This document shows positions 1-64,000 of a stretch of DNA of 64,000 nt, in pieces (position 1 is the stretch's first letter; every line of letters starts with the position of its first letter). The notes under the pieces are model-generated. The model was given only the letters and a program-made list of their open reading frames with translations, did not search any database and was not told the origin of the DNA. The stretch is taken from IMG/VR virus record IMGVR_UViG_3300029319_000004, positions 1 through 64,000 of that record, one strand, 5' to 3'. The stretch comes from a virus. The position numbers were made by a program, and so were the translations under genes.

Positions 1-63
1 ACTGAAATCGCCAAGATCTTGTAATCATTAGGAAAACAAAAAACTTTCCCAAAACGCCAAAGT

Positions 64-79
64 TGGCACGCGACTTGCA
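64..79 (+). promoter_or_regulatory. sigma54 (-24/-12) promoter
   Basis: TGGCACG-CGAC-TTGCA matches the consensus TGGCACG-N4-TTGCW; GG(65-66) and GC(77-78) are exactly 10 nt apart; it lies ~40 nt upstream of the ATG at 121. Confidence 0.8.
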
Positions 80-120
80 ATATATATAGGGTGCAAGTCA
101 ACAACCCTGGAGAACCCAAC

Positions 121-972
121 ATGACGAACCTGCTTACCACCATCGCCGCCACCGCCATCATCCTCGACAAGTCCCAGCAGATGGAGCTAGTCGCCTTCGC
201 CACCTCGCCTCAGTGTAGCGACGACATCCGCGACGAGGCCCGCCGCCGCCTCGTCTCTTCCAACATTCGCTTGGCCCACAAGGTCGCCAAGAAGCATGTC
301 CGCACAGGCGTTGACTTCAACGACCTTCTCGCCTGCGCCACCGAGGGCATTCTCATCGCCATCGACAAGTTCGATGCCACCAAGCAGGCCAGCTTCACGA
401 CCTACGCTCGGATGTGGATGCGCGCCAAGTGTCAGGAGCATGTCCAGGCCAACGCCGGTACGCTCCACTGTGGCTCCCGCACTGCCAAGAAGCTGTGGTC
501 CTCTCTTCAGAAGGCCCGTAAGGTCATCGGCCAGGACGCCTCGCCAGAGGCCATCGCCGCTCACCTCGACCTCGACGTTGATGACGTCGCAGCCTGCCTG
601 CGTACCATGTCTTCTCGCGGTGTCAGCATCGACAAGCCTATCGGTGACGAGTCAGGAGCCACCATCGGTTCCATCATCCCTGATGGCGCTCTGCGCCAAG
701 ATGTCGCCATGGAGCGTACCCAGAACAGCGAGGCCATCCTTGAGGCCCTGACGGGCTTTGTGGACGGGCTCAAGCCCAACCACGCCGCCATCCTGCGCGG
801 CCGCATCATCAATGAGCTTCTCGGTGAGGAGCAGCAGTGCGCTAAGTCCTTTGGCGTGACCAAGCAGCGCGTTGGTCAGATTGAAAAGCAGCTTCGCACG
901 AAGTTGGCTGATCACTTCACCCGCTCCTTTGGTGCCGATGGTGTTAAGAGCATGATCCGCGCATCCTTCTAA
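121..972 (+). CDS. sigma70-family RNA polymerase sigma factor (RpoH/RpoD-like regions 2-4)
   Basis: Region 2 LVSSNIRLAHKVAK...EGILIAIDKFDATKQASFTTYARMW, region 3 SIDKPIGD, region 4 FGVTKQRVGQIEK; GGAG RBS at 109-112 favours ATG 121 over GTG 91. Confidence 0.9.
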   Translation: MTNLLTTIAATAIILDKSQQMELVAFATSPQCSDDIRDEARRRLVSSNIRLAHKVAKKHVRTGVDFNDLLACATEGILIAIDKFDATKQASFTTYARMWMRAKCQEHVQANAGTLHCGSRTAKKLWSSLQKARKVIGQDASPEAIAAHLDLDVDDVAACLRTMSSRGVSIDKPIGDESGATIGSIIPDGALRQDVAMERTQNSEAILEALTGFVDGLKPNHAAILRGRIINELLGEEQQCAKSFGVTKQRVGQIEKQLRTKLADHFTRSFGADGVKSMIRASF

Positions 973-973
973 G

Positions 974-1234
974 ATGGGCGAGGACACAAAGAAAATGCAT
1001 GTAGGAGACGTCCTGACCCTTACAGGCAAGACCAAGCATGGAAAGAACAGAGTGAGAGAACAGGGGGCTCTGTGGGTAGTCTCAGAGCTTCACGTGGCCC
1101 AACGTCACGGTGTCCATCCAGAGGGCACACCGCTTGCACTTCTCAGAGCGATTGACAACGACAAGCACTGGCGATGGATACGCCAGACAGACGACCTTAA
1201 CTTCATGGTCGAGGAGACAAAAAATAATGAGTAA
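974..1234 (+). CDS. hypothetical phage protein (small, beta-rich)
   Basis: Starts 1 nt after the sigma stop and shares its GC-rich codon usage. Confidence 0.65.
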   Translation: MGEDTKKMHVGDVLTLTGKTKHGKNRVREQGALWVVSELHVAQRHGVHPEGTPLALLRAIDNDKHWRWIRQTDDLNFMVEETKNNE

Positions 1235-1481
1235 AGATAGACTCAGCGCCATTGTGAGCGCCCTTCTAGGCCCTGCACCCCAAAAGGTAGAGGAAGTCGA
1301 GGCTACATGGTTTCTATGCGTTCCTGACGGCTCTGGAGGTGTTCAGCGTTATGACACCCCAAACCTTCAGCAGGTAGAGATCACCGCCCGACAATGGCTG
1401 GACACTGGCTGGCCTGTCTGGGTCGAGGATGACCAGGGCCGACACCTGCACCTAGCAGACAAGCCGAGGGAGCTTAACTAA
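1227..1481 (+). CDS. hypothetical protein
   Basis: ATG 1227 with GAGGAG RBS, overlapping the upstream stop; stop/start coupled to 1481. Confidence 0.65.
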   Translation: MSKDRLSAIVSALLGPAPQKVEEVEATWFLCVPDGSGGVQRYDTPNLQQVEITARQWLDTGWPVWVEDDQGRHLHLADKPRELN

Positions 1482-1681
1482 TGGACGTCAAAAAGGGATA
1501 CGGTCACAGCGACCCCTATGTGACCCTGTACCGCGTCCATTGGGTCGAGGCTAATGAAGAACAAAAATCTCATATCAAAGGCCCTAAAGCTGCCTTCAAG
1601 CATATGGAGAAGCTATTAGCCAGAGGTATTCCATCATGGATGACCCCTGTGCCATGGGAAGAAGATGACCTGCCCTTCTAG
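1481..1681 (+). CDS. hypothetical protein
   Basis: TAATG coupling with the previous gene. Confidence 0.65.
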   Translation: MDVKKGYGHSDPYVTLYRVHWVEANEEQKSHIKGPKAAFKHMEKLLARGIPSWMTPVPWEEDDLPF

Positions 1682-2010
1682 CCTGGGTGTATTTTGCTCA
1701 CCCAGTATTATGGTCCATTCAGGTCAGGGTTGGTACAAGGTATATTTATGCACCCTACCCCCTGCCATAAGGTGTGGTGGTAAACGTGTGCTAAAATACG
1801 TAACAAATATAGTACCCTAGCTACCCCTGCCCTAAAGTCTACCCTTTATTTTTATGCATTGGTGATTATGCATAGCCAAGACAAAGCACAGATTAGACAA
1901 AGTATAGACTTTATTTACTCAAATCCGTGCCTATAGTCACTTAAGAGCACATTCAAAACGCTAACGATTCCGCCTACTTAGTTTAGGTTTCGCTTAGGGG
2001 AGACAGAGAC

Positions 2011-2244
2011 ATGGCCGAGGATGAAGAAATAAACAATGTGATCGACTTCACAGAGCACAAGTTATTGCGCCTAGAAGGCGAAGCAGCCCACAGGGGAGAC
2101 TTTAACCTGGCTTTGGCTATAGGAGCGGCTCTAAGGCGCTATAAAGAGGGCAAGGTGATGATCATTTTTAAGGATGGCGCACCCTACATGATAGCCCCTG
2201 ATGAGAGTTACATCCCAGACGAAGAAGAAGTCGATTTTACTTGA
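2011..2244 (+). CDS. hypothetical acidic protein
   Basis: GGGGAG RBS; CTACTTA motif at 1974-1980. Confidence 0.6.
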   Translation: MAEDEEINNVIDFTEHKLLRLEGEAAHRGDFNLALAIGAALRRYKEGKVMIIFKDGAPYMIAPDESYIPDEEEVDFT

Positions 2245-2357
2245 CAGTTTAACGTAATATTATCGCCAACTTAGCGATATGCGCGAGACAACATAAATAT
2301 TAACCTAAAACCCTCCACAGACCTTGAGCAAAAAACTTTAGCAAATACGCCTACATA

Positions 2358-2408
2358 GGGGGGGAGGGGGGAGAGGCCCCGAGTGTAAGTCCCCCCTAGC
2401 TATAGGGG
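2358..2408. other. G7-A-G6 tract plus CCCCTA-GCTA-TAGGGG hairpin in intergenic DNA
   Basis: GGGGGGGAGGGGGG at 2358-2371; inverted repeat at 2393-2408. Confidence 0.6.
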
Positions 2409-2485
2409 TGTCCAAAGCGGGCCTTATACATTCACGATACGCAGACAATTTTGTGAGATTTGAGAAGCTAGGTAATACTTATAGT

Positions 2486-2665
2486 ATGGAAGAGCCAAGC
2501 CTAAGCGAAAGCGACAAGATCGAGCTAGTCAAAGTACTCAAAGAAGAGAATAAAAAGCTTAAAAGCGAGATAGCCAAGCTAAGGGAAAGAGAGCAACGCC
2601 TAGAGCAGCGCATTTCCGGGTTGGAAGTGGCAGCTGCTATTGGTAGGCGCGGCCCACCCTGGTAA
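2486..2665 (+). CDS. small coiled-coil protein
   Basis: Heptad pattern LKEENKKLKSEIAKLREREQRLEQRISGLE; ATG 2486 chosen. Confidence 0.55.
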   Translation: MEEPSLSESDKIELVKVLKEENKKLKSEIAKLREREQRLEQRISGLEVAAAIGRRGPPW

Positions 2666-2780
2666 GGCCTATTTTTTTCCATATGTGAATAAAACAGTAA
2701 GCCAAAAAATACGCAAAAAAAATTTTATAGATAAGGGGTCGTTCAGAAAACAAAGTTAGTTTCTTTTGTGTAATAGACAA

Positions 2781-2787
2781 CTAATTA
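2781..2787 (+). promoter_or_regulatory. putative phage late promoter motif CTANTTA (representative copy)
   Basis: The same motif lies 5-60 nt upstream of starts at 1974, 2781, 6111, 7967, 10388, 13322, 17849, 19855, 20089, 20608 and 58548. Confidence 0.55.
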
Positions 2788-2812
2788 ATATGACCTGAAA
2801 GGAGAAACAGCC

Positions 2813-3319
2813 ATGAGTAGGTGGGGCAAGCCAATCAAAAACAAGAAGCGAAAAGATCCTAGGTATTTCTTAAATGAAAGTATTGAGCTAGATGAGGCAG
2901 ATAATGGTTTTGAGTATCAAGGATACCGACAAGGAAACGTGCCGGCAGCAAAAACACCATATGAACGCTATGCACAGCAAGGCTATGGAGAATTCGAAGG
3001 CGAACCGCCCATGGGGCCATATACGGATAAAGCAGCAGAACAAGCTATCCGTGACAAAGAATTTGGGGATGTTGTCGAAACAGACAGAGCGCTTCGAGCA
3101 TATGCTGATCTCGCTTTAGATAAAAGCCGGCCCTACCGATCTCGCCGCATTGGTCTTACAAGACTTGAGATTGCTGCGGGAGGAAGCGGTCAAACAGCTG
3201 CCAATGCGCAAGCTTTACTAGATGCCGTAAGAAAAGAATTACACAAACAAAAAATGAAAAATCGCGGAGGGCTATCTCCCGCATCACCTGAAGAGTCGGA
3301 AATGGACGCGCTTCCTTAA
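2813..3319 (+). CDS. hypothetical virion-internal protein (N-terminus KRKDPRYFLNE)
   Basis: AAGGAG RBS; basic leader ending in FLNE. Confidence 0.55.
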   Translation: MSRWGKPIKNKKRKDPRYFLNESIELDEADNGFEYQGYRQGNVPAAKTPYERYAQQGYGEFEGEPPMGPYTDKAAEQAIRDKEFGDVVETDRALRAYADLALDKSRPYRSRRIGLTRLEIAAGGSGQTAANAQALLDAVRKELHKQKMKNRGGLSPASPEESEMDALP

Positions 3320-3329
3320 GGAAAAAGCA

Positions 3330-3752
3330 ATGAAACTAGATAACGAAAAGCTTAAGAATATGGTCATGGAAGTCATGATATCTATCCTAGAGGAAGACGA
3401 AGGCAAGATTATATGCCCTAATTGTGGCCATCATAATGATGCTGACGTTGATAAGTGTTCGAACTGCGGCCACTCTAGAAGCAAAGGCAACTGGAAAAAA
3501 GCAAAAAAAGAAGAAATGCAAGAAGCCTTACCAGCCGCTGCAGCTGCTTTAGGTACAGCCGCCAAAGGTTATGCGGCAGGTGAGGCAGCGGATAGTGTTG
3601 CTAGCAAAGGTATAAAAAAAGCAAAAGAAATGCTTCGTCTAAGCGATCCTAAATCAATGGATAAAGGATCCCGCATTGCTTTGCAAAAAATATCTAGACT
3701 AACCAAAAGAGTTGAAAGGATTGAAACCGCACTAAAGAGGATTTTACCATAA
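3330..3752 (+). CDS. leader-bearing protein with double zinc ribbon
   Basis: MKLDNEKLKNMVMEV leader; CPNCGHHNDADVDKCSNCGH. Confidence 0.6.
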   Translation: MKLDNEKLKNMVMEVMISILEEDEGKIICPNCGHHNDADVDKCSNCGHSRSKGNWKKAKKEEMQEALPAAAAALGTAAKGYAAGEAADSVASKGIKKAKEMLRLSDPKSMDKGSRIALQKISRLTKRVERIETALKRILP

Positions 3753-5365
3753 TGAAAACAAAAGTACTTTTTGAAAACTGGCGCCACCATTTAAAAGAAG
3801 CTAAATCTGATCGCGAGATTTTAGATGCCGCGGCCAAAGCTTTGGATGTGTCGACCAAAGAATTAATCAGCATGGGTCCGCTTGAGGCAGAATTTGTAGC
3901 TGATTTTCTAGAAAAAAAAGGGCTTGATGACGCGATAAAGATACTTCGACGTCGATCCGAGGTGTGGGCTAGCGTCGACGCAGCTGAAGACGAAGCTTCT
4001 CGCGAGCGTCTTGCTCTTCGACAAAGAAGAGCAGATGCGCAAAAAGCCGGCCGATCGGAACCCCAAGACGGTGTAAGAGATCCGCTTAACCCTCTTGGGA
4101 CAGCGCCCATGGGTAGCGGTGAAGATCAATCCTTAGCAGATTATAAGGCCGGCCGCGTACAAAGAGCTATAGATAAGAAGAAAGCTAAGGAGCTTGCTGC
4201 AAAAAAAAGAAAAGCATTTTTGAGAGGCGCTCGGTCTAAAGCCTTTTTAGACCTCAAAAAATCGAAAGGACCTGCAACCTCTGCCCAGCCGGCTTCGAGG
4301 CCGCGGGTGCGGCCGTTGGAGGAAGAATCTTATCGCATGGTAAAAGATCCGATTAGCGGCAAGCGCAGAATGATGCGAAGCGATGAGCTTGGCGATGCCA
4401 TGGCGCAGGTTGATGATGAGCTGCCTTTGACAGCTGCTTTCCCTTGGATGCAAAGCGTTATCGACGATCTTAAAGACGACGAGTTTCCTGATAAGGAAAA
4501 AGCTATACAAGCTTTAGCAAAACAATTAGGCATGTCTATCAAAACTATGCCTTCTGACATGGATGAGGAACCAACAATGAGCGAAGTAAAGACAATATCG
4601 AAAAAGAAATTCGAAACAACTCTAGAGAACCTTGTGTTTGAAGAACTAGCTAGAGTTTTTATGGAACAAGAAAATCAACCTTCGGAAAAAGAATTGAAAG
4701 AAATTGCTGCGCGAATAATGAATTCCGTTAATAAAATTTTAAAATCAAAGAAAATATACACTCGGACCGGGCCAAGTGTCGGCAATTTTGAATATGACTA
4801 TGCTTTGGGAATAATGGGGGTGAAGCTTGGTAAAACAGTTTTAGAATTATCAAAAGTAGCCGGCTACAAGCTTGCGAGCCTTGAAAGTTTTGTTGCAAAA
4901 ATGCTCGCGAATATTCCTTCGAACCAGCTTAAAAAGTCTTCGGCCGTTGGTGGTAGCACTCCTTTTATGTTTGTTCCTTACAACGTATGGAAGCAACAAC
5001 AAATAGCAGCGCATAAATCGCTTATGAATCAACTTTCGAAAAAAAGAGCTGAAAAGAAAAAGAAGAGCAAAGGTAAGGACTCTCAAGGGGTTACAAGGAA
5101 AGATGTACTTAATTACCTAGACAGCGTTTTTCCTAATTTATCCAAAGATCAAAAAAGTCGACTTCTAGCTTTTGATGGATCCATAAGAAGAGTTGATGGT
5201 AAGAGTATTTTTACCCCTTCGGATAAAATGAAAAAAATGTTTCCTAACGCTAAGCCAGTTCAAGTCTCTGGGCCACGGATAAACGACGCAGATACATTAG
5301 CTATTTTAAAAGCCGCAGGTAAGCCAACAATGCCCACAACGCGTCGGACCGCCGGAGCGGATTAA
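3752..5365 (+). CDS. leader-bearing putative internal head protein
   Basis: MKTKVLFENWRHHLKE leader; several internal L-x-E junctions. Confidence 0.55.
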   Translation: MKTKVLFENWRHHLKEAKSDREILDAAAKALDVSTKELISMGPLEAEFVADFLEKKGLDDAIKILRRRSEVWASVDAAEDEASRERLALRQRRADAQKAGRSEPQDGVRDPLNPLGTAPMGSGEDQSLADYKAGRVQRAIDKKKAKELAAKKRKAFLRGARSKAFLDLKKSKGPATSAQPASRPRVRPLEEESYRMVKDPISGKRRMMRSDELGDAMAQVDDELPLTAAFPWMQSVIDDLKDDEFPDKEKAIQALAKQLGMSIKTMPSDMDEEPTMSEVKTISKKKFETTLENLVFEELARVFMEQENQPSEKELKEIAARIMNSVNKILKSKKIYTRTGPSVGNFEYDYALGIMGVKLGKTVLELSKVAGYKLASLESFVAKMLANIPSNQLKKSSAVGGSTPFMFVPYNVWKQQQIAAHKSLMNQLSKKRAEKKKKSKGKDSQGVTRKDVLNYLDSVFPNLSKDQKSRLLAFDGSIRRVDGKSIFTPSDKMKKMFPNAKPVQVSGPRINDADTLAILKAAGKPTMPTTRRTAGAD

Positions 5366-5763
5366 TGAAAGTCAATAAAGCAAAGCTTAGAAAGCTGGTA
5401 GAGGAAAAAATTGGCGAAATCTTTTCCGAGGGAGATCTGTACGGTGGGGACTCGCCTTATGAAACAATGGGTGATCTTAAGTTTTCTGGCGCGCTCGATC
5501 AATCTGCCATGCCTGAGCAAGGACCTGCAGGTTTAATAAAGCAAGCAAAGGCAATTCTTGATAGTCTTCGACAAAATTCTTCTGCCGGCGTCTCTGGCGA
5601 GAAAGATGTTGCACTTAATCGTGTCTTAATTAGAAGAGACATAAGAGACCTAAGCGAGCTTTTAGATGAGCTTGAGGCTCACATGGGTGGTGGTCAATCC
5701 GAGCTTGAAGCTCGTGATCATGATGACTTCTCTTCTCAAAAAGAAAAATTTATGGCGCCATAG
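5365..5763 (+). CDS. leader-bearing hypothetical protein
   Basis: MKVNKAKLRKLVEEKI leader; TAATG coupling. Confidence 0.55.
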   Translation: MKVNKAKLRKLVEEKIGEIFSEGDLYGGDSPYETMGDLKFSGALDQSAMPEQGPAGLIKQAKAILDSLRQNSSAGVSGEKDVALNRVLIRRDIRDLSELLDELEAHMGGGQSELEARDHDDFSSQKEKFMAP

Positions 5764-5766
5764 TTT

Positions 5767-6099
5767 ATGGAAATAACCCTTGAACAGCTTCGACATATAA
5801 TTAAAATTGTCAAAGAAGGCCCTATCGAGGGTGGTATGGATGGCACAGGTGTTGGAGTACATCATGTGCAATCTGGTATAAGAATGCATCGCGGCCGAGG
5901 TCCTGAACGAGAGCGGCGCGTTGCCTCTGGTCAAGATACTCAAATCGACGAAGTCGATGCAGATGTGGGCGCAGACATGTACACCCTAACAACAACACTT
6001 GACGACGTGCCTGAACGTATCGCAAGAGGTCATGCAAAAACGCCTAGGACTGTCGACGACCCGGGTCACCCAATTTACATATACGAAGAAGATTTTTAG
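5767..6099 (+). CDS. leader-bearing hypothetical protein
   Basis: MEITLEQLRHIIK leader. Confidence 0.55.
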   Translation: MEITLEQLRHIIKIVKEGPIEGGMDGTGVGVHHVQSGIRMHRGRGPERERRVASGQDTQIDEVDADVGADMYTLTTTLDDVPERIARGHAKTPRTVDDPGHPIYIYEEDF

Positions 6100-6174
6100 G
6101 TTATAATAACCTACTTATAAAGAGAAAAAAATATTTTTTGGCTGCGCCTTTTTCATGGCACCAAGGAGAAACAA

Positions 6175-6366
6175 ATGAAAATCACACAAAAAGAATTAAA
6201 ACATATTGTACAAGAAGAACTTACATCGATTATTAATGAAGCTTTTCCTGATATTGGTCGCGACTATAAAAAAATACCTGTTAAGCCAACAATTGAGGAT
6301 ACACTTGAAGATATCTTAAGGCGCTTAAACACAATAGAAACTAAACTTAAAATAAAAAGAGGATAA
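6175..6366 (+). CDS. leader-bearing small protein
   Basis: MKITQKELKHIVQEEL...IINE; AAGGAG RBS. Confidence 0.6.
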   Translation: MKITQKELKHIVQEELTSIINEAFPDIGRDYKKIPVKPTIEDTLEDILRRLNTIETKLKIKRG

Positions 6367-6370
6367 ACAA

Positions 6371-6493
6371 ATGAAATCATTATTTAAAAAACTAGCGAGC
6401 TTGTTCAAGAAAACGTGCTGCTGCGTAGAAAATGCATGCAAAAGTTGTTGCGCCTGTTGTAGCTGCAGCTGTGCCTCTTGCCCAGGGTCCTAA
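6371..6493 (+). CDS. 40-aa Cys-rich metallothionein-like peptide (not in ORF track)
   Basis: MKSLFKKLASLFKKTCCCVENACKSCCACCSCSCASCPGS; fills the gap between the neighbouring genes (4 nt and 14 nt). Confidence 0.65.
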   Translation: MKSLFKKLASLFKKTCCCVENACKSCCACCSCSCASCPGS

Positions 6494-6507
6494 ACAAGAG
6501 CGCTCTA

Positions 6508-6795
6508 ATGAAAATTACAAAACAAGAATTACATCAAATAATATCTGAAGAGATCTCCGCTGCTGTGTTATCATTAGCAGAGTCAAAACTAGACAAGGTG
6601 AACTGGGATAGAATATCTTCAAGATATAAAGCTGTCTTGCTTCACAAAGGAGACGTCGACGCGAAAGATGTTGACAATATCGTACAACAAAAAATATCAG
6701 TTGCTAAAATGCAGCCAAATGGATTAGAAGATCTTAGAAAAGATGTGTTAAAAATATATAATTTTGACATAACAGACAACAAGGAGACAGCATGA
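6508..6795 (+). CDS. leader-bearing hypothetical protein
   Basis: MKITKQELHQIISEEI...SLAE; ATG 6508 chosen. Confidence 0.6.
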   Translation: MKITKQELHQIISEEISAAVLSLAESKLDKVNWDRISSRYKAVLLHKGDVDAKDVDNIVQQKISVAKMQPNGLEDLRKDVLKIYNFDITDNKETA

Positions 6796-7019
6796 ATATA
6801 TCAAAATCTAGATTGATACAAATTATTAAAGAAGAAATTGACATTTTTGAGGCCGAAAAAAAGGCTTTGCATGCAGGAGCTTCAAAATACGACAAAGACC
6901 ATCCAGGTAAAAGCTGTGATGAAGCTCATGGTGGCCTTACTCACGAAGAATACTCGGTCGACAGAAAACCAATGCTAACTCGTGAAGAGCAAAAAATGTT
7001 AAGCGAAATGGACTGGTAG
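6792..7019 (+). CDS. leader-bearing small His/Cys protein
   Basis: MNISKSRLIQIIKEEI; HPGKSCDEAHGGLTH. Confidence 0.6.
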   Translation: MNISKSRLIQIIKEEIDIFEAEKKALHAGASKYDKDHPGKSCDEAHGGLTHEEYSVDRKPMLTREEQKMLSEMDW

Positions 7020-7045
7020 CCTGTATATACCACAAGGAGAAAAAA

Positions 7046-7642
7046 ATGAAAATTAATAAAAAAATATTAGAAGCCTTAATCGAAGAAGAAATTCATACGC
7101 TTATTAAGGAAGGTTTTGCATCGTCTCTTGTGCGAGGGCTAACAAAAGGTGGAAAAAGAAGCAACTTTTTAACAGACTTTCTTTCCTCTACTTTAGTTCC
7201 TCAAGTGGCAAAAAATGCTCATACAGCTGCAAACGATTTAGTAAAAGCTCTAGAGGGAATGAAAAACAATCAACAGTTTTTAGCAATTGCTAGAGATAAA
7301 GATTCTGAGGGTCAACCTGCTTTACCAAATGTGCGAAGCGCGAGGGATGGAAAAAGAATATCTATTCATGGTATGCACAAAGCTGCTAAAGCGATGGTTA
7401 AAGATATAGAAATTATGGCCGCACAACTTGGAGCTGATGCTCCAAAGCTTTCTGGGGATGACGCGCCAGATGCTTCTGAACCTGAAGGCGCGCCTCAGGA
7501 TGCACCTCAGACGCCAGCAGAAGATGCACCAGCCGATGACCGCTTTGGCGGTATCGTTGAAGGGCAAACTATTGATGAATCCATTAACATGCTCAAAAAA
7601 AGAATTAAAGCAAAGTTTAAAAAACTAAAATCTATTTCTTAA
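7046..7642 (+). CDS. leader-bearing hypothetical protein
   Basis: MKINKKILEALIEEEI; AAGGAG RBS. Confidence 0.6.
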   Translation: MKINKKILEALIEEEIHTLIKEGFASSLVRGLTKGGKRSNFLTDFLSSTLVPQVAKNAHTAANDLVKALEGMKNNQQFLAIARDKDSEGQPALPNVRSARDGKRISIHGMHKAAKAMVKDIEIMAAQLGADAPKLSGDDAPDASEPEGAPQDAPQTPAEDAPADDRFGGIVEGQTIDESINMLKKRIKAKFKKLKSIS

Positions 7643-7925
7643 TTTTTAAGACAGTGTGAAAGGGTCTAAAAGACTTAGCATCAAAATATAGTGTTGCACC
7701 AACAGGATGCACATCAACAAATTTGATACCTGACCTGCATCTTTTAATTGCATTTGCTAAAACTGAATTACTAGCATAAATTGACGCTACTCCGTCTTCT
7801 TTAACTTCTAGTTTGTTCCAGTTAATGATTACTTCAGCATCCTCATCTCCCGAGGTGTTGAAGTATTTTTTTTGTAATTTGTCTAATGTTTGATTAAAAT
7901 TTTTATCGTCGCGACGAACAATCAT
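7632..7925 (-). CDS. hypothetical protein
   Basis: AAGGAG RBS on the minus strand; fills a gap in the + strand array. Confidence 0.6.
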   Translation of the reverse strand: MIVRRDDKNFNQTLDKLQKKYFNTSGDEDAEVIINWNKLEVKEDGVASIYASNSVLANAIKRCRSGIKFVDVHPVGATLYFDAKSFRPFHTVLKIKK

Positions 7926-8024
7926 GTGCGCTCCTTATGTCTTGTGTACATTATTAAAGATAAGAACTAGTTATTGATAAGACAATGAAAATATCATACA
8001 AAAATGAAATGTGAGGGCTCATGA

Positions 8025-9920
8025 ATGAGAAAGGCGATTATAGCTTGTTTGATGATGTTATCTGCGTGCAACTCGTGCTCAGAAGCGTTCATGAGCGAGC
8101 CGCCTGCCTACAATCCTGATGTTCCACAAGCTATAAATGATGTAGAAAGTCTAGAAGATGAAGACGCAAAAGAAGAAGTTGTTGACCCCTCTTCTGTATA
8201 TCCATTTCCAAACAATGAGTGCGTTCAGTGTCAGTGGTATTTTTGCCCACCACTAGATTCAGTTTGGCAAAAACAAATATGTATTGATCGATGTGAAGAC
8301 CCGCCAGTTATTTTATATGAGGGCACATGTGAACAATATTTACAGTGTGATCCACAGCAATATCTTTTAGAGCAGGTAGATTGTACAACAGAAGATGGAT
8401 ATCCTGGCACTCAAAACAAAGTTTGTAACAAGGGACAAATTCAGTATACTGACTGTGTAACTGACTGCGAAGAGGAGTCATGTAATTACATAGATGATGA
8501 TTGTGATGGTGAAATAGATGAGGGGCAACTGAATGAATGTAACGAGTGTGGAATCGTTCCGCCGGAACAGTGTAATGGTATTGATGATGACTGCAATGGT
8601 TTTACAGACGAAGACTTAATACAGCCTTGCTATACAGCTTGTGGAGCAGGATTTGAAACATGCTCGGATGGAAATTGGATATCTTGTACTGCTCCTCCAG
8701 AGTTAGAAGAGATATGTGATGGCCTGGATAATGATTGTGATGGTCAAATAGATGAGGATCTTGAGTGTGTATGCACAATACAGGACGTTGGTGTCTTGTT
8801 CCCTTGCGATGAAGATCCTCTTTTATGCGGCCAGGGATATAAAACTTGTCAGTGCATTGATGACACATGCACATCTTTTACTATGTCAGATTGCTTTGCT
8901 TTGTGTTATTGGCTGCCTGATAACAATCAGGTTTGTGATCCTCTTGTGGGAATGCCACTAGAACAAGAAAAATGTAATAACCATGACGATAACTGTAATC
9001 AAGAAATAGATGAAGATCTGTTTGCTTCGTGTTATACAGGACCTGAAGGCACATTGATGGTTGGGATATGTGAGCCTGGCTTGATGACATGTGATGCTGG
9101 CACCTGGGGTAGTTATGAAGAGGAGCAATTTATTCCATTTTACTGTGCTGGTGAAGTCGTACCACAAGAAGAAATTTGCAATGGCATCGATGATGACTGC
9201 GATGGTATTATTGACTGGGGCGAAGAAATGAAAGATACCGATGTTCTTTTTATCGTCGATTGGTCCGGATCCATGAATGATGAAATTGATGCAGTAATGA
9301 TCGCACTTAATCAATTTGCTCAAGATTTTAGTGACGAAGAAGTTATTAAGTGGGGTTTGATTCGTGGACCGGCAGCAATACCTCCTGATTACGATGACGA
9401 AAGATTAGAGTTTTATCAAGAACTAGTAGGGTTCAGCGACTTTCTTAGTTCAATGTCAAATTTAAATTCTGATTCTCCGTCAATGAATACATCTATGGAA
9501 ATGCTTTTAGATGCAATATATTTGTCTGTTAGTAACATTACATCTAATCTTTTTGCAGCCATAGCAGATTTTGAATGGCTAGGAATAGTTAGTCCAAATA
9601 TAAAAGTTGTAGATTCAGAGCCTTCATTAGATAATTTTACAGTGAATTGGAGGCCTGGAGCTGATAGGATAATAATTGTTTTTAGCGACGAACCTCCACA
9701 AAGCTATCTTGTTCCAGAACTGACTGTTGAAGATGTTAAAGGTGCTGTTTCTGGAACTCCTCAGTTAAAACTATTTACATTTTCTAAATCTAATCATAAA
9801 TCAAAGTGGGAAGAGATATCTATTGCTGGCAATGGCGAGTGGTACAAACTTACTAACAATCCTACTGAGATGTATGCTAGCTTAATAAGCATACTTGATG
9901 GCATATGTAAGGAAGAATAA
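8025..9920 (+). CDS. lipoprotein with five CxxxDDDCDGxxDE (MopE-type metal-binding) repeats and C-terminal vWA domain
   Basis: Lipobox LSA-C15; repeats such as EICDGLDNDCDGQIDE; MIDAS motif DVLFIVDWSGSM. Confidence 0.8.
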   Translation: MRKAIIACLMMLSACNSCSEAFMSEPPAYNPDVPQAINDVESLEDEDAKEEVVDPSSVYPFPNNECVQCQWYFCPPLDSVWQKQICIDRCEDPPVILYEGTCEQYLQCDPQQYLLEQVDCTTEDGYPGTQNKVCNKGQIQYTDCVTDCEEESCNYIDDDCDGEIDEGQLNECNECGIVPPEQCNGIDDDCNGFTDEDLIQPCYTACGAGFETCSDGNWISCTAPPELEEICDGLDNDCDGQIDEDLECVCTIQDVGVLFPCDEDPLLCGQGYKTCQCIDDTCTSFTMSDCFALCYWLPDNNQVCDPLVGMPLEQEKCNNHDDNCNQEIDEDLFASCYTGPEGTLMVGICEPGLMTCDAGTWGSYEEEQFIPFYCAGEVVPQEEICNGIDDDCDGIIDWGEEMKDTDVLFIVDWSGSMNDEIDAVMIALNQFAQDFSDEEVIKWGLIRGPAAIPPDYDDERLEFYQELVGFSDFLSSMSNLNSDSPSMNTSMEMLLDAIYLSVSNITSNLFAAIADFEWLGIVSPNIKVVDSEPSLDNFTVNWRPGADRIIIVFSDEPPQSYLVPELTVEDVKGAVSGTPQLKLFTFSKSNHKSKWEEISIAGNGEWYKLTNNPTEMYASLISILDGICKEE

Positions 9921-9921
9921 A

Positions 9922-10128
9922 ATGAAAAATAAAAAAGATCTTGAAGAAGAAAATAAAAAACTTATTGAAAAAAATAAAAAATTGCAAGATGAAGTAGATT
10001 CTTTGTGGGCAATGATGGATGAAATGACAAGATCAGACATAGAAAACTGGAAGCACTTATGGGATGATCTACAAAAAGACGTTGCCATCAGAGCTTTAAT
10101 GGTCAGCAAAAAAAAGGTTGATGCGTAA
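9922..10128 (+). CDS. small coiled-coil protein
   Basis: ATG 1 nt after the upstream stop; heptad pattern. Confidence 0.6.
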   Translation: MKNKKDLEEENKKLIEKNKKLQDEVDSLWAMMDEMTRSDIENWKHLWDDLQKDVAIRALMVSKKKVDA

Positions 10129-10137
10129 GGAACAATA

Positions 10138-10380
10138 ATGAAAAAAGTAATATTAATAGTTTTATTTATTTGTTTCTCAATGGCAATTAGTGTAAAAGCT
10201 AAACAGCCAAAATCTAAATTTTATGATTTTAACGAGCAACTTATTGACGGTGAGATTAAAAAACCAACAACACTCTATACAGACTCCAGAGAGCGTGTTA
10301 AATTTGATAGGCTGCTAAAGCTTAAAAAAAGCTTTTTACCAAAACTATTTAACACTGCTAAAGAAAAAGTTTTTAAGTAA
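10138..10380 (+). CDS. secreted CglF/GltF-like protein
   Basis: Signal peptide, then FYDFNEQLIDGEIKKP...RVKFDRLLKLKKSFLPKL, resembling the DF-x4-I(E/D)G-x4-P...LI-x-xR-x2-F-x-P core of myxobacterial CglF/GltF as recalled. Confidence 0.55.
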   Translation: MKKVILIVLFICFSMAISVKAKQPKSKFYDFNEQLIDGEIKKPTTLYTDSRERVKFDRLLKLKKSFLPKLFNTAKEKVFK

Positions 10381-10413
10381 ATAAAAACTATTTATTTGAC
10401 AAGGAGTTTTATT

Positions 10414-10896
10414 ATGAAGTTAATAATTGAGAACTGGCGTCGGTTTGTCAACGAGAACAAAGAAGAGGATGATAAACCATCTAGCAAAGACATTGAAAAT
10501 GCAATCAATGACAAGCTGGATGCTGAAGGTGGCGCTGCAGGTTTAGATCCTTTAGTTGCTGCGGCAAAAAAAATCGATCCAGAAGTTACAGAAGATGAAG
10601 TTAAGGAAATGCTGGATGCTATGTCCAACGTTGCCCAGCATAAAGAGGGCGACTACATTGACGAGGATGGATTGCAAGAGGCAGTTTCTATCTACCTAGA
10701 AGCAAAACAAGGCATACTTGAAGAGAAAGAAGGAAAAAAAGATGCTTGCTATCACAAGGTAAAAGCAAGATATACGAAAAAAAAAGACGGTAAAAAAGGC
10801 AAGTGGCCGTCAGCGTATGCATCTGGAGCTTTAGTTAAATGCAGAAAAGTTGGCGCAGCCAACTGGGGTGAAGGCGGAAAAAAGAAAAACAAATGA
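10414..10896 (+). CDS. leader-bearing protein with basic Cys-containing C-terminal module
   Basis: MKLIIENWRRFVNE; KKDACYHKVKARY...WPSAYASGALVKCRK. Confidence 0.65.
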   Translation: MKLIIENWRRFVNENKEEDDKPSSKDIENAINDKLDAEGGAAGLDPLVAAAKKIDPEVTEDEVKEMLDAMSNVAQHKEGDYIDEDGLQEAVSIYLEAKQGILEEKEGKKDACYHKVKARYTKKKDGKKGKWPSAYASGALVKCRKVGAANWGEGGKKKNK

Positions 10897-11642
10897 ATGA
10901 GGCAGATCCAAAAAAAGGAACTGGTAAGAAACCGAAAGGTTCTGGTCGACGTTTGTACACTGATGAGAATCCAAAAGATACAGTCAGCGTAAAATTTTCA
11001 ACCGTTCAAGATATAAAAGATACTCTGTCGAAACAGTCTTTTAAGTCTAAATCTCACAAGCGCCAATCACAAATAATAAATTTAATACACCAAAGAGTTA
11101 GGGTCGCTAAAGGAAGAACAAAAGACCCTGTTAAGAAAAAAAGACTTGCAGCTGCTTTTAAATATATTAGCAAAAGGAAAGAAGCAAGCAAGAGGAAAAC
11201 ACAAAGAATGAAAAACGAATCTTTATATTTAGAAAAAATTATATTAGAAGAACTAGAAAACATTCTTGATGAAAGATGTCAAAAGGGATATAAAACACAC
11301 CCCAAACGTAAGACTAAAAAAATGTTCGGGAGAACATACAGAAACTGCGTTAAAGCAGAGGGTGTCGAAGAAGATGATATTCTAGACGAAGAATTAGAAG
11401 AAGATCTTAATAAGTGGTTTAGACAAAACAAAGGAACAGGCTGGGTAGACTGCAATACTTGTCGAAAAGACAAGAAAACAGGTCGTAAAAAATGCAGCCC
11501 TTGTGGTCGTAAAAAACGCTCTGGTGGAAAAAGAAAAAGATATCCCGCGTGTCGTCCAACACCAGCTGCTTGTGGAAAAAGAGGTAAGTGGGGCAAAAAA
11601 TCTAAAGCTGAAAAAAGGCGAAAAAAGAAGAGGAAGCAGTAA
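10893..11642 (+). CDS. highly basic multi-module phage protein
   Basis: K/R-rich modules separated by acidic L-x-E linkers; WVDCNTC...CGR...YPACRP. Confidence 0.65.
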   Translation: MNEADPKKGTGKKPKGSGRRLYTDENPKDTVSVKFSTVQDIKDTLSKQSFKSKSHKRQSQIINLIHQRVRVAKGRTKDPVKKKRLAAAFKYISKRKEASKRKTQRMKNESLYLEKIILEELENILDERCQKGYKTHPKRKTKKMFGRTYRNCVKAEGVEEDDILDEELEEDLNKWFRQNKGTGWVDCNTCRKDKKTGRKKCSPCGRKKRSGGKRKRYPACRPTPAACGKRGKWGKKSKAEKRRKKKRKQ

Positions 11643-12643
11643 TGAAAATTACAAAATTTGAATTAGAAAAAATTATTAAAGAAGAAATTCAAGATTTGCA
11701 AGAAATTGATTTTTTAAAGAAAATTTTTGGAAAGTCTAAAGATACAAATGATACCGATGATGATTTTGGCGCCGAAGAAAAACAAACTAAAAAAATGTTA
11801 ACTCCGCCTCAAGCAGGACCGGTTAAGCTAAAGTACCCAATCGACTATTGTCGTAAATTAAGCAGAGATGCGCTAGAAGGCGATACCAAACATCCACAAT
11901 ATGCAAAATTTATGAAACGATGTCAAGAATTATCGCAAAATCGCGATCCAGATTTTATTGCGCGTCTTCAAGGTGAAGAAACCGCAGAATGGGCGCCTGG
12001 CTCATCAATGCCTTTTGGAGAGTTTCAGCGACAACATGGATCCTTGGAACAATTCAGTAGCAAACCGGTAAAAGCTGTAGAGCATGTGCTTGATATGGAA
12101 TTCGAAGGAGTAGCTGGCTATAAAGACAGTGCAGCACGATACGATGAATATATAAGTGGAGAATCTTCTTTTCGAAGAGATAAGGGCACAAGTATAAAGT
12201 CTAGTCGCTTCGCTGCTGATAATCTTTCTCTTCCTGGCGGAGGTTATAGTCAGCAGGCTCTCGATCAATATGGCGCCATGCAAGAAAAAATTACAAAATC
12301 ACAATTAAAACAAATTATTTTAGAAGAGTTAGACTCAACGCTAACTGAAATAAATGAAGAGCAAGCTTATTACGAGATGCTAGCTGAAGGTGAAACTATT
12401 GAAGAAGCTATGTATCGAGGCCGCAAAGTTAAACTAAACAAACCAATGCGTGGTGACGTTAAAAAATCTAAAGTTTATGTTAAAAACGCAAAAGGCAACG
12501 TTGTCAAGGTTAATTTTGGAGATAAAAAAATGAAGATTAAAAAGTCAAATCCAAAGCGACGCAAGTCATTCAGAGCTAGGCACAACTGCAAAAACCCCGG
12601 ACCTAAATGGAAAGCAAGATACTGGTCTTGCAAGGCATGGTAA
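11642..12643 (+). CDS. leader-bearing protein with basic C-terminal domain
   Basis: MKITKFELEKIIKEEI; internal KITKSQLKQIILEEL; C-terminal RRKSFRARHNC...ARYWSCKAW. Confidence 0.65.
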   Translation: MKITKFELEKIIKEEIQDLQEIDFLKKIFGKSKDTNDTDDDFGAEEKQTKKMLTPPQAGPVKLKYPIDYCRKLSRDALEGDTKHPQYAKFMKRCQELSQNRDPDFIARLQGEETAEWAPGSSMPFGEFQRQHGSLEQFSSKPVKAVEHVLDMEFEGVAGYKDSAARYDEYISGESSFRRDKGTSIKSSRFAADNLSLPGGGYSQQALDQYGAMQEKITKSQLKQIILEELDSTLTEINEEQAYYEMLAEGETIEEAMYRGRKVKLNKPMRGDVKKSKVYVKNAKGNVVKVNFGDKKMKIKKSNPKRRKSFRARHNCKNPGPKWKARYWSCKAW

Positions 12644-12647
12644 AATT

Positions 12648-12902
12648 ATGAAAGAACTATTTGAAAATTTTAGAAAATTTATAAATGAAAAAAAATCTGT
12701 CAAACACGATTGAAGTACTCATGGCCATCGTCGGTCCGACGAGACAAAAGAAATTGGAGAAGTTATCAATCATTCGCTAACTGAAAGTGGCAAGATTGAA
12801 TTTTACGAAGTAAAGTTTGGAGATGTTACTGAGGTTTTGGCAGCAGAAGATTTTGTTTCTACAAAAGAACAAACACATGAACATCTAGCAAGAGAGATAT
12901 AA
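12648..12902 (+). CDS. candidate selenoprotein (84 aa, in-frame UGA at codon 22) with packaging leader
   Basis: MKELFENFRKFINEKKSVKHD-(TGA 12711-12713)-STHGHRRSDETKEIGEVINHSLTESGKIEFYEVKFGDVTEVLAAEDFVSTKEQTHEHLAREI-TAA; the frame stays open to 1 nt before the next ATG; SECIS-like hairpin follows the UGA. Confidence 0.65.
12728..12742 (+). promoter_or_regulatory. bacterial SECIS-like hairpin
   Basis: Stem TCGTC(G)/(C)GACGA with a GGUC(C) apical sequence starting 20 nt after the UGA. Confidence 0.6.
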
Positions 12903-12903
12903 A

Positions 12904-13329
12904 ATGAAAAAACTATTTGAGAATTTTAGAAATTTTATTAATGAGGTTGAAAAATTAGTCTGCCCTCCTGCAACACAAGATGTAGGCATTAATACAAAAA
13001 ATAGAAACTCAACTAGGCAGAATCATATGTATGGGCCTCTTAACGTTAACGAGCCAGGTGATTATTGGCAAAAGCTCGCACAAAAGTGGGAGACAACAGA
13101 AGAAGCAGCTAGAAAGTCAACCTGTGGTGTTTGTGTTGCATTCGATATATCACCTAGAATGGATGAATGCATGCCTGGGCCTGTTTCAGATGAGTCTGGT
13201 CGCTTAGGTTATTGTTGGATGCATCATTTTAAGTGTCACTCTGCTAGGTCCTGTGATACTTGGGCTATGGGTGGTCCGATTAAAGACGACAAAAAATCTC
13301 AACAATGGCAAGAAAAATCATCTATTTAA
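12904..13329 (+). CDS. leader-bearing Cys/His-rich (probably Zn-binding) protein
   Basis: MKKLFENFRNFINE; CGVC...YCWMHHFKCHSARSC. Confidence 0.65.
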   Translation: MKKLFENFRNFINEVEKLVCPPATQDVGINTKNRNSTRQNHMYGPLNVNEPGDYWQKLAQKWETTEEAARKSTCGVCVAFDISPRMDECMPGPVSDESGRLGYCWMHHFKCHSARSCDTWAMGGPIKDDKKSQQWQEKSSI

Positions 13330-13340
13330 AAGGTAAACTT

Positions 13341-14048
13341 ATGCATTTAATATTTGAAAACTGGAGAAGATATCTTTTAACAGAGGATCGTCTTAAGCTT
13401 AAACCTGGCCCTAAAGGGTGGGATCTGTATGGCAAGTTAGTTGCAGACGCTTATATAGCTGCTCCAAAATATGACGAAAAAGCAGCTGAAAAGTTTAAAA
13501 AGTTAATTCCTTTTATCGATAACATGTACGAAAAAATACAAAGAGGAAAACAGGGAGTCAAAATAGAATTTGTAGAAGACGATCCTTATCCTGAAGGTGA
13601 TGAGCAGCTTCGTAGAGAAGTTGCCAGAACTGGAGTGTTAAAAGTTTTTAAAGGCGGCACACAACATCCTATTTTTAGCGTTAAGGATGATGACGATGAT
13701 CCTAATGAGCCAGACTCAAATGAAAAATTCAGAGCTATTCATGATGTAATGGCTCATATACAACATGCTGGGCATCAAGGAACTGGCTTTGATATGAAAG
13801 GCGAAATACAAGCTTATAATTCGCATTTACACACAATACCTCCTGATGCAGCTGGCGCGCTCTTTACCGAAGTTATTGGTCAGGCTGCAGTGTTTTTAAA
13901 TTATGGAGAATTTCCAGAACAAAAAATAGCTTTATTGCCTGGTTTTGATTATTTTAATCTTGGTGTAGTCGATGGTTACGATATTGTAAATAAACAATTA
14001 GTTAAAAAAGGCGAGGAGGCTGCAGATCAAGATGAAGGTTCTATTTGA
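13341..14048 (+). CDS. leader-bearing hypothetical protein
   Basis: MHLIFENWRRYLLTE; FRAIHDVMAH...GEIQAYNSH motif. Confidence 0.6.
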   Translation: MHLIFENWRRYLLTEDRLKLKPGPKGWDLYGKLVADAYIAAPKYDEKAAEKFKKLIPFIDNMYEKIQRGKQGVKIEFVEDDPYPEGDEQLRREVARTGVLKVFKGGTQHPIFSVKDDDDDPNEPDSNEKFRAIHDVMAHIQHAGHQGTGFDMKGEIQAYNSHLHTIPPDAAGALFTEVIGQAAVFLNYGEFPEQKIALLPGFDYFNLGVVDGYDIVNKQLVKKGEEAADQDEGSI

Positions 14049-14415
14049 AAACTGGCGAAAATATATAAATGAGGCATGTTGTCCTGATAAAATTCCCAAC
14101 TCAAACGTTGATTTGCGCCTTATGCCTTCAAAAATACATGGCAAGGGAATATTTGCAGGAGAAAAAATTCTAAAAGGGACGGACTTGGGTGTGTCACACA
14201 TTAGAAGAAAAGGAATATGGACGATACCAGATTTAGGTCGATGGCACAACCATTCTGATAATCCAAGCTGTCATAATACTCTAGATGGGTCGATGAAAGA
14301 TAAAACATACACTAGAAACCTTATAGCCTCTAGAGATATTGAACCTGGAGAGGAAATTACGGTAAACTATAGACTACAGCCAGACCTTGAACAACCAGGA
14401 GCATGGGCTATATGA
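14032..14415 (+). CDS. SET-domain protein-lysine methyltransferase with leader
   Basis: HGKGIFA, GRWHNHSDNPSC and ASRDIEPGEEITVNY are the SET signature motifs; MKVLFENWRKYINE leader. Confidence 0.85.
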   Translation: MKVLFENWRKYINEACCPDKIPNSNVDLRLMPSKIHGKGIFAGEKILKGTDLGVSHIRRKGIWTIPDLGRWHNHSDNPSCHNTLDGSMKDKTYTRNLIASRDIEPGEEITVNYRLQPDLEQPGAWAI

Positions 14416-15416
14416 AATTATTAATTGAAAACTGGAAGCGCTACTTAGAGGAGGAAGCTAGTCCTGCAGCACAAGGTCAAAAAAATATGACCTTAGTAGT
14501 GCCAAAATTTAGAATTTCTGAACAGTGGGGAACTCCGGGCTCTCAAGATAGAAAAATTATAGAGTTGTTTACTTCAAAAATAAAAGGCTCAACTTTAAAA
14601 GAGAAAATATCTTCTCTAAATGGTTTTGTATCAGAATGTGACGCCGCATGTGCTGCAACAAAAGAGGTATCAGAAATATTAGCAAATTTAGTTTTTTTAG
14701 ATTCTTTAGCATCCGTCATATACGATTTTAATCCAATGACAGGCGGCTTCCTATTCGAATCTTTAATAGCTGCGCTTCTTGGCGGAGAGGCTAAACAGGT
14801 TGAAACTGGCTCCGGAGCAGATCAGGATGTTACAGATGTTATTGACCATAATGGCCGTCCTTTAAGTTTAAAATTCTTTTTTGAAGGAGGATCACAATAT
14901 ATTCATGGGTCTTTTTGGAATTTAAAAAGAGATATAAAAAGACATAATCAACCCATGGTTTATTTAATTGGTTTAAAAAATAGAAATCACAAGGATAGAA
15001 AAGTTTTAGCTATTGATTTTTATGAATTTACAGTTGGCGATAATAAAGAAGGAATACGTGGAGATTATGATGTTGGTGACATAGGCTATGGAAATGGCTT
15101 GCCAATATCTTATATTATTGGTGCAAAGCCTAGGGGTCGTCCAAGACGAGGCGAGGAAGGAAAACCTAGACAAAGATTTAAAAAAACTAGTTATTATTTA
15201 GGCACTTTAGACTTTGGAGATAGAGATAAGATGATTGAAGTTGCGCAATCATACGCAAATAGATTAGGATCTTTAATGCTAGAAATTTATCAACAAATAG
15301 ACGAATTAAGCAAAAATGTCAATACATATTTCTTAGAATCTCCAGACGCAAAAGACGCTGCTATGGCAGCTCGTGCAAATGCTGAGACTCTTAAAAAAGA
15401 TGCAGAGGAACTGTAA
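14412..15416 (+). CDS. leader-bearing protein, possible PD-(D/E)XK fold
   Basis: MKLLIENWKRYLEE; GFLFE...DVTDVID...PLSLK. Confidence 0.45.
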   Translation: MKLLIENWKRYLEEEASPAAQGQKNMTLVVPKFRISEQWGTPGSQDRKIIELFTSKIKGSTLKEKISSLNGFVSECDAACAATKEVSEILANLVFLDSLASVIYDFNPMTGGFLFESLIAALLGGEAKQVETGSGADQDVTDVIDHNGRPLSLKFFFEGGSQYIHGSFWNLKRDIKRHNQPMVYLIGLKNRNHKDRKVLAIDFYEFTVGDNKEGIRGDYDVGDIGYGNGLPISYIIGAKPRGRPRRGEEGKPRQRFKKTSYYLGTLDFGDRDKMIEVAQSYANRLGSLMLEIYQQIDELSKNVNTYFLESPDAKDAAMAARANAETLKKDAEEL

Positions 15417-15419
15417 TTA

Positions 15420-16949
15420 ATGAAGCTTTTATTCGAAAACTGGAGGAGGTTCATAAATGAAGACGAGGATGATGAAGAAAACGTTCTTGATCTTTCAAAA
15501 GAGCTTGATTCTGGGTTTTGTGATTTTAATCCTCTGATTAATCAATATGCACAATATTCTCCTGATAGTCTAGCTGAAATGTTAATATTTGTTGTCGCTA
15601 CTCAGCAAATGCGCTGGTATGATGTTGTTCCAAAGTTTCCTATAATGATGCAGCATATACGCGATAATGATATGTTGTTGAACCCAAGAGATGCCAAAGT
15701 TAATGAAAAAGGAAAAACTGTTTATAATATTCCAAAAGCTTTTGCACAACTAACTTTAGGCTTTCGAAAGAATGCAATTCAATCGATATGGCAAAGTCGA
15801 GAAATGATATTTTCTACAATGTCTCCTCTTTTTGCTAAGTACAACGCAGCTAGTGGTAATTCTCTAGAGAAAGAAGAGGCGGTGTTTCAAATTTATTTAG
15901 AATTAATCAAGCTTCCAGGTCTTGGTTTACCGAAGGCTGCTTTTGCATCGCAGCTGTTAATTGGACGACTAGGCTGCATTGATTCTATTAATTTAAACCT
16001 TTATAAAGGATTGGATCCTGAAGGCAAACTTATTACCTATGACAGCAAGGGCCGACCAACTTTTAAAACACCAGGCGTATCTAAAAAAGCAGGGATTGTA
16101 CAAGTTACAAAAGGTGGTGTAAAATTAGCTAAAGAATATGTTCAATTTTTAAAACAAATTGCCAAGCTAACAGGATCTACAGAAGCTAGTATTTCTAGAA
16201 AATTATGGGATTCTTGGGTTGAATTAGTGGCTCTAAAAATTAATAAAAAAGGTGATATTAATGTTATAATGCCGGGTGGAGAAAAATTTACCGTTCCCAA
16301 TGACTATTCAAAAAATATTAAAGGAGCAGAAACAAATCCCTCTGCTGCGTTTCGTAAACAATACATAGGAAAAATTACACCACAAGATGTGTCTAGGCAG
16401 CATTTTCCAAAACAAATGTATGAGGGGCTACGTAAGTGGTCTAATTATGTTGATAGATTATTAAATGAAAATGTTGAAATAGCGCCCCGGGGATCCCTAG
16501 CTGGTACGGGAGGAGATATTGGCACAGCAGTCCCTGGATCGATTGCATACATAATGCAAAGTTTTAAAAAATATAATAATGATGCAGAACCCGACGACAA
16601 GAGAGTTGCAAAAGCAGTAATGCATAGGAATGGAAAAATTCTTCTTTTAGTAAATGATAGGGGCTACGATTTACCGGGTGGACATTTAAAAAGGGGAGAG
16701 CACCCCATTGCTGGTTTAAAAAGAGAAGTTGAAGAAGAAACAGGGTTAACAATTCCAACTCCCGAAATAAAGGATTTATTTTTCATAAAAGGAAACAAAA
16801 GATTTTATTCGTGTCCTTTTATGAGAGATGACATTGTTTTAAGCGATGAGCATTCCTCATATGAATTTGTCGATATTGATGATTTAGACTCAATAGAGAT
16901 ATCAAAAAGTTTCAGACAGGCGATAAAAAAAGCTTTAGGTGTTGAATAA
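15420..16949 (+). CDS. leader-bearing HhH-glycosylase-like + NUDIX hydrolase fusion
   Basis: HhH-like LIKLPGLGLPKA...GCID; NUDIX box GGHLKRGEHPIAGLKREVEEETGL. Confidence 0.7.
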   Translation: MKLLFENWRRFINEDEDDEENVLDLSKELDSGFCDFNPLINQYAQYSPDSLAEMLIFVVATQQMRWYDVVPKFPIMMQHIRDNDMLLNPRDAKVNEKGKTVYNIPKAFAQLTLGFRKNAIQSIWQSREMIFSTMSPLFAKYNAASGNSLEKEEAVFQIYLELIKLPGLGLPKAAFASQLLIGRLGCIDSINLNLYKGLDPEGKLITYDSKGRPTFKTPGVSKKAGIVQVTKGGVKLAKEYVQFLKQIAKLTGSTEASISRKLWDSWVELVALKINKKGDINVIMPGGEKFTVPNDYSKNIKGAETNPSAAFRKQYIGKITPQDVSRQHFPKQMYEGLRKWSNYVDRLLNENVEIAPRGSLAGTGGDIGTAVPGSIAYIMQSFKKYNNDAEPDDKRVAKAVMHRNGKILLLVNDRGYDLPGGHLKRGEHPIAGLKREVEEETGLTIPTPEIKDLFFIKGNKRFYSCPFMRDDIVLSDEHSSYEFVDIDDLDSIEISKSFRQAIKKALGVE

Positions 16950-17840
16950 ATGACAAAATCACAATTAAAATCAATTTTGATCCCTTTGATAGAAGATGTA
17001 CGCGCAAAACTTAGAGAGGCGTATTGTATTGATTCGGATGTTGATTGCAACAAAATAGGAAAAGCTAGGGTAATAAAGTATTCAAATATTTCATCTAACA
17101 ATCCAAAACAATATTATCATGATGTATATGTTCCCAAAATTGAATCAGCAATAAATACACCTGTAACCATTTACTCAGAATCCGCGATGACAACCAAGTA
17201 TGGTGTTCACCCCATGGGTTTTTTCGTTCAGAGAAAGATTATTGGTGTCTATGATGATATATTCTATTTGTATAAGGCAAAATATAACCCTAAGTCAATG
17301 AAAAACTTTCGTCCTTACTTAAAATATATTCTTTATCATGAATTTGGACACGCAATTGATGTAGCTCTAAACGACATATCGCAAACAGAAAAATATAAAT
17401 CTTCGATTAAAAAAGCTGCAAGAGGTGGAGTAATTTCAAACATGAACAGGAGTGATGCTGAATATTTTTCTCCTGATGAGGATTATGGCGTCTCTGAGCT
17501 TTGGGCTGAAATCTCTGCCATACAAGATCACTTTAATACTGCTTTTGTATTGAAAGATATAAAAAACTTATGTTTTGTAAAGAAAAATTATAAAAACGGC
17601 AACAGAATTTCCTGGAAAGAAGGTAGGCAAAAAGAAATTTTAAAACAAGCAGATCAAGCAAGGAAAAAAGGTAACTCACAAGAAGAATCACGACTTAAAG
17701 AACTAGCAAAAGAGTATGAAATAACAAAAGGTGATTTTTTATTACAGTCGCCGGCTGTACAAAGATTTTTAAATTGTAGTGACATGCCTGGTACACTGCA
17801 AAGATGGAAAACAATTGAATTGCAATTTAAAAAAGCATAA
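16950..17840 (+). CDS. zincin-like metallopeptidase
   Basis: LYHEFGHAID (HExxH) and downstream ELWAE. Confidence 0.6.
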   Translation: MTKSQLKSILIPLIEDVRAKLREAYCIDSDVDCNKIGKARVIKYSNISSNNPKQYYHDVYVPKIESAINTPVTIYSESAMTTKYGVHPMGFFVQRKIIGVYDDIFYLYKAKYNPKSMKNFRPYLKYILYHEFGHAIDVALNDISQTEKYKSSIKKAARGGVISNMNRSDAEYFSPDEDYGVSELWAEISAIQDHFNTAFVLKDIKNLCFVKKNYKNGNRISWKEGRQKEILKQADQARKKGNSQEESRLKELAKEYEITKGDFLLQSPAVQRFLNCSDMPGTLQRWKTIELQFKKA

Positions 17841-17860
17841 ATTAAAAACTATTTAAAGAC

Positions 17861-18250
17861 ATGAAACAAGAAACAAAACTACAATTACTTGATAAACTTA
17901 GAAAAGAAAATCCAGAACTTGTTAAAAAAATAATGACAGTAGAGGATTTATCTAATTATACAACCGAAAGAGAAGCATTTCGTGCGGCAAGAGGAAAAGG
18001 AATACTAAAATTTCTTTATACTGGTGCAGATGGAAAACGAAAACAAAAAACGACTCGTTTAAAAACAGAGACTGAAATGGCTCATTTAGAGGCCATGATT
18101 GAAAGAGCAAAAAAATCACAAACAACTGGTGAGCCTGCGGCAGAGCCCTTATTAGAGGCAAAAATAAGACCAAATGCTCTTAAGAAAATTATTCTTCAAG
18201 AAATTAATTCAGTCATTTCTGATATTTTGAAAAAAAAGAAAAATGCTTAA
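17861..18250 (+). CDS. hypothetical protein with internal leader-like segment
   Basis: KIRPNALKKIILQEI near the C-terminus. Confidence 0.55.
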   Translation: MKQETKLQLLDKLRKENPELVKKIMTVEDLSNYTTEREAFRAARGKGILKFLYTGADGKRKQKTTRLKTETEMAHLEAMIERAKKSQTTGEPAAEPLLEAKIRPNALKKIILQEINSVISDILKKKKNA

Positions 18251-18803
18251 AAAATGGAAACAGTTTTTATCTGAATCTAAACTTCGTATTTTTGATTTTG
18301 ATGATACTTTAGTCAAAACTGACGCACGTGTTATAGTCACATATCCAGACGGAAAAGAAGAAAGCTTGACGCCTGGTGAATATGCAGTACACGAAATTGA
18401 CGAAGAAAATGAATACGACTTTAGTCAGTTCGAACAATCAAATCTTATAAACCCAAGAGAGATTGAAAAGGTTACAAACGTATTAAGAAATGTTCTAGGT
18501 GCTTCCGGTGACAGAGATATTGTTATTTTAACGGCTAGACCACCATCTTCGCAAAATGCAATATTAGACTATTTAAAAGAAATAGGTATTGATAGCCAGA
18601 CAATTGAGATTGTCCTTTTAAATTCATCAGATCCATATTCTAAATCAAACTGGATTGAGAATAAGATAGTTGATGGAGCTAACGACATATTATTTCTTGA
18701 TGATTCTGGCAAAAATGTCGACGCAGTAAAAGAGCTAAAAGCTAAATATCCAAATATTAAGCTTGATGCTAGAAAAGTCGACTATGCAGAGGAGATAGAA
18801 TAA
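18243..18803 (+). CDS. HAD-family phosphatase with CTS-like leader
   Basis: IFDFDDTL (motif I), ILTAR (II), LFLDDSGKN (IV); MLKKWKQFLSE. Confidence 0.8.
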   Translation: MLKKWKQFLSESKLRIFDFDDTLVKTDARVIVTYPDGKEESLTPGEYAVHEIDEENEYDFSQFEQSNLINPREIEKVTNVLRNVLGASGDRDIVILTARPPSSQNAILDYLKEIGIDSQTIEIVLLNSSDPYSKSNWIENKIVDGANDILFLDDSGKNVDAVKELKAKYPNIKLDARKVDYAEEIE

Positions 18804-19664
18804 ATGGGATGGCTCACAAACAGATATAATAAAAAAACATCAAAAAAATACGGTTGGCTACCTTCTTGGTTTGGAGAGGATTTAGATAGCTTTGATTCAG
18901 ATTTAGAAGCAGCGATTAAAGCTTTTCAAAAAGACCATGATTTAAGTGCAGATGGAAAAGTCGGACCTATGACTTATAGAAGGGTGCTTCTAGCAAGACA
19001 AGTGGAAGAAGAAGAAAACAATCTTGTTGACTACATTTTAGTTAATGGCTCAAAAATTCATCTTGGTTGGGATGTTAAAATAAATTTGATGTCTAAAAAA
19101 TGTTATAGAACCTGGAAGAGAGAAAGAAGTCCAAACATGATCGTTACTCATTGGGACGCTACGACTTCAGCAGATAGATGCAAGCGAGTTTTAGAAAACA
19201 GAAATATCTCAACTCACTTTTGCATTGATAACGACGGTGTAATTCATCAATACGTCGACACTAACCATGTTGCTTGGCATGCTGGCAGAGTAAATTCAAA
19301 ATCTATAGGAATTGATTTTTCTAACGCTTATTATTTAAAGTACGCTGACTACTACGTAAAAAAAGGGCTCACAAAACGTCCCATCTGCAAAGACAGTGTT
19401 GTACATGGTGTTAAGCTTAAGCCTCATCTTGGATACTATAATGTTCAAATTGGAGCTTATAAAAAACTGCTTAATGTTTTGTGTGATCATTATGATATAA
19501 ATATAGATACCCCAAGAACAAAGTCAGGAGGCTTGTATACTGGAGTCGTCAAAGAAGCCGCAAATGGTAAATATAATGGGGTTGTTTGCCATTATCATTT
19601 AACAAGAGGAAAGATTGATTGCGCAGGTCTTAAGCTTGATAAGATTGTTGATGAGTTGAATTAA
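18804..19664 (+). CDS. endolysin: peptidoglycan-binding domain + N-acetylmuramoyl-L-alanine amidase
   Basis: AAIKAFQKDHDLSADGKVGPMT (PG_binding_1); IVTHWDA, STHFCID, AWHAG, SIGID (Amidase_2). Confidence 0.85.
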   Translation: MGWLTNRYNKKTSKKYGWLPSWFGEDLDSFDSDLEAAIKAFQKDHDLSADGKVGPMTYRRVLLARQVEEEENNLVDYILVNGSKIHLGWDVKINLMSKKCYRTWKRERSPNMIVTHWDATTSADRCKRVLENRNISTHFCIDNDGVIHQYVDTNHVAWHAGRVNSKSIGIDFSNAYYLKYADYYVKKGLTKRPICKDSVVHGVKLKPHLGYYNVQIGAYKKLLNVLCDHYDINIDTPRTKSGGLYTGVVKEAANGKYNGVVCHYHLTRGKIDCAGLKLDKIVDELN

Positions 19665-19839
19665 CCACTTCTATTTTTTTTGGAGAGGTAACTTTTTTTA
19701 AAGCATATCTTTTTGATATATTTTCGTTTAACCAAAATATTTCTAAGTGATCTGTTGCCCATTTTCTCATTATAATTCCAAGGGGTTTTTCTTTCGTGGA
19801 CAACATTCCCCTAAGCGTAACTAAATCGCCTACGTTCAT
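19630..19839 (-). CDS. small KOW/SH3-like hypothetical protein
   Basis: MNVGDLVTL...LGII...IFW pattern; GGAG RBS on the minus strand. Confidence 0.55.
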   Translation of the reverse strand: MNVGDLVTLRGMLSTKEKPLGIIMRKWATDHLEIFWLNENISKRYALKKVTSPKKIEVVNSTHQQSYQA

Positions 19840-19882
19840 TAGAGTTTCTCCGCACTATTTATTTTCAGGAGCATCTTGTAAA

Positions 19883-20092
19883 ATGCGTAAAACAAAATTT
19901 TGTGATAAATTTTTAATCTTATCAATAATGTTTTTTATAACTAGTTTGTTCATGGGTTCGTCTAGCGCCGGAGATGAAACAAAAAAGTCTGAAGAGTCTG
20001 TTGAGATACCTCAAATTCAACAACAACAGCAAATAATACACGAGAAGCTTACTAAGATAGAAACTAGTCTTAAACAAAATATTAGTGACTAA
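19883..20092 (+). CDS. small secreted/membrane protein
   Basis: Hydrophobic N-terminal segment FLILSIMFFITSLF; ATG 19883 chosen. Confidence 0.5.
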   Translation: MRKTKFCDKFLILSIMFFITSLFMGSSSAGDETKKSEESVEIPQIQQQQQIIHEKLTKIETSLKQNISD

Positions 20093-20100
20093 TTAACGTT

Positions 20101-20343
20101 ATGAGTCAATCTAATCAAGTTAGCACAATCAGGGACTGGTTTACTTTTGCTGTAGCCATAGTGGTCGCTATAGCCGGTGTTATTTTCTGGGTCCAGTCTG
20201 CCAGCAATCACAAATTTGAAAATGTCGAAAAAGAAATTTCTGAATTAAAAAGTGAAATTTCAAAAATTCGAGAGGACAACAGTAAAATTTTACGTGTTGT
20301 TGGCCGACTGGAAGGTCGCATTGGTCGATTAAAAAATAATTAA
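20101..20343 (+). CDS. membrane-anchored coiled-coil protein (possible lysis accessory)
   Basis: TM segment WFTFAVAIVVAIAGVIFWV plus coiled coil; close to the endolysin. Confidence 0.5.
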   Translation: MSQSNQVSTIRDWFTFAVAIVVAIAGVIFWVQSASNHKFENVEKEISELKSEISKIREDNSKILRVVGRLEGRIGRLKNN

Positions 20344-20550
20344 TTATTTAGACCAATTTACTAAAAGTGACAAAAATTGAGTTGTCGCATTTAGTGTGGC
20401 TGTGCCAGCCAGCAAGCTTCCTCCTCCACACAGAGCTATGAGAAATAGATCTCCAACTATACCCGCGTAGAAGAAAAATAGAAAAAATAACATAATTGTA
20501 ATTGTTGCAATTACAATACCTGGATTCAATTTTGATTTTTTGTTTGTCAT
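20344..20550 (-). CDS. small membrane protein
   Basis: Two hydrophobic segments; AAGGAAGGA RBS. Confidence 0.55.
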   Translation of the reverse strand: MTNKKSKLNPGIVIATITIMLFFLFFFYAGIVGDLFLIALCGGGSLLAGTATLNATTQFLSLLVNWSK

Positions 20551-20568
20551 TATCCTTCCTTTGTTTAA

Positions 20569-20596
20569 AATATAGGCAAATTTGTAATATAGTCAA
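20569..20596 (-). promoter_or_regulatory. sigma70-like promoter
   Basis: TTGACT-N16-TATATT on the minus strand, upstream of the ATG at 20550. Confidence 0.5.
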
Positions 20597-20619
20597 GCAA
20601 AATAAAACTATTTATAATT

Positions 20620-21558
20620 ATGAATATTAAATCACTGGTTAACATCAACGACTCTCTCAACCCTAAACTATGGAATGCCGACGCTCTTAAGGAGCCTGTC
20701 AGAGGTAAATTAATAGAAATAGCTAATGAATTTTACGATAATTTAGATGTTCTAAAAAAAGCTTTGATTGATATTACGTTTACAGGTTCGTTAGCAAATT
20801 ACAATTACAATAATTCGTCTGACATAGACTTGCACTTAATAGTTGATTTTTCAAAAATAGATAACAACAAATTTTTAGTTGGTGAATATTTCAAAGCTAT
20901 GAGCACAAATTGGAATAAAATGCACGAAATAAAAATAAAAGGCTATGAAGTAGAAATTTATGTGCAGGATAGCGCCGAGCCCCACCATTCAACTGGTGTA
21001 TTTTCTTTATTGTCCAATAGCTGGACTAATAAGCCAGCTAAAAAAGAATTCAAACCAGACATGGAAGTAATTGACAAAAAAATAGATAATTTTGTTGAAA
21101 TGATTGATCATGTAGAAGAGCTTTATGACGATAAAAGTTATGAAGACGCTCATGAATTATCAAAAAAAATAATGAGTAAAATTAAAAAATTTCGTAAATC
21201 AGGCCTTGAAAGTGAAGGAGAGCTGTCTAACGAAAACATAGTTTTTAAATATCTAAGAAATAATAATGTTATTAAAACGTTAATAGATATGAGAAATATG
21301 TCATATGATAAGTTAATGTCTCTAAACGGAAATCCAGAAAAAATGTTTAAAGTATACTTATCTACAAGAGAAAAAAATAAAAGTTTTAATCGTTTAAACG
21401 AGTTAGAAAGATATCAAAGAAAAGTAAAACGCGGTCATATGAAAATGAAACGAAGAATAATTGGCACAGGTAAGCAAACAAAAGGTTCAAGCCCTTACAA
21501 AAAAAAGCCGTCTTTTAAAAGAGCAAAATCGGCGCCGCCTGGTGCAGGAGGATCTTAG
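20620..21558 (+). CDS. Pol-beta superfamily nucleotidyltransferase
   Basis: TGSLANYNY..SDIDLH (GS-x-DxD) and EVEIYVQD; basic C-terminal tail. Confidence 0.75.
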   Translation: MNIKSLVNINDSLNPKLWNADALKEPVRGKLIEIANEFYDNLDVLKKALIDITFTGSLANYNYNNSSDIDLHLIVDFSKIDNNKFLVGEYFKAMSTNWNKMHEIKIKGYEVEIYVQDSAEPHHSTGVFSLLSNSWTNKPAKKEFKPDMEVIDKKIDNFVEMIDHVEELYDDKSYEDAHELSKKIMSKIKKFRKSGLESEGELSNENIVFKYLRNNNVIKTLIDMRNMSYDKLMSLNGNPEKMFKVYLSTREKNKSFNRLNELERYQRKVKRGHMKMKRRIIGTGKQTKGSSPYKKKPSFKRAKSAPPGAGGS

Positions 21559-21559
21559 A

Positions 21560-22642
21560 ATGGCAGTAAAAGTTGTTGATGGTAGCAGTGTGCATAGAAA
21601 TTTTGATGGAATATTAAAATCTTTTCTTCCATATGCAAAAGACAAGCTAGGGTATAACAAACCAGTTGATATACAGCTAGTATCGGATCCTCACAATGCA
21701 AAAGATCCATTTGGAAAAACTGCTTACTATGACCCAAGCTTAATGAAGATAACTGTTTTTGTTGATAAGCGACATGTAAAAGATATTTTAAGATCAATTT
21801 CACATGAGCTAGTTCATCATAAACAAAACTGTGAAGGTAGGTTATACTCACCAGCAGGTGAAGGTTATGCGCAAAATGATCCTAATTTAAGAGAAATGGA
21901 AGCGGAAGCCTATTTAGAAGGTAACGGATTTCTTGTTAGAGATTTTGAAGACAAACTCAAAGGAGACAAACAAATGAGAAGCAGAGTCTTGGATGAAAAA
22001 ATTAAAAAAACTGTAAGAAAAATAATTGCAGAAGTTAATAAAATAGCAGAACAAGATGCTATGGAAATGGGTAATGAGCCTGCAGGTTCTATGGAGGATG
22101 ATTCTATTCAAGCAGCTTTAGAGCCTATTGTTGGCGCTGACAAAGTTGCAGAAGTTATGGCTGCTCTTGCTTCAGCTGGAGTTGAGCTTCCAATGAAAGA
22201 AGCTGATGTAAAAAATCCAGGACCCTACATTGATGGACCTAGGGCGAAAGCTGGTGTTGATGATGATGGTGATGGGGTTCCAAACAAAGCAGATAAAAAC
22301 TCCACCGATGGTGATATTCAAGAAAAAATGAAAAAAGATTCTCCTGACCGTCGACCTTCTGATACTCCTTCTGATCGTCTTAGACCGCTGGAGGAGAAAG
22401 ATGACAAAAAGGATGTCGAAGATGAAGAGCAGTACAATCTTCGCACTGCAAAATCTGTAGGCGAGAAAAAGCCAAAAGAAAAAAAGAAGCAGGTTGCAAA
22501 AGATGAGGGCCTTAAAGAAGATATGCATGAAGAGGACGAGGATGTTAAAGAAGGTCCCGCTGTATACATGCAAGAAAACTGGGTGCGCAAACCCTTAAAC
22601 GAGAGAATTTACAAAACACTAATCAAAAAATGGTGTAAATAA
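21560..22642 (+). CDS. zincin-like protein with acidic low-complexity C-terminus
   Basis: SHELVHHKQ (HExxH) and EAEAY; ATG 21560 chosen. Confidence 0.6.
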   Translation: MAVKVVDGSSVHRNFDGILKSFLPYAKDKLGYNKPVDIQLVSDPHNAKDPFGKTAYYDPSLMKITVFVDKRHVKDILRSISHELVHHKQNCEGRLYSPAGEGYAQNDPNLREMEAEAYLEGNGFLVRDFEDKLKGDKQMRSRVLDEKIKKTVRKIIAEVNKIAEQDAMEMGNEPAGSMEDDSIQAALEPIVGADKVAEVMAALASAGVELPMKEADVKNPGPYIDGPRAKAGVDDDGDGVPNKADKNSTDGDIQEKMKKDSPDRRPSDTPSDRLRPLEEKDDKKDVEDEEQYNLRTAKSVGEKKPKEKKKQVAKDEGLKEDMHEEDEDVKEGPAVYMQENWVRKPLNERIYKTLIKKWCK

Positions 22643-22653
22643 GGAGACTAATC

Positions 22654-22962
22654 ATGGCTAACCCCAGAAGAAGAAAACAAAGAAAACTTGCTAGACTGAA
22701 AGCTGTTAGAGTCAAGCAAGGACAAAGCTTAAGAGAGGCGATTGCAGAGGCTCAAGAGCCAGAAACTGCGCCGCCTGCTAAGCCAGAACCAAAGCCAGAG
22801 CCTGCACCTGAACCAGAGCCTGCAGATAAGCCTTCTGTTTCTGATGCTCCAGAGGCACCAAAGGTAAAAAAAAGTGCAAAGGCAAAGCCTGCTCCAAAGA
22901 AGGCTGCTCTAAAGAAATCTGCGCCAAAATCAGCATCAAAAAAAGCTAAAAAAGAGGAATAA
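22654..22962 (+). CDS. Pro/Ala/Lys-rich histone H1-like protein
   Basis: PEPKPEPAPEPEP linker; PAPKKAALKKSAPKSASKKAKK tail; AAGGAG RBS. Confidence 0.55.
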   Translation: MANPRRRKQRKLARLKAVRVKQGQSLREAIAEAQEPETAPPAKPEPKPEPAPEPEPADKPSVSDAPEAPKVKKSAKAKPAPKKAALKKSAPKSASKKAKKEE

Positions 22963-22965
22963 AAC

Positions 22966-25293
22966 ATGGGCGGAGGATCTGGTGGACACATGTGGCATCC
23001 ATTTGATTGCCCTGATGTAAAAACTGGTAAAGACCTACTACTGACGTTTGAAAAAAGCGCAGAGTGGTTAAGTCAGAACGCCGCGTCTCTTAAAGTTGAT
23101 GGTGCTAATTTAAGTTTTCGTCTTATAAAGAACCCTAAAATGTCAACAGGATATGAGTTTGCTGTTGACAGAGGATCAACTTCTGGAGCTGCAGGGCCTT
23201 ATGATCTTGCTGGTGTTACAGCAAGGACTGCACACTTGCGCTTTGTTAACAAAAAAGACCCAAGCAAGCCACATGGTATGGTTGATGCTACTAGTAATCT
23301 TTTGAGTATTTTTAATCGAGCGCTTCCTTCTATCTTAGAAGAGCTAGAAAAAATTGGAATGCTAAAAGATGAAAACATGGGTCCTGAAGGATTATATTTT
23401 AACACTGAATATGTCAATATGGAAACTAATGTTAAAAAATATCCTTTTAATTTTATAGCACTTCATGGAGTAAGAAGGTTTAAGAGAGTTACTCCAAAGA
23501 AAAGAGCTTTCGAAGAAGTTTCACTACCTCAAGCTGTTATTGATTCTATTGCAAAAAAAGCACATGTGTGGGGTCAACAACACAATCCTCCTTTTAAAGT
23601 ATATGGAAACATACCAACTAATCTTAGCAAAAAACCGGACTGGAGGTCGACACTTAAAAAACAATTAGAAATTAATTTTGGAATACCTTCAGATGCCGAT
23701 GAAAACGAAAATCAAAAACCTATCAAAAAAACAGATAGTTTAGAAAATTGGCTTATCAATATTAAAAAAAATCCCATTAGGGATGTTGTGTCACTTAAGC
23801 CTGAAGCCGCAGAAAAACTAAGAATTCCAAGTTCTCAATTTCCAAATGCAAAAAAAATATATATGGCTGTTTTATCTGGCGCGCCACTTTTAGGCCCAGG
23901 AGGGTTAGTAAGCACTGTTGAGGATGCCGGTAAGATAGCTGATTGCACAGCTATGTGGGAAGCAACAAGAGTTGTTGGAAATGAATTTTTAGACGCATCA
24001 GAATCTGAAGATTTTGGGCCTCTTGTTAGAAGTCAAGGCGACGGAAAAGGAAAAGAAAGAGATCAAGAAGAGGGAATACGAATAGATCCTCAAGGTTGGT
24101 GTGGTAATACTTCATTTAAGTATTCTGGCCAATTTATTATAGATAATCTTTCTAGTGGCTTCGGTGTGTCTGAGAGTCTCTTGCGCGAGCAACAAGAAGG
24201 ATCACCCATAAAAAAAGTTATTGCTATTTACCCAGGTCGTTTTCACCCTCCCGGCAGACATCATGCTGCTGCATACAACTGGCTAAAGTCAAACTTTGGT
24301 GAAGAAGAAACTTATATTGCTACATCTGATAAAGTTGTTCCACCAAAATCTCCTTTTACGTTTGAAGAAAAAGAAATAATATGGTCTGGACATGGTGTAC
24401 CATCCGAGCGCGTTGTGAGAGTAAAAAATCCATATAAGGCTCAGGAAGTTTTAAATCAACATGATCCAGAAACTACTGCAGTCGTGTACATGGTGGGATC
24501 AAAAGACATGAAAGAAGATCCAAGATTTAGCAATGTTGGTGGAACTTTAAAGAGTGGCCGAGCCGCCTATTTAAAATCATTTGAAGAAGAAAAGCAAAAT
24601 CTACAACCTTTGTCCAAACATGGTTATTTAATTGAAGCCCCTCACATGTCTTTAGCTGTTCCTGGGTATGGAGAGATGTCTGGTACTACATTAAGACAAT
24701 TTTTAGCAGATTCTGATGCTGATGCGTTTAAAGCAGTTATGGGATTTTATGATGATCAAATTCATGAAATGATTAAAAAAGTCCTGAAGGAGGGAGAATC
24801 CAGATCAAATTTTTTAACAATGGAGTCCCTATTTTCTTTGGTTGACGAACTATTGTTAGAAAAACAAAGCATGTCTGATAAAGTTAGTAAAAAAATAAGT
24901 TATTTAATGAAAAAAGAAAAAAAACCACAGGATCAAGCAGTAGCGATTGCATTAAGCATGCGCGATAGAGGCGAGTTAGCAGAGCAAGAGCTAAATGAAC
25001 TAGATGTGGAAAAGGCAGAAGAGCAAATTACAAATATAATGGCTCGTCTTATGATGCAAGACCCTCAGCTTAAACAGTTGCCGGCGGATAGAATAACAGC
25101 AGCAGCAAGAGAGTTAGGTGAAATGTCTGCTGAGCAATTAGAACAAATAGCAAACACAGAAGCACCATCTGCTGATCAAAAAGCTTCTCAAATTGCACAA
25201 GATCTTAAAAGTGAAGCCTCTGGCGCAGGCGGCGGAGGAGTATCTGGATATGGGGCGCCCGCGTTTAGAAGAAGGAGAAAAACAAATGAATAA
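22966..25293 (+). CDS. ligase-like (KxDG) domain + cytidylyltransferase-like domain fusion
   Basis: SLKVDGANLSF; IAIYPGRFHPPGRHH (HIGH-like) and EMSGTTLR (KMSKS-like). Confidence 0.6.
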   Translation: MGGGSGGHMWHPFDCPDVKTGKDLLLTFEKSAEWLSQNAASLKVDGANLSFRLIKNPKMSTGYEFAVDRGSTSGAAGPYDLAGVTARTAHLRFVNKKDPSKPHGMVDATSNLLSIFNRALPSILEELEKIGMLKDENMGPEGLYFNTEYVNMETNVKKYPFNFIALHGVRRFKRVTPKKRAFEEVSLPQAVIDSIAKKAHVWGQQHNPPFKVYGNIPTNLSKKPDWRSTLKKQLEINFGIPSDADENENQKPIKKTDSLENWLINIKKNPIRDVVSLKPEAAEKLRIPSSQFPNAKKIYMAVLSGAPLLGPGGLVSTVEDAGKIADCTAMWEATRVVGNEFLDASESEDFGPLVRSQGDGKGKERDQEEGIRIDPQGWCGNTSFKYSGQFIIDNLSSGFGVSESLLREQQEGSPIKKVIAIYPGRFHPPGRHHAAAYNWLKSNFGEEETYIATSDKVVPPKSPFTFEEKEIIWSGHGVPSERVVRVKNPYKAQEVLNQHDPETTAVVYMVGSKDMKEDPRFSNVGGTLKSGRAAYLKSFEEEKQNLQPLSKHGYLIEAPHMSLAVPGYGEMSGTTLRQFLADSDADAFKAVMGFYDDQIHEMIKKVLKEGESRSNFLTMESLFSLVDELLLEKQSMSDKVSKKISYLMKKEKKPQDQAVAIALSMRDRGELAEQELNELDVEKAEEQITNIMARLMMQDPQLKQLPADRITAAARELGEMSAEQLEQIANTEAPSADQKASQIAQDLKSEASGAGGGGVSGYGAPAFRRRRKTNE

Positions 25294-26140
25294 AGATGAA
25301 GCACTTCAAGAATTTAAATTGAGAAGATTTATTCGCCAAGCGATTAAGCTTCGTCAACACAAATTGAACGAAGATCAAAAAAGAAATTTAATTGAAGAAC
25401 AAAAATTAAGAAAAGTTATTAAACACCTTTTAAGAGAGGGGGAGACGGATACAGATACTGAACCTGTACCATATAAATCAACTGCCATGAATCTTATTAA
25501 TGATGTTTTTGGTGAGATCTTGCCTGTTGTTAAAAAAGGTTTGCGCAAGCTAACATCAGATCCAGAAGAGCGTGTTAGTTATCTAGATCATGTTCTGAAT
25601 AAAATTAAAAACATGTTTGATGTTCTTAACGCTTCTCAAGAAGCAGGAATGGCACTGGCTGAACAAAGAATTGGAATTAAGATTGAAGACCCGGATGAAG
25701 AAGCAGAAGTTGGCGAAACGCCAGACTTTGACGATCCAGATGCTCCAGCGGAAGAAAAACCTAGTAAAGAAGAGGAGGAAGAGTCTGAGTTTCAAAAATT
25801 TGCGATTGCAGGTAAGGATGAAACCGGCGCACGAATTGCTTTTGACACAATTGCAGGATCTAATATTGAAGACAACATTAGAAAACTAGTAAGACTTCTT
25901 GGTGATGATGAGAAAAGAAAAGAGGCACAAGAGTATTTTCTTTATAACTTAAACTTGTTTGCCATTGGTTATGAAAAAGATTTGGCTAGTGAAATTGGTC
26001 AAGAGCCTGCGTTTACTGAGCCTACAATGCCAAAGCCTGCAGGGGCGCAAGTATCACCAGAGGCTGAAGGTGGGGGCATAGGCGAAGAAGAACCCATAGA
26101 AGACGAGCCAGAAGCTCCACCTGAGCTGCCAGGAATTTAA
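25286..26140 (+). CDS. acidic hypothetical virion protein
   Basis: AAGGAG RBS; LRKVIKHLLRE segment. Confidence 0.6.
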   Translation: MNKDEALQEFKLRRFIRQAIKLRQHKLNEDQKRNLIEEQKLRKVIKHLLREGETDTDTEPVPYKSTAMNLINDVFGEILPVVKKGLRKLTSDPEERVSYLDHVLNKIKNMFDVLNASQEAGMALAEQRIGIKIEDPDEEAEVGETPDFDDPDAPAEEKPSKEEEEESEFQKFAIAGKDETGARIAFDTIAGSNIEDNIRKLVRLLGDDEKRKEAQEYFLYNLNLFAIGYEKDLASEIGQEPAFTEPTMPKPAGAQVSPEAEGGGIGEEEPIEDEPEAPPELPGI

Positions 26141-26141
26141 T

Positions 26142-26516
26142 ATGTGGGAATCAAAACGTTCCAGGCATAAAAAAAAACAAGATGAAGACAGCTATTATAG
26201 CATGTCAAATAAACTAAAACAAGAAGGAAGGGTCGACGAGAAGTTTGAAATTCAGTTGTCAATGTTAACTCTTGAGGAGATTTTAGCGCTTCGATTAGAG
26301 CTAGCTGCAAAAACTGTTAACTACAAATTGTATGGAACAAATATTTGGAATAATTTGCCAGAACTTGTAAAAGACGCAGTTTTAAAATACGCTTACGTTG
26401 CGGGAAAAACAAAGAACGAAATGGCAATGTTTTTGGGTATAGACAAAAGTCGATTAAGAAAACTACTTAAACAATATGATATACCTAATTACTTTATGAG
26501 GAAAACAAATGACTAA
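26142..26516 (+). CDS. Fis-like HTH protein
   Basis: C-terminal LKYAYVAGKTKNEMAMFLGIDKSRLRKLLKQY resembles HTH_8 (A-x2-LGI-x-R-x2-L-x2-KL-x2-Y). Confidence 0.55.
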   Translation: MWESKRSRHKKKQDEDSYYSMSNKLKQEGRVDEKFEIQLSMLTLEEILALRLELAAKTVNYKLYGTNIWNNLPELVKDAVLKYAYVAGKTKNEMAMFLGIDKSRLRKLLKQYDIPNYFMRKTND

Positions 26517-27270
26517 ATCTTATAAACTTATTAAAGAAGAATTTGATTATGCAATGTCAAACATTCTTAACGAAGAGGTCGCAGTTGATGAAGCAACATT
26601 AGAAAATATTCAAATGTATATTCAAAAGTCTGAAGCAGCGACAAAGAGAAAAATACGATCTGTTCAAAAAGCGCTGGCTATACTTAATAAAGCTGATACT
26701 AGAAGAGATAGAGATGATGTGCTTAAAACAACATTAAAGCAAGCAGCCATGCTTTTTCAAGATATAGGCCCTTCAGTTCAAGACAGTATCCCAGCACAAA
26801 ATTGGAACAGTATTTCTACACGTACTGAAAAAAATCCAGAAATTTCAGAACAGTTTAAAAAATTATTTCCTCGTTTTCCTGCACGCAGGCAAATCGGGGC
26901 TGGGATTGTACGAAGAGTTTTTGCACGCGCCCGCAGCGTATATGGAGCTAATATAGATTATTTATTGGTGCCAATTTTACCTGATGCTGAAGTTCGGATA
27001 CCAGATGAAACACCTCCAAGACTAATTGAAGGTTACATTGTGCTTTTTAGAACATATATTCGAAAGCTTAATCAGCATCTTCAAGGTTTAAATAATTTTA
27101 AGAGCAAGTTAAGTGGTGGTGAATCAGCTGCAGCAGAACCTCAGCAACAAGCAGAGCCACAAGCAGCTGTTGAACCGGTTGAAGAACCGCAACAACAAGC
27201 CAAGCCTGCTGCCAAACCTGCAGGTGGTCAATCACTAGCTGATAAACTGAAAGGTCTAGAGGTAAGATAA
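26509..27270 (+). CDS. leader-bearing hypothetical protein
   Basis: MTKSYKLIKEEF...ILNE; Q/A/E/P-rich tail. Confidence 0.55.
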   Translation: MTKSYKLIKEEFDYAMSNILNEEVAVDEATLENIQMYIQKSEAATKRKIRSVQKALAILNKADTRRDRDDVLKTTLKQAAMLFQDIGPSVQDSIPAQNWNSISTRTEKNPEISEQFKKLFPRFPARRQIGAGIVRRVFARARSVYGANIDYLLVPILPDAEVRIPDETPPRLIEGYIVLFRTYIRKLNQHLQGLNNFKSKLSGGESAAAEPQQQAEPQAAVEPVEEPQQQAKPAAKPAGGQSLADKLKGLEVR

Positions 27271-27274
27271 AACT

Positions 27275-30200
27275 GTGTTTTTAAAAATAGAAAATTCGAA
27301 ACAACTTACAGAGCAGCGTCGTCCTACTGAGGAAGAGGAAGAGCAGATTAAGAATATGGCTAAAGGCCAAAGATCTGGAGAGGGCAGATTAGCAAGTTTC
27401 AAAGGGATAGATATTAGTGATGGTCAAACTTTGCCCAATCTAGTGATCATGAAAAAAACCGGCATAGTAACTTCTGGTCAGTTGAATGTGAAAGGAATAA
27501 ACGATTATATCAATACATGGATAAGCAAAAACAAAAATTACGACAAAGGCGATCGAGGTGCTAGAATTCAAGGCGCCAAGGCCTTTAAACGTGTAGTTAA
27601 TAAATTAAAAACAGGCACAACTGCAAAACAATATTTATACAATACCAATGGAAACGGCAAAAAAATTATTACAAAGCTAAATGAATTTATTAAAAAAGCT
27701 GAAGCCGTACAAAATCCTTCAAAGGAGGAACCAAAAGTGGATAGAAAATTTGATGATTGGACAGAGGCGAGCGACGCGATGTTGGCCGCAGGACATTTAT
27801 TTAGCTCCCTAGAAGTTGATGGCGTGTCATATGTTTATGATAAAGACCTGGCCCCTCAATACGGCGTGAAAACGGGCGATTTTGAAGCGGCGAATGCGAA
27901 CTACGTTAGTGCAAGTTTTGCAAACGAGCAGACGCTGGGGCAGGTATCCATGCCTGATGAGTCCGAAGAAGAAGAGGAAGTAACAGAAGGCAGTTATCTA
28001 TCTGCTGCCCAAATGAAAAAAGCAAAAGATGAGGTTGATGACGCAGCTGCGGATGAAAACTATCCTGGATTTAAACATAGATTTATGGAAACACCTGCAG
28101 GAAAAGTAACAAATCATATTTGGCGTGTCGTTTTAGAGCAAGATCAGATTGAAGACATCAATCCCGAGAATACACGGAAGGCCGCGAGAGCTGACTATAT
28201 GAAAATTCTTGGAATGGCAAAAAAGGCTTTGGGTGTAGAGTCCACGGAACCAACTGAGCCTCGCATAGGTTCTGGTCCAATTGCTGGTCAAACTACAACA
28301 GATGCGAAACGTTATCAAATAAAGGGCACAACAATCATTCTTGACAGCTGGAGTGAACTTGACACGCTCCTTAAGGATGACAAAGGAAAGAAGGCCTACC
28401 AAGACTCGACTCTGATAATAGTTAAAAGCTCAAAGGGCGAGACCGAGATGAGCGATTCTATTGTCCCAAAAGGCTTATCGAATACATTTACTAGACGAGG
28501 CTATTATGATTGGAACGAGAAAAAGATCGCTATCGATGGCTCGAAAGGCGCCTGGGTTAGACGTAGACGATCTGGCTCTGGAAAGAAAAGAGTTTACGGA
28601 ACATCACAGCGTTGGCGTCCAAGAGGAAAAGATCGAAGAGCACAATACAAGCAGTTTTACAAAGACCTTCAAAAAGCAGGTCTTTTGAAGCTTTTATTTA
28701 AAAAAGAAAAAATACGTCCGGACGAAATTAAAAAAGTTCTTGGCGAGGCAGTTGATGGTTTAGATTTTGCTTGGGGTAAATTACACAGAAATGCTTACAA
28801 AGAGCTTCTTAAGGTTGTGCAAGCTTCTGGCGCAAAATCAATTGAAGATTGGCGAGCGGGTAAAACTTCTGCAGACGAAGAGCCAAAAAAATCAGGTGAT
28901 AGCGCTGCAGCTGCAAGTGCAACTACTGAGAAAGAACTAGAAAGATTAAACATTAAAAGAAAAGCCACTTTTCAACGCTACGGGGGAGAATATACGCCGT
29001 TGACAGCAGAGCAGGTGGCAGATAAAGAATTTTTAAAAACTATCAGCCAAAGGTTTGGTGTTACACAAGCAGAGCTTAGTCAATTAATAGCAGGCCAAGA
29101 GGCAAAAACAGCAAATATTATGAAAGGCAAAAGAGCCGATCAACTAAAAAGAAAAAAAGCTGCTCTTACACTGGCTAGAGAAGTTAGAAAACTTAATGGA
29201 TACATTAATGGTACATTCAAGGATAATGAAATACGAGAATTAATTCAGAAGTATGCAAGCTCCGAAGAGTTTGGAAACACCGGTATAAAAAGAAACTTAA
29301 ACCTTCTTGCAACTAGATATCAAAAATTTTCTGGAAAAAGCTTGATTGATCATCTTGTTGATGATGGTCATCCTGAACTAGCCAATATGGTTAGGTATGG
29401 TGACCAAGCTGCGCTGGGCGCTGGCACATCTCAAGGTGTTCTTAGAGGCAGAGGAACTGACATAATAGATCCTGATCTTGACGACGATGCGGCCGCGCTT
29501 TTTAAAGCAGCTAGAGGTGCCGGTACAGATGAAGAAACTATTAAAAGAGTTATAATTAAGAACAAAAATAAACTAGTTCAGTTGGCCCAAGCCTATAGAA
29601 AATATACACAAGAGGATGCGCCTGGCGCTCCAATTACTGATGAGCATGCAAATCTTATTACAATGCTTTATGATGAGGCTGACGGCGATGAAGAAAAAGC
29701 GTTTGCTAGAAGAGTACAGAGAGCACTTAGAGCTAGCGCTGCTCAAATTGATACCAGTTTAAGAGAAGGAAAAAATCCAATGCCAAAAATTAATTTAAAA
29801 AAGCTAAAAGCTTTATTCAAAGAAGAGTATGACAGACGGCTCAAAGAGCAGTCGACAACTGGCGGAATGACTCTACCAAGCGGACAAGAGATTGGCGCAA
29901 TGTCAATTGATCCAGCAGACTTAGAGCAGATGCTTGATGAGCCGCATCCTGATTCTTCACAATTTGAACCTGTTTCGCAACAAACAACTAAAACTAGCAG
30001 TGGCTTGGTTTACACTCCTGAACGGAAAGCTTTTATTAGGTACATCAAAGGCCTGCGCAAGAGAGGTAAACTATCAAGAGCGCAAGAAATGAAATTAAGA
30101 CGCGCTGTTTTTAGCAGAAAATATACTCCAAAAGATATGGCTGGTAAAGAGATTACAAAACTTATCAACTCTCAAGTTGTAGCTAAGATGAATCACGATC

Positions 30201-30589
30201 AAATGGTTGCAAAACCTTTGGCTGGAATAGAAGGTGCATTAAGCGGAAAGAAAGCATCTGTAAGTGATCTTAAGGCTTCTCTTAAAAGATTGCAATCTGG
30301 CCCTCAAAATAATAGAACAAAAAGATCTATTGCTCGTGTAAAAAGAATGATTGCACGTGCTGAGCAAAGAGGATCAGATGTTGACGTTATGAAAATTGCA
30401 AATTCTGCTTTGGATAATCTTGGAAAATCTAAAACTGCAGCCGAAATGGAAGCTAGCTTAAAGAAAATGAAGAGTTCTAAAAATGCTAGCTCTGCTGAAA
30501 TGCAGAGAGCAATTGCTCGTGGTGAAAGAATGTTAGCTAGAAAACGTCAAGAAGAGAATCCATCTAAACAGGTTGCTAGAGATCTATAG
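27275..30589 (+). CDS. large multi-module protein containing annexin repeat(s)
   Basis: DAAALFKAARGAGTDEETIKRVII...LAQAYRKY...NLITMLYDEADGDEEKAF; degenerate upstream repeat YQKFSGKSLIDHL; internal leader MPKINLKKLKALFKEE. Confidence 0.65.
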   Translation: MFLKIENSKQLTEQRRPTEEEEEQIKNMAKGQRSGEGRLASFKGIDISDGQTLPNLVIMKKTGIVTSGQLNVKGINDYINTWISKNKNYDKGDRGARIQGAKAFKRVVNKLKTGTTAKQYLYNTNGNGKKIITKLNEFIKKAEAVQNPSKEEPKVDRKFDDWTEASDAMLAAGHLFSSLEVDGVSYVYDKDLAPQYGVKTGDFEAANANYVSASFANEQTLGQVSMPDESEEEEEVTEGSYLSAAQMKKAKDEVDDAAADENYPGFKHRFMETPAGKVTNHIWRVVLEQDQIEDINPENTRKAARADYMKILGMAKKALGVESTEPTEPRIGSGPIAGQTTTDAKRYQIKGTTIILDSWSELDTLLKDDKGKKAYQDSTLIIVKSSKGETEMSDSIVPKGLSNTFTRRGYYDWNEKKIAIDGSKGAWVRRRRSGSGKKRVYGTSQRWRPRGKDRRAQYKQFYKDLQKAGLLKLLFKKEKIRPDEIKKVLGEAVDGLDFAWGKLHRNAYKELLKVVQASGAKSIEDWRAGKTSADEEPKKSGDSAAAASATTEKELERLNIKRKATFQRYGGEYTPLTAEQVADKEFLKTISQRFGVTQAELSQLIAGQEAKTANIMKGKRADQLKRKKAALTLAREVRKLNGYINGTFKDNEIRELIQKYASSEEFGNTGIKRNLNLLATRYQKFSGKSLIDHLVDDGHPELANMVRYGDQAALGAGTSQGVLRGRGTDIIDPDLDDDAAALFKAARGAGTDEETIKRVIIKNKNKLVQLAQAYRKYTQEDAPGAPITDEHANLITMLYDEADGDEEKAFARRVQRALRASAAQIDTSLREGKNPMPKINLKKLKALFKEEYDRRLKEQSTTGGMTLPSGQEIGAMSIDPADLEQMLDEPHPDSSQFEPVSQQTTKTSSGLVYTPERKAFIRYIKGLRKRGKLSRAQEMKLRRAVFSRKYTPKDMAGKEITKLINSQVVAKMNHDQMVAKPLAGIEGALSGKKASVSDLKASLKRLQSGPQNNRTKRSIARVKRMIARAEQRGSDVDVMKIANSALDNLGKSKTAAEMEASLKKMKSSKNASSAEMQRAIARGERMLARKRQEENPSKQVARDL

Positions 30590-30596
30590 GTGTATC

Positions 30597-30785
30597 ATGT
30601 GCATTATATGCGTTGATTTAGCTAAAGACAAACTTACTCCCCTAGAGGCTAGAAATAACCTAGGGGAGATGAGAAATTCAATTGAAAAAGATCATAGACT
30701 CGAAGTCTTAAAATTAATATGGAAAAAAGAAGAAGAACAAGAATATTATAATGAATGGAACGATAATAGTGACGCTTCTGATTAA
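30597..30785 (+). CDS. small CxxC protein
   Basis: MCIICVDL; ATG 30597 chosen. Confidence 0.55.
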   Translation: MCIICVDLAKDKLTPLEARNNLGEMRNSIEKDHRLEVLKLIWKKEEEQEYYNEWNDNSDASD

Positions 30786-30844
30786 ATAAAATTTTTTTCT
30801 TTAACATATTTAAATTTTATAGGATAATATACATAAATCTTTAT

Positions 30845-31193
30845 GGGGGTGAACTGGTTTCGACTGAGTATTGAAAATATAATGTGCAAGGCTGTGTGAG
30901 TGCGCACAGTAAAAACACTCAACTTTATAAACGCCAACGATAACGTTAGTTTTGATTACGCCCTAGCGGCTTAATCATGGGGAATGATAACGCCTTATTA
31001 ACCAAAGATAGTCCCGCCGACGGTGCCCTTCGGGGAGAGGTGGTCAAGTGGTTTTTCCAAGTTAGGCCCATAGGACAAACTTGGTGGTGCGCGGTGCTTG
31101 AGTTTGTCAGAGTCCAAATAACTGACTAACCTTGTGAATGACATTGTGTTAGATATATTTAGGACCCGGGTTCGACTCCCGGCACCTCCACCA
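30845..31193 (+). ncRNA. ssrA: tmRNA
   Basis: 5' GGGGGTG pairs with 3' CACCTCC-A-CCA; 5' GGTTTCGAC; T-arm CCGGG-TTCGACT-CCCGG; tag ANDNVSFDYALAA* at 30933-30974. Confidence 0.95.
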
Positions 31194-31226
31194 TATAAGT
31201 CATTTTAATTAAAAGGAGATAAAAAA

Positions 31227-31409
31227 ATGATGGATCAAAATCAAGCTTTAAATACTTTAGTTCAAGCAGTTAATTTAGCTCAGCAAAGAGGAGCTTACAA
31301 CCTTAAGGAAGCAGCAGTACTTTCTAGTGCTATTGAAGTCTTTACTCCTCCTGCAGAGGAAGCAAGTGAGACTGTTACTGAAGAGACTACTGTAGAAGAA
31401 ACTGAATAA
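31227..31409 (+). CDS. small hypothetical protein
   Basis: AAGGAG RBS. Confidence 0.6.
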   Translation: MMDQNQALNTLVQAVNLAQQRGAYNLKEAAVLSSAIEVFTPPAEEASETVTEETTVEETE

Positions 31410-31479
31410 ATTATTTAACTATTATTAATATATTATTATATAATTAATTAATTGCAGTCCTCTACCTAAGGAGAAGATA

Positions 31480-31641
31480 ATGTCTATGAAAGAAAATGAG
31501 CAAAAAATTAGTGATCTTAGAAGCAGTCTTAGTCGTCTCAAAGATGATATGGCTGAGGTAAGGTCAGAGCTAGCTAATTTTAAAAAGGCTGTGGCAGCAG
31601 ATATGACTCGTCTAGTAAAACTTCAACAACAGCAGAAGTGA
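31480..31641 (+). CDS. 53-aa coiled-coil protein (not in ORF track)
   Basis: MSMKENEQKISDLRSSLSRLKDDMAEVRSELANFKKAV...; AAGGAG RBS. Confidence 0.55.
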   Translation: MSMKENEQKISDLRSSLSRLKDDMAEVRSELANFKKAVAADMTRLVKLQQQQK

Positions 31642-31645
31642 TACT

Positions 31646-31942
31646 ATGACCGAAGTTATAAAAAGTGGAAAACCGTGGAAGAATGATTCTTTTCACAATA
31701 CGTTTGAAGAAGCTAATAATGTTAGAGAGAAATTACTAGCAATCTGGAACGACAGTGATTCTCACAAAGGAATGCAGGTCAAAGTTAAACGCATGCCTTC
31801 CAGAGATCAATTTGTTGTTAAAGTTCGGCTTCATCCAGACTTTGAACCAACTAAGGAAAAGCCTAAGAAAAATGGGAAAAATCGCAAACGAAATAAGAAA
31901 GATACAGGTGGAGGAAAATTTGACTCTTCCGCAAGTGTTTGA
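31646..31942 (+). CDS. hypothetical protein
   Basis: Follows the previous ORF by 4 nt. Confidence 0.55.
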   Translation: MTEVIKSGKPWKNDSFHNTFEEANNVREKLLAIWNDSDSHKGMQVKVKRMPSRDQFVVKVRLHPDFEPTKEKPKKNGKNRKRNKKDTGGGKFDSSASV

Positions 31943-32042
31943 AAAGTATCCACATTTGTCCCGTCTCCAGTATGAAGAGCTTCGTGAGGAGGGTCAGCTT
32001 AATGAGGACTCCTCCAAAGCGAAGCAGCTTCTTTTAGATTGA
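31872..32042 (+). CDS. small hypothetical protein
   Basis: MGKIANEIRKIQVEENLTLPQVFEKYPHL; overlaps the tail of the upstream gene. Confidence 0.45.
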   Translation: MGKIANEIRKIQVEENLTLPQVFEKYPHLSRLQYEELREEGQLNEDSSKAKQLLLD

Positions 32043-32081
32043 TTTACTCAGACGCTTGGGGTGCCTACTATACTAGTGTAT

Positions 32082-32161
32082 GGGACAGTATCTCCTCGCT
32101 CTTATAAAGCGTAGAAAGAGTAGTCGGTTACACGTGGGTTCAAACCCCACCTGTCCCACCA
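32082..32161 (+). tRNA. atypical D-armless tRNA-like RNA, anticodon UAU (Ile?)
   Basis: Acceptor GGGACAG/CTGTCCC-A-CCA; T-arm GTGGG-TTCAAAC-CCCAC; arm (T)CGCT-CTTATAA-AGCG(T); only 7 nt between acceptor and anticodon stems; 21-nt extra region. Confidence 0.7.
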
Positions 32162-32177
32162 TTAATGGAGGACGATA

Positions 32178-32387
32178 ATGAAAAGAAGCTTAACAATGTT
32201 TATTATTGCTGGAATATTTTTTGCTGGCTGTGCTGGTACGCAACCTAACGTTGCAACTGTCACTATCAATGTACATACCCAGCCCAGTATTCACTCTTTC
32301 TACACTTACGAAAGACGATGCAAAAAAAGAAACCCGCAAATTTATCAAAAAGTATGCAAGACAGTTTTAATCAAACATAAATCATGA
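32178..32387 (+). CDS. small lipoprotein
   Basis: Lipobox FAG-C; GGAGG RBS. Confidence 0.6.
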   Translation: MKRSLTMFIIAGIFFAGCAGTQPNVATVTINVHTQPSIHSFYTYERRCKKRNPQIYQKVCKTVLIKHKS

Positions 32388-32602
32388 GTGGCGTTAACAG
32401 ATATTTAGAAGAGTACGAAAAGTACAAACATGTTCAGCTTGAAATTGATATTGTTTACAATAAAAAATCACGCACTTCTGAGCGTATGGTTATCTTAGAG
32501 ATAAACAATGACGAGGACAAAGCGCAAGTAAAGAACCTTCGTACAGAAAATATTCAATATAAAACGCTACATTGGTGTAGGAAAAACCTAATTAAAGAGT
32601 GA
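32384..32602 (+). CDS. small SH3-like hypothetical protein
   Basis: ATGA overlap with the upstream stop. Confidence 0.5.
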   Translation: MSGVNRYLEEYEKYKHVQLEIDIVYNKKSRTSERMVILEINNDEDKAQVKNLRTENIQYKTLHWCRKNLIKE

Positions 32603-32603
32603 T

Positions 32604-32747
32604 ATGAAATACATTGTAAAATTTATGTCACGAGAAAAAGAAAAAGATATATTTACAATCAACCCGCCTATGTCGATCGACAGAGCACAAAAAATTTCAA
32701 GAGATTTACAGTTAATGGGAATGACAGCGTGGATTGAAAAGATTTAA
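32604..32747 (+). CDS. 47-aa hypothetical protein (not in ORF track)
   Basis: MKYIVKFMSREKEKDIFTINPPMSIDRAQKISRDLQLMGMTAWIEKI; starts 1 nt after the upstream stop. Confidence 0.45.
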   Translation: MKYIVKFMSREKEKDIFTINPPMSIDRAQKISRDLQLMGMTAWIEKI

Positions 32748-32817
32748 CGAACTTTAGAGACAAACAAACTATATATTAGAGAAAGCTTTATAAGCTATAT
32801 TAAGGAGAACAAAACAA

Positions 32818-33288
32818 ATGGCAGATCGCAAAATTGAAAAAGCCCCTTTTAACGCGGTGAGAACATCAGTACTAGCAGTTTCCTCTGCAACGTCCCTAGG
32901 AGATTCAGACTGCGGACGTCTAATCGCAGTTACCGCTGGTAATTACAATATTAATCTACCAGCAGCAAAAGCAGGCAGAACTGTAAAGTTTTTAATTGCT
33001 GCATCAAGCACTGACAACATGACAATTAAAGTTATTGGAGATGACCACCTAATGGGTCGAGTAGCCGTAACAAGCACCACTGCAGACAACACTGGCATAC
33101 CGCAGGTTGTGGACGATATTTCTGGCGAGCTGGTTGAGTTAAACATCGATTCTAACGTGGCCACCACCGGTGGCCTCACTGGAGATGTTATTGATCTTTA
33201 CTGCGCAGTGGATGGAACTTGGATTGTTAATGCACACTTGCTAACTACCAACGGAAATCCTGGCACTATTGCCACAATGACCACTTAA
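32818..33288 (+). CDS. beta-rich putative structural/decoration protein
   Basis: Thr/Gly/Ala-rich; INLPAA...GRTVKF and GDVIDLYC..DGTWIV fibre-like motifs; AAGGAG RBS. Confidence 0.45.
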   Translation: MADRKIEKAPFNAVRTSVLAVSSATSLGDSDCGRLIAVTAGNYNINLPAAKAGRTVKFLIAASSTDNMTIKVIGDDHLMGRVAVTSTTADNTGIPQVVDDISGELVELNIDSNVATTGGLTGDVIDLYCAVDGTWIVNAHLLTTNGNPGTIATMTT

Positions 33289-33318
33289 GAAAACTAATCT
33301 TAATAGCTTATAGACTAA

Positions 33319-33351
33319 GACAGCCTTTTAACGAGGGCTGTCTTTTTTTTT
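33319..33351 (+). terminator. Rho-independent terminator
   Basis: GACAGCCT...GGGCTGTC stem followed by a run of 9 T. Confidence 0.8.
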
Positions 33352-33364
33352 AACAGGATACAAC

Positions 33365-34000
33365 ATGAATGAACGATGGAGTCTGTGGCAAAGAAACGTA
33401 ATTGATCGTTTTAAAAACATGCCAGACGAAGAAATCAAAAAAGAGCTACAACGCACTGCACATCCTGTTGCTGTATGTATGGAACAATGGCAAGGCGACT
33501 TTAATATCAGCACGCTAATCCGAAACGCCAATGCCTTTAACGTTGAAAAAGTGTTTTACTTTGGCAGAAGACGATACGATCGTCGAGGTACAGTCGGTAC
33601 TCACAACTATACAGATATTCAGTTTCTTGATGGTGGATACGACCAGTTAGAGACACTAAAAAATCAATATACATTTGTAGGCGTCGATAACAACGTATCT
33701 CAGAAAACCTTTAAATTAGGCGAGTTTGATTGGAATACACTATCAAAACCACCGTTGATGATCTTCGGTGAGGAAGGCACTGGATTGACACAACAAGCTA
33801 TTCAAATGTGTCATATTCTATTAGAAATTCCTCAATATGGGTCTGTTCGCAGTCTGAATGTTGGCACAAGTTCTGGAATACTCTTATATGACTACGTGAA
33901 CTATCTAAAAAATTCCACAAATCAACATATGTTGCGGACAATGAAATATGATGAAACCTGTAGTGGACAGAATGAATCATGCCAACTAACTCTCCTTTAG
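33365..34000 (+). CDS. SpoU/TrmH-family RNA 2'-O-methyltransferase
   Basis: NISTLIRNANAF (motif 1), IFGEEGTGL (motif 2), IPQYGSVRSLNVGTSSGILLY (motif 3). Confidence 0.9.
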   Translation: MNERWSLWQRNVIDRFKNMPDEEIKKELQRTAHPVAVCMEQWQGDFNISTLIRNANAFNVEKVFYFGRRRYDRRGTVGTHNYTDIQFLDGGYDQLETLKNQYTFVGVDNNVSQKTFKLGEFDWNTLSKPPLMIFGEEGTGLTQQAIQMCHILLEIPQYGSVRSLNVGTSSGILLYDYVNYLKNSTNQHMLRTMKYDETCSGQNESCQLTLL

Positions 34001-34595
34001 AGTTTAATATTGGTGATCCCGACGCACCTCCTACTGTCGGTATGCTATAATGTGCATGCCCTTGGGTGTTTCCAAAAAAATGTCCCGTAAATAAAGGAAC
34101 CATGTTTCCATCTGAAATACCCATTGGGCTAGCTATATTATATACTTTTTCTCCATATTCTGGTCTTTTTGTCGACATAGGGATATGAGGAAGATCTAAA
34201 TTCTTTGACTTAAGAAGGCAAACATCAACATCTTTATTAGATTTTAATATACTAGCATGTCTGCTTTTTCCCTCTCTGTCAATAATTTTTAAAAATACAT
34301 GGCCACCTTGGCTTTTTATTCTTTTTTCGAACTCTCCTAAGTTGCAAACGTGCGCAGCAGTTAAAACAACTTTTTTATTTCCGTAAAGAACAACCGATCC
34401 AGAGCCAACTGAAAAAACTTCAGGCTCGATGCATGTTTGTTTTTCTTCATTGCACACACCAACCCAAGTTTCTACCTTAACAAAAGCTTTTCTTGCTGTT
34501 CTAATATTTGTTAGTATGGTTGTTTGACTTGCGCAACTATTTAATATGAAGCTAAGTAAAAATACTATTATTAACAGTAATAACTTGATGCGCAT
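33798..34595 (-). CDS. trypsin-like serine protease lipoprotein
   Basis: LTAAHV (His), DVCLL (Asp), GGASGSP (Ser); lipobox LNS-C after ATG 34595. Confidence 0.85.
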   Translation of the reverse strand: MRIKLLLLIIVFLLSFILNSCASQTTILTNIRTARKAFVKVETWVGVCNEEKQTCIEPEVFSVGSGSVVLYGNKKVVLTAAHVCNLGEFEKRIKSQGGHVFLKIIDREGKSRHASILKSNKDVDVCLLKSKNLDLPHIPMSTKRPEYGEKVYNIASPMGISDGNMVPLFTGHFFGNTQGHAHYSIPTVGGASGSPILNSKGELVGMIHSVHYRFHHISLSATYVDLWNFLDSSRSHIRVFQNLCQHSDCEQTHIEEFLIEYDTFE

Positions 34596-34631
34596 AACAC
34601 AAGTAACTAGTAAAAGCATAAAGAGTAAAGT

Positions 34632-35942
34632 ATGAAAAAAACATATGTCCTTGATACTAACGTATTTTTGACGAACGCAAATTCAGTATTTGAATTTAAA
34701 AATAATGATATTGTAGTCCCGTTAAAAGTACTAGATGAAATTGATAAACACAAGAAAAGACAAGATGGCGTTGGTCTCAACGCTAGAAAAATAATAAGAA
34801 TATTAGACAACTTACGAAGCAAAGGTAATCTTCATAGAGGTGTTAGAATGGGAAGGGGGATGGGCATTTTATCCGTTAGAGGATATGATGTAGAAGATCT
34901 TCCACAAGGCTGTGATCTTGAAAGCGCAGACAATGAAATTATCACAACTGCGATTACAGAACACAAAAAAAATAAAAAAAGAAAAGTAATTGTTGTAACT
35001 CGTGATATTAATATGCGAGTTAAATGTGACTCTCTTGGTGTTCCAACTGAAGATTATGTTCCTAATCGAGTTGTCGAAGACGAAAGTAAATTATATTCAG
35101 GTTTTGTAAAACATTTAGTTGACGATCAGCTAATTGATCAGTTTTATGAAGGAGAAGAGATTATATTAGAAAAAGAAGATGGTAAGTTTTCTTCTAATGA
35201 ATTTGTGATGCTAGTGTCCAATAGTAATGATAAAAAAACAGCACTTGCTCGTTTTATAAATTACTCTTCACCGCTTAAAAAAATAAGAGATTATAAAGGC
35301 AAAGGACCATGGGGCCTTAATCCAAGAAATAAGGAACAAATGTTTGCGTTTGATCTTTTAATGGATGAGAATGTTCCAATAATAACTCTTATAGGAAAAG
35401 CCGGCTGTGGAAAAACTCTGCTAGCAATAGCTGCAGGCTTGGAGCAAGTTTTAGAAAAAGATATATATAAAAAGCTAGTTGTATCGCGACCTGTTCAGCC
35501 ACTAGGAAAAGATATTGGTTACTTACCTGGTACAATGGAAGAGAAGATGCGCCCTTGGCTTATGCCAATTCAGGACAACTTAGACTTTCTTATGAATGGT
35601 AAAAAAAGCAATATGGATATGTTTTTTGAAAATGGAACAATTCAAGTTGAAGCTTTAACTTATATAAGAGGTCGCTCAATTTCTAATGCGTTTATTATAA
35701 TTGATGAAGCACAAAATTTAACAATGCACGAATTAAAGACTATAATCACTAGAGTAGGAGAAAATACAAAAATTATTTTAACAGGTGACATCGAACAGAT
35801 TGATAGTGTTTACTTAGATGCAACTTCAAATGGTCTCTCTTACGCTGTAGAAAAATTTAAACCACACGAGATATCTGGCCATGTTACGCTTGTTAAAGGT
35901 GAAAGATCAAAAGTTGCAACGCTAGCTTCAAAGGTATTATAA
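34632..35942 (+). CDS. phoH: PIN-PhoH (PhoH2/YlaK-like) RNase-ATPase
   Basis: YVLDTNVFL...VLDEID (PIN); GKAGCGKT (Walker A); IRGRS, IIIDEAQN, GDIEQID. Confidence 0.9.
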   Translation: MKKTYVLDTNVFLTNANSVFEFKNNDIVVPLKVLDEIDKHKKRQDGVGLNARKIIRILDNLRSKGNLHRGVRMGRGMGILSVRGYDVEDLPQGCDLESADNEIITTAITEHKKNKKRKVIVVTRDINMRVKCDSLGVPTEDYVPNRVVEDESKLYSGFVKHLVDDQLIDQFYEGEEIILEKEDGKFSSNEFVMLVSNSNDKKTALARFINYSSPLKKIRDYKGKGPWGLNPRNKEQMFAFDLLMDENVPIITLIGKAGCGKTLLAIAAGLEQVLEKDIYKKLVVSRPVQPLGKDIGYLPGTMEEKMRPWLMPIQDNLDFLMNGKKSNMDMFFENGTIQVEALTYIRGRSISNAFIIIDEAQNLTMHELKTIITRVGENTKIILTGDIEQIDSVYLDATSNGLSYAVEKFKPHEISGHVTLVKGERSKVATLASKVL

Positions 35943-36232
35943 TGGAAACAATAAGTGCAAAAGAATTTGATAGAAACCCTAACCTCCCCTCTGTCGTAGA
36001 GCCCGATAACGATTTAAAAAATTTTTTAGTAGAATATACTGGAGAAACTTTAGATCCAAGCGATAGTCAGGTCACAGTAGAGATGATCGTTGAAGTCATG
36101 GCCAAAGAATTTCCAGAGTTTGTGTTGGCTTTGGCCGAAGAAAATTGGGTGCGTGGCTATCAACAAGCTCTAGACGATGTTGACACTGGTAGAAGCATGC
36201 TTGAAGGTGCCAACAATGATAAACAAGAGTAA
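35942..36232 (+). CDS. hypothetical protein
   Basis: TAATG coupling. Confidence 0.6.
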   Translation: METISAKEFDRNPNLPSVVEPDNDLKNFLVEYTGETLDPSDSQVTVEMIVEVMAKEFPEFVLALAEENWVRGYQQALDDVDTGRSMLEGANNDKQE

Positions 36233-36920
36233 AATAAAAAGCTATATAAAGTCCCGTCGAAACAACATGGATCAGAAACTAATCAATGGCGTGTACGTCA
36301 TGATTAAGGATCCATTGCCGAAGAATGTATCAATTGACGATAGTATTTTAAAAATTACCAAACGCTTGCCAGATCATTTTTTACGGCTAGTTGATGTGAT
36401 TTACGTTGGAGATTTTGAATTTCTTAAAGAAAAAAATGCTAATGCAACATTTTTAGAAAACGCGATTTACATCACAAACGATCAAGATGATCAAAATGAT
36501 ATGCTAGACGATATTTTTCATGAGTTTGCACATGCTGTAGAGAAAGTAAACGAATATGAGATATATTCAGATGGGTCGATCGAAAGTGAGTTCTTAAGCA
36601 AAAGACACAAGCTAGAAGTTTTGCTAAACTACCAGGGTCTCAAAACAGATCAGTACAATTTTTCTAATCCTAATTTTGATGCAAATTTAGATAATTTTTT
36701 GTATAGAGAAGTAGGATATGAAAAGATACGAAACATTAGCTCAAATATGTTTTTAGGCGCTTACAGCGTAACATCGCTTTCTGAGTATTTTGCTACAAGT
36801 TTTGAAAATTACTATTTAAATGATAGAAAAATGGTGAAATTGATTACTCCAGCTGTTTTTAGAAAGTTGGAAATGTTAAACAAAAACGAGGAAAAAAATG
36901 AAACACAAAATTACTATTGA
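36216..36920 (+). CDS. zincin-like metallopeptidase
   Basis: FHEFAHAVE and downstream SEYFATSFE. Confidence 0.6.
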   Translation: MINKSKIKSYIKSRRNNMDQKLINGVYVMIKDPLPKNVSIDDSILKITKRLPDHFLRLVDVIYVGDFEFLKEKNANATFLENAIYITNDQDDQNDMLDDIFHEFAHAVEKVNEYEIYSDGSIESEFLSKRHKLEVLLNYQGLKTDQYNFSNPNFDANLDNFLYREVGYEKIRNISSNMFLGAYSVTSLSEYFATSFENYYLNDRKMVKLITPAVFRKLEMLNKNEEKNETQNYY

Positions 36921-37257
36921 CAAAGAAAATAAAGTGCTTAAATTAAAAGTTACTATACCTAAAAAAAAATATCACAAAGATCCTAACATCTCTGACATTC
37001 GGTTTGAAGCTAAAGAAGCTTGGGACCTTGTCAAAGGTAAAAAAATAGAAGGCTATGTTGTAGAGTTTGCACAATCTTTAGTACAATTAGATAATTTTGC
37101 TCTTTTTCGTCATGAAGGAGAATTTGTTTTTCCCTTGAGAGAGTTGCCAAAAAAGACAGTTGCTTCTGCCAAGAAACCACTTGCTAAGAGAAACACTACA
37201 AAAAAGCCAAGAAGACCAAGAAAAGCTTCTAACAAGGCTGAGAATGCAAAAAACTAG
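36898..37257 (+). CDS. hypothetical protein with basic tail
   Basis: GAGG RBS; overlaps both neighbours. Confidence 0.55.
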   Translation: MKHKITIDKENKVLKLKVTIPKKKYHKDPNISDIRFEAKEAWDLVKGKKIEGYVVEFAQSLVQLDNFALFRHEGEFVFPLRELPKKTVASAKKPLAKRNTTKKPRRPRKASNKAENAKN

Positions 37258-38035
37258 AAATCACATTTCTTTTTCTGAAATAAAAATTTGGCAAGAGTGC
37301 CCGCACAAACACAAGTTATACTATATTGATGGCTTAAGAGTGTTCAAGGGCAACGAATATACTGCTTTTGGAAAAGCACTTCATGCAGTAAGCGAAAACT
37401 TTCTTGTCAAAGAAATGCAGCAAAGTCCTTCGGATTTTTTTGAAGCTGAGTTTTTAAATGAGCTTAAGGCCCTAAGCCAGGATGCTCCTGAATTAGAGCT
37501 TCGACCCACTCTTGTTAAGGAAATGCGTATACAAGGTAAAGATCTTGCGCCACTTATTAAGCCAGCTCTTGACAAGTACTTTGGTAAGTGTGAAATTTTT
37601 TCTGTTGAAGAAGAGATTTTACAAGAACTTCAGCAAAAAACTAATTTTAAAGGCTATATTGACCTGGTCGTGAAGAAAGAAGATCATTATTATATTATTG
37701 ATTGGAAGACTTGTAGTTGGGGATGGGACGCAAAAAGACGTTCTGATAAGATGACAACGTACCAGCTAGCATACTACAAGCACTTCTTTTGCGAAAAGCA
37801 CAATATTCCACTAGAAAATGTCTCTGTGTGCTTTGGTCTTCTTAAAAGAACTGCTAAAAAAGATAGAGCTGAAATATTTGAAATTTCTTGTGGCCCTAAA
37901 AAAATTAAAAATGCGCTTAAATTAATGGATACTGCGCTTTATAATATTAACAAACAAACTTTTGTTAAGAATAGACTCTCTTGCCATGGGAAGTTTGGTC
38001 AATGCGAGTTTTACAAAACAAACCACTGTAGGTAA
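37244..38035 (+). CDS. Cas4/AddB-like PD-(D/E)XK exonuclease with Fe-S cysteines
   Basis: ISFSE..WQECPHK; KGYIDLV...IIDWKT; QLAYY; C-terminal C-x6-C-x7-C. Confidence 0.8.
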   Translation: MQKTRNHISFSEIKIWQECPHKHKLYYIDGLRVFKGNEYTAFGKALHAVSENFLVKEMQQSPSDFFEAEFLNELKALSQDAPELELRPTLVKEMRIQGKDLAPLIKPALDKYFGKCEIFSVEEEILQELQQKTNFKGYIDLVVKKEDHYYIIDWKTCSWGWDAKRRSDKMTTYQLAYYKHFFCEKHNIPLENVSVCFGLLKRTAKKDRAEIFEISCGPKKIKNALKLMDTALYNINKQTFVKNRLSCHGKFGQCEFYKTNHCR

Positions 38036-38038
38036 TTT

Positions 38039-39295
38039 ATGAAAAAGATAAAGCTTTTGGTCTTATCAGACCATATGTTCTCTCCTTCTGGAGTAGGTAC
38101 TCAGACTAGGTATATGGTTGAAAGTCTTCTGGATACAGGTGACTATAGTGTCAGATATCTAGGCGGCGCTATAGGTCACAAGGAGTACGTTCCTCAGAAA
38201 ACTGATAAGTATGGTGATGACCTTATTATCTATCCTGTTGACGGATATGGTACGCCAGAGATTGTTAGATCTATATTACGCACGGAAAAACCAGATATTG
38301 TATGGTTTATGACAGATCCAAGATTTTGGGGTTGGCTGTGGGAAATGGAAGATGAAATTAGATCTTTAGTTCCAATGGTATATTATCATGTATGGGACAA
38401 TTATCCATATCCAGATTATAATGAACCTTTTTATTCTTCAAATGATGTAATTGCTGCCATATCAAAAGTTACTTATGATATTGTACAGAATGTTTCTCCC
38501 AGTGTTGAATCTCATTATATTCCTCATGCTGTAAATCCTGAAGTGTTTTTTCCAATGGATGAAGATGCTATTTTAAATTTTAAGAAAGAGCACATGGCAG
38601 ACGCAGAAAATAAGTTCATTGTTTTTTGGAATAACCGAAATGCTAGGCGAAAAATGCCTGGCAGTTTAATTTATTATTTTAGTAAATTTTTAGATAAGGT
38701 TGGTAGAGACAAAGCTCAGCTTATAATGCATACGGATCCATTTGACCAGCATGGTCCAAATTTAGAGGCGCTCCTGCATAAGTTTAATTTAATTAATGGA
38801 GAGGTAAAGTTATCCTCTGCTAAAGTAGAGCCTCAGCAGCTAGCTATGATGTATAATGTTGCAGATGTAACCATAAATATCTCAGACGCTGAGGGTTTTG
38901 GGCTATCAACGTTGGAATCTTTATCTTGTGGCACTCCAATCATTGTAAACATGACAGGCGGCTTGCAAGAACAGGTTACTGATGGAGATAACTGGTTTGG
39001 ATATGGAATAGAGCCAAACGCAAAAGCTATAATTGGATCACAAGATATACCTTATATCTTTGAAGATAGAGTTAACGAAGAAGATGTTGTTAATGCGCTT
39101 GTGCAAGCTTACGAAAACAAAGATCTTAAAAAAATGGGATCCGATGGACGACAGCATGTTGTTGAAAATTATGGTTTTGATAAGTTTTGCAAATCTTGGG
39201 ATGGTCTTCTTCGATCCGTTCATGATAGATATGGTTCTTGGGATACGAGAAATCATTATAATAGATGGGAATTTTTAGAGGTTAATAATGACTAA
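38039..39295 (+). CDS. GT4 (GT-B) glycosyltransferase
   Basis: SGVGTQ; NRNARRK; SDAEGFGLSTLESLSCGTPII. Confidence 0.85.
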   Translation: MKKIKLLVLSDHMFSPSGVGTQTRYMVESLLDTGDYSVRYLGGAIGHKEYVPQKTDKYGDDLIIYPVDGYGTPEIVRSILRTEKPDIVWFMTDPRFWGWLWEMEDEIRSLVPMVYYHVWDNYPYPDYNEPFYSSNDVIAAISKVTYDIVQNVSPSVESHYIPHAVNPEVFFPMDEDAILNFKKEHMADAENKFIVFWNNRNARRKMPGSLIYYFSKFLDKVGRDKAQLIMHTDPFDQHGPNLEALLHKFNLINGEVKLSSAKVEPQQLAMMYNVADVTINISDAEGFGLSTLESLSCGTPIIVNMTGGLQEQVTDGDNWFGYGIEPNAKAIIGSQDIPYIFEDRVNEEDVVNALVQAYENKDLKKMGSDGRQHVVENYGFDKFCKSWDGLLRSVHDRYGSWDTRNHYNRWEFLEVNND

Positions 39296-40544
39296 AAAGA
39301 AAGTTTTACTAAGATCGCCGCTCTTAACTCAATCCGGCTATGGAGAGCACGGAAGATTTGTTTTAAGATCTCTTCGAACAAGAGAAGATTTTTTTGATAT
39401 TTATCTTCATGCAACTGACTGGGGCAAGACTAGTTGGCGATGGGAAGATAGCGAAGAAAGAAATTTTATTGATGAGACTCTTCAAAAAACCATGAAATAC
39501 TCTCATGAACACGAAGGTAAGCCAGAATTCGATGCAACTATCCAAGTTACTATTCCAAATGAATGGGAGCCTGTTGCACCGATTAATATCGGAGTTACTG
39601 CCGGAATTGAAACTACAAAGCCTGCGCCTGTTTGGATTGAGCGTGGTAATTTCATGAACAGAATAATCACTGTCTCAGAACATTCGAAACAAGTTCATGA
39701 AAATGCCTCATATGAGGGAGCTAATCGTTTAACAGGCGAAGCAATGGTTTTAAAAAATACAACTGATATTGATGTTGTACACTATCCAGTAAAAACCAGA
39801 GATATTGATCCTGTTAATTTAGAACTTACAACAGATTTTAATTTTCTATCTGTTCAAATGATGGCGCCTAGAAAAAATACTGAACAATTGCTTCATGCTT
39901 TTTATCAACAATTTAAAGATGAAGATAATGTTGGTTTTATATTAAAGACTAACATTATGAAAAATTCTATTATTGATCGTCGTGCAACACTTAACAATCT
40001 TAAATCAATTTCAAAAGCTTATCCTGGTGCAAAATGTAAATTATATTTAGTTCATGGATTTATGACAGATAAGGAATTGAACGCCTTATATACTCATCCA
40101 AAAGTTAAAGCGTATATTACGTCAACGCATGGTGAGGGGTTTGGTTTGCCTCTTTTTGAAGCTGCATATAACGCTTTGCCTGTTATCGCTCCTAATTGGA
40201 GCGGTCATGTTGATTTTCTTTACAAGCCTACCAAACAAAAAAAAGGCAAGGTAAAAAACAAAGCTATGTTTTCAAAAATTAGCTACACTCTTGGATCAGT
40301 TAAACAAAAAAAATGGGCAGAATGGCCAAGCGTTATTGAGCCTGATTCTATGTGGGCTTATCCTGAAATGGGTTCGATTAAGATGTGTATGGATGAAGTA
40401 TACAAAGACCATGGTCGTTTTAAAAAACAAGCAAAAACACTTCAGTCATGGATTCTTGATGAATTTACTGAAGAAAAACAATATAATAAAATGATTGAAA
40501 GTATTATGAAATGTTTTGATCAAGAAGGAGAAAACAATGAATGA
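39288..40544 (+). CDS. GT4 (GT-B) glycosyltransferase
   Basis: SGYGEH; PRKN; THGEGFGLPLFEAAYNALPVI. Confidence 0.85.
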   Translation: MTKKKVLLRSPLLTQSGYGEHGRFVLRSLRTREDFFDIYLHATDWGKTSWRWEDSEERNFIDETLQKTMKYSHEHEGKPEFDATIQVTIPNEWEPVAPINIGVTAGIETTKPAPVWIERGNFMNRIITVSEHSKQVHENASYEGANRLTGEAMVLKNTTDIDVVHYPVKTRDIDPVNLELTTDFNFLSVQMMAPRKNTEQLLHAFYQQFKDEDNVGFILKTNIMKNSIIDRRATLNNLKSISKAYPGAKCKLYLVHGFMTDKELNALYTHPKVKAYITSTHGEGFGLPLFEAAYNALPVIAPNWSGHVDFLYKPTKQKKGKVKNKAMFSKISYTLGSVKQKKWAEWPSVIEPDSMWAYPEMGSIKMCMDEVYKDHGRFKKQAKTLQSWILDEFTEEKQYNKMIESIMKCFDQEGENNE

Positions 40545-40749
40545 AGTTAAAAGAGAGTTTAAGCTTTCAAATGAAGCTTTGGGAAGTTTAATGATGGCCC
40601 TTCAAAAATCTTTATTAGAACAAAGTGATATTGTTCCAGTGCTTCAAGGATTTAAATTTAGAGCAAGTGAAAATTTTGAGCTTTTTATTATGAATCCTCC
40701 AATTGTTAAGTTTGAAGATGAGGATTCTTATACAGAGAGCGAAGATTAA
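40537..40749 (+). CDS. hypothetical protein
   Basis: AAGGAG RBS; ATG 40537 chosen. Confidence 0.55.
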   Translation: MNEVKREFKLSNEALGSLMMALQKSLLEQSDIVPVLQGFKFRASENFELFIMNPPIVKFEDEDSYTESED

Positions 40750-40750
40750 A

Positions 40751-40921
40751 ATGATTGATCTAAATAAGCAAGAGATTTGTGTATTGTCGAATTACTTAAA
40801 AAGAAATCTTCGTTATTTTTTTGAAAATAATTCTGAAAGACAATTTTGGAATGATGCTTATAACATTGATGAGCTAGAAACAATTCTAAAAAAATTAGAA
40901 AATGCCAAAGTACACATATAA
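40751..40921 (+). CDS. small hypothetical protein
   Basis: ATG 1 nt after the upstream stop. Confidence 0.45.
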   Translation: MIDLNKQEICVLSNYLKRNLRYFFENNSERQFWNDAYNIDELETILKKLENAKVHI

Positions 40922-41159
40922 ATGCACTAATTGTCAAGAAGTTATAGCTAGATACCACAGTTTTTCTGAGCGCTTAGTAGACTGTCCAGTGTGCAGTACA
41001 GAAGATTGTTTAAAAAGATTACCTTCAAACTTTTTGACAGATAAGCAAGACGATAAGCCTATCGTAGTAGGAAATATTGTTAAAGAATTTATTAATGAAA
41101 CAAAAGAAGCGCTTGAAGAGCAAAAGGAAAATTTAAGAAGTGATTGGAACAACGAGTAG
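40902..41159 (+). CDS. FmdB-family zinc-ribbon protein
   Basis: MPKYTYKCTNC...CPVC. Confidence 0.8.
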   Translation: MPKYTYKCTNCQEVIARYHSFSERLVDCPVCSTEDCLKRLPSNFLTDKQDDKPIVVGNIVKEFINETKEALEEQKENLRSDWNNE

Positions 41160-41535
41160 AATATTAATATTTTTATCTGTTATCTTAAATGGAGTTTTGT
41201 TGTCATTTCTTTTTGGATTGGTGCCTTTCTTATTGTATGTAAGCGCAGTAATAAATCTAATTCTTTTGTGGTATGTAAAAAATGTTTTAAGTCAGACTGA
41301 AGCTGTACAAGATAATGTTTTAGAGATATTCGAAAAACTAGATGTATTTTCTGAGCACTTAGAGCAAGTTCATGCTATGGAGATGTTTTATGGCGAGCCT
41401 ATTCTTCAAGATCTCATAAATCATTCAAAACAACTAATAAATGATATTGTTGATATTCAGCAGCAGTATTACGATATTGATCAGGGATTGGAAGAGGAAT
41501 ATGACACAGAAGAAGACTCGCAGGAAAAAGAGTAA
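41140..41535 (+). CDS. membrane protein with coiled coil
   Basis: Two hydrophobic N-terminal segments. Confidence 0.55.
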   Translation: MIGTTSRILIFLSVILNGVLLSFLFGLVPFLLYVSAVINLILLWYVKNVLSQTEAVQDNVLEIFEKLDVFSEHLEQVHAMEMFYGEPILQDLINHSKQLINDIVDIQQQYYDIDQGLEEEYDTEEDSQEKE

Positions 41536-42196
41536 AAATCAGTATTTTACGAAAGTTCATGAAGAGGCGATCATCAAATATGCCCTCACTGATAGTCGTG
41601 CTATAAGATCAGAACTGTATGTTACATTGATAGGTCCAGCTTTTGATGAGCTTGTTGACAAAATAGTGTTTACTTACAAGTTTACAAATTTACCAAACAT
41701 AGATTATCTTAAGGACGATTGCAAAATTTGGCTTATGACTATTTTGGATAAATATGACCCTAATAGAAAATCAAAAGCTTTTTCTTATTTTAGCGTGATC
41801 ACAAAAAATTGGTTTATTCATAAAGTAAAACAAAACTCTAAGCAGCTAAAAAGAGATGTTAACTTAGATGATGCTGATAAAGATATAGAAAACTCCCTTG
41901 TAACTTATAATGGTTATGAAAACAACAGAGAAAATTTTGAGTTCTGGTCTCATCTTTTTGGAGAAATAGAGCAGTGGGAAAAGCTAAAACTAAAAGACAA
42001 TGAAAAAAAAGTTTTAGACGCTATTAAGATTTTGTTCGATAGTATTGATGAGATAGAAATTTTCAATAAAAAAGCTATTTACTTGTACATGAGAGAGATA
42101 ACTGGTTTAAACACTAAGCAGATAGTTAGTAATTTGAACAGGATAAGAAAAAGATATAGGGCGTTTAAAAAAGAATGGGAAAAGGGAAACATATAA
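41501..42196 (+). CDS. gp55-like / divergent phage sigma factor
   Basis: YFTKVHEEAIIKY...LDKYDPNRKSKAFSYFSVITKNWFI resembles sigma region 2; C-terminal REITGLNTKQIVSNLNRIR helix pair; GAGG RBS before ATG 41501. Confidence 0.65.
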   Translation: MTQKKTRRKKSKNQYFTKVHEEAIIKYALTDSRAIRSELYVTLIGPAFDELVDKIVFTYKFTNLPNIDYLKDDCKIWLMTILDKYDPNRKSKAFSYFSVITKNWFIHKVKQNSKQLKRDVNLDDADKDIENSLVTYNGYENNRENFEFWSHLFGEIEQWEKLKLKDNEKKVLDAIKILFDSIDEIEIFNKKAIYLYMREITGLNTKQIVSNLNRIRKRYRAFKKEWEKGNI

Positions 42197-42474
42197 CTTC
42201 TGAAGAGTTTGTTAACAAGGCTATAGAGAATATTGAAAATGACAGAGCTTTAGCCACCGACTTACTGATACACCTAACAAGCTATATGAAGGCTTCCGAA
42301 GAACGACACTCTAGTTGTGGAGTTGTCGCTGCTAAATACCTTGAAACTTTACAAAGATCAAACGAACAACTAGTTAAGCTAGCTTCTTTACTCAACAGGA
42401 AAGAAACATCGCCTAAAGCTGGGTTGTCGACAATGGAAAAATCAGATATCTACGACTTAATAAATAAGGAGTAG
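42175..42474 (+). CDS. hypothetical helical protein
   Basis: Contiguous with the operon. Confidence 0.55.
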   Translation: MGKGKHITSEEFVNKAIENIENDRALATDLLIHLTSYMKASEERHSSCGVVAAKYLETLQRSNEQLVKLASLLNRKETSPKAGLSTMEKSDIYDLINKE

Positions 42475-42476
42475 TA

Positions 42477-45400
42477 ATGACTGAAAAAAAAATTACAACA
42501 ATATCTGATCCATGGGCGTCGTGGAAAGCGTATGATGATTCTGAGCTTTGTCCAGAATCATCCACAATTGATGAGTATATTGGAGATGACGTAAGTCTGT
42601 ATGAGCAGCTGCAGCAGTTAAATAGCGATAAATACACCTCCAATAATACTAGTTCCGGTAGGTCCACCAGCTATTCTCAGGGTGTTGTTATCTCTGTTCT
42701 TTCTGGTAAGCATGCTAACAACGATGCTTCAACGCTTGGAAGAGAAACAGGCGCATTAAACGTTCGTGGTACTCGTCCTGTGCACGAAGAGGTTTCTGTG
42801 TTAGAGGGCAAAGCTCCAGCCCTCAGGGTTAAAGTTAAGTTGTTTTGTGAGCATCAGCATTTACCATGGCCGGAAGATGATAAAGATATAAAAACTATAG
42901 ATCAATACCCAGAAGCTGTTGCATTTGATGCCAGCATTGACGAAAAAGCTGTGGTAGCACCAGGCAGTGCAATATGGGTAGCATTATACAATTCAGATGA
43001 TGTTCACAGTGGGATTATAGGTGTGATAGTCAATGCGCTTGATGCGAACAAACCATCGGTTTCTACCGTAGACATTTCACCAAAAGACGGATTTAAACCA
43101 AAGTGTACCTCACCATTAAACATTTCTGATGGTGGACAGAACTATGTTGCAGATACAGTTTCTATTTTAGACAATGGACCATTAGTTCGTAGAGTTAAGA
43201 AAAAAATTCCTCTGGGAGTTTTTGGAAATGGAACAGCCCAAACTAAATCTCATTTTGTTGCTAGTCTTTTAAACTCTGATCCATCAACAGTTCAAAATTT
43301 AGAGGGACCAGCAGATTCTTTTAAAAATGCTTTTATATGGGTTGGCCATCTTAAGAACAATGGATATTTAGACCATGTAGATAGGCCATCAACAATAGGC
43401 AGAGAAACTATCATTTATGCACCAAAGTATTTTACTACTGCCCATCCGTATGAAATTATATATTATTTACATGATAGATCAGGATTTGGATTTTGCTGGG
43501 TTGACGGTCCAAAAACTACAGTTGAGCAAGCTATAGCAAATGCCTCACTAGAAGGAAATGACTTCTCACAGATCATAGGTCCAGCTATAAAAAACCTTAG
43601 TTTACTAGGTAGAAATTTTATATTGGTTATACCCGAAATGATGCACTCTAGAGGTTACGGAACACCAATTGCAGATGCGTCAAGGATACAAAAATATACT
43701 CTTGGACAGGATGTTGGAAAAGGAAGTGTTGCACAATTTGATTTAGTGCAAAGAGTAAACCCAGAAGTTAGTGGTAACGAGGCAGCTCTAGCATCTTTAC
43801 GCGCTAATTTACAACAAAAATCTTATAATCAAGGTGGAAAAACTCTTGCGTCAATAAATCGATTTGTAGAAAGACAATATTCTACTTTTGATAATTCTTA
43901 TACTGGAGGTAACTTTTTTAATTTTGATGCAGAGGTGCAAAGCACAATTCAAGCTTACTTAGGAAATGATTTAGGAACTCCAAATATAACAATTGTAGCT
44001 GACGGACTATCTTCTGTAACTTTAGCAGCAATGTCAATTGCGCCTGAAAATGGTCTACCAGGTTTAAGCAGTGTTGCGAATCTAAAAAGAATTAATTATA
44101 TTACTGCTGAGGAAGATTTTGGATTATATTCTCCTACTTTTAGTAGTTTTCCATCTATTGCATTATTTGAAAATTTAGTTTCTGGCATATCTGATATGGA
44201 ATTTAATTACGTTACAAAATATTCTGCCACTCTAAAGAATAATTTATTTTTTAGTCATGTAAATTTAGATGGACACTTTAGAACAATGTTTAAGCCTGGA
44301 TCAAATGGTCGAATATTTTCTAAGCCGGCTTCTGTTGGCGGTGGAACAGCAGATACAGGAATTTGTTTGCATCTGTCGTCAAACAAAAGTTTGTATGGGC
44401 TTACAATCCACAATGAATCAACAATTAATACAGAATTATTAAGAATGCAGAAGCCTAGTTTAAGTAAGGTTTTACAATCAGAAATTCCAAATCACGCTGC
44501 ACAACTAAGCACAAAGCCCTCTGTAGCCGCGATGCTTGAAGCAGAGTCAAAAATTAACAGCTTGAATGGAAAAAATGAATTTTTTAACGGTTTTTTGTTT
44601 GATTTTGTCAATAGTTCATCCGGAGGCCTTACGGCTTCTAGTCAAGTGTGTCTTAACCCAGATTGGAAAATATTTTGTCGTGCAGAGGACCCAACAACAC
44701 CTGACGAAGCAAAGTTTGTAAACATGGAGGAGGGAAGCAGACTTCAAACAATGTACAGTGATTGGTACGAAAATTACAAAGAAATTGTAAAACAAGAAAT
44801 GATACAAGAAGCACTTGTAGAAGTTGCGCACATAAACAGAAATCTTAATCTTTTAGATCAATCTTTTGTAGATGTTGGAAAAATGATAGAAGATTTTAAA
44901 AAGTCACAAAAAAATTATGATGCCTTAGCAGATTATTATTCAACATTTAGATTTTCAGATTGGGATCCATCTGTGGACGCTACAAACACTAATGCAGAGT
45001 CAATTTTAAGATCTGACATAAGAAATTTTCATATGGTAGAGGTGCTTGAGTTAAAAAGAAAAAAACTACAGGAAATTTACGATCAATACACTTCTGCTCA
45101 AATATCTTCTTTCTCTGACCCTGATTGTGCAACTCCTGCAACTTCGCTTGGGTTGTTGAAAAATAACAATATTTCTGGATCTCAAACATCAAATGCCTTT
45201 ATTGAGTGCGGTAGGCTAAGATTGTCAAATCCTGCTCCATCCTCTTACGCAGAATTGTCTAATTATATACCCTTTTATCCAACAAAACAAGATTTTGTTG
45301 ATCTTAAAAAAAATGATATTCAACAAGTTGAGGGCTATAAACTACTAGGTTTTAAGTATTTAACAAGGAAAGCTAACAGCAAGATAAGTTACCTAAACTC

Positions 45401-46166
45401 AGCTCAAACAGGCACAAAAGTGTGGCAGTGTATTGTTCCTATAATTGAAAAAAGTTGGGAAAATGCATGTGTTATATCAAAATATATTCCTTTTAGAGCT
45501 GCTTTTGGTTTTAGAGCAGATCCAACACCAAATTTAAAAGATAGCTTATCTTTACATAATTTAGGACTTGCTATCGATGTTGATCCTGCCCTTAGTCCAT
45601 CAGGGAATGATAAGACATCTGGTATTTTTACTAACTCTTGGAAGCTTGGAATCGGAGGAAATTATGAAATTGACCAGCTTGGAATATTTTCAGAAAGGTT
45701 TTTTGATTTGAAAAATAATGTTTATAAATCTTCTATTTTTACCGGAGAGACATTAATTACTACTGATGATTGGGATAGTGCTTATGGTGCTCATCGCGAT
45801 AAAAGTATTGGTGATTATTTAACTGGAATGCATAAAGGAAATGTTGTTTGCCCACTAGAATCAAATCCTCTTCTGTGGGTATTAGTTTTTTGCGAAACAT
45901 CCGGAATGAAATGGTGTAATTCAACTTTTATGAGAAAAAGATATCGAGGGGGGCAGAGATGGTCTCCACTAGAATTAAAAAAAATTGATAGAATTTTTGG
46001 TATCAATAATGTTGTTAGAAGAGTTGAAGCTATATCACACCGATCAACAAAAGGAGAAGCTCTAAACAACCACATGCAATTTCAATGGTGGAGCAATCGT
46101 TCCACAATAAAATTTGACGAAATAAGACAAGCAGAAGAGATAAATGGAGTTCAGGGTAAGCCCTAA
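42477..46166 (+). CDS. baseplate hub/gp5-like protein with C-terminal M15-type peptidoglycan peptidase
   Basis: SLHNLGLAIDVD (SxH-x2-G-x-AID) and distal HMQF; position directly before spike and wedge genes. Confidence 0.55.
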   Translation: MTEKKITTISDPWASWKAYDDSELCPESSTIDEYIGDDVSLYEQLQQLNSDKYTSNNTSSGRSTSYSQGVVISVLSGKHANNDASTLGRETGALNVRGTRPVHEEVSVLEGKAPALRVKVKLFCEHQHLPWPEDDKDIKTIDQYPEAVAFDASIDEKAVVAPGSAIWVALYNSDDVHSGIIGVIVNALDANKPSVSTVDISPKDGFKPKCTSPLNISDGGQNYVADTVSILDNGPLVRRVKKKIPLGVFGNGTAQTKSHFVASLLNSDPSTVQNLEGPADSFKNAFIWVGHLKNNGYLDHVDRPSTIGRETIIYAPKYFTTAHPYEIIYYLHDRSGFGFCWVDGPKTTVEQAIANASLEGNDFSQIIGPAIKNLSLLGRNFILVIPEMMHSRGYGTPIADASRIQKYTLGQDVGKGSVAQFDLVQRVNPEVSGNEAALASLRANLQQKSYNQGGKTLASINRFVERQYSTFDNSYTGGNFFNFDAEVQSTIQAYLGNDLGTPNITIVADGLSSVTLAAMSIAPENGLPGLSSVANLKRINYITAEEDFGLYSPTFSSFPSIALFENLVSGISDMEFNYVTKYSATLKNNLFFSHVNLDGHFRTMFKPGSNGRIFSKPASVGGGTADTGICLHLSSNKSLYGLTIHNESTINTELLRMQKPSLSKVLQSEIPNHAAQLSTKPSVAAMLEAESKINSLNGKNEFFNGFLFDFVNSSSGGLTASSQVCLNPDWKIFCRAEDPTTPDEAKFVNMEEGSRLQTMYSDWYENYKEIVKQEMIQEALVEVAHINRNLNLLDQSFVDVGKMIEDFKKSQKNYDALADYYSTFRFSDWDPSVDATNTNAESILRSDIRNFHMVEVLELKRKKLQEIYDQYTSAQISSFSDPDCATPATSLGLLKNNNISGSQTSNAFIECGRLRLSNPAPSSYAELSNYIPFYPTKQDFVDLKKNDIQQVEGYKLLGFKYLTRKANSKISYLNSAQTGTKVWQCIVPIIEKSWENACVISKYIPFRAAFGFRADPTPNLKDSLSLHNLGLAIDVDPALSPSGNDKTSGIFTNSWKLGIGGNYEIDQLGIFSERFFDLKNNVYKSSIFTGETLITTDDWDSAYGAHRDKSIGDYLTGMHKGNVVCPLESNPLLWVLVFCETSGMKWCNSTFMRKRYRGGQRWSPLELKKIDRIFGINNVVRRVEAISHRSTKGEALNNHMQFQWWSNRSTIKFDEIRQAEEINGVQGKP

Positions 46167-46182
46167 CGCAGAGGTTACATAA

Positions 46183-47481
46183 GTGTCATTAGATATTAAA
46201 ACAAGAGAATATAGTACATCTGTTAATGGTGATCTAAAAAAAGTTCATAGCGTGTCTGTCGTTGGCCCAGCAGGCCCAATCAAAACACTACAAACACAAG
46301 ATGTCAAAGAAGCTAATGATTTTGTATTAAAATCTCTGGATGAATATCCTAATGCAACAATAAATGGGGAAAATACAGATGAGTCTCCTTTTACTTCTGA
46401 TGCGCCTGCGTTTAAGCCCTCCAAGAAAATAAATGAAGATCCTCCAGGGCTGGCAAGTAGTGGCACAGCAATCAGTAACAAAGCTCCTACCCCTAATCTC
46501 AATAATCTTTCTAGTCGCTTGCCGCAAATAAGAAAATCTTCAAAGAAAAAAGCAGTTGATTTAAGTGGTTTGTCTGTTGAAAAACAAAGAATTTATAAAC
46601 AAAGTTCTAAACAAGAGCGCATAGATCGTGGTCTTATTGGTCCTTTTTGCGGAGAAACTATGGAGGCTGTGCCTAATAGGATAACAACAAAAGGAGAAAA
46701 AATTATTGGTAAATCACCAACTAGTCCAGCTTTTATTGTTTGTGGTCGTGATCGTCCAAGATCCACAGCTAGTGGATATGGCGGTAAAGGCCACACTCAA
46801 TCTAGTTGTATTGATTTGGTTGCTGGTCTGGGAGGCTATAAGCCAAAGCAAGTTGATTCTAGCGATAATCCAGTCTATACAGATCCAGATATGTTTATGG
46901 ACGCTGCAAGAGTTTACATATCTCAAAAAACAGATGTGGATGAAAATTTTGCAATCGGAAAAAAAGAAACATATTTTAGATCTAAAGCGAAATCTGCAAT
47001 TGCTGTGAAGGCAGATCATGTGAGAATTATTGGAAGAGAAAGTTTAAAATTAGTTACTTATACTGATAGAATGAATTCTCAAGGGGGAGAAATAAGATCT
47101 TGGTCTGGAATTGAATTAATGGCGAATAACGATGAAGACGGTCTTCAACCAATACCCCGTGGCGACAATCTAGCACTGGGATTAAGAAAACTTAGTGTTA
47201 ATGTGGAAAAATTAGCAAAAATTTTAAGTGGATTTATTGAATACCAAGGGGTATATAACGAACAGGTTGCTGAACATACACACGTTGCTCCTTTCTTTGC
47301 AAAGCCCACGCTTCCAGACCCTAACATTATTAAAGCCGGCTTGCAACAAAGCACTAATGCTTTTTCAAAAAGTCAAATGAGCATATTAAAAATTTTAACA
47401 AATTTAGCCGGCTTTAGACACAATTTTCTTGTTGAGAGCGGCAAGAGTTATATTAATAGTAGATACAACAAGGTTAATTAA
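46183..47481 (+). CDS. putative baseplate spike/hub protein
   Basis: Beta-rich IDLVAG...ARVYISQK...SAIAVKADHVRIIGRE; context. Confidence 0.45.
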   Translation: MSLDIKTREYSTSVNGDLKKVHSVSVVGPAGPIKTLQTQDVKEANDFVLKSLDEYPNATINGENTDESPFTSDAPAFKPSKKINEDPPGLASSGTAISNKAPTPNLNNLSSRLPQIRKSSKKKAVDLSGLSVEKQRIYKQSSKQERIDRGLIGPFCGETMEAVPNRITTKGEKIIGKSPTSPAFIVCGRDRPRSTASGYGGKGHTQSSCIDLVAGLGGYKPKQVDSSDNPVYTDPDMFMDAARVYISQKTDVDENFAIGKKETYFRSKAKSAIAVKADHVRIIGRESLKLVTYTDRMNSQGGEIRSWSGIELMANNDEDGLQPIPRGDNLALGLRKLSVNVEKLAKILSGFIEYQGVYNEQVAEHTHVAPFFAKPTLPDPNIIKAGLQQSTNAFSKSQMSILKILTNLAGFRHNFLVESGKSYINSRYNKVN

Positions 47482-47486
47482 AATAC

Positions 47487-50400
47487 ATGTCTTTAACTGC
47501 AGCAAAACAAAATGAAGCAAAGTCATCGTTACTGGATATAAAAAAAATATTAGGACTTTTAATTCAGTCTGATTCTGAAATAGAAAAATTATCTGCGCTA
47601 ACAAGCATTGGAGTAGATTTTGATAGTTCAGGATATAATACCATCAAAGAAGATACTGATTCTCCTGATTCTACTTTCGAAAATGTAGCCTCCTCTCTGC
47701 TTTCTTTAATGACAGAGTCATCAAATCTTTTAGCAGCGCTTAACGATGTTAATCTAGAAGAGAAAGAAAGTTTAAGTCTTTTTACGGAAGGTGCATCAAC
47801 TTTAGCTGATATCATAGACAATATTGATCCAAAAGTATATCAAGATCCTAAATTATGGTTTAAGGGGTTTCCAACTGATTGGATTGGCAATGTGCAGCCA
47901 TCTTCATATGAAAGCCTAGTTAAGCAATTTTGCAGAAGGATGCAGTATGATGTCGAAGACGCTGGAGGTGTATCTAATTTTGATCCTAAGACTTTCTTAT
48001 TTCAAGCTTTATCTAATTCTTTAAAAAAATACTCATCTCTATTTGGAAAAAGTTATTTTAACAGAAGACCAATAGAAGCGCCTCCTGGCCCAATTGATAT
48101 CGCTCAAATGATGCCAGTTGATGAAAATTTAGAAACAAAATTTCTTCCAAAAAACATCAATGCGACTCACTATATTGGCGCCCTAGAGCCTGCAGTTAGT
48201 TCAGCAGGCGCAAGAGAAGAAGATTATTTACCTGTTAGATTGGCGCCAGGTGCGTATCCAACACCCTTAGCTAGTGGCTGGGATGATGAGGGATATAAAC
48301 TATTAAATAAACAAGGAAAATTAGTCAATCAGTCTCACCCTCGTGAAAATGGAATAGTTATTCCTATAGGAACACAAGTTTTTGTAACTGAAGTTGTTCT
48401 TGGTCTTTCTGGCGTGTGGGTAGGATTTATTCCTTTAGATTTAAGCGGTCAGCAAAAGTCTGCTTATGAAGCTGCAACTAAAAAAAATCAAAACATACTC
48501 TACACTCATGTAGATTATCTTAGAAGGTTTGCATCTTCAGATCCTATGGCAGTGTTATCTCAAACACTAATTCCTTATGATGGTCAAGATCCTAGAGCTA
48601 GTACCATGCAAGGTGCTTCTCTTATAAAACCTGATTCAAATCTAAACTGGACAACTTTGGGCTATGGCGATGTTCACTTAGCCTATTATAACTTTTTAGA
48701 ACACAATAATAAATATCCAATTTATTTAGACGCAGATGATAATCCATCTGTTAGCGAACCTGATAATCTTGAAGCTATAGGTGCAATGTTTTCTAGGCCT
48801 CGTGGAAAATTTTCGGAAGGTTATTATTATTTTGCAACTCTTGATACAACTCGTCCAACAGTTGGAGAACTTTTAGAAAGCATTTCTCCTGGGCCTGGTG
48901 TAGAAAATTCAAACGAAATGAGAGAGGCGAAAGAAGAAGCAGCAACTAATGCAATTAGTGAATTAACGCCTCAGGCAATAAAAATTATTTTAGAATATGC
49001 TGGAAAACAAATTCCAGACGACCTTCTCAGTTTTGAATCATACTATATTGCTCCTGTAGCTCAAAACTTATCAACGCGTGGTGGAGAAAACAATGCAAGA
49101 ATTCTTTTTGCGATGCCAGCACAAGTAGTCGACGCGCTTCCGAATTCGAAAAACATATATTATGATGATTTTAATTCTGATCTAAAAGACACTTTTAACG
49201 GTAAAGATTACACATTTACAATAAAAATATCTGATATTCCAAAAATATCTGAAAAACTAGTTCAGTTTTTAGAAAATATTAAATCAAAATTAGATACGTT
49301 TACTCAAGAGGGTGGGGCTATAAAAAATCCTAATGGAATTGATTATAATATCGAATCTCAAATAACAAGGATTGAAGAGTTCCCCATAATATTAAATGAT
49401 TTTTTGCAAAGGCAAAGCACAGCTGGAGAAAGAGATGTTTTGTCTGAGCATCTTTCTTTAGGGACAAACATTGAGGGAGAAGCATTAATACAGTTTGGAA
49501 TAAGAGACAATGGACAAGTTGGAGGGCAAGTAAGACAGACAGTATCTTTTGTTCTTTATAGTCCAGATCCAGATAGACTAGTACAGTCGAACAGGAAAGA
49601 GTTTGTTACCTTAGATCCTTATTTAATTGATGAAGAAAAAAATGGTTTAGCAGTGCCAACTAGGACTGGAGTTGTACTAACGAAGGCGCTACCTTGGTTG
49701 AGAGATAAATTTCTTGATGCTGAAGGTGCAAGGACTCTTCACTATTTCATGTCTCATAGAAACTTAATTGAGTTTGATTCTGAAACAGGCGCAGACTTGA
49801 GACTAAATGAGTGGGTTAAGTTTTTGCAGGCATATACTGTTCCTCCGTTATTAATAAAGTTATCAAAGGAAAAATCTACATCACCAGAGCAAATAGACTG
49901 TAAAAAGCTAGTTGATGATTTATTGAATTCTCCCAGCGTTGTTGGGCCAAAAGATAAAAAGTTAAGAGAGCTTGTAGAAAAAAGATGCGGTAAAGAGTAT
50001 CTTGAAGCGGTTCTGCAAGATACAGATGCTAGTGATTCTGAATCATCAGAAAAAGCCTTAGAATTTAAACAAAAAGCCTCTCAAAACCCTGGCTCCTTTG
50101 GCAATTCTAAAGCAGCTGCTCATTTAACTTTATTATATAGACAGTTTCTTCATAAGCTTGACCCACAGGGTTTAATTGCTTTATTGATGGCATGTCTGCA
50201 GGAACAATTAGGTATTCCGCTAACAGCAGAAGCGCTTTGTGAGGTTGCAATAGAAAAACTTATTGAAGCAGCTGGGGTTGAAGAAATTAAAAAAACAATT
50301 GTAAAAGCAGTGCCTGAACTTGCTTTGTTTTTTCCCGAGCTTCGTGTCGCTGAAAGGCTTGGCGACATTAGTGTAATGAACCCTGATCCCTATGATTATG

Positions 50401-53400
50401 ACAACTCATCTGAAAATTTCGCTGCTTCTTTCGGCGAAATAATGTACCCCAGCGAAAGTGAATATGAGGATACGCTAGGAGAGGATGGAACTAGTATTTT
50501 TCAAAAAGAACATATTATAAATCAAAATATATATACTAATGCTCCAATTGCTGCAGGCGTAAAGCTTTCAAATCCTAAGTTTCCCCAAGACAAAATAATT
50601 TTTATTGCGAAATTAGAAAGAGTTGGGTATCCTATACCTCTTGTTCCAACTTCAAAAACTAATTCTATTTCTGGAGGGGGACTTTCATATCTTGCAGAAA
50701 AACAACAAATATATCTCGATAAAGGATACAGCGAGTATGAAGCAAGAGCCGCTATGGTACGAGATGGAGATTTAGAAGTTCATGAAGAGTTTTTAAATAG
50801 AGACATTGAAATTAATCCATACGAAGCAGCTCAAAATAAGCTTCAAGGAGCAGAGAGCGCCTTTTCTGACATAAGTGATGCATTTTACAATGCAGGTCAG
50901 CGAATGAATAATCTTCCGCCAGGCACTGACGTGCTTTTAGGAACAGGAGGATCTGAATTATTAAACGCAGTTGGAGCAACTGCTGAAAGTGCAGAGCAGT
51001 TCTTGGGATATTTAAAAAGAATTATTGACCTTCAACAACTTTGTGAATTATTGGTTGGTCCAATACTTCAAGCACCAGGATTGTTATTTTCGGATCCTAA
51101 CAGTTTTGTAAGTAATTGGGAAAATTGGGCGGCTAATTTAAAAGATTCACTAATCAGGCAGTTTAAGCCACCAGATTTTAATATTCCTAAGCTAGGGTTG
51201 CCAGATGAGTTGTCAACTGACGATTTGATTGGTGATTATGCTACAAAACTTGAACAACTAATTGTTGGTGCGATTGGAATGATTTTAGGAGAAATTTTAA
51301 ATCTTCTACTAAAAGAGCTTTTAGAGAAATGCTTTAATAATCCTCAAGACAATGACTCAACAGGACCTCGGCCTGTTGGATCTGAGCCATCAATCCCACT
51401 TCCAATCATAGATGACTTAAGCACTCGTTTGCCATCGGGAGCAACACGACCAGATTGGCCAGGTTGGTGGGCTGATATGATTGGCATATTGTCTAACCAG
51501 CAGTTATGTCGATTGTTAAAATTTAACGCAACCAGAGAAGAAATAGATATTGTTCTTGATAGAACAGATAAAAAATGGCCAGAATGCTGGGAAGCCGGAA
51601 TGGACAACTCTGCAGACGTTCAGATTACGTTTAAGCAGGCTGGTGATCGAATGCGTGCTACTGGAGATTTAGATATATGCGACGCAATTCAAGCATTAAC
51701 TCCTATTTTAGTTACTGCATGTGATGCAAAATATGATTATGATGCTCGTTGTGCTGAATTGCAAATGAACGGCCTAACCAAAGAAGAGTGTGATGAGCAA
51801 ATAAGACAAGAAATAGAGGATTTAAAAAACAAATTAAAATTGTTTTCTAGTAAATTATTTCCTGGGGAAGATGACACTTTTGCAGGGGTACCCGAACCTT
51901 GCGGTCCAGATGGTTATTTTGTTTTACCGCCCATGATGGAAAATACAATGGGTAGGATAACGGACAACTATTTGCGTGCAGTAAAAAGATCTGTTTTGGA
52001 TGATTTAACAACTATGGAGTTTTTCTCAGTTCCTCCTAAGGCATATGAAGCTATTAATGATCCCGAAATTCTACAGTCAACTTACAACCTAGCATTGAAA
52101 GCTACTTCTCAGGGAGCTTCGAAAGAAATAAATGCAGTAATGCCTATTCAAAAGCACTCTTTTTTGACCCAGATGGGTCTCTTCGAGCCGCGTGATTATG
52201 AGAATCTTGATGTAAATGAAAGCCCTACGCACCTGCCATTAACCTATTCGACTGTTGGTTACAATCTTTATCTTTTTAAAATTGGCGCAAATCAAAGCGA
52301 TATTACATCTGAGGAAGTAGAAACCATAAGTGCTGATGATTGGTTTGGACATCCTCCAGAGGGATTTATAAATTCTAAAACATATCAAGACACACTCCGC
52401 TCAGGAGATGGAACTTTAGTTCTTCCAGCTTGTTCATGGAATTCTACAATACCAAATCCTCATTCTAAAAATAACATACCTCAACTATCACAAGTTACTG
52501 GTGCCACAAACTTTTTATCTGCATTAAGTATTTTTAATATGTCTCTCAATAATCAAAATACTAATATTAGTGATGCATCTGAGCTTAACGTTGTTCTTAA
52601 CAATATTGAAGATCAAGTAGAAATATTACAAGATATTTTTGAAAATTCATTTTTAGGTTCGGAGATGTTTAATGTTTTTATAGAAGATGAACTATCAGAG
52701 GAACTCTTTGGTCAAAGAGTTTACAATCTTACAAAAGAATCAGAAGAATTTATAAAAGCTAATCGCCTTGGGTTTATTGAACTTAAAACAACTGATGATT
52801 TAAATTATGACTTGCCAGCCTCACTTGGAGGAATTGGTGCAGCCGGAACTAAAAAATATTGGGGATACTGGGAGCCTGGAGCAAGTTATATGGGAGATGC
52901 TACGAATGAGTATTCCGGAGCAAACTATTTCTCATCTAACGTTGGTCTCTTCAAAACTCTTACTGAAGAAGAAAAAGAGCACATGCTTAAATTAAGATCT
53001 AATGCTTTTGATGATCGATTAGCTGCCAATCTAAAGTTATTAAATAACTTTGCGCCAGGAATTTTTCCTGTTACTAGGTTTGAAGAAATAAAAAACTTTT
53101 TGGTTCAATACGCGCCAGATGATATTTATTCAGTTCTAAAAGAAATTCTTCCTGGTCCACCAACGGAAGCACAATCTAAAAAATCTGCGGCCCTTCTTTT
53201 GACTCACACTGAGTTTGAACTTATTCAAAAAAGAAAAAGATCTATAAGTCCAGAAATTAATGTCGATGCAGGCATGAGAATGCTTAATGAAAGCATGCTT
53301 GATATGATTACTTTAGATACTCCAATGAGTGACTTATTTGCCATATCTGAAGACAGAGAGCAAAAATTTAAAAAATTTCTTGGCCGGTTGCTTGCCGACC

Positions 53401-56400
53401 AGAAAAACGCAAAAAATGCTGCTAAAATGCCAAAGAAATTAGCTAATATGGCTGAGGGTGGCGAGCCGCATTTTGCTTTCTTGCAAATGATGGCAAGCTT
53501 TATTGGCTGTGATATGTCAAGTATCCCATTGGAAGTGCTAGGTGTAGATGTGGCACAATTAGTTCAGTTCACAACAGATGATATTCCGGTTACTGATCAT
53601 GAAAAAGTAGACAGTGGAGTTAACATTGAAGAAGGTGGTGGTAGAATTCACTACTATAAACAAGATGTAAAGAAAGCTAGTTGGCAGTATAAGTTTTACA
53701 GATGGATTACTAACCACTCAGATTTTCACATTCAAACACTTTGGGAGCAAGATCTTCCATCTTATTCAGTAGGGGGAGGAGTATATCAAGAGGAGTTTTT
53801 AGTTGATAAAGAAGGAAACCATAGCGGCGATACAGCTCACCACTACTTTGTTTCCAATGTAAGTGTTGGAGATTCACCAATATTTAAAGCGATTCGTCAA
53901 ATTGCACTACATGCTAGGAGCAGTGATGAAAATCTCCTACAAGCTTTTACTCATATGCCAATTGGAAAAGCTACTGGCTTAACACCAGAAAGGTTAAATA
54001 AAATATTACCAAACTGGACTGGTTTTTTTGGATTAATTGAGGGTGTATTTTTGGATAAAACACCAGGACTACTTGCAGACTCAATGAGGACAAATTTCGG
54101 CAACGACCACACAGACCTGGATCCAGGGATATACATGGGCTATATCCAAGATATTTTTCGAGTGCCTCAAGTAGAGGTTTCTGCATTGGCTTTAAAAACA
54201 ATGCATCGAGGAAATAATCCTTTAGAAAATACTGATTTATGCGAAATGGTTCCCGCTCTTTCAAAAAAGCCTGTTAGCGAAGCTTTGATTACAATGTTTG
54301 ATAATCCTTCAGAAACAGAAGTTTTTTCTCGTGGTCTTTATGAGAGAAGCACAATTTTAACACCAGGCGATCCATACAGTCTTACTGGAACTCCGTACAA
54401 GCGAACATTTAATAATCTTACATTCATATCAGAACAAGTTCCAGGACTTACAGAATCTCCTAGAGCTTGGTATGGAAATACTAATTTTAATCCAAACATT
54501 TTTTATTTTGATATGCCATTGAAAAGGTCTACAACCCTAGCTCAAGCTTCTAGTGTTTCAAAAAGACTTTTAGACTCACTAGCTACACCAAGTCAAGTAT
54601 CAAATGCGGGAACGCCATCTGCTTCAGATTTGCCTCTTGTGGCATTATCAGGAATGCGAAGTTCTGCATTAAATAAAATTTTGATTTATCAAGAGATCCC
54701 TTTGGGCTCTGTTCACACACAAAAAGCCTTTAGCAACGATATAAAAGATTCTTATTTTATAACAAAATCAAAAGTCGTCTCAGTAGAGGGTGTTGATTCA
54801 AAATCATTTATATTAAGCGATTCCCAGCCAAATAGAGTCAGCCCTATAAAACAAGAAAGTCAGTTAATAAATCCAGAGTATAGTTTTAACATTTTTGAAG
54901 ATTATGATGATGATGTTAAAAAATTAATTTATGATGTTGTTGAGAAAGCAAAAATTAAATATCTTGATGCATCTTATTTAAATCAGCCGTTCCCTGAGCA
55001 AAATTTTTCTTGGGGGTTTGGAGAAGTTAGTGCATCTGATAGAAAATATGATACTCCATCAATTTTTGCTAGTCTAGTGATGTCAAAGCTACAAGATATG
55101 ATGGATGAGTATGCTGATGGGCCAGGGACAGAAGATTCTACACCAGACTATATTGAGCGTTTTCTGCCCTGGATTTTCAAAAACCGAGAATTTTCTGCTT
55201 GTAGGTTAGCGTATTCAAATAAAGTTTTTGGAAAATTAAGATTTTCAAGATTAAATCACAAAAATTTTATGACATCGATGTGGAAAAAAATTCTTAAATC
55301 TCCTCTATCAACACCAAGAACAAATAAGCAGTGTGAAGACGTTTTAGATTCTATAAGCAGAACAAGTCAAGACACAGAAAAAACAGAAACTGATTTTTTT
55401 CAAATAGATAAAATTAAACCTCAAATTGTTGAATTTTATAAAAAATCTGTCTGTGCTGATGTTTATGATCAGTCAACTGACGTGTATAACTCTACTCATC
55501 GTGCCTTAATAGAAGGCGCAGTATCCTTAATGATTAAAATTCATGTTTTAGAGATGTGTTTAGCAGGAATAATAGCTTGGGATTGTTATAATCTAAGTGA
55601 TGTATTTTCTGAAAGAATAATTTCTAATATAATCACTAAAAGATTGAGAGAATTATTTGACGGCGATTCAGAAGAGTATGAGGACTTTTTGTTGTTTGCT
55701 GAAAACATAGCTAGAAAAGAAACAAATGTAGTTAGTTTTGCCGCAAGAACTCAAGTTAAAAATCAAACAGGTCTGGAGTATCTCATACAAAAAGAAGCGG
55801 AAAATATTGATTCAATTGTAAGACCAATGTTTAGAAATTCTAGACCAATGAATACTAATTTATCTCTAAATGTTGTTGACTCCTCTGATGACAGTCTTTT
55901 GAAAGAGTTGGCAGCTGTTAGTTTGAGACAAAATGTTGCAAAAAAAGTTTTTCAATGTGAAGATGTGCCAAATATATTAGTAAATCAAGCTTTAAGTTCA
56001 TACCCGCCAATATCAGATGACGATGTAAAGAATGACGCAGAAAGATTATTAAAAATAGAAGAGGAATCGCTTTATTTTAATTCATTCTCAGAAAGAGATA
56101 TAACTTATCCTGCTATAAATCATTTTGTTGACAATCATTATACTCATAATTATTACGATGCCGTGCTACAAAATAGATATCATTATACACGCGGGCTATA
56201 TGAAAGCATGGATGGTCTGTCGACAGAACACGATTTAAAACTAGTATATTCAAGTAAACCAACTAATGATCCTGAAACTGCAATGGATTTTTCAAGCTTG
56301 TTGTCCAAGCTTTCACAGAGAAATTTCTTACATTCAGTTCCATTAAATTATTTTCCCGAAGCAACTCTAACTGAACCGAGAGAAATGCAAAACCTTGTTC

Positions 56401-58541
56401 TTTGCGAAACTCCAACAAACAGTGGAGGAAATATAGAACCAGATTTTCTAAGAGTAGAAGAGTTCTATGAGCACATGTCAAAAATTAATGTTTTGCCAGC
56501 AGCAGAATTTTTAAGATCAAAATTAATGTGCGACCCTTCCCAGTTTATAAATCAGCATGAATTTATGATTGGCAATGGTCTAAACAGTAAAATGGGAAAT
56601 TTTATATTTCAACCATATGTTAAATTGGTTGACCAGGATGACAGAAGTTTTAAATCTAGAAAAGGACAAGATTTAGAACCTTGCGATATTGATGATAAAA
56701 CACAAGGAAGCATTGTTGAAGCAGAGACTTTAATGCCAGCAGGACCCATCTTAGAAGACATAAGGAATGAAGATAATCCTTATAGTGCTTACATTTTTGA
56801 TGTTGTTCCTCTTTCTATCTTCAATTGGTTCATGGGTGAAGCTTTAATTCCTTGGCTTAATCAGCCAGAAAACCAAGACATTAATGTTTTATATAAAGAT
56901 CATGGAATGAAATTATTTTTCAAAGATGTTAAATTTGGCATGAGAATGGTATATGTTAGTTCTTTTGGTCCTTTAGTGTCCACTAATAGTTTAAAAACTA
57001 ATATTATACAAGAGTTAAAAAATACATTTGGTGACGAAGCCTTTAAAAGATCAAAAGCTGGATTAGTTTCTAGAATATATTCTTTAGAAAATCGCAGATA
57101 TCAGACGGCAGAAAAAAACGGACAGCCTTATACGTTTCCTGGCAGTGATCTAAGCATTAGAAAGATTCCTCAATTAATGCATGAACTTCATATACCTATG
57201 GCTTCATATGAGGAATCATTAGAAATAACTAGAAATTCTGTGTATTTTAAAGATTCTGATAACTCAAGAGGGTCAAAAGTTTTTGATACGCAAGAGTTTT
57301 GTTACGGCCCAGTTCAAATCCCCGGCTCTGTAGAAACATTCGATATAAGGGACTTAGCGAATAAAGAAAATGAAGCGCTTCTTAAGTCTTTAGTACACAT
57401 ACCGAGTAATTTTTACTTTAAACACTTCGCAAACAGGGCTATCAATCAAATACAAGGATCACCTGAATTTAAACTTTTATTTGAGCATGTTTTTCCGATA
57501 AAAAGGTACATGGCTCTAGCTTATTTGTATGCTAATGACACTATGCTTGAAAATAGATCAGGAGATTCGAATCTTTTGGCTCAGACAAAAAGCACTATTT
57601 TTGACATTATAAAATCTCTAAAAGCATCATCAGGCAATGATTACACCTTTATAACAGAATCTTCTAAAAACAAACTTGAGATTGATTTAAATGCAGAAAG
57701 AACTGGAACAACTGGTAAAGAAGAGTCCCTAACAGATCAAATAAAAATGATTATTTTTAAAACATTGCTTCTTCTTCTAAAGGGCTTTGTTGAGATTACT
57801 GATCCTGCTATTATAACTGCGAAGTCTATTATTGACATCGGTAAGGCAATCTATGAAGCAGTAATTATTGCTGTTGAAACAGGGTTTAACGCTGCAAAAC
57901 AAGGATTTCAAGCGGTTATTGATGCTGCAAATAGTGCAAAAGTTCAATTAGAGGTATCAATAGCTGTTTCTGGTCCTCCGTTAGAACAAGCATACAACCC
58001 ACTAGCGCAAGCTCTAGGAGAAAAAGCCGCAGACGCAGTGCCAAATTTTGATGTCAGTAAGGAAAAAGTAACGGAATGGGAAATTGAAGTAAATGAAAGT
58101 TTTGAAATTCCTCCTGATTTGGGTATTGAGCAGGAACAATGGGAGGATTTTGTTGAATTAGCATCTGACCTTAAGAGCACAATTGATGAGCTTAAAAAAG
58201 TTGATGAAGAACTAAAAAAAGCAGAGAAAGACAAAGAAGATTTAGAAAAAGAATATGAAAAGATAATGAACGGTGAAGATGGAAAAGGAGGAATAAAAGG
58301 CGAAATGGAAAAAGTTTTTGGATCTAATTTTCTTCTTCCGGCAACCTGGGCAGCTCTTCTGCCATCAATGACACCATATGGCGGAGGAATCATCCCGCCG
58401 CCACTTTTCATAGGCCCCCCTGGAACTTTTCCAGGTATAATATATTTAGTTTTAGTAATGTCGGGCGCTTATGAAGATTTATTTGCTGAAGAGTCCTTAA
58501 ACAACTCAAGTGATGATCCTAATTGTGATGATGAATTGTAA
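47487..58541 (+). CDS. giant (3684 aa) tail/baseplate-associated protein of unknown function
   Basis: 11-kb uninterrupted ORF between the spike and gp25; C-terminal coiled coil and Pro/Gly-rich hydrophobic tail. Confidence 0.6.
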   Translation: MSLTAAKQNEAKSSLLDIKKILGLLIQSDSEIEKLSALTSIGVDFDSSGYNTIKEDTDSPDSTFENVASSLLSLMTESSNLLAALNDVNLEEKESLSLFTEGASTLADIIDNIDPKVYQDPKLWFKGFPTDWIGNVQPSSYESLVKQFCRRMQYDVEDAGGVSNFDPKTFLFQALSNSLKKYSSLFGKSYFNRRPIEAPPGPIDIAQMMPVDENLETKFLPKNINATHYIGALEPAVSSAGAREEDYLPVRLAPGAYPTPLASGWDDEGYKLLNKQGKLVNQSHPRENGIVIPIGTQVFVTEVVLGLSGVWVGFIPLDLSGQQKSAYEAATKKNQNILYTHVDYLRRFASSDPMAVLSQTLIPYDGQDPRASTMQGASLIKPDSNLNWTTLGYGDVHLAYYNFLEHNNKYPIYLDADDNPSVSEPDNLEAIGAMFSRPRGKFSEGYYYFATLDTTRPTVGELLESISPGPGVENSNEMREAKEEAATNAISELTPQAIKIILEYAGKQIPDDLLSFESYYIAPVAQNLSTRGGENNARILFAMPAQVVDALPNSKNIYYDDFNSDLKDTFNGKDYTFTIKISDIPKISEKLVQFLENIKSKLDTFTQEGGAIKNPNGIDYNIESQITRIEEFPIILNDFLQRQSTAGERDVLSEHLSLGTNIEGEALIQFGIRDNGQVGGQVRQTVSFVLYSPDPDRLVQSNRKEFVTLDPYLIDEEKNGLAVPTRTGVVLTKALPWLRDKFLDAEGARTLHYFMSHRNLIEFDSETGADLRLNEWVKFLQAYTVPPLLIKLSKEKSTSPEQIDCKKLVDDLLNSPSVVGPKDKKLRELVEKRCGKEYLEAVLQDTDASDSESSEKALEFKQKASQNPGSFGNSKAAAHLTLLYRQFLHKLDPQGLIALLMACLQEQLGIPLTAEALCEVAIEKLIEAAGVEEIKKTIVKAVPELALFFPELRVAERLGDISVMNPDPYDYDNSSENFAASFGEIMYPSESEYEDTLGEDGTSIFQKEHIINQNIYTNAPIAAGVKLSNPKFPQDKIIFIAKLERVGYPIPLVPTSKTNSISGGGLSYLAEKQQIYLDKGYSEYEARAAMVRDGDLEVHEEFLNRDIEINPYEAAQNKLQGAESAFSDISDAFYNAGQRMNNLPPGTDVLLGTGGSELLNAVGATAESAEQFLGYLKRIIDLQQLCELLVGPILQAPGLLFSDPNSFVSNWENWAANLKDSLIRQFKPPDFNIPKLGLPDELSTDDLIGDYATKLEQLIVGAIGMILGEILNLLLKELLEKCFNNPQDNDSTGPRPVGSEPSIPLPIIDDLSTRLPSGATRPDWPGWWADMIGILSNQQLCRLLKFNATREEIDIVLDRTDKKWPECWEAGMDNSADVQITFKQAGDRMRATGDLDICDAIQALTPILVTACDAKYDYDARCAELQMNGLTKEECDEQIRQEIEDLKNKLKLFSSKLFPGEDDTFAGVPEPCGPDGYFVLPPMMENTMGRITDNYLRAVKRSVLDDLTTMEFFSVPPKAYEAINDPEILQSTYNLALKATSQGASKEINAVMPIQKHSFLTQMGLFEPRDYENLDVNESPTHLPLTYSTVGYNLYLFKIGANQSDITSEEVETISADDWFGHPPEGFINSKTYQDTLRSGDGTLVLPACSWNSTIPNPHSKNNIPQLSQVTGATNFLSALSIFNMSLNNQNTNISDASELNVVLNNIEDQVEILQDIFENSFLGSEMFNVFIEDELSEELFGQRVYNLTKESEEFIKANRLGFIELKTTDDLNYDLPASLGGIGAAGTKKYWGYWEPGASYMGDATNEYSGANYFSSNVGLFKTLTEEEKEHMLKLRSNAFDDRLAANLKLLNNFAPGIFPVTRFEEIKNFLVQYAPDDIYSVLKEILPGPPTEAQSKKSAALLLTHTEFELIQKRKRSISPEINVDAGMRMLNESMLDMITLDTPMSDLFAISEDREQKFKKFLGRLLADQKNAKNAAKMPKKLANMAEGGEPHFAFLQMMASFIGCDMSSIPLEVLGVDVAQLVQFTTDDIPVTDHEKVDSGVNIEEGGGRIHYYKQDVKKASWQYKFYRWITNHSDFHIQTLWEQDLPSYSVGGGVYQEEFLVDKEGNHSGDTAHHYFVSNVSVGDSPIFKAIRQIALHARSSDENLLQAFTHMPIGKATGLTPERLNKILPNWTGFFGLIEGVFLDKTPGLLADSMRTNFGNDHTDLDPGIYMGYIQDIFRVPQVEVSALALKTMHRGNNPLENTDLCEMVPALSKKPVSEALITMFDNPSETEVFSRGLYERSTILTPGDPYSLTGTPYKRTFNNLTFISEQVPGLTESPRAWYGNTNFNPNIFYFDMPLKRSTTLAQASSVSKRLLDSLATPSQVSNAGTPSASDLPLVALSGMRSSALNKILIYQEIPLGSVHTQKAFSNDIKDSYFITKSKVVSVEGVDSKSFILSDSQPNRVSPIKQESQLINPEYSFNIFEDYDDDVKKLIYDVVEKAKIKYLDASYLNQPFPEQNFSWGFGEVSASDRKYDTPSIFASLVMSKLQDMMDEYADGPGTEDSTPDYIERFLPWIFKNREFSACRLAYSNKVFGKLRFSRLNHKNFMTSMWKKILKSPLSTPRTNKQCEDVLDSISRTSQDTEKTETDFFQIDKIKPQIVEFYKKSVCADVYDQSTDVYNSTHRALIEGAVSLMIKIHVLEMCLAGIIAWDCYNLSDVFSERIISNIITKRLRELFDGDSEEYEDFLLFAENIARKETNVVSFAARTQVKNQTGLEYLIQKEAENIDSIVRPMFRNSRPMNTNLSLNVVDSSDDSLLKELAAVSLRQNVAKKVFQCEDVPNILVNQALSSYPPISDDDVKNDAERLLKIEEESLYFNSFSERDITYPAINHFVDNHYTHNYYDAVLQNRYHYTRGLYESMDGLSTEHDLKLVYSSKPTNDPETAMDFSSLLSKLSQRNFLHSVPLNYFPEATLTEPREMQNLVLCETPTNSGGNIEPDFLRVEEFYEHMSKINVLPAAEFLRSKLMCDPSQFINQHEFMIGNGLNSKMGNFIFQPYVKLVDQDDRSFKSRKGQDLEPCDIDDKTQGSIVEAETLMPAGPILEDIRNEDNPYSAYIFDVVPLSIFNWFMGEALIPWLNQPENQDINVLYKDHGMKLFFKDVKFGMRMVYVSSFGPLVSTNSLKTNIIQELKNTFGDEAFKRSKAGLVSRIYSLENRRYQTAEKNGQPYTFPGSDLSIRKIPQLMHELHIPMASYEESLEITRNSVYFKDSDNSRGSKVFDTQEFCYGPVQIPGSVETFDIRDLANKENEALLKSLVHIPSNFYFKHFANRAINQIQGSPEFKLLFEHVFPIKRYMALAYLYANDTMLENRSGDSNLLAQTKSTIFDIIKSLKASSGNDYTFITESSKNKLEIDLNAERTGTTGKEESLTDQIKMIIFKTLLLLLKGFVEITDPAIITAKSIIDIGKAIYEAVIIAVETGFNAAKQGFQAVIDAANSAKVQLEVSIAVSGPPLEQAYNPLAQALGEKAADAVPNFDVSKEKVTEWEIEVNESFEIPPDLGIEQEQWEDFVELASDLKSTIDELKKVDEELKKAEKDKEDLEKEYEKIMNGEDGKGGIKGEMEKVFGSNFLLPATWAALLPSMTPYGGGIIPPPLFIGPPGTFPGIIYLVLVMSGAYEDLFAEESLNNSSDDPNCDDEL

Positions 58542-58572
58542 TAGTAACTAATTAAATAAAAGAGGGATTAAC

Positions 58573-58971
58573 ATGCAAGGAATTGGACCAGCTTTACCTT
58601 TAACAAGAGATTCTAGTTTTGGGGTTTTTGCTCTCATTACTGATTACGAAGCAGAAATAAGACAAAATTTTAAAAACCTAGTATTGACTAGTCCCGGCGA
58701 ACGAATGATGAATACTGATTTTGGTGTTGGAATAAGAAATATTTTATTCGAAAACTACATCACAGCAAAAACTGTATTTAAACAAAGACTAGACTCTCAA
58801 GTAAGAAGGTACATGCCTTTTATAAATATTCAAGACGTTATTTTTCAAAGCAATGATGAAAATCAAGTGCCCTTAGAGGAAAGAAATATTTTATCCATAA
58901 AGATTATCTTCTCTGTTCCTGATTTAAATTTAAATTCTTCAATAATTGTCAACACAGAGGTGGAAAATTAA
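58573..58971 (+). CDS. gp25-like baseplate wedge protein
   Basis: IRQNFKNLVLTSPGERMMNTDFGVGIRNILFE. Confidence 0.9.
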   Translation: MQGIGPALPLTRDSSFGVFALITDYEAEIRQNFKNLVLTSPGERMMNTDFGVGIRNILFENYITAKTVFKQRLDSQVRRYMPFINIQDVIFQSNDENQVPLEERNILSIKIIFSVPDLNLNSSIIVNTEVEN

Positions 58972-60770
58972 TGAGTAAAATGAACAAAAAACTAATCAGA
59001 TACACTGATAGAGATTTTAATACGATAAAAGAAAGTCTTGTAAATTATGCAAAAAGATATTATCCTAATGTTTATCAAGATTTTTCTGAGGCCTCATTCG
59101 GGTCTTTAATGTTGGATACCGTGTCTTATGTTGGAGATGTGCTTTCATTTTACTTAGATTATCAAGTTAACGAATCTTTTATTGACACAGCAACAGAGTA
59201 TGACAATGTTTTAAGGCTTGGAGAACAAGTTGGATACTATCCATCATTAAGGTCTCCATCATTCGGAATAGTTTCTTTATATGTTCTTGTTCCCACCAGC
59301 CCAAACGGCAGCGGCCCAGACACAGACTATCTTCCAATAATTACTAAAGGAAGCAAATATTCTACTATTGCTGGAGATACTTTTGAGCTTACAGAAGACG
59401 TTGATTTTTCAAACCCCAACAATGAAGTTGTGGCAGGGACTGAGGAGCAACAAGGTGGTGGAGCAACATCATTTGTTGTAAAAGCGTATGGAAAAGTTAT
59501 TTCTGGAGAATTAAAAGAACAAAATATAACTGTTGGCGATTTTTCAAGATTTTTAACTGTGTCTCTTGCAGATGAAAATATTACTGAAATTGTTTCTGTT
59601 ACAGATACTGAAGGACATGAGTATTTTCAAGTTCCATTCTTATCTCACGATACGGTCTTTAGAACAGTTATAAATAAAGATCCAGCTACAAGATCCAAAG
59701 CTCCTAGTATTTTAGTAACCACTGCAGTTCCTAGAAGATTTATTAGCTTTGTAAGAGACCAAAGAGTTCATTTAAAATTTGGATATGGCTCTGAATCTTC
59801 TTTAAGAACAGACAATACAACTCACCCATCAAATGTAGTTTTAAAAATGCACGGTCGGGATTACGAAACTGACACTGGGTTTGATCCATCTAAATTATTA
59901 GAAAGTGACAAATTTGGTATCGCGCCGGCAAACACTGTCCTTAACGTTGTTTATCGTGCAAATACTTCTGATAATTCAAATACCGCAACTGATAGTATTT
60001 CATTTATTGGAGATCAGACGTTTATTTTTCCCGAGTCTGCGGATAATTTAGAAAAAATTGATTTTGTAAGAGGTAGTTTAGAAGTCTCCAATGAGTTTCC
60101 AATAGTAGGAGATGTTAGCATCCCAACAACTTCTGAGTTGAAGCAAAGAATAAATGATCTTTTTGCAACACAAAACCGTGCTGTTACTGAAGAAGACTAT
60201 AGATCTCTTATTTATAGAATGCCAGCTAAATTTGGAAAAGTAAAAAGAGCAAAAATTGTTAGAGATCAGGATTCTTTTAAGAGAAACTTAAATTTGTATA
60301 TTGCCTCTGAAGATGAAGATAGAAATCTTATTACTTCAAATGCTGTAATAAAAAACAATTTAAAAACTTTTTTGCAACACTACAAAATGGTTAATGACAC
60401 TATTGACATTCTTGATGCTAAGATTGTAAACGTTGGAATTGAATTTGTTGCGGTTATTAATACCGATCAAGACAAGTATCAAGCTCTTAGTGCAGCAATA
60501 AAAACGCTGCAAAACGAAATGTTTGCAGAAAAATATGACATAGGACAGCCAATATATATAACAAACATATATGATATGTTAAACAATTTAGATGAAATTG
60601 TTGATGTTGTTGATGTCAGAATAGTCCCTAAAACAACTGGGCTTTATTCAGATTTCTCTCTCAATATTAATGAATATGTTTCAGCAGACGGTAGAATTTT
60701 ATACGCTCCTGAAGATGTTATATACGAAATCAAATATCCTAATAGAGACATTAAGGGGACCATAAGATAA
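58971..60770 (+). CDS. baseplate wedge gp6/J-like protein
   Basis: YTDRDFNTIKESL...LDTVSYVGDVLSFYLDYQVNE...; QNRAVTEEDY. Confidence 0.85.
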   Translation: MSKMNKKLIRYTDRDFNTIKESLVNYAKRYYPNVYQDFSEASFGSLMLDTVSYVGDVLSFYLDYQVNESFIDTATEYDNVLRLGEQVGYYPSLRSPSFGIVSLYVLVPTSPNGSGPDTDYLPIITKGSKYSTIAGDTFELTEDVDFSNPNNEVVAGTEEQQGGGATSFVVKAYGKVISGELKEQNITVGDFSRFLTVSLADENITEIVSVTDTEGHEYFQVPFLSHDTVFRTVINKDPATRSKAPSILVTTAVPRRFISFVRDQRVHLKFGYGSESSLRTDNTTHPSNVVLKMHGRDYETDTGFDPSKLLESDKFGIAPANTVLNVVYRANTSDNSNTATDSISFIGDQTFIFPESADNLEKIDFVRGSLEVSNEFPIVGDVSIPTTSELKQRINDLFATQNRAVTEEDYRSLIYRMPAKFGKVKRAKIVRDQDSFKRNLNLYIASEDEDRNLITSNAVIKNNLKTFLQHYKMVNDTIDILDAKIVNVGIEFVAVINTDQDKYQALSAAIKTLQNEMFAEKYDIGQPIYITNIYDMLNNLDEIVDVVDVRIVPKTTGLYSDFSLNINEYVSADGRILYAPEDVIYEIKYPNRDIKGTIR

Positions 60771-62617
60771 TGGCGATCAAAAGATACTATGCAGAGGCCG
60801 ATAATACAATAACAAATGCATTTGACACCGTGTTGTCTCAAAGAGGAACAGGATCCAATGCAGGGGCAAATGATGTTTTAGAAACATTTTCAATTTACGG
60901 CCAATACAGTACTAGCTCTACAGAGCTTTCTAGAATTCTAATAAAGTTTCCTGTTACTGGGACAACTAGTGTTAAAGCCGATAGAGATGCGTCAAACCTG
61001 CCTGCGTCTGGTAGTGTTAAATTTTATTTAAAAATGTTTAACGCTAGACATCAAGAGCAGCTGCCTGAAAATTTAATTCTTAGTATTTTTCCAGTTGCGA
61101 GGAACTGGGAAGAAGGAACAGGCATTGACCTTGTTAATCATGCTGATAAAACAAAAGATGTTATCCCTGGCTCGAATTGGGTCAATAGAACAAAAGGTGT
61201 TGCTTGGGTTCGAAATGGTGGAGATTATATTTCTGGAAGTGCAAACTCAGCAGTGTGGTCTACGGCCAGTTTTGTTACTGGATCCGAAGATCTAGAAGTT
61301 GATGTTACTGATGTGGTAGAAGAATGGATAAGCTCTACAGAAGTAAAGGCTACAGCGACAATAACCTTTACTGAAAAACCGCATGAAGCAACAACAATTA
61401 CCTTAGTTGATGGTGATGGAACATCTGCAACGTTCGAGATTGACGATAACGAAGATGGTGTTGTCGCTGGCAATATTGCCATGAACCCCGCTTCAGACGA
61501 CGCCGCAGGAATGGCTACGATTTTATTTCAAAAAGTAAATGCATCCGCATTGAAAATCACAGCGACTAACCCATCATCTGGCCAGGTTGTCTTAACACAG
61601 GATACAGCAGGGCGAGTTGGAAATACTACAATTACTTATAGTAATTCTACTAGTTGGAGCGACAATACATCAGGTACTTTACCAACAGCTTTTACCGGAG
61701 GCACCGGCGTAGTTAACTATGGTTTTGGAATCATGGTCACAAGCAGCCAGGAAGCTTATCGCGCAACGGCAGACTCTGGGTCTGAGTTGCAAAACACAGA
61801 TGGAATAACTAAGTCAACCTATACTAAAAGATTTTATTCTAGGAGTTCTGAATATTTCTTTAGAAGGCCTGTAATTGAGGCTCGCTGGGAAGATAGAATC
61901 AGTGATGACAGAAATAAGTTTTTTGCTAGTAGTTCTCTGTGCAGCACACAAAATACTCAAAGCGTCTACTTGTATAATTATATTGATGGAGTATTAACTA
62001 ACTTACCTGACGAATCAGTTACAATTAATTTTTATGCTAGCTCTGGATCATTGCCAAGTGGCTCTTCTATCGCCAATACAACAGCCACAAAAGTTAGCAC
62101 TGGAATATATCGAGCTGCTTTGGCGATAAACACTACCGAGTCAGTTTTGCATGATGTTTGGTCAGAGACTGATGGAGGAAGTGTATACCATACAGGCACA
62201 ATTTCTGTGCGAACACGAAGTGCTAGCGATTCAAATAAAATTGGTGATTTTATTAGCAATATAACAAACTTAAAAGATACATACAAAAGAACTGAAAATG
62301 CAAGAATAAAAGTTTTTGTTAGAAGAAGGAATGAGTGCCCTACTGTGTACACAGTGGCTACTAGTGTTGCAGAGGGAGAGACAATTGTTAGTGCATCGTA
62401 CTCTGTCGTAAGAGATATAGATAATAAGATAATTTTTCAGCATAGCACAGGCAGTTCAGATAGACATACATTCTTATCGTATGATAATTCTGGTAGTTAT
62501 TTTGATTTTGATATGTCGTTGCTAGAGGCTGGATATATGTATGGGTTTAAGTTTGCTTATTATGCCGCCGGAAAGTGGAGAGAGCAAGAAGAACTGTTTA
62601 AATTTAGAGTAGAATAA
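60770..62617 (+). CDS. baseplate/tail structural protein
   Basis: Coupled to the gp6-like gene; Thr/Ser-rich beta modules. Confidence 0.55.
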   Translation: MAIKRYYAEADNTITNAFDTVLSQRGTGSNAGANDVLETFSIYGQYSTSSTELSRILIKFPVTGTTSVKADRDASNLPASGSVKFYLKMFNARHQEQLPENLILSIFPVARNWEEGTGIDLVNHADKTKDVIPGSNWVNRTKGVAWVRNGGDYISGSANSAVWSTASFVTGSEDLEVDVTDVVEEWISSTEVKATATITFTEKPHEATTITLVDGDGTSATFEIDDNEDGVVAGNIAMNPASDDAAGMATILFQKVNASALKITATNPSSGQVVLTQDTAGRVGNTTITYSNSTSWSDNTSGTLPTAFTGGTGVVNYGFGIMVTSSQEAYRATADSGSELQNTDGITKSTYTKRFYSRSSEYFFRRPVIEARWEDRISDDRNKFFASSSLCSTQNTQSVYLYNYIDGVLTNLPDESVTINFYASSGSLPSGSSIANTTATKVSTGIYRAALAINTTESVLHDVWSETDGGSVYHTGTISVRTRSASDSNKIGDFISNITNLKDTYKRTENARIKVFVRRRNECPTVYTVATSVAEGETIVSASYSVVRDIDNKIIFQHSTGSSDRHTFLSYDNSGSYFDFDMSLLEAGYMYGFKFAYYAAGKWREQEELFKFRVE

Positions 62618-62638
62618 TAATTACATGTGGGCACTTAA

Positions 62639-64000
62639 ATGAGTACAAAAGATCTTTTTGATAAAGGCTATTCTTTAAACTTTTTAAAGAACAAGTCTCT
62701 TACGGACTACAGAGAAGATGTAGAGTCGCCCAGATATATCGATGCTTATATCAAAAAAAGAGAAAGATTTTTTCCTGATGTAAATTATGCCACTGCTTCT
62801 AATTTCGCTGCATATGGATTAGCAGAGGAATATTACAAGCAATCTATAGAAAGAATATATAAAACATATCCTTACGATGGATCTTTAGCAGAAAAATTAG
62901 AGTGGGAAAATGAAAGCACCTATTTAGATCTTTTTATTTTTGAAAACGAATACCCTAGATCAACTGGCTATATTGTTTTTAACAGCAGTTCTTACTCGTA
63001 TACAGACACCAAAACAGGCAATTTCTATAGCAGTAGCGCCCCTCAATATGTTTACTTTTATGGAAATCCTCACGCTGATGTTAGCGGAAACTTTAAAGAG
63101 CCACCAACAGCTGGCCCTTCAGGAGTCGGTGTTTCCAAAGCCAATGTTTATGAAACAGGCAGTCAAAGAACTTCTAATCTTGAAATTGATTTAGAAAAAG
63201 GGATTACAGTAGAATTTTGGCTTAAAAAAACTTCTTGGGCAACACAAAATGCAGCTGCCGAGGTTTTATTTAGTAACATAACAGACGAAACCAGTACAGA
63301 AACTAGGTTTTGGATTTCTTCTTCAAACACCGCTAAAGGAAAAATTACAGCAGAGCTATTTTCCACTCCAGTCATAGCGACTTTTGAACACGACACAGGT
63401 TTATCTGACATAGGAGATGGAGCTTGGCATCACTACGCAGTAACAGTTAAAAGATCTGGAAATACAAATGTTAGTAATTTGTATGTCGATGGAGTCCACA
63501 AATCAAAAAAAACATCTGGAGCAGGTGGTACATTTACTAACATTACTGCATCAACTGTCGCCGCTATTGGGGCGATATCAAAAGATGTTGATGGTTTTTA
63601 CGGCGCAGGATATGGAAATGTTGTTGGATGCTCCTTCGATGAATTTAGATACTGGAAAACAGAAAGGAACGCACAGCAAATTGGCAGACACTTCAGAGAT
63701 CAAATTGGCGGCGGAACAAATACAGACAACGTTAAGTATGATAAGACACACAATCCTGTAGATTTAGGAGTATATTTTAAATTTAACGAGGGAATAACTG
63801 GTGATAGTTCAATCGACTCCACAGTTTTAGATTACTCTGGTCGCATATCTAATGGAACTTTTGTAAACTATCAAAGTAGCTCATCTAGAAATACTGGATC
63901 AGCAATGGTTTCTGCTAGCGTGGCTGAGCGTGAATTTAAAGATCCTATTATATACTCGTCTCATCCAAGTGTTATTAGTCTAATACAGGAGAAAACAAGA
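62639..64000 (+). CDS. LamG/concanavalin-A domain baseplate/tail protein (partial; runs off the window, absent from ORF track)
   Basis: ATG 62639 opens a frame with no stop read to the end: MSTKDLFDK...ITVEFWLKK...WHHYAVTV...LYVDG...FDEFRYW. Confidence 0.75.
   Translation, partial: MSTKDLFDKGYSLNFLKNKSLTDYREDVESPRYIDAYIKKRERFFPDVNYATASNFAAYGLAEEYYKQSIERIYKTYPYDGSLAEKLEWENESTYLDLFIFENEYPRSTGYIVFNSSSYSYTDTKTGNFYSSSAPQYVYFYGNPHADVSGNFKEPPTAGPSGVGVSKANVYETGSQRTSNLEIDLEKGITVEFWLKKTSWATQNAAAEVLFSNITDETSTETRFWISSSNTAKGKITAELFSTPVIATFEHDTGLSDIGDGAWHHYAVTVKRSGNTNVSNLYVDGVHKSKKTSGAGGTFTNITASTVAAIGAISKDVDGFYGAGYGNVVGCSFDEFRYWKTERNAQQIGRHFRDQIGGGTNTDNVKYDKTHNPVDLGVYFKFNEGITGDSSIDSTVLDYSGRISNGTFVNYQSSSSRNTGSAMVSASVAEREFKDPIIYSSHPSVISLIQEKTR

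Follow-up and report, generated by a model that had tools for sequence, protein, structure and literature searches.

Two short N-terminal leaders on unrelated genes of an uncultured marine T4 relative, best read as a large-scale version of the capsid-targeting-sequence system of T4

What may be the role of a short N-terminal sequence, found again and again in front of unrelated proteins? The question is raised by the window analyzed here, a stretch of 64,000 nucleotides (positions 1 to 64,000 of IMG/VR record IMGVR_UViG_3300029319_000004) from the 180,711 bp (~181 kb) genome of an uncultured marine T4 relative. About 15 unrelated genes begin with one of two 14-residue tags, here called leaders A and B, each ending in a putative cutting motif of the head protease; no published description of either leader was found in the literature. 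The reading that fits best is a capsid-targeting-sequence system of the T4 kind, in a new and very large form: we think it rather likely that both leaders serve a marine 'far-T4' myovirus lineage as capsid-targeting propeptides, and that the proteins behind them are taken into the capsid and trimmed, like the internal proteins of T4.

The initial annotation had described two leader families, heading about 20 proteins over 28 kb (2.8-30.6 kb). Both families are recovered by profile searches, which back 8 leader A genes, 6 N-terminal leader B genes and 1 internal leader B copy, but both size and number were overstated. The supported array runs over about 15 kb (~3.7-18.8 kb); 15 of its genes are firmly tagged, 2 more only weakly, and four of the variants originally listed fail. 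The 20.6-30.6 kb interval is a conserved backbone block, in which profile search found no supported leader. The leader A genes score 25-40 bits with the local profile, the next-best match elsewhere in the 180,711-bp genome reaching 6.7 bits; the supported leader B copies score 28-42 bits, and an extra one is found beyond the window, at genome position 92750.

The consensus of leader A is MKLLFENWRRFINE, that of leader B is MKITKxELxxIIKEE. In the leader A logo, where only positions not forced by the search pattern count as evidence, conservation is found at L4 (86%), Y/F/H11 (89%), L/I/V12 (88%) and E14 (83%), and is absent from residue 15 onward. The claim that leaders end in (I/L/F/V)-x-E holds: a [LIVMF]-x-E motif ends at residue 14 in 164 out of 201 distinct leader A proteins (82%), and by residue 19 in 94%, the background in cargo being 2.3% per position. 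In both leaders the hydrophobic-x-Glu occupies positions 12-14, and conservation collapses straight after the Glu; leader B carries I12-x-E14, and a second hydrophobic-x-Glu ends at residue 21-22 in 49% of its proteins. In a set of 1.84 billion proteins, at least 754 clusters (50% identity) match the leader A profile at E<=0.001, the match falling almost always within residues 1-20. Charged residues are spread along the whole of both leaders (E6, R9, K10, E14 in A; K5, K9, K13, E14, E15 in B). A Sec, Tat or lipoprotein signal peptide was ruled out, as a basic n-region with an uncharged hydrophobic core of at least about 7 residues is not present.

All leader A genes lie on the + strand. In the first, coding for 537 aa (3752..5365; 25.2 and 30.4 bits), the leader starts from residue 4 (MKTKVLFENWRHHLKE), at 3761; its cargo has no Pfam or PHROG match. 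The 160-aa product of 10414..10896 (37.6 bits; phrog_727) has a mosaic cargo, whose C-terminal basic Cys module is also present in T4-like cyanophages (365 cultured phage records, nearly all cyanophages). The open frame at 12648..12902 (26.0 bits) had been proposed as a Sec candidate; it does begin with leader A, and an in-frame TGA interrupts it after 21 codons. Next come a 141-aa protein with a Cys-rich cargo (12904..13329; 33.3 bits), whose orthologues (57-66% identity) all have leader A, and a 235-aa protein with a phrog_3170 cargo (13341..14048; 36.7 bits), whose leader is retained in nine aligned orthologues, with invariant M1, E6, W8, R9, L12 and E15. A SET-domain cargo follows the leader in the 127-aa product of 14032..14415 (39.8 bits; Pfam SET, 47.7 bits). 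For the 334-aa product of 14412..15416 (33.2 bits), an Atlas feature score of 0.81 is a weak lead to a restriction-endonuclease-like cargo. The 509-aa product of 15420..16949 (37.4 bits) joins a ~350-aa cargo to a NUDIX cargo (Pfam); the joint is a vestigial A-like LRKWSNYVDRLLNE at 16428-16469, and relatives encode each half in a leader A gene of its own (L018/L013 and L070). The leader A variant reported at 18243 is supported by orthology: this HAD-type gene of 186 aa (18243..18803, + strand) starts with a shortened, degenerate MLKKWKQFLSE, missed by the profile, and its L108 orthologue (57% identity) starts with a canonical MKLLFENWRKLLKE.

The leader B genes, on the + strand as well, code for proteins of 132 aa (5365..5763; 29.0 bits), 63 aa (6175..6366; 42.1 bits), 95 aa (6508..6795; 33.5 bits), 75 aa (6792..7019; 38.4 bits), 198 aa (7046..7642; 28.4 bits) and 333 aa (11642..12643; 29.8 and 32.5 bits; phrog_7595). 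Many leader B proteins are tiny, charged and mosaic, with a median total length of 110 aa. The 333-aa protein is a fusion of two cargoes: a second leader B, at 12284-12349, precedes a module annotated as HVA1 family in Roseobacter phage records, which is found alone and leaderless in Pelagibacter phage Kolga gp56, and also in podophages. Two internal copies had been overlooked, the vestigial A-like stretch described above and a degenerate leader B (MKNESLYLEKIILEELENILDE; 11208-11273) within a very basic 249-aa protein without N-terminal leader (10893..11642, + strand); the latter stretch precedes a Cys-rich basic module, and aligns from residue 1 of a leader B protein in L067. The leader B copies reported at 3330 and 5767 are weak (4.5 bits or less), both on the + strand. 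The first, a 140-aa Zn-ribbon protein (3330..3752; Pfam Zn ribbon), has a B-like N-terminus and no profile match, and is possibly a diverged leader B member; the second, of 110 aa (5767..6099), has a weak B-like N-terminus and reaches 4.5 bits only. The profile lends no support to the variants reported at 16950 and 26509, nor to the internal ones near 18161 and 29780; for 16950, the orthologues feature neither a leader nor a hydrophobic-x-Glu at that place.

The payloads originally named are partly recovered: SET, NUDIX and Zn ribbon by Pfam, while the HAD-type protein at 18243 has a weak Pfam match (DUF2608). The sole basis for a 'zincin' is a HEFGH motif in the 16950 protein; the 'annexin' is a sub-threshold match in a 1104-residue protein without supported leader. 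On a wider scale, 503 payloads fall into 332 clusters, 9 of which mix A and B, and Pfam assigns 101 payload representatives to 22 families, with one or two members each; leader A cargo in public data includes kinases, nucleases, a 2H phosphoesterase, NUDIX, SET and HAD. The leaders appear to be portable: unrelated cargo is found behind the same leader, and cargo also occurs leaderless, as in the HVA1-annotated module, the Amidase_2 domain (leaderless in the 18804 gene of the window, behind leader A in L025) and phrog_36119. A leaderless copy of the last (20620..21558, + strand) belongs to a family with leader A in four relatives, and its residue 5-9 aligns to their residue 21-23, directly behind the leaders. 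The N-terminal extension of an NT5C-type nucleotidase differs between HTVC008M and immuto. Internal leader copies sit exactly at the joints of fused cargoes, retaining LFENWRxYLxE. With hundreds of unrelated families, the same cargo with and without leader, and leaders at fusion joints, the modular tag with exchangeable cargo described in the initial annotation finds good support in these comparisons. Cargo content and order vary among relatives, with collinear backbone genes; those near the array (8025, 20620-26142) are conserved, and in relatives arrays also occur far from them. The comparisons show leaders that are N-terminal, under selection as protein, with a putative protease motif at a fixed position and hundreds of unrelated, exchangeable cargoes; among near-complete genomes, they occur only where the T4-type protease is encoded.

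In T4, the capsid-targeting sequence (CTS) is a 10-residue N-terminal peptide, with determinants for targeting at residues 4 and 7 and for processing at residues 8 and 10 (PMC9026906). It is present on IPI, IPII, IPIII and Alt, and is removed by the prohead protease gp21 (PMC9026906, PMC3012670, PMC5694885), which cuts after L/I-X-E (PMC9026906). The N-termini of ipII and ipIII read MKTYQEFIAE. Leaders A and B, like the CTS, are short and N-terminal, start with MK, and feature aromatic-x-x-aromatic, then L/I-x-E. In both phages, the tag is carried by unrelated proteins, a gp21-type protease and a gp23-type capsid protein are encoded, and tagged genes lie away from the head module: the array is ~85-100 kb from the head genes, and the T4 ip genes are likewise remote from theirs. 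The ip genes adjoin the lysozyme gene e, nudE and 57B; the present array runs into NUDIX and endolysin genes. Yet the leaders are 14 residues long, against 10 for the CTS, and share with MKTYQEFIAE the layout alone, with no significant sequence homology, the peptides being too short for a significant alignment. Two leader families and ~15 tagged genes are present in one genome, in contrast to the few tagged genes of T4; many enzyme families are found among the cargo, internal leader copies recur where cargoes are fused, and the system is known here from sequence alone.

A conserved leader, with cargo changing rapidly between close relatives, is also the arrangement of a known system read as arms-race cargo, one example being IPI*, which counters a restriction enzyme of type IV. 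With at least 754 clusters (50% identity) behind leader A alone, the scale here is larger by orders of magnitude. The hosts also differ, these being marine phages whose closest cultured relative infects Flavobacterium, and the cargo consists of shuffled small-module mosaics. In phiKZ, 201phi2-1 and SPN3US, inner-body or ejection proteins carry long propeptides, cut after Glu by the prohead protease (PMC5694885, PMC10052503); a role in directing proteins to the prohead has been proposed for them, and paralogues can have identical N-termini. Propeptides of this type were rejected as a model for the leaders, since they are mostly longer than 100 residues and end in A/S-x-E (PMC5694885), against 14 residues and L/I/V-x-E here.

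A Peptidase_S77 (PF03420; 117.6 bits) is encoded at 103844-104290, and a Gp23 capsid protein (PF07068; 192 bits) is present in the genome. The protease is found in 31 of the 50 parent contigs of leader-bearing loci, and in 11 out of 11 of those at least 90% complete; all 11 near-complete leader-carrying relatives also encode a gp23-type capsid protein. Most protease-less contigs (18 out of 19) are incomplete records, 19-68% complete by CheckV estimate. The last is a provirus, 80% complete; its single match, L038, consists of a 13-residue frame without Arg and probably arose by chance. Shared ancestry of one clade could also explain this co-occurrence. The N-terminal part of the capsid protein features LLE34, LLE50 and LKE59-A, just ahead of the region aligning to mature T4 gp23*. 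The N-terminus of the protease contains a nearly invariant L6-x-E8; T4 gp21 has LIE-9 (PMC9026906).

Capsid targeting with cutting by the prohead protease is compatible with all the sequence tests made here. By analogy with T4, the leader would form an amphipathic N-terminal helix (aromatic or hydrophobic at 4/5, 8 and 11/12), binding the scaffolding core during prohead assembly, and the attached protein would thereby be enclosed in the prohead. Peptidase S77 would cut after Glu14 of the hydrophobic-x-Glu, and also after the internal leader copies of fused cargoes; mature cargo, set free inside the head, would leave with the DNA at infection. Core binding, cleavage, presence in the virion and ejection are steps we infer from these analyses, as is a host-takeover or anti-defence role of the cargo. 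Against capsid targeting, the array is remote from the head genes (as the ip genes are in T4), and some cargoes are large (509-537 aa). Nucleotidase, NUDIX and amidase are ordinary metabolic or lysis enzymes, for which injection is not obviously needed. The observed/expected ratio of [LI]-x-E is 0.98 in cargo and 1.09 in the other proteins of the phage, at most a weak depletion.

These enzymes could instead act in the producing cell, the leaders being docking peptides for another intracellular partner (a membrane surface, a replication or nucleotide-metabolism complex, a phage chaperone) and the hydrophobic-x-Glu being incidental. We consider this unlikely. Each leader is indeed a short amphipathic helix that carries Trp/Phe as well as basic residues, and NUDIX, HAD/NT5C and amidase cargoes would fit nucleotide metabolism or lysis; the genome also encodes a GroEL-like protein, judged by its N-terminus only. 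Moreover, conservation of the FENWR core exceeds the demands of the protease rule, so that this core must bind some partner. Docking, however, fails to explain why conservation stops after the hydrophobic-x-Glu, at the same position, in two unrelated leaders; it leaves unexplained the leaders at fusion joints and the tiny, charged, mosaic leader B cargoes, similar to T4 internal proteins.

A single conserved N-terminal tag on many unrelated proteins is also the pattern expected if the leaders, in the style of RiPP leaders, were recognized not by the prohead protease but by some other enzyme that modifies or matures the proteins. This is very improbable: the arrays are not accompanied by any conserved enzyme gene, and radical-SAM (PF04055), the sole enzyme family examined, is absent genome-wide, the same search being positive in 14 out of 14 control genomes.

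Among leader copies, identity at codon position 3 is 0.41 (A) and 0.57 (B), against 0.69 and 0.80 at position 2; the lower conservation of position 3 points to selection on the leader protein. Arg is encoded by CGC, CGT, CGA, AGA and AGG, Leu by TTA, CTA and CTT. It is hence hardly credible that the leader peptide is functionless and that the shared 5' ends matter as nucleic acid only, be it for translation initiation, as regulatory RNA or as patches for cassette recombination: cargo is indeed reshuffled against a collinear backbone, and the longest exact run common to two leader copies, 14-20 nt, could aid illegitimate exchange as a by-product, but synonymous codons vary freely, third positions are the least conserved, and internal in-frame copies keep the peptide without start codon or ribosome-binding context.

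More tentatively than the capsid-targeting reading itself, the leaders may allow one to read from sequence alone which proteins a marine T4-related lineage of global distribution packages and probably injects, with hundreds of cargo families loaded, and fusions cut apart at internal leaders by the head protease. If so, they would provide a plug-in delivery, far larger than that of T4, for proteins of host takeover and counter-defence, with a cargo spanning nucleases, kinases, 2H phosphoesterases, NUDIX, SET and many tiny mosaic proteins.

By capsid protein, the closest cultured relative is Flavobacterium phage vB_FspM_immuto (MW353176; 47.7% identity), which has a T4-type protease; no virion proteome of this phage was found in the literature. 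Leader A was found in none of five cultured relatives searched genome-wide, with a positive control included, and short-query tblastn for the leaders in a phage collection gave chance-level matches only. Several immuto genes start with MKKSQLRQIIKEAL or MKKSELVKLIKEEL, B-like leaders, shorter and diverged, which score 16 bits or less against the leader B profile; leader A is absent. Finally, the protease gene is followed, in most of the 30 relatives looked at, by a gene for a conserved ~140-aa protein, which starts with MKKSELKKxLKPLIKECIKE and features an invariant E20; its N-terminus weakly resembles leader B (hhalign probability 21%).

The window covers the first 64 kb of a virus record in IMG/VR that measures 180,711 bp, has direct terminal repeats and is rated complete. 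This genome carries nearly all of its genes on the + strand, and both leader motifs are directly readable at the N-termini of + strand frames. Profiles were built from 64 leader A and 69 leader B sequences, and all six frames of the genome were scanned. The eight starts proposed for leader A (3752, 10414, 12648, 12904, 13341, 14032, 14412 and 15420, within 3.7–15.4 kb) were all recovered at 25–40 bits, the next best match scoring 6.7 bits; these eight were independently confirmed. For leader B, the starts at 5365, 6175, 6508, 6792, 7046 and 11642 and the internal copy near 12284 score 28–42 bits (next best 6.7), as does an additional gene beyond the window, at genome position 92750, while the starts proposed at 3330 and 5767 are weak (at most 4.5 bits). 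Four further sites listed in the initial annotation went undetected in the same scan and were rejected as leaders: two variants (16950 and 26509) and two internal copies (near 18161 and 29780). For 16950 the rejection also rests on comparison with three orthologues at greater distance (77%, 56% and 50% identity), none of which carries leader B, two of them lacking even a KSQLK-like start.

The variant at 18243, found in a HAD-type gene, proved to be a real, shortened leader A (MLKKWKQFLSE): its 57% identical orthologue in the relative L108 starts with MKLLFENWRKLLKE, and the alignment offset between the two is three residues. Two internal copies had been missed: MKNESLYLEKIILEELENILDE (11208–11273), inside the leaderless, very basic 10893 protein, and LRKWSNYVDRLLNE (16428–16469), at the joint of the 15420 protein, both halves of which occur as separate leader A genes in relatives. 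Beyond the window, a 182-aa protein (genome 166705–167253), which the profile does not detect, has a longer start, MKLLNNMRSILSKWRNFLLAE, with a W-R-x-F-L-x-E ending like those of leader A and of the degenerate 18243 leader.

The array had been described as extending over 28 kb (2813–30589), with about 20 genes. It holds for about 3.75–18.8 kb, where 15 genes are firmly tagged and two weakly. The genes at 20.6–30.6 kb show no supported leader in the profile scan; several of them (20620, 21461, 22966, 25193, 26142) recur in relatives with their order mostly preserved, behaving as a backbone block. The 22966–25293 gene encodes a 775-aa protein with a cytidylyltransferase/NMNAT-like domain, whose relatives are annotated as cytidyltransferase or NadR in phages Mel-JY01, HTVC008M and immuto; the block around it (20620–26516) is largely collinear in relatives.

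Some frames of the array are peculiar. The leader A frame at 12648–12902 has an in-frame TGA after 21 codons and then continues without a stop almost as far as the next gene; possible explanations are a pseudogene, recoding and a selenoprotein. A leaderless frame of 40 codons (6371–6493) has 11 cysteines in its second half, in a run of CCC, CC and C-x-C. A very acidic 631-aa protein (8025–9920), with 45 cysteines and a lipoprotein-like start, contains three MopE-type metal-binding repeats (Pfam, 61 bits) and is conserved beside leader arrays in the relatives L013, L025, L088 and L108.

Leader anatomy was studied on a larger set. IMG/VR was searched with one degenerate DNA pattern per leader, chance numbers being calculated from pattern degeneracy: at least 119 loci match for A and at least 120 for B, where about 7 and less than 1, respectively, are expected. 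The 2.28 Mb of fetched loci contain, by profile search, 228 copies of A and 382 of B, which start at a median of 7–9 codons past the upstream stop and are therefore true N-termini; only 2 of the 228 and 19 of the 382 are internal. At leader A positions not forced by the pattern, conservation is high (L4 86%, K/R10, Y/F/H11 89%, L/I/V12 88%, E14 83%), and from residue 15 onward no residue exceeds about 25%. That leaders end in hydrophobic-x-Glu was borne out: in 164 of 201 distinct leader A proteins the triplet ends at residue 14, and in 94% of the 201 at residue 19 or before, over a background of 2.3% per position; most exceptions to the residue-14 ending have an insertion of one or two residues, with the triplet kept. 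Leader B reads MKITKSQLKQIIKEE, with I12-x-E14, and has a weaker continuation, a second hydrophobic-x-Glu ending at residue 21–22 in 49% of proteins. The two unrelated leaders thus share length, a cut-like triplet at 12–14 and a sharp loss of conservation after Glu. For the 13341 protein, AlphaFold2 (10 sequences) predicts a helix at residues 2–14 at low confidence; the mean pLDDT of 52.7 is too poor for a fold search.

The payloads behind the leaders are unrelated, as first proposed: 503 distinct ones fall into 332 separate clusters, 270 of them singletons, and nine clusters mix A- and B-tagged members. Leader A proteins have a median of 193 aa; leader B proteins are shorter (median 110 aa), charged and composed of short shuffled modules. 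Pfam analysis of 101 payload cluster representatives gives 22 families, with one or two members each, among them protein kinase, 2H phosphoesterase, RNase T, RNase H-like, AAA_33, nucleotidyltransferase, 5'-nucleotidase, Amidase_2, transglutaminase-like, a papain-like toxin domain, DUF192 and PGDYG. The SET, NUDIX and Zn ribbon domains proposed for the window are confirmed by Pfam; the HAD assignment corresponds to a weak HAD-type match. An Atlas look-up returned nothing for the 3752 cargo, and for that of 14412 a sub-threshold restriction-endonuclease-like lead. Depletion of [LI]-x-E within cargo is at most weak (observed/expected 0.98 vs 1.09 in the other proteins of the phage) and confounded by helix preferences.

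The same cargo can occur tagged or untagged. A basic Cys module found in the 10414 protein occurs in 365 cultured-phage records, nearly all from T4-like cyanophages. The C-terminal module of the 11642 protein is annotated as HVA1 family in Roseobacter phage records; alone and leaderless, it constitutes gp56 of Pelagibacter phage Kolga, and several podophages have it too. The 20620 protein, leaderless here, has four homologues with leader A directly before the aligned region. Amidase_2 is leaderless in the endolysin-type gene 18804 of the window and stands behind leader A in L025. The 5'-nucleotidase carries leader A in this clade; its counterparts in immuto and pelagiphage HTVC008M begin with other extensions, which end in L-x-E or V-x-E. 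Between relatives, cargo content and order vary; backbone genes are largely collinear.

A search of 1.84 billion proteins with the leader A profile gives 754 cluster representatives (50% identity, E<=0.001), matched nearly always at residues 1–20. Several of the leader A proteins have two copies, the second being an internal LFENWRxYLxE between two cargo parts. Complete relatives have 0–8 leader A genes, usually in arrays distant from the head genes. Of the 50 contigs from which the leader loci come, 31 have a Peptidase_S77 protease, including all 11 with a completeness of 90% or more. Among the 19 contigs lacking it, 18 are incomplete records (CheckV, 19–68% complete). The remaining one is an 80%-complete provirus, whose sole match (L038) is probably due to chance, because it is a 13-residue frame without the Arg. 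Searching 30-residue leader stretches against cultured phages by tblastn gave chance-level matches or none, and a word-based homologue search with residues 1–40 gave close orthologues only, with neither names nor cultured sources. In the literature, no paper was found with the leader motif, nor any tying the capsid targeting sequence (CTS) to marine phages or metagenomes. One locus with three canonical leader B starts (L154, IMGVR_UViG_GVMAG-S-1030632-100_000001) is a 17-kb contig binned by IMG/VR as a giant-virus MAG, and is probably a misbinned phage fragment.

The phage is T4-like. Its prohead protease (genome 103757–104392; Peptidase_S77 at 103844–104290, 117.6 bits) and major capsid protein (Gp23 family, genome 115075–117000, 192 bits) have around them a gene of portal size, small genes of the head module and an acidic scaffold candidate (genome 113937–115055). 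The capsid protein is nearest to that of Flavobacterium phage vB_FspM_immuto (47.7% identity), whose genes immuto35A_175, 176, 186 and 190 have B-like leaders. Microcystis phage Mel-JY01 and Rhodothermus phage RM378 come next and cyanophages reach about 30%, so that the phage represents a distant branch of the T4 group; its host is probably a marine Bacteroidota. Three presumed substrates of the prohead protease have the same hydrophobic-x-Glu motif as the leaders: in the capsid protein LLE34, LLE50 and LKE59-A lie just upstream of the part aligning with mature T4 gp23*, and in the protease an N-terminal L6-x-E8, comparable to LIE-9 of T4 gp21 (PMC9026906), is nearly invariant. The third is the product of the gene 3' of the protease, a putative core protein of about 120 aa in this phage (genome 104393–104755); in most of 30 relatives this gene encodes a conserved protein of about 140 residues starting MKKSELKKxLKPLIKECIKE, with E20 and E24 invariant and E34 nearly so; this start resembles leader B, with a weak profile-profile match (probability 21%). 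Leader genes are not enriched near the protease: five canonical B genes in 30 loci of about 3.4 kb each correspond approximately to genome-wide density.

Capsid targeting is textbook knowledge for T4, dating from the 1990s; in T4 processing, but not targeting, is abolished by Asp at the cut position. T4 gp21 cuts after the Glu of L/I-X-E, and the CTS corresponds to residues 1–10 of IPIII, in which positions 4 and 7 determine targeting, and positions 8 and 10 processing (PMC9026906). The T4 record reads MKTYQEFIAE in ipII and ipIII, and MKTFKEF...ITE in ipI; leader A has the same layout, four residues longer (MK, F5-x-x-W8, L12-x-E14). In T4, e (lysozyme) and nudE adjoin ipII and ipIII, and 57B adjoins ipI; the present array leads into a NUDIX gene and an amidase endolysin, and leader A cargoes include 2H phosphoesterases, a positional likeness that is suggestive only. 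Use of the CTS by T4-like phages to load a variety of proteins has already been suggested in reviews (PMC9026906, PMC3012670), and giant phages have long propeptides with A/S-x-E (PMC5694885). New here are the leader families, the much larger scale, the enzyme cargo and the polyprotein joints.

By this analogy, the leaders probably form a T4-style capsid-targeting propeptide system. The tag would bind the core during assembly and be removed by the protease after Glu14; the cargo would stay in the head and exit with the DNA, and internal copies at fusion joints would release separate cargoes. Such a system accounts for several features: the triplet sits at a fixed position, conservation stops after Glu, leaders are restricted to protease-bearing genomes, cargo is portable, internal copies lie at joints, and the small charged B proteins recall T4 internal proteins. 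Against it count the FENWR core, which must bind a partner, the co-occurrence with the protease, which may be mere shared ancestry, and the presence, among the cargoes, of ordinary enzymes of metabolism or lysis. A tag docking on another cellular partner or a membrane is an unlikely alternative, leaving the Glu boundary and the joints unexplained. A tag for a modifying enzyme is highly improbable: the radical-SAM version is rejected for this genome, where no such gene is found by a search positive in 14 of 14 control genomes. A nucleic-acid signal or recombination patch, equally improbable, is contradicted by the internal copies and by codon usage, identity among copies in this genome being lowest at codon position 3 (A 0.41, B 0.57) and highest at position 2 (A 0.69, B 0.80), with many synonymous codons for leader Arg and Leu, so that selection acts on the peptide, not on RNA or DNA; shared runs of 14–20 nt could aid exchange as a side effect.

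If the capsid-targeting reading is true, a sequence rule (leader A or B, cut after Glu14) would pick the capsid-carried proteins of an abundant ocean phage group, and so list candidates for first-minute effectors and counter-defence proteins, most of them outside known families. The T4 principle would then be an ancient, general and highly expandable way of loading, not a coliphage peculiarity, and leaders might serve as packaging tags in engineered marine or Bacteroidota phages.

Upstream of genes, the T4 late promoter TATAAATA shows no enrichment in this genome. The 8-mer ACTATTTA has 22 + strand copies genome-wide (in the window at 10388, 17849, 20608 and 34537), 14 of which lie 8–62 nt upstream of a start codon, vs about 1.4 expected. 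Genes with such an upstream copy include the scaffold-like gene (113937), 117105 and 119815, and in the array 10396, 17861 and 20620; the 8-mer may be a promoter element common to structural genes and part of the array. Elsewhere, window positions 1–2000, containing a 293-aa frame, have 54% G+C, vs about 36% in the rest of the genome, and a 534-aa frame beyond the window (genome 158244–159848) has an N-terminus that, by eye only, resembles a GroEL-type chaperonin.

What the first reader, a model, noticed from the sequence alone, without database searches (positions are those of the whole stretch)
12648..12902. Candidate phage selenoprotein: in-frame UGA plus SECIS, carrying a virion-packaging leader
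Seen: the ATG lies 4 nt after the upstream stop, followed by leader A and then KHD-UGA-STHGH. The same frame stays open for 62 more codons and ends 1 nt before the next ATG, with no in-frame ATG after the UGA. A GC-rich hairpin UCGUC-GGUCC-GACGA starts its loop 20 nt after the UGA and forces codons atypical for this AT-rich genome (CGT CGG TCC GAC). Established: bacterial SECIS elements lie immediately 3' of the UGA with a G(U)-containing apical loop; E. coli fdhF has a GGUC loop at about the same distance. Inference: the phage uses host SelA/B/C/D to put Sec in an H-D-U-x-x-H metal/redox site of a packaged protein. Phage selenoproteins are not a textbook category.
Basis: partly seen in the sequence, partly recalled or inferred. 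Interest (0 to 1): 0.92.

Follow-up and report, generated by a model that had tools for sequence, protein, structure and literature searches.

The report
Phage capsid-cargo gene encoding selenocysteine
A small gene of this uncultured marine T4-like phage has an internal UGA "stop" that every close relative keeps, always followed by a co-evolving RNA hairpin, where distant relatives (including cultured cyanophages) have cysteine; this is the standard signature of selenocysteine, which I found reported for no virus of bacteria.

Summary
ORF 12648-12902 (+) has a leader, an in-frame TGA at codon 22, 62 further open codons and a GC-rich hairpin.

- **Conserved TGA.** I tabulated 50 distinct homologous DNA versions from metagenomes and IMG/VR. 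45 have TGA at this codon, 4 have TGT/TGC, 1 has CGA and none has TGG. The "Trp" in database homologues comes from gene calls made under code 4.
- **Hairpin.** Every TGA version has a hairpin whose loop starts 21-24 nt from the U of UGA. Stems differ between subfamilies. All 7 pairs show compensatory changes: 85% of cells pair, against 40-51% in slid registers. The Cys versions lack the hairpin.
- **Translated downstream frame.** The frame after the UGA is under purifying selection (pN/pS 0.08-0.5).
- **No global recoding.** TGA ends 43 of 187 genes in this phage.
- **Host dependence.** The phage has no tRNA-Sec, selA, selB or selD, so it would need a Sec-competent host. The host is unidentified.

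The leader looks like a T4-type capsid-targeting sequence, and a gp21-type protease is present. The protein's function is unknown; the model is a small SH3-like barrel with a His-rich site. Selenium incorporation is untested.

This scan has noted the same kind of gene, probably the same family, on other phage genomes.

The parts
12648..12902 (+). Complete selenoprotein ORF: 84 codons including UGA-22, plus the TAA stop
   Evidence: Homologues of 46-90% identity span the whole length. pN/pS is 0.08-0.5 downstream of the UGA.
12648..12689 (+). N-terminal leader (14 codons) ending in I-N-E; putative T4-type capsid-targeting sequence and prohead-protease cleavage site
   Evidence: The same leader starts genes at 10414, 12904, 13341, 14032, 14412 and 15420. 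The gp21 cleavage motif is L/I-x-E (PMC9026906). A gp21-type protease lies at G000:103844-104290.
12711..12713 (+). In-frame UGA, proposed selenocysteine codon inside the motif H-x-U-x-T-H
   Evidence: TGA in 45 of 50 distinct homologous DNA versions, TGT/TGC in 4, CGA in 1, TGG in none. Among 99 cluster representatives the column holds only C (50) or 'W' (24).
12728..12742 (+). bSECIS-like hairpin: 5-6 bp stem with a GGUCC (or GUC) apical loop
   Evidence: A hairpin stands at the same distance in all 45 TGA versions and in none of the 4 TGY versions. All 7 pairs show compensatory changes.
10414..16949 (+). Context: array of leader-bearing genes with unrelated payloads, including a SET-domain and a NUDIX protein; the selenoprotein gene lies inside it
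   Evidence: Three of these genes end in TGA, so UGA is an ordinary stop here.

Best explanation
The gene encodes a small selenoprotein.

Decoding (inferred from comparative data): during infection, host SelB carrying Sec-tRNA(Sec) binds the hairpin that lies 15-30 nt after the UGA in the phage mRNA. It delivers selenocysteine at codon 22, so the ribosome goes on to make the full 84-residue protein. The phage supplies only the mRNA signals, so the gene can work only in a host that decodes Sec.

Packaging (inferred from sequence): the 14-residue leader resembles the T4 capsid-targeting sequence. It probably loads the protein into the prohead, where the phage's gp21-type protease removes it after I-N-E. 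That would leave about 70 residues with Sec eight residues from the new N-terminus.

Function (weakest step): the mature part is predicted to be a small SH3-like beta barrel. Sec (Cys in relatives) sits among invariant histidines at H20, H25, H42, H77 and H79. I read this as a metal-binding or redox centre carried in the capsid and possibly ejected into the next host.
For: 1. The UGA is conserved. 45 of 50 distinct DNA versions from different samples and several subfamilies have TGA at the HMM-anchored column, and none has TGG.
2. Sec/Cys pairing holds. 4 DNA versions have TGT/TGC. Among 99 cluster representatives the column holds 50 Cys and 24 'W'; a further 35 gene calls start just after the site. 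All three 'W' proteins I checked translate only with TGA=W. Cys forms occur in cultured cyanomyophages such as P-SSM7 and S-RIM14.
3. The hairpin is conserved in structure, not sequence. Every TGA version has a 4-8 bp hairpin with its loop starting at nt 21-24. At least seven different stems occur, and the loops mostly begin with G. In one fixed register 85% of cells pair, against 40-51% when slid. The covariation score is 0.728 against 0.264 in shuffles (0 of 500 reach it), and all 7 pairs have changes on both sides. TGY versions pair in only 18% of cells there.
4. The geometry matches E. coli fdhF: GGUC at nt 22-25 there, 23-26 here.
5. The downstream frame is under purifying selection, pN/pS 0.08-0.5 with pS up to 0.8.
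6. UGA is otherwise a stop. 43 of 187 ORFs end in TGA, the genome is 94% coding under table 11, and no other site of this kind exists.
7. The phage has no tRNA-Sec or suppressor tRNA and no selA, selB or selD.
8. Leader: 7 genes share it, a PF03420 protease scores 117 bits, and gp21 cleaves after L/I-x-E while a 10-residue CTS suffices for packaging in T4 (PMC9026906).
Against: - There is no direct evidence of selenium in the protein, of translation, or of virion location.
- The host is unknown, so a Sec machinery in it is assumed. A tmRNA-tag scan gave no useful lead.
- No Rfam family matches the hairpin. Bacterial SECIS elements are poorly represented in Rfam, according to the preprint read.
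- The stem in this window is short (5-6 bp) and lacks the bulged U that I recall as important for E. coli SelB.
- Three subfamilies carry their hairpin 1-3 nt off the main register.
- One close relative (L027) has CGA at the site.
- The structure model is of middling confidence (pLDDT 69). Fold matches are generic, at Z about 5, so the metal/redox reading rests only on the conserved His/Cys pattern.
Confidence: 0.85

Rival explanations
1. Programmed UGA readthrough without selenocysteine. The hairpin stimulates decoding of UGA by a near-cognate standard tRNA (for example Trp), giving a set ratio of a 21-residue leader peptide and the full protein.
For: UGA followed by A is a leaky context in bacteria (from memory: the Q-beta A1 readthrough inserts Trp). 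The conserved UGA, hairpin and selected downstream frame would fit any recoding mechanism.
Against: The only sense codons at this column are Cys codons, apart from one CGA. No TGG occurs in 50 DNA versions, and there is no residue other than C or code-4 'W' in 99 representatives. The column lies in an invariant H-x-C/U-x-x-H motif, so the identity of the residue matters. The hairpin's position and G-first loop match SelB-type elements.
Confidence: 0.07
2. The hosts of these phages, or a suppressor tRNA, read UGA as a standard amino acid (code 4 or 25, or a tRNA-Cys with UCA anticodon). The TGA would then be an ordinary sense codon.
For: Public gene callers translated many homologues under code 4. 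Unusual tRNAs with UCA-type anticodons exist in some bacteria (PMC5389517).
Against: This phage ends 43 of 187 ORFs with TGA, including three leader genes next door, and has one recoded site in 180 kb. It carries no UCA-anticodon tRNA. A sense codon would not need a conserved, co-varying hairpin, and the TGY homologues lack that hairpin.
Confidence: 0.05
3. Broken gene or sequencing error. The TGA would be a recent nonsense mutation or assembly mistake in a gene that normally has Trp or Cys.
For: TGA is one base away from TGG and TGY. A first look at database homologues shows 'W' at this column.
Against: 45 independent distinct assemblies from many samples share the TGA. The 'W' is TGA. The downstream frame has pN/pS 0.08-0.5 at near-saturated synonymous divergence.
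Confidence: 0.01
4. Two separate products: a 21-residue leader peptide ending at the UGA, and an independently initiated downstream protein.
For: Gene callers annotate 50-55-residue downstream ORFs in relatives, starting at GTG or ATG near 'N-H-S-L-T-E'.
Against: Those calls would drop the invariant H-x-U-x-T-H-G segment and the first beta strand. This window has no in-frame ATG after the UGA. The region between the UGA and those starts is conserved at the protein level. In Cys relatives the same segment is continuous.
Confidence: 0.02

Closest known systems
Bacterial selenoprotein genes with an in-ORF SECIS read by SelB (prototype E. coli fdhF)
   Same: In-frame UGA, a stem-loop immediately 3' inside the coding sequence, a G-first apical loop (GGUC here and in fdhF) at almost the same distance (nt 23-26 against 22-25), and Cys-containing homologues.
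   Different: The gene is carried by a phage that has none of the Sec machinery. The stem is shorter and lacks the bulged U that I recall in fdhF. The protein family is new and is not an oxidoreductase of any known type.
Poxvirus selenoproteins (molluscum contagiosum GPx1 homologue, fowlpox GPx4 homologue; review PMC8310308)
   Same: A virus-encoded selenoprotein that depends on the host's Sec machinery. In fowlpox the SECIS also lies in the coding region.
   Different: Those are eukaryotic viruses with eukaryotic SECIS elements and genes captured from the host. Here the virus infects bacteria, the hairpin is of the bacterial type, and I retrieved the family only from phage records and unclassified metagenome contigs.
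T4 internal proteins IPI, IPII, IPIII and Alt with their capsid-targeting sequence
   Same: A short N-terminal leader shared by unrelated small proteins, ending in L/I-x-E, in a phage with a gp21-type prohead protease (PMC9026906, PMC3012670).
   Different: The leader is 14 residues rather than 10. Packaging, cleavage and ejection are untested here. No T4 internal protein is known to contain Sec.
Cys-form homologues in cultured cyanomyophages (P-SSM7 PSSM7_192; S-RIM14 LIS021110_173; PHROGs 22379, 11470 and the N-terminal part of 764)
   Same: The same domain with H-x-C-[AS]-x-[HK] ... H-[ST]-L ... H-x-H.
   Different: They have Cys (TGY) and no hairpin, and the domain is often embedded in longer proteins annotated 'cytidyltransferase' or 'hypothetical'. 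Their function is equally unknown.
Selenoprotein families found in ocean metagenomes by Sec/Cys plus SECIS criteria (GOS families GOS_A, GOS_B, GOS_C; PMC2398784)
   Same: The same kind of evidence and the same environment.
   Different: The sequences differ: GOS_A and GOS_B were read and GOS_C is described as Trx-like with UxxC; this family's motifs are absent from the held supplements. That paper does not mention phages.

Membership tests
Bacterial SelB/SECIS-dependent selenoprotein gene | In-frame UGA conserved at one codon among homologues | tested here: met
   45 of 50 distinct DNA versions have TGA at the HMM-anchored column.
Bacterial SelB/SECIS-dependent selenoprotein gene | Homologues with Cys at the same column | tested here: met
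   TGT/TGC in 4 DNA versions; 50 Cys domains among 99 representatives; cyanophage proteins read directly.
Bacterial SelB/SECIS-dependent selenoprotein gene | Stem-loop immediately 3' of the UGA with guanosine in the apical loop | tested here: met
   Loop starts at nt 21-24 in all 45 TGA versions; loops are GUC, GGUC, GGA, GGG, GGU, GGC or CGUGA. fdhF comparison.
Bacterial SelB/SECIS-dependent selenoprotein gene | Structure kept by compensatory changes and absent from Cys homologues | tested here: met
   All 7 pairs have double changes; covariation 0.728 against 0.264 in shuffles, 0 of 500. TGY versions pair in 18% of cells.
Bacterial SelB/SECIS-dependent selenoprotein gene | Coding frame continues under selection after the UGA | tested here: met
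   pN/pS 0.08-0.5 over 59 codons in 36 pairs.
Bacterial SelB/SECIS-dependent selenoprotein gene | selA, selB, selC and selD available in the translating cell | not testable with these tools
   The phage has none of them. The host is unidentified.
Bacterial SelB/SECIS-dependent selenoprotein gene | Selenium found in the protein | not testable with these tools
   Needs 75Se labelling or mass spectrometry.
T4-type capsid-targeted internal protein (CTS cargo) | Short N-terminal leader shared by otherwise unrelated proteins | tested here: met
   Seven genes between 10414 and 15420 share it. Their payloads are unrelated (SET, NUDIX, none).
T4-type capsid-targeted internal protein (CTS cargo) | Leader ends in the gp21 cleavage motif L/I-x-E | tested here: met
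   I-N-E at residues 12-14. Motif taken from PMC9026906.
T4-type capsid-targeted internal protein (CTS cargo) | gp21-type prohead protease in the genome | tested here: met
   PF03420, 117.6 bits, at G000:103844-104290.
T4-type capsid-targeted internal protein (CTS cargo) | Protein present and processed in virions | not testable with these tools
   Needs virion proteomics.
Genome-wide UGA reassignment (codes 4 or 25) | UGA used in-frame throughout the genes and not as a stop | tested here: not met
   43 of 187 ORFs end in TGA; 94% coding under table 11; only one candidate site.
Rfam SECIS families | Covariance-model match | tested here: inconclusive
   No SECIS family up to E=10 in 12600-12950. 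Bacterial SECIS elements are poorly covered by Rfam, according to the preprint read.
SH3-like small beta barrel (KOW, Tudor, SH3) | Five-strand barrel superposable on solved members | tested here: inconclusive
   Best Z is 5.5 with rmsd 1.7-2.3 over 46-50 residues. Foldseek E-values are above 0.1. Model pLDDT is 69.

The most novel reading that the evidence does not exclude
A widespread superfamily of capsid-packaged phage proteins exists in both Sec and Cys forms. The Sec forms would be the first natural selenoproteins encoded by viruses of bacteria. Because the phages carry only the UGA and SECIS, the gene would also mark their unknown hosts as selenocysteine-decoding bacteria. The selenium would sit in a His-rich metal or redox centre that is delivered into the next host cell.
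Probability: 0.6. Interest if true: 0.88.

Novelty: new variant of a known kind. Interest (0 to 1): 0.82.

Why it matters
- **New carrier.** In the papers I could search, selenoprotein genes are described for cells and for two poxviruses, not for phages. Recent reviews and databases of prokaryotic selenoproteins do not mention phages.
- **Viral dependence on a non-universal pathway.** A phage family with a bacterial-type SECIS would show that viruses of bacteria exploit the host's 21st-amino-acid machinery.
- **Host marker.** Only Sec-decoding bacteria could express the gene, which would give a sequence-readable constraint on host range for abundant uncultured marine T4-like and jumbo phages.
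- **Annotation errors.** Public predictions of this family are truncated or read as Trp under code 4.
- **Natural test case.** The Sec/Cys split (Cys in cyanophages, Sec in uncultured relatives) lets one ask what selenium adds to a small His-rich domain of unknown function.
- **Testable.** If the leader works as in T4, the protein is packaged in the virion, so selenium could be sought by virion proteomics.

Tried and rejected
- Megablast of the region against cultured phages found nothing. tblastn of the window protein gave only a weak P-SSM7 hit.
- Pfam found no family for the protein or its relatives.
- A first protein alignment suggested Trp at the site. I rejected this after reading the DNA.
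- Rfam found no SECIS match.
- There is no tRNA-Sec in this phage or in five related phage records, and no selA, selB or selD.
- Host search failed. A degenerate scan for the phage's tmRNA tag in 185,579 genomes gave only one Treponema MAG, which I take as coincidence. The sigma-factor atlas look-up gave no host hint. psbA is absent.
- Foldseek and VIA-align gave only generic SH3/KOW/Tudor-like matches.
- The tRNA-like gene at 32082-32161 was checked as a possible UGA decoder. Its anticodon loop reads UAU, so it is not one.
- The GOS_A and GOS_B sequences are unrelated, and GOS_C is described as a Trx-like UxxC protein.
- Look-ups of this scan's notes by sequence returned nothing.

Full report
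**1. What is in the window**

The window is the first 64 kb of a complete 180,711-bp IMG/VR virus record with direct terminal repeats.

- Genes run almost all on the + strand. The genome is 94% coding under table 11, with stops TAA 110, TGA 43 and TAG 34.
- It is a distant T4-like myovirus. It has a baseplate wedge protein and PhoH. It also has a gp21-type prohead protease, PF03420 at 117.6 bits, whose nearest cultured relatives are about 50% identical.
- It lies in an array of seven genes that start with the same leader. Three of them end in TGA, so UGA is a normal stop in this phage.

**2. The apparent refutation, and why it fails**

A protein search found 14 homologues, and the full-length ones show W at the TGA column. 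The DNA says otherwise.

- The closest homologue translates to its database sequence only with TGA=W.
- Reading three loci directly showed an in-frame TGA at the same codon in each.
- The short database proteins of 50-55 residues are gene calls that start downstream of that TGA.
- Two further distant 'W' representatives are also TGA. The nearest Cys representative translates under table 11 with TGT.

**3. Tabulation of the site**

I gathered loci from JGI metagenomes and IMG/VR using the family and three subfamily alignments. I anchored the site with a profile HMM.

- Among 50 distinct DNA versions the codon is TGA in 45, TGT in 3, TGC in 1 and CGA in 1. It is never TGG.
- A profile search of 1.84 billion representatives gave 99 relatives. 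At this column they have Cys in 50 domains and 'W' in 24. A further 35 gene calls begin just after the site. No other residue occurs.
- Cys forms occur in 105 records of cultured cyanomyophages. In P-SSM7 and S-RIM14 I read H-D-C-[AS]-S-K-V directly.
- The TGA subfamilies have no match in cultured phages.

**4. The hairpin**

Every TGA version has a hairpin of 4-8 bp whose loop starts 21-24 nt from the U of UGA. The stems differ by subfamily:

| Stem (5' / 3') | Where |
|---|---|
| UCGUCG / CGACGA | this window and its close relatives |
| CCCC / GGGG | encoded peptide is HPVGAP instead of HRRSD |
| CGGAA / UUCCG | subfamily with GRK[AS]SD after the site (L033; L030 has GUCGGAA / UUCCGAC) |
| CUGUACAC / GUGUACGG | one distant locus (L041) |
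| AAGCGGAA / UUCCGCUU | a large subfamily |
| ACUUGGGG / UCCCAAGU | a large subfamily |
| GGUGGGG / CCCUACC | one distant member (L088) |

- Within the AAGCGGAA subfamily, L051 carries two double substitutions that keep pairing while changing amino acids.
- Loops are GUC, GGUC, GGA, GGG, GGU, GGC or CGUGA.
- On an ungapped alignment of the 45 versions, one fixed 7-pair register gives 85% standard pairs. Registers slid by 1-3 nt give 40-51%. There are 83 cells with changes on both sides, against 32 in shuffles. The covariation score is 0.728 against 0.264 (0 of 500 shuffles reach it), and all seven pairs have compensatory changes.
- The unpaired cells come mainly from three subfamilies whose hairpin is shifted by 1-3 nt.
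- The four TGY versions pair in 18% of cells in that register and have no hairpin there.
- E. coli fdhF, read from MG1655, has its GGUC loop at nt 22-25. The window has GGUC at nt 23-26.

**5. The downstream frame is translated**

Over the 59 codons after the UGA, 36 pairwise comparisons give pN/pS of 0.08-0.5, with synonymous differences of 0.24-0.82 per site. This excludes a pseudogene.

Independent initiation downstream is unlikely:
- There is no in-frame ATG after the UGA.
- The invariant H-x-U-x-T-H-G segment and the first predicted strand lie between the UGA and the alternative starts.

**6. Not a changed genetic code**

- TGA ends 23% of the ORFs.
- Across both strands, 12711 is the only TGA with a start-bearing ORF upstream, an uncalled open frame downstream and a strong hairpin.
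- The family is single-copy in this genome.
- ARAGORN finds only tRNA-Leu(UAA), Asn, Met and Arg(UCU) plus a tmRNA. The tRNA-Sec model finds nothing above its cut-off here or in five related phage records.
- selA, selB and selD are absent.

The phage would therefore depend on the host for Sec. That step is inference, because I could not identify the host.

One preprint reports that 135 complete Pelagibacter genomes lack selC, while Actinomarina has the full machinery. So Sec-competent abundant marine bacteria exist. I have no evidence linking this phage to any of them.

**7. Leader and protein**

- In T4, the first 10 residues of IPIII suffice to target proteins into the prohead. gp21 cleaves after L/I-x-E. 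The internal proteins are a diverse set sharing only that leader (PMC9026906; PMC3012670).
- Here the leader ends in I-N-E and the protease is present, so packaging and cleavage are plausible but unshown.
- Some relatives carry a second, longer leader type in front of the same domain.
- AlphaFold2 on a 13-row alignment gives a five-strand barrel over residues 18-79, with pLDDT 69. Structural matches are generic SH3, KOW or Tudor barrels, at Z up to 5.5.
- Invariant or nearly invariant residues include H20, U22, T24, H25, G26, H42, H77 and H79. I read this as a metal or redox centre. That is the weakest part of the account.
- The Cys forms fall in PHROGs of unknown function and in the N-terminal part of a 'cytidyltransferase' PHROG.

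**8. Comparison with what is known**

- *Mechanism.* This is an ordinary bacterial-type selenoprotein gene. All sequence-level defining features that I could test are met. The machinery and the selenium itself could not be tested.
- *What is new.* The carrier is a virus of bacteria, and the protein family is new.
- *Literature.* Full-text searches found no phage-encoded selenoprotein. A 2021 review of viral recoding lists only two poxviruses. A 2026 review and a 2026 database of prokaryotic selenoproteins do not mention phages. The seven new GOS families do not include this one: GOS_A and GOS_B were read and are unrelated, and GOS_C is described as a Trx-like UxxC protein. The library lacks most subscription journals, so an earlier report cannot be excluded.
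- *This scan.* Its own notes show the same kind of finding on many other phage genomes, including one with the same H-x-U-x-x-H motif. Those are unchecked AI notes and not independent evidence. I mention them because this is not the first sighting within the scan.

**9. Verdict**

- Confidence is 0.85 that UGA-22 is decoded as selenocysteine through a SECIS/SelB mechanism.
- It is about 0.65 that the protein is a capsid-targeted cargo.
- It is about 0.4 that the site binds a metal or is redox-active.

Noticed in passing
window 30845-31193 (+): The phage carries a complete one-piece tmRNA gene (Rfam RF00023, 127 bits) with tag peptide ANDNVSFDYALAA. A degenerate scan for that tag in 185,579 genomes hit only one Treponema MAG.
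   Followed up: partly
window 32082-32161 (+): tRNA-like gene that ARAGORN misses and Rfam's tRNA model scores at 34 bits. It has a perfect acceptor stem, a T arm and an encoded CCA, an anticodon-like loop CUUAUAA (UAU), and an odd arm order. It is not a UGA decoder.
   Followed up: partly
window 10414-16949 (+): Seven consecutive or near-consecutive genes share the 14-residue leader. Their payloads include a SET-domain protein (14032-14415) and a NUDIX protein (15420-16949). Genes at 10893 and 11642 have other N-termini.
   Followed up: partly
window 8025-9920 (+): A 631-residue protein with three MopE-type putative copper-binding motifs (PF11617, E 1e-16) and a weak VWA hit, just upstream of the leader array.
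   Followed up: no
window 1-2000: The first 2 kb has 54% GC against about 37% elsewhere. It holds a sigma-70-family gene (91-972) whose nearest atlas clusters are phage sigma factors and sigma-32.
   Followed up: partly
L012, L041, L042 and database proteins P0002-P0011, P0025, P0029: Public gene predictions of this family are systematically wrong. On short contigs they are translated under code 4, so Sec appears as Trp. Elsewhere they are truncated to the part after the UGA.
   Followed up: yes
L027:1056-1058: One metagenome contig has CGA (Arg) at the Sec codon, though it is nearly identical to two contigs with TGA and keeps the hairpin. It may be a variant, an inactive copy or an error.
   Followed up: no
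records of L054, L051 and L050 (G001-G003): Contigs carrying the 'G-H-T-U-L-T-H-V' subfamily are 83-202 kb yet estimated only 28-70% complete. Those phages would be about 300-kb jumbo phages, so the Sec family spans several phage size classes.
   Followed up: no
window 47487-58541 (+): A single 3684-residue ORF lies ahead of the baseplate wedge genes (58971-62617).
   Followed up: no
L048:1501 onward: A Cys-form (TGC) homologue has a 6-bp GUCGUC/GACGAU hairpin about 38 nt after the Cys codon. The stem resembles this window's stem but sits at a different distance.
   Followed up: no

Follow-up and report, generated by a model that had tools for sequence, protein, structure and literature searches.

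An 80-nt element on the plus strand of a marine phage genome (32082-32161) is best read, with a rough probability of 0.8, as a functional elongator tRNA-Ile(UAU) whose core is permuted, and which would be transcribed from the phage genome, trimmed like any other tRNA, charged by the host isoleucyl-tRNA synthetase (IleRS) and used to read AUA codons. The phage record has 180,711 bp and direct terminal repeats, and the window, that is the whole stretch of DNA analysed here, comprises its first 64 kb. The DNA sequencing runs in which this stretch occurs are of marine origin. The processing, charging and decoding of the element, together with an L-shaped fold, are what we infer from the comparison of sequences. 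On balance, we also lean towards the wider view that the element belongs to a natural and widespread non-cloverleaf tRNA chassis of phages, in which the two strands of the D stem have changed places on either side of the anticodon arm and the D loop has come to lie beside the T arm, and which would serve at least two amino acids (Ile and Arg) through changes in the identity bases that canonical tRNAs use. Such a chassis would be the first rewired architecture to work on ordinary bacterial machinery, and it may persist by escaping a host factor that recognises the canonical core, although evasion of a host nuclease as the reason for the design is a guess.

The element and its family

The element was found in a 135-nt gap between same-strand ORFs and reads GGGACAG UAU CUC CU CGCU CUUAUAA AGCG UAGAAA GAG UAGUCGGUUACAC GUGGG UUCAAAC CCCAC CUGUCCC A CCA. 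Its acceptor stem is formed by GGGACAG (positions 1-7, 32082-32088), which pairs perfectly with 32151-32157 and shows two-sided changes in all seven pairs among 146 relatives listed; the 3' strand is followed by the discriminator A73 (32158) and an encoded CCA (32159-32161). The junction bases U8 A9 U10 (32089-32091) are the same in all relatives listed. Next come C11 U12 C13 (32092-32094), which stand in place of the 3' strand of the D stem and form the 5' strand of a helix referred to here as helix X, pairing with 32118-32120, and then C14 and U15 (32095-32096), of which U15 lies opposite U31 in what is probably a fifth, 27-43-like pair of the anticodon stem (in 24 of the 61 Arg copies, A or G stands opposite U15). 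The anticodon arm (32097-32111) begins 8 nt past the acceptor stem with a stem of four pairs (CGCU/AGCG) plus the U-U apposition, and carries the loop CUUAUAA (32101-32107) with C32, U33 and A37 in place and the anticodon UAU at 32103-32105; two-sided changes were seen in all four pairs, and 99.1% of the cells were paired. Farther on, 3' of this arm, lies AGUCGGUUA. The linker U31 A32 G33 A34 A35 A36 (32112-32117), which leads from the anticodon stem to helix X with five unpaired bases (N-GAAA), has GAAA in every copy listed, and is followed by the 3' strand of helix X, G37 A38 G39 (32118-32120), which pairs with 32092-32094, takes the place of the 5' strand of the D stem and runs directly into a single-stranded look-alike of a D loop (U40 A41 G42 U C G45 G46 U47 U A C A C52, 32121-32133). 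In this segment, A41 corresponds to A14, G42 to G15, G45-G46 to G18-G19 and U47 to position 20; the GG is invariant, and G42 covaries with C52, its Levitt-type partner. The T arm (GUGGG, loop UUCAAAC, CCCAC; 32134-32150) has U54, U55, C56 and A58 in its loop and two-sided changes in four of its five pairs, the equivalent of G53-C61 being invariant in 146 of the 146 copies listed. The acceptor stem, A73, CCA, the T arm, the CUUAUAA loop and a D-loop GG sequence behind the anticodon arm had all been reported in the initial annotation, which had been made without comparison with relatives, and all of them are present in the sequence.

Compared with canonical tRNA-Ile (RF00005), the element shares the 7-bp acceptor stem, A73, the 5-bp T stem with its UUCRA loop, the 7-nt anticodon loop with U33 and a purine (A) at 37, an Ile-box anticodon, the GG, bases of the R15/Y48 type and a place in tRNA arrays. 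It differs in having no D arm at 10-25 and no variable loop between the anticodon and T arms, in the exchange of the D-stem strands across the anticodon arm, and in a D-loop sequence placed 3' of that arm. The Rfam tRNA model (RF00005) matched 32082-32158 at 34.2 bits (gathering score 29, model positions 1-71), with 4 nt aligned to the 15-position D arm and an 18-nt insert in the variable region; the canonical tRNAs of the same phage scored 57-71 bits, compared with 34 bits for the element. The fold was better than that of 198 of 200 shuffles (z = -2.8). ARAGORN with default settings made no call at the element, though it called a tmRNA and four canonical tRNAs in the same phage. In relaxed mode it reported a tRNA-Ile(tat) with wrong borders at 87 nt, and a call in mitochondrial mode, placed on the minus strand, was spurious. 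A covariance model built from the family gave the element 97.2 bits, as against at most 20.2 bits for the canonical tRNAs of the phage, which places it far beyond chance, and found a single copy in the phage genome. A scan for promoters and terminators revealed no such site directly at the element.

Relatives were first obtained by BLAST from Streptomyces phages of cluster BE (about 80% identity). In IMG/VR, 12 loci matched a strict pattern, at least 116 matched when the anticodon was left free, at least 119 when A replaced G at the G15-like base, 66 with A after the GG and 7 with C or G after the GG. The family amounts to at least 247 distinct sequences (at least six of seven acceptor pairs required), and the copy sets analysed below are arbitrary subsets of it, among the matches listed; L108, whose 3' acceptor strand has a deletion, and also L130 and L075, which are cut by the end of the locus, were left out before the first alignment. 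The search patterns themselves fixed many of the 'invariant' core bases, whose conservation is therefore in part a product of the search. This holds for the GAAA of the linker, which is also present in copies found by BLAST, and for U8 A9 U10 in most patterns; the latter were free in the 12-locus strict scan and in the BLAST matches and were still conserved there, and this very strong conservation may point to an additional partner. The GG was left free by the main patterns, yet is invariant.

When one genome per species was scanned for 185,579 prokaryotic species, only 16 matches were obtained, 15 of them on MAG contigs and the remaining one in a tRNA/tmRNA array of Achromobacter anxifer, perhaps in a prophage; the family is almost purely viral. 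The largest search of GenBank phages matched 80 records, of which 77 were from Streptomyces phages and the others were Kehishuvirus 'tikkala' (host Bacteroides cellulosilyticus), crAss-like cr130_1 and bajarodcaudo virus 1. Further deposited copies, in Rhodococcus phage Peregrin and Microbacterium phage Magritte, came from other searches. CCA is encoded in 12 of 80 distinct copies among the matches listed, so that elsewhere it must be added after transcription. In the BE-cluster phages LilMartin and Coruscant (L006:957-1478 and L007:961-1482), the element is without an encoded CCA and lies directly after a gene annotated 'nucleotidyltransferase'.

A three-way junction with a covarying tertiary pair

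The secondary structure is a three-way junction of a normal 7-bp acceptor stem, the T arm and helix X, which encloses the anticodon arm. Helix X consists of three base pairs (C11-G39, U12-A38 and C13-G37 in the window's copy), and the D-loop look-alike UAGYYGGU lies single-stranded between helix X and the T arm. In alignments of first 78 and then 146 diverse copies listed, 97.6-97.7% of the cells were paired compared with about 66% (65.8%) in shuffles, none of 500 shuffles reaching the observed value, and the covariation score was 0.81-0.83 (0.825 on 146 copies) compared with at most 0.173 for slid partners. RNAalifold, unaided, returned the same structure including helix X, and in a blind ranking by mutual information the top 17 column pairs were the 16 varying helix pairs and the tertiary pair described below. 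The middle pair of helix X was CG in 79, UA in 55, GC in 6, UG in 4 and AU in 2 of the 146 copies listed, and unpaired in none. Its outer two pairs were fixed by the search patterns; in EGole-type copies and in a second copy in L170, which were found by other means, C11-G39 is replaced by A11-U39. A pairing of G39 with C51 instead of C11 was considered as well, as both partners are invariant in the main set, but the EGole-type copies turn C11-G39 into A-U while C51 stays, which favours the 11-39 pairing. Among the Arg copies, the middle pair of helix X was paired in 61 of 61 and the cells of the anticodon stem in 244 of 244, indicating that the same fold is kept in the Arg branch.

The initial annotation had proposed a UAU tRNA without a normal D arm and with a D-loop sequence behind the anticodon arm. 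Comparative evidence upholds this core idea and corrects the topology as drawn: the GG segment had been taken for a hairpin arm and is single-stranded instead, and the enclosing 3-bp helix X had been overlooked. The hairpin in question (GUAG-UCGG-UUAC) can be drawn in the window's copy, but among 78 relatives listed none of its pairs shows a two-sided change, and at the third pair 35 of 65 cells are unpaired.

It had also been stated that homologues of a decayed pseudo-tRNA would show no covariation; covariation among the homologues is strong in all helices. A decayed tRNA pseudogene or a leftover of an integration site would agree with the rejection of the element by gene finders and with the deletion in the 3' acceptor strand of the relative L108. 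Given that every helix shows compensatory changes across hundreds of copies, that the loops are intact, and that a covariance model (from 78 copies) cleanly splits the family (72.7-98.2 bits) from canonical tRNAs (at most 28.1 bits) with nothing in between, we regard this explanation as refuted by the covariation and give it practically no weight.

In the rewired tRNA that we favour, the canonical order after U8-A9 (5' strand of the D stem, D loop, 3' strand of the D stem, anticodon arm, variable loop, T arm) would be replaced by the order C-N-C strand, anticodon arm, five-base linker N-GAAA, G-N-G strand, D-loop sequence and T arm. The 3' half of the D stem would come first and lead into the anticodon arm, and the 5' half would follow the linker and lead into the D-loop sequence; both links of the cloverleaf, from a stem strand to the anticodon arm and from a stem strand to the D loop, would be kept. 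The nick that the cloverleaf has between the variable loop and position 10 would be closed, so that helix X and the anticodon stem would form one hairpin of about the usual length of the D-stem/anticodon-stem stack. The acceptor and T arms would stack as usual, and the single-stranded D-loop look-alike would still be able to reach the T loop through a GG contact and an R15-Y48-type pair; with these elbow contacts possible, the L shape for RNase P, the CCA enzyme, synthetases, EF-Tu and the ribosome could be kept.

Evidence for such an elbow came from the segment after helix X, U-A-R-Y-Y-G-G-U, which is the D-loop consensus (A14, R15, G18, G19), and from the GG, U54, U55, C56 and A58, which are invariant or nearly so in columns left free by the main patterns. 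The G15-like base was compared with the base before the T stem, a column left free in both scans: among 180 distinct copies listed, 84 of the 89 with A had U as the partner and 71 of the 91 with G had C, and the remainder were G/G (17), A/A (3), A/C (2), G/U (2) and G/A (1). Even close relatives differ at this pair, which is G/C in the window's element and A/U in L244. On a tree built from only 76 columns, with the two tested ones set aside, supported branches offered 9 independent pairs, of which about 7.6 had changed in the same direction, none in the opposite one and 1.4 not at all (median p = 0.008). The G15-like base is without a pairing partner in 15 of the 146 copies listed. Judged by these substitutions, the tertiary pair follows the Levitt pattern (G15-C48 / A15-U48) of canonical tRNAs. 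The bases expected at the elbow are thus all there and the 15-48-like pair covaries, suggesting that the elbow of the L shape is retained.

Canonical segments that are cleanly reordered would also suit a precursor from which cutting and ligation make an ordinary cloverleaf, as happens with the permuted tRNA genes of some algae and archaea. We hold this to be very improbable, as two cuts and two ligations inside the core would be needed to restore the canonical order, and as the 5' and 3' ends already form a normal acceptor stem, which does not fit the known processing by way of a circular intermediate. Moreover, no conserved partner protein, and in particular no conserved ligase or endonuclease gene, was found in the flanks of ±2 kb (the largest cluster is present at 12 of 89 deduplicated loci), and selection acts on helix X and the tertiary pair in the encoded arrangement. 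In the circularly permuted tRNA genes of Cyanidioschyzon merolae, the break lies between the halves and the mature tRNA is canonical after processing. The element resembles these genes in that tRNA segments are reordered in the gene, but its ends are normal and its rearrangement is internal and apparently permanent.

Anticodons, identity elements and genomic context

The anticodons of the family are restricted. When the scan imposed no anticodon, the 80 distinct copies listed had UAU in 54, GAU in 22 and CAU in 4 cases and no other anticodon. The matches in prokaryotic genomes contributed two Arg copies, with CCG and CCU, both with G73. A family confined to Ile was ruled out by L146 and L153, two true Arg members, and it was through these that the Arg branch was found: when A was required after the GG and any anticodon was allowed, all 61 distinct copies obtained had Arg anticodons (UCU 35, CCU 19, ACG 4, UCG 2 and CCG 1). 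Altogether, the 247 distinct copies listed comprise 186 with Ile-box anticodons (UAU, GAU, CAU) and 61 with Arg anticodons. The base after the GG switches with the anticodon: it is U in 181, C in 5 and A in none of the 186 Ile-box copies listed and A in 61 of the 61 Arg copies, and the IMG/VR scan contained no locus with an Arg-type anticodon and any base but A after the GG. The discriminator is A73 in 178 of the 186 Ile-box copies listed and A or G73 in 53 of the 61 Arg copies. For ArgRS, A20 in the D loop is described in the available text of a published study as the chief determinant, along with C35 and A/G73 (PMC9976931). In the aligned copies, a base in the relocated D-loop segment tracks amino-acid identity as it does in the cloverleaf, and this match with the anticodon would be hard to explain unless synthetases read these RNAs.

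The window's element has the features of an Ile isoacceptor, namely the Ile-box anticodon UAU, A73 and A37. In E. coli, IleRS also uses the stem elements C4-G69 and C29-G41; these pairs are not kept in the family, where they vary freely, and given the very diverse hosts the E. coli rules may not apply. A rare tRNA-Ile(UAU) that is independent of TilS occurs in Mycoplasma mobile. A point against the tRNA-Ile(UAU) reading is that an unmodified UAU anticodon could misread AUG as well.

In line with a role in translation, the element was found in the context of tRNA arrays. Among 82 distinct copies with flanks, listed, canonical tRNAs were nearby in 59 and within 150 nt in 36, and 72 of the 72 neighbouring canonical tRNAs were on the strand of the element. 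Where a canonical tRNA-Ile was present in the same locus it had the other anticodon in 11 of 11 cases among the copies listed (element and neighbour: GAU with UAU 3, UAU with GAU 7, CAU with UAU 1). In a large tRNA array of 'tikkala', tRNA-Trp and tRNA-Met are separated by 90 nt, and the element exactly fills this gap. One crAss-like lineage has two rewired copies 253 nt apart, one with GAU and one with UAU, and some phages have only rewired copies, side by side, for both GAU and UAU.

These data also bear on the decoy that the initial annotation had offered as an alternative, and which is taken here as an RNA that is made and folded like a tRNA but stays outside translation, where it would soak up or mislead a nuclease, toxin, modification enzyme or other host factor whose target is tRNA-Ile. 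Such a role would suit junction bases that are more conserved than in ordinary tRNAs, a design confined to phages (the 16 matches among 185,579 prokaryotic species, 15 of them on MAG contigs) and an odd core that could set the element apart from host tRNA. A decoy, however, would have no need to keep A73, U33, A37 and the full T loop, to switch A20 and the discriminator along with the anticodon, or to avoid the anticodon of the neighbouring tRNA-Ile (shared in 0 of 11 cases, copies listed), and the phages with rewired copies only, for GAU and UAU, do not fit it either. As the anticodons complement the neighbouring tRNA-Ile and the identity elements switch with the anticodon, we consider a decoy unlikely and prefer a tRNA that takes part in translation.

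In the window's phage, AUA accounts for 1070 of 3274 Ile codons in long stop-free frames. The four canonical tRNAs near 164 kb of the phage record (Leu-UAA, Asn-GUU, 'Met'-CAU and Arg-UCU) serve A/U-rich codons other than AUA. The one with the anticodon CAU (G000:C1:164077-164153, beyond the window) was called Met by ARAGORN; it could be a lysidine-type tRNA-Ile and as such a second reader of AUA, in which case the element would be redundant. The premise of the initial annotation that the element is an adaptation to AT-rich genomes found no support, as a distribution of UAU over AT-rich and GAU over GC-rich phages did not hold (median flank GC 0.386 versus 0.384 for UAU and GAU copies, p = 0.78). 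When contig sets from four marine metatranscriptomes were compared with 30700-33200, the neighbouring ORFs were covered and the element was not; in three of the sets the covered stretches were parts of the upstream ORFs and tmRNA-like ends that stem from other organisms, and no contig of X18 aligned. As tRNAs are poorly captured in libraries of this kind, the gap says little.

Several other features were noted around the element. A tmRNA gene (30845-31193, plus strand; Rfam 127 bits, tag peptide ANDNVSFDYALAA) precedes the element by about 900 nt. A tmRNA (691-1148) also adjoins the rewired tRNA in the Achromobacter locus L146, and the Streptomyces phages of cluster BE have one tmRNA each according to published abstracts. 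An ORF at 32178-32387 on the plus strand starts 17 nt after the element, is preceded by GGAGGA and begins with MKRSLTMFIIAGIFFAGC, which looks like a lipoprotein signal peptide. Located 1.2 kb downstream of the element is a gene for an RNA 2'-O-methyltransferase of the SpoU family (33365-34000, plus strand; Pfam E = 1.8e-23), whose best NCBIfam match is TrmH with a score of 58.9, far below the model cut-off of 227. TrmH methylates G18 of the tRNA D loop. A SpoU/TrmH-like gene was not found beside any other copy of the element. An ORF for a trypsin-like peptidase (33798-34619, minus strand; Trypsin_2, E = 1.8e-16) converges on the methyltransferase ORF, the two overlapping at their tails by about 200 nt.

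Relation to known tRNAs and to existing annotation

The lack of a canonical D arm, with a connector in its place, is shared with the D-armless mitochondrial tRNAs such as mammalian mt-tRNA-Ser(AGY) and nematode mt-tRNA-Ser(UCU), which are described, in the text available to us, as flexible and without the rigid canonical L shape (PMC7609411). In contrast to these, the phage family keeps the GG, the T-loop bases U54, U55, C56 and A58 and a covarying Levitt-type pair, which makes it probable that a rigid elbow is kept, and it occurs in phages of bacteria, where the machinery is bacterial and not organellar. The same 2020 review of non-canonical tRNAs places D-armless tRNAs in mitochondria only, the word 'phage' having 0 occurrences in its available text (PMC7609411), and a paper of 2024 states, in the part available, that all known bacterial tRNAs are cloverleafs (PMC11551756). 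The latter describes an engineered 'mini HisT' without a D arm that was accepted by E. coli HisRS, EF-Tu and the ribosome. This indicates that a D-armless tRNA can pass through the bacterial machinery, from synthetase through EF-Tu to the ribosome, and makes a working rewired tRNA more plausible; as far as the available text goes, 'mini HisT' differs in being artificial, in resulting from a deletion and not a rearrangement, and in needing a mutation in a host RNase to accumulate (PMC11551756). Natural non-standard architectures in phage tRNA clusters are also represented by the allo-tRNAs and the 8/4 or 9/3 tRNAs; as described in the accessible part of that report, these change the lengths of the acceptor and T stems and keep the order of the four arms, whereas the rewired family keeps 7/5 and changes the order (PMC5389517). 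A search of full-text literature (open-access papers and bioRxiv, main texts) found no description of the rewired architecture.

The element also falls into a blind spot of annotation. ARAGORN missed it in 132 of 132 loci tested, the sole overlapping call being a neighbouring tRNA-Met, and the corresponding spot in GenBank was without a feature in 58 of 60 records listed (80 matched in all). In two records of Coruscant, the element lies under the start of an FtsK-like CDS. The only annotated records among those listed were those of EGole (L276:395-471; MK494112.1 and NC_055791.1), in which these 77 nt are labelled 'tRNA-Leu, codon UUA'; this label was rejected, since the loop CUGAUAA gives the anticodon GAU (Ile). 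As gene finder and records miss the element, counts of phage tRNA sets and studies of codon matching omit an Ile or Arg decoder. If the proposed function is true, a rearranged core with elbow contacts and identity rules would show what bacterial translation needs of the core of a tRNA, and the design may be useful as a compact or orthogonal tRNA scaffold. Cultured hosts exist in Streptomyces, Rhodococcus, Microbacterium and Bacteroides cellulosilyticus.

Two loci contained unusual tRNAs along with rewired copies. In Microbacterium phage Magritte, a second kind of rewired tRNA (L277:1406-1482), which is unannotated, lies directly upstream of the Ile(GAU) copy and has the same topology as the main family with another core sequence: a 4-bp enclosing helix placed directly on a 5-bp anticodon stem, the loop GUUCUAA (UCU, Arg), the linker AAA and then UAGUGGA. 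In Achromobacter anxifer LMG 26857, the array that holds the rewired Arg(CCG) copy also contains two tRNAs called by ARAGORN (L146:4363-4436 and 4792-4865) with a 2-base and a 4-base 'anticodon', which points to anticodon loops of unusual size.
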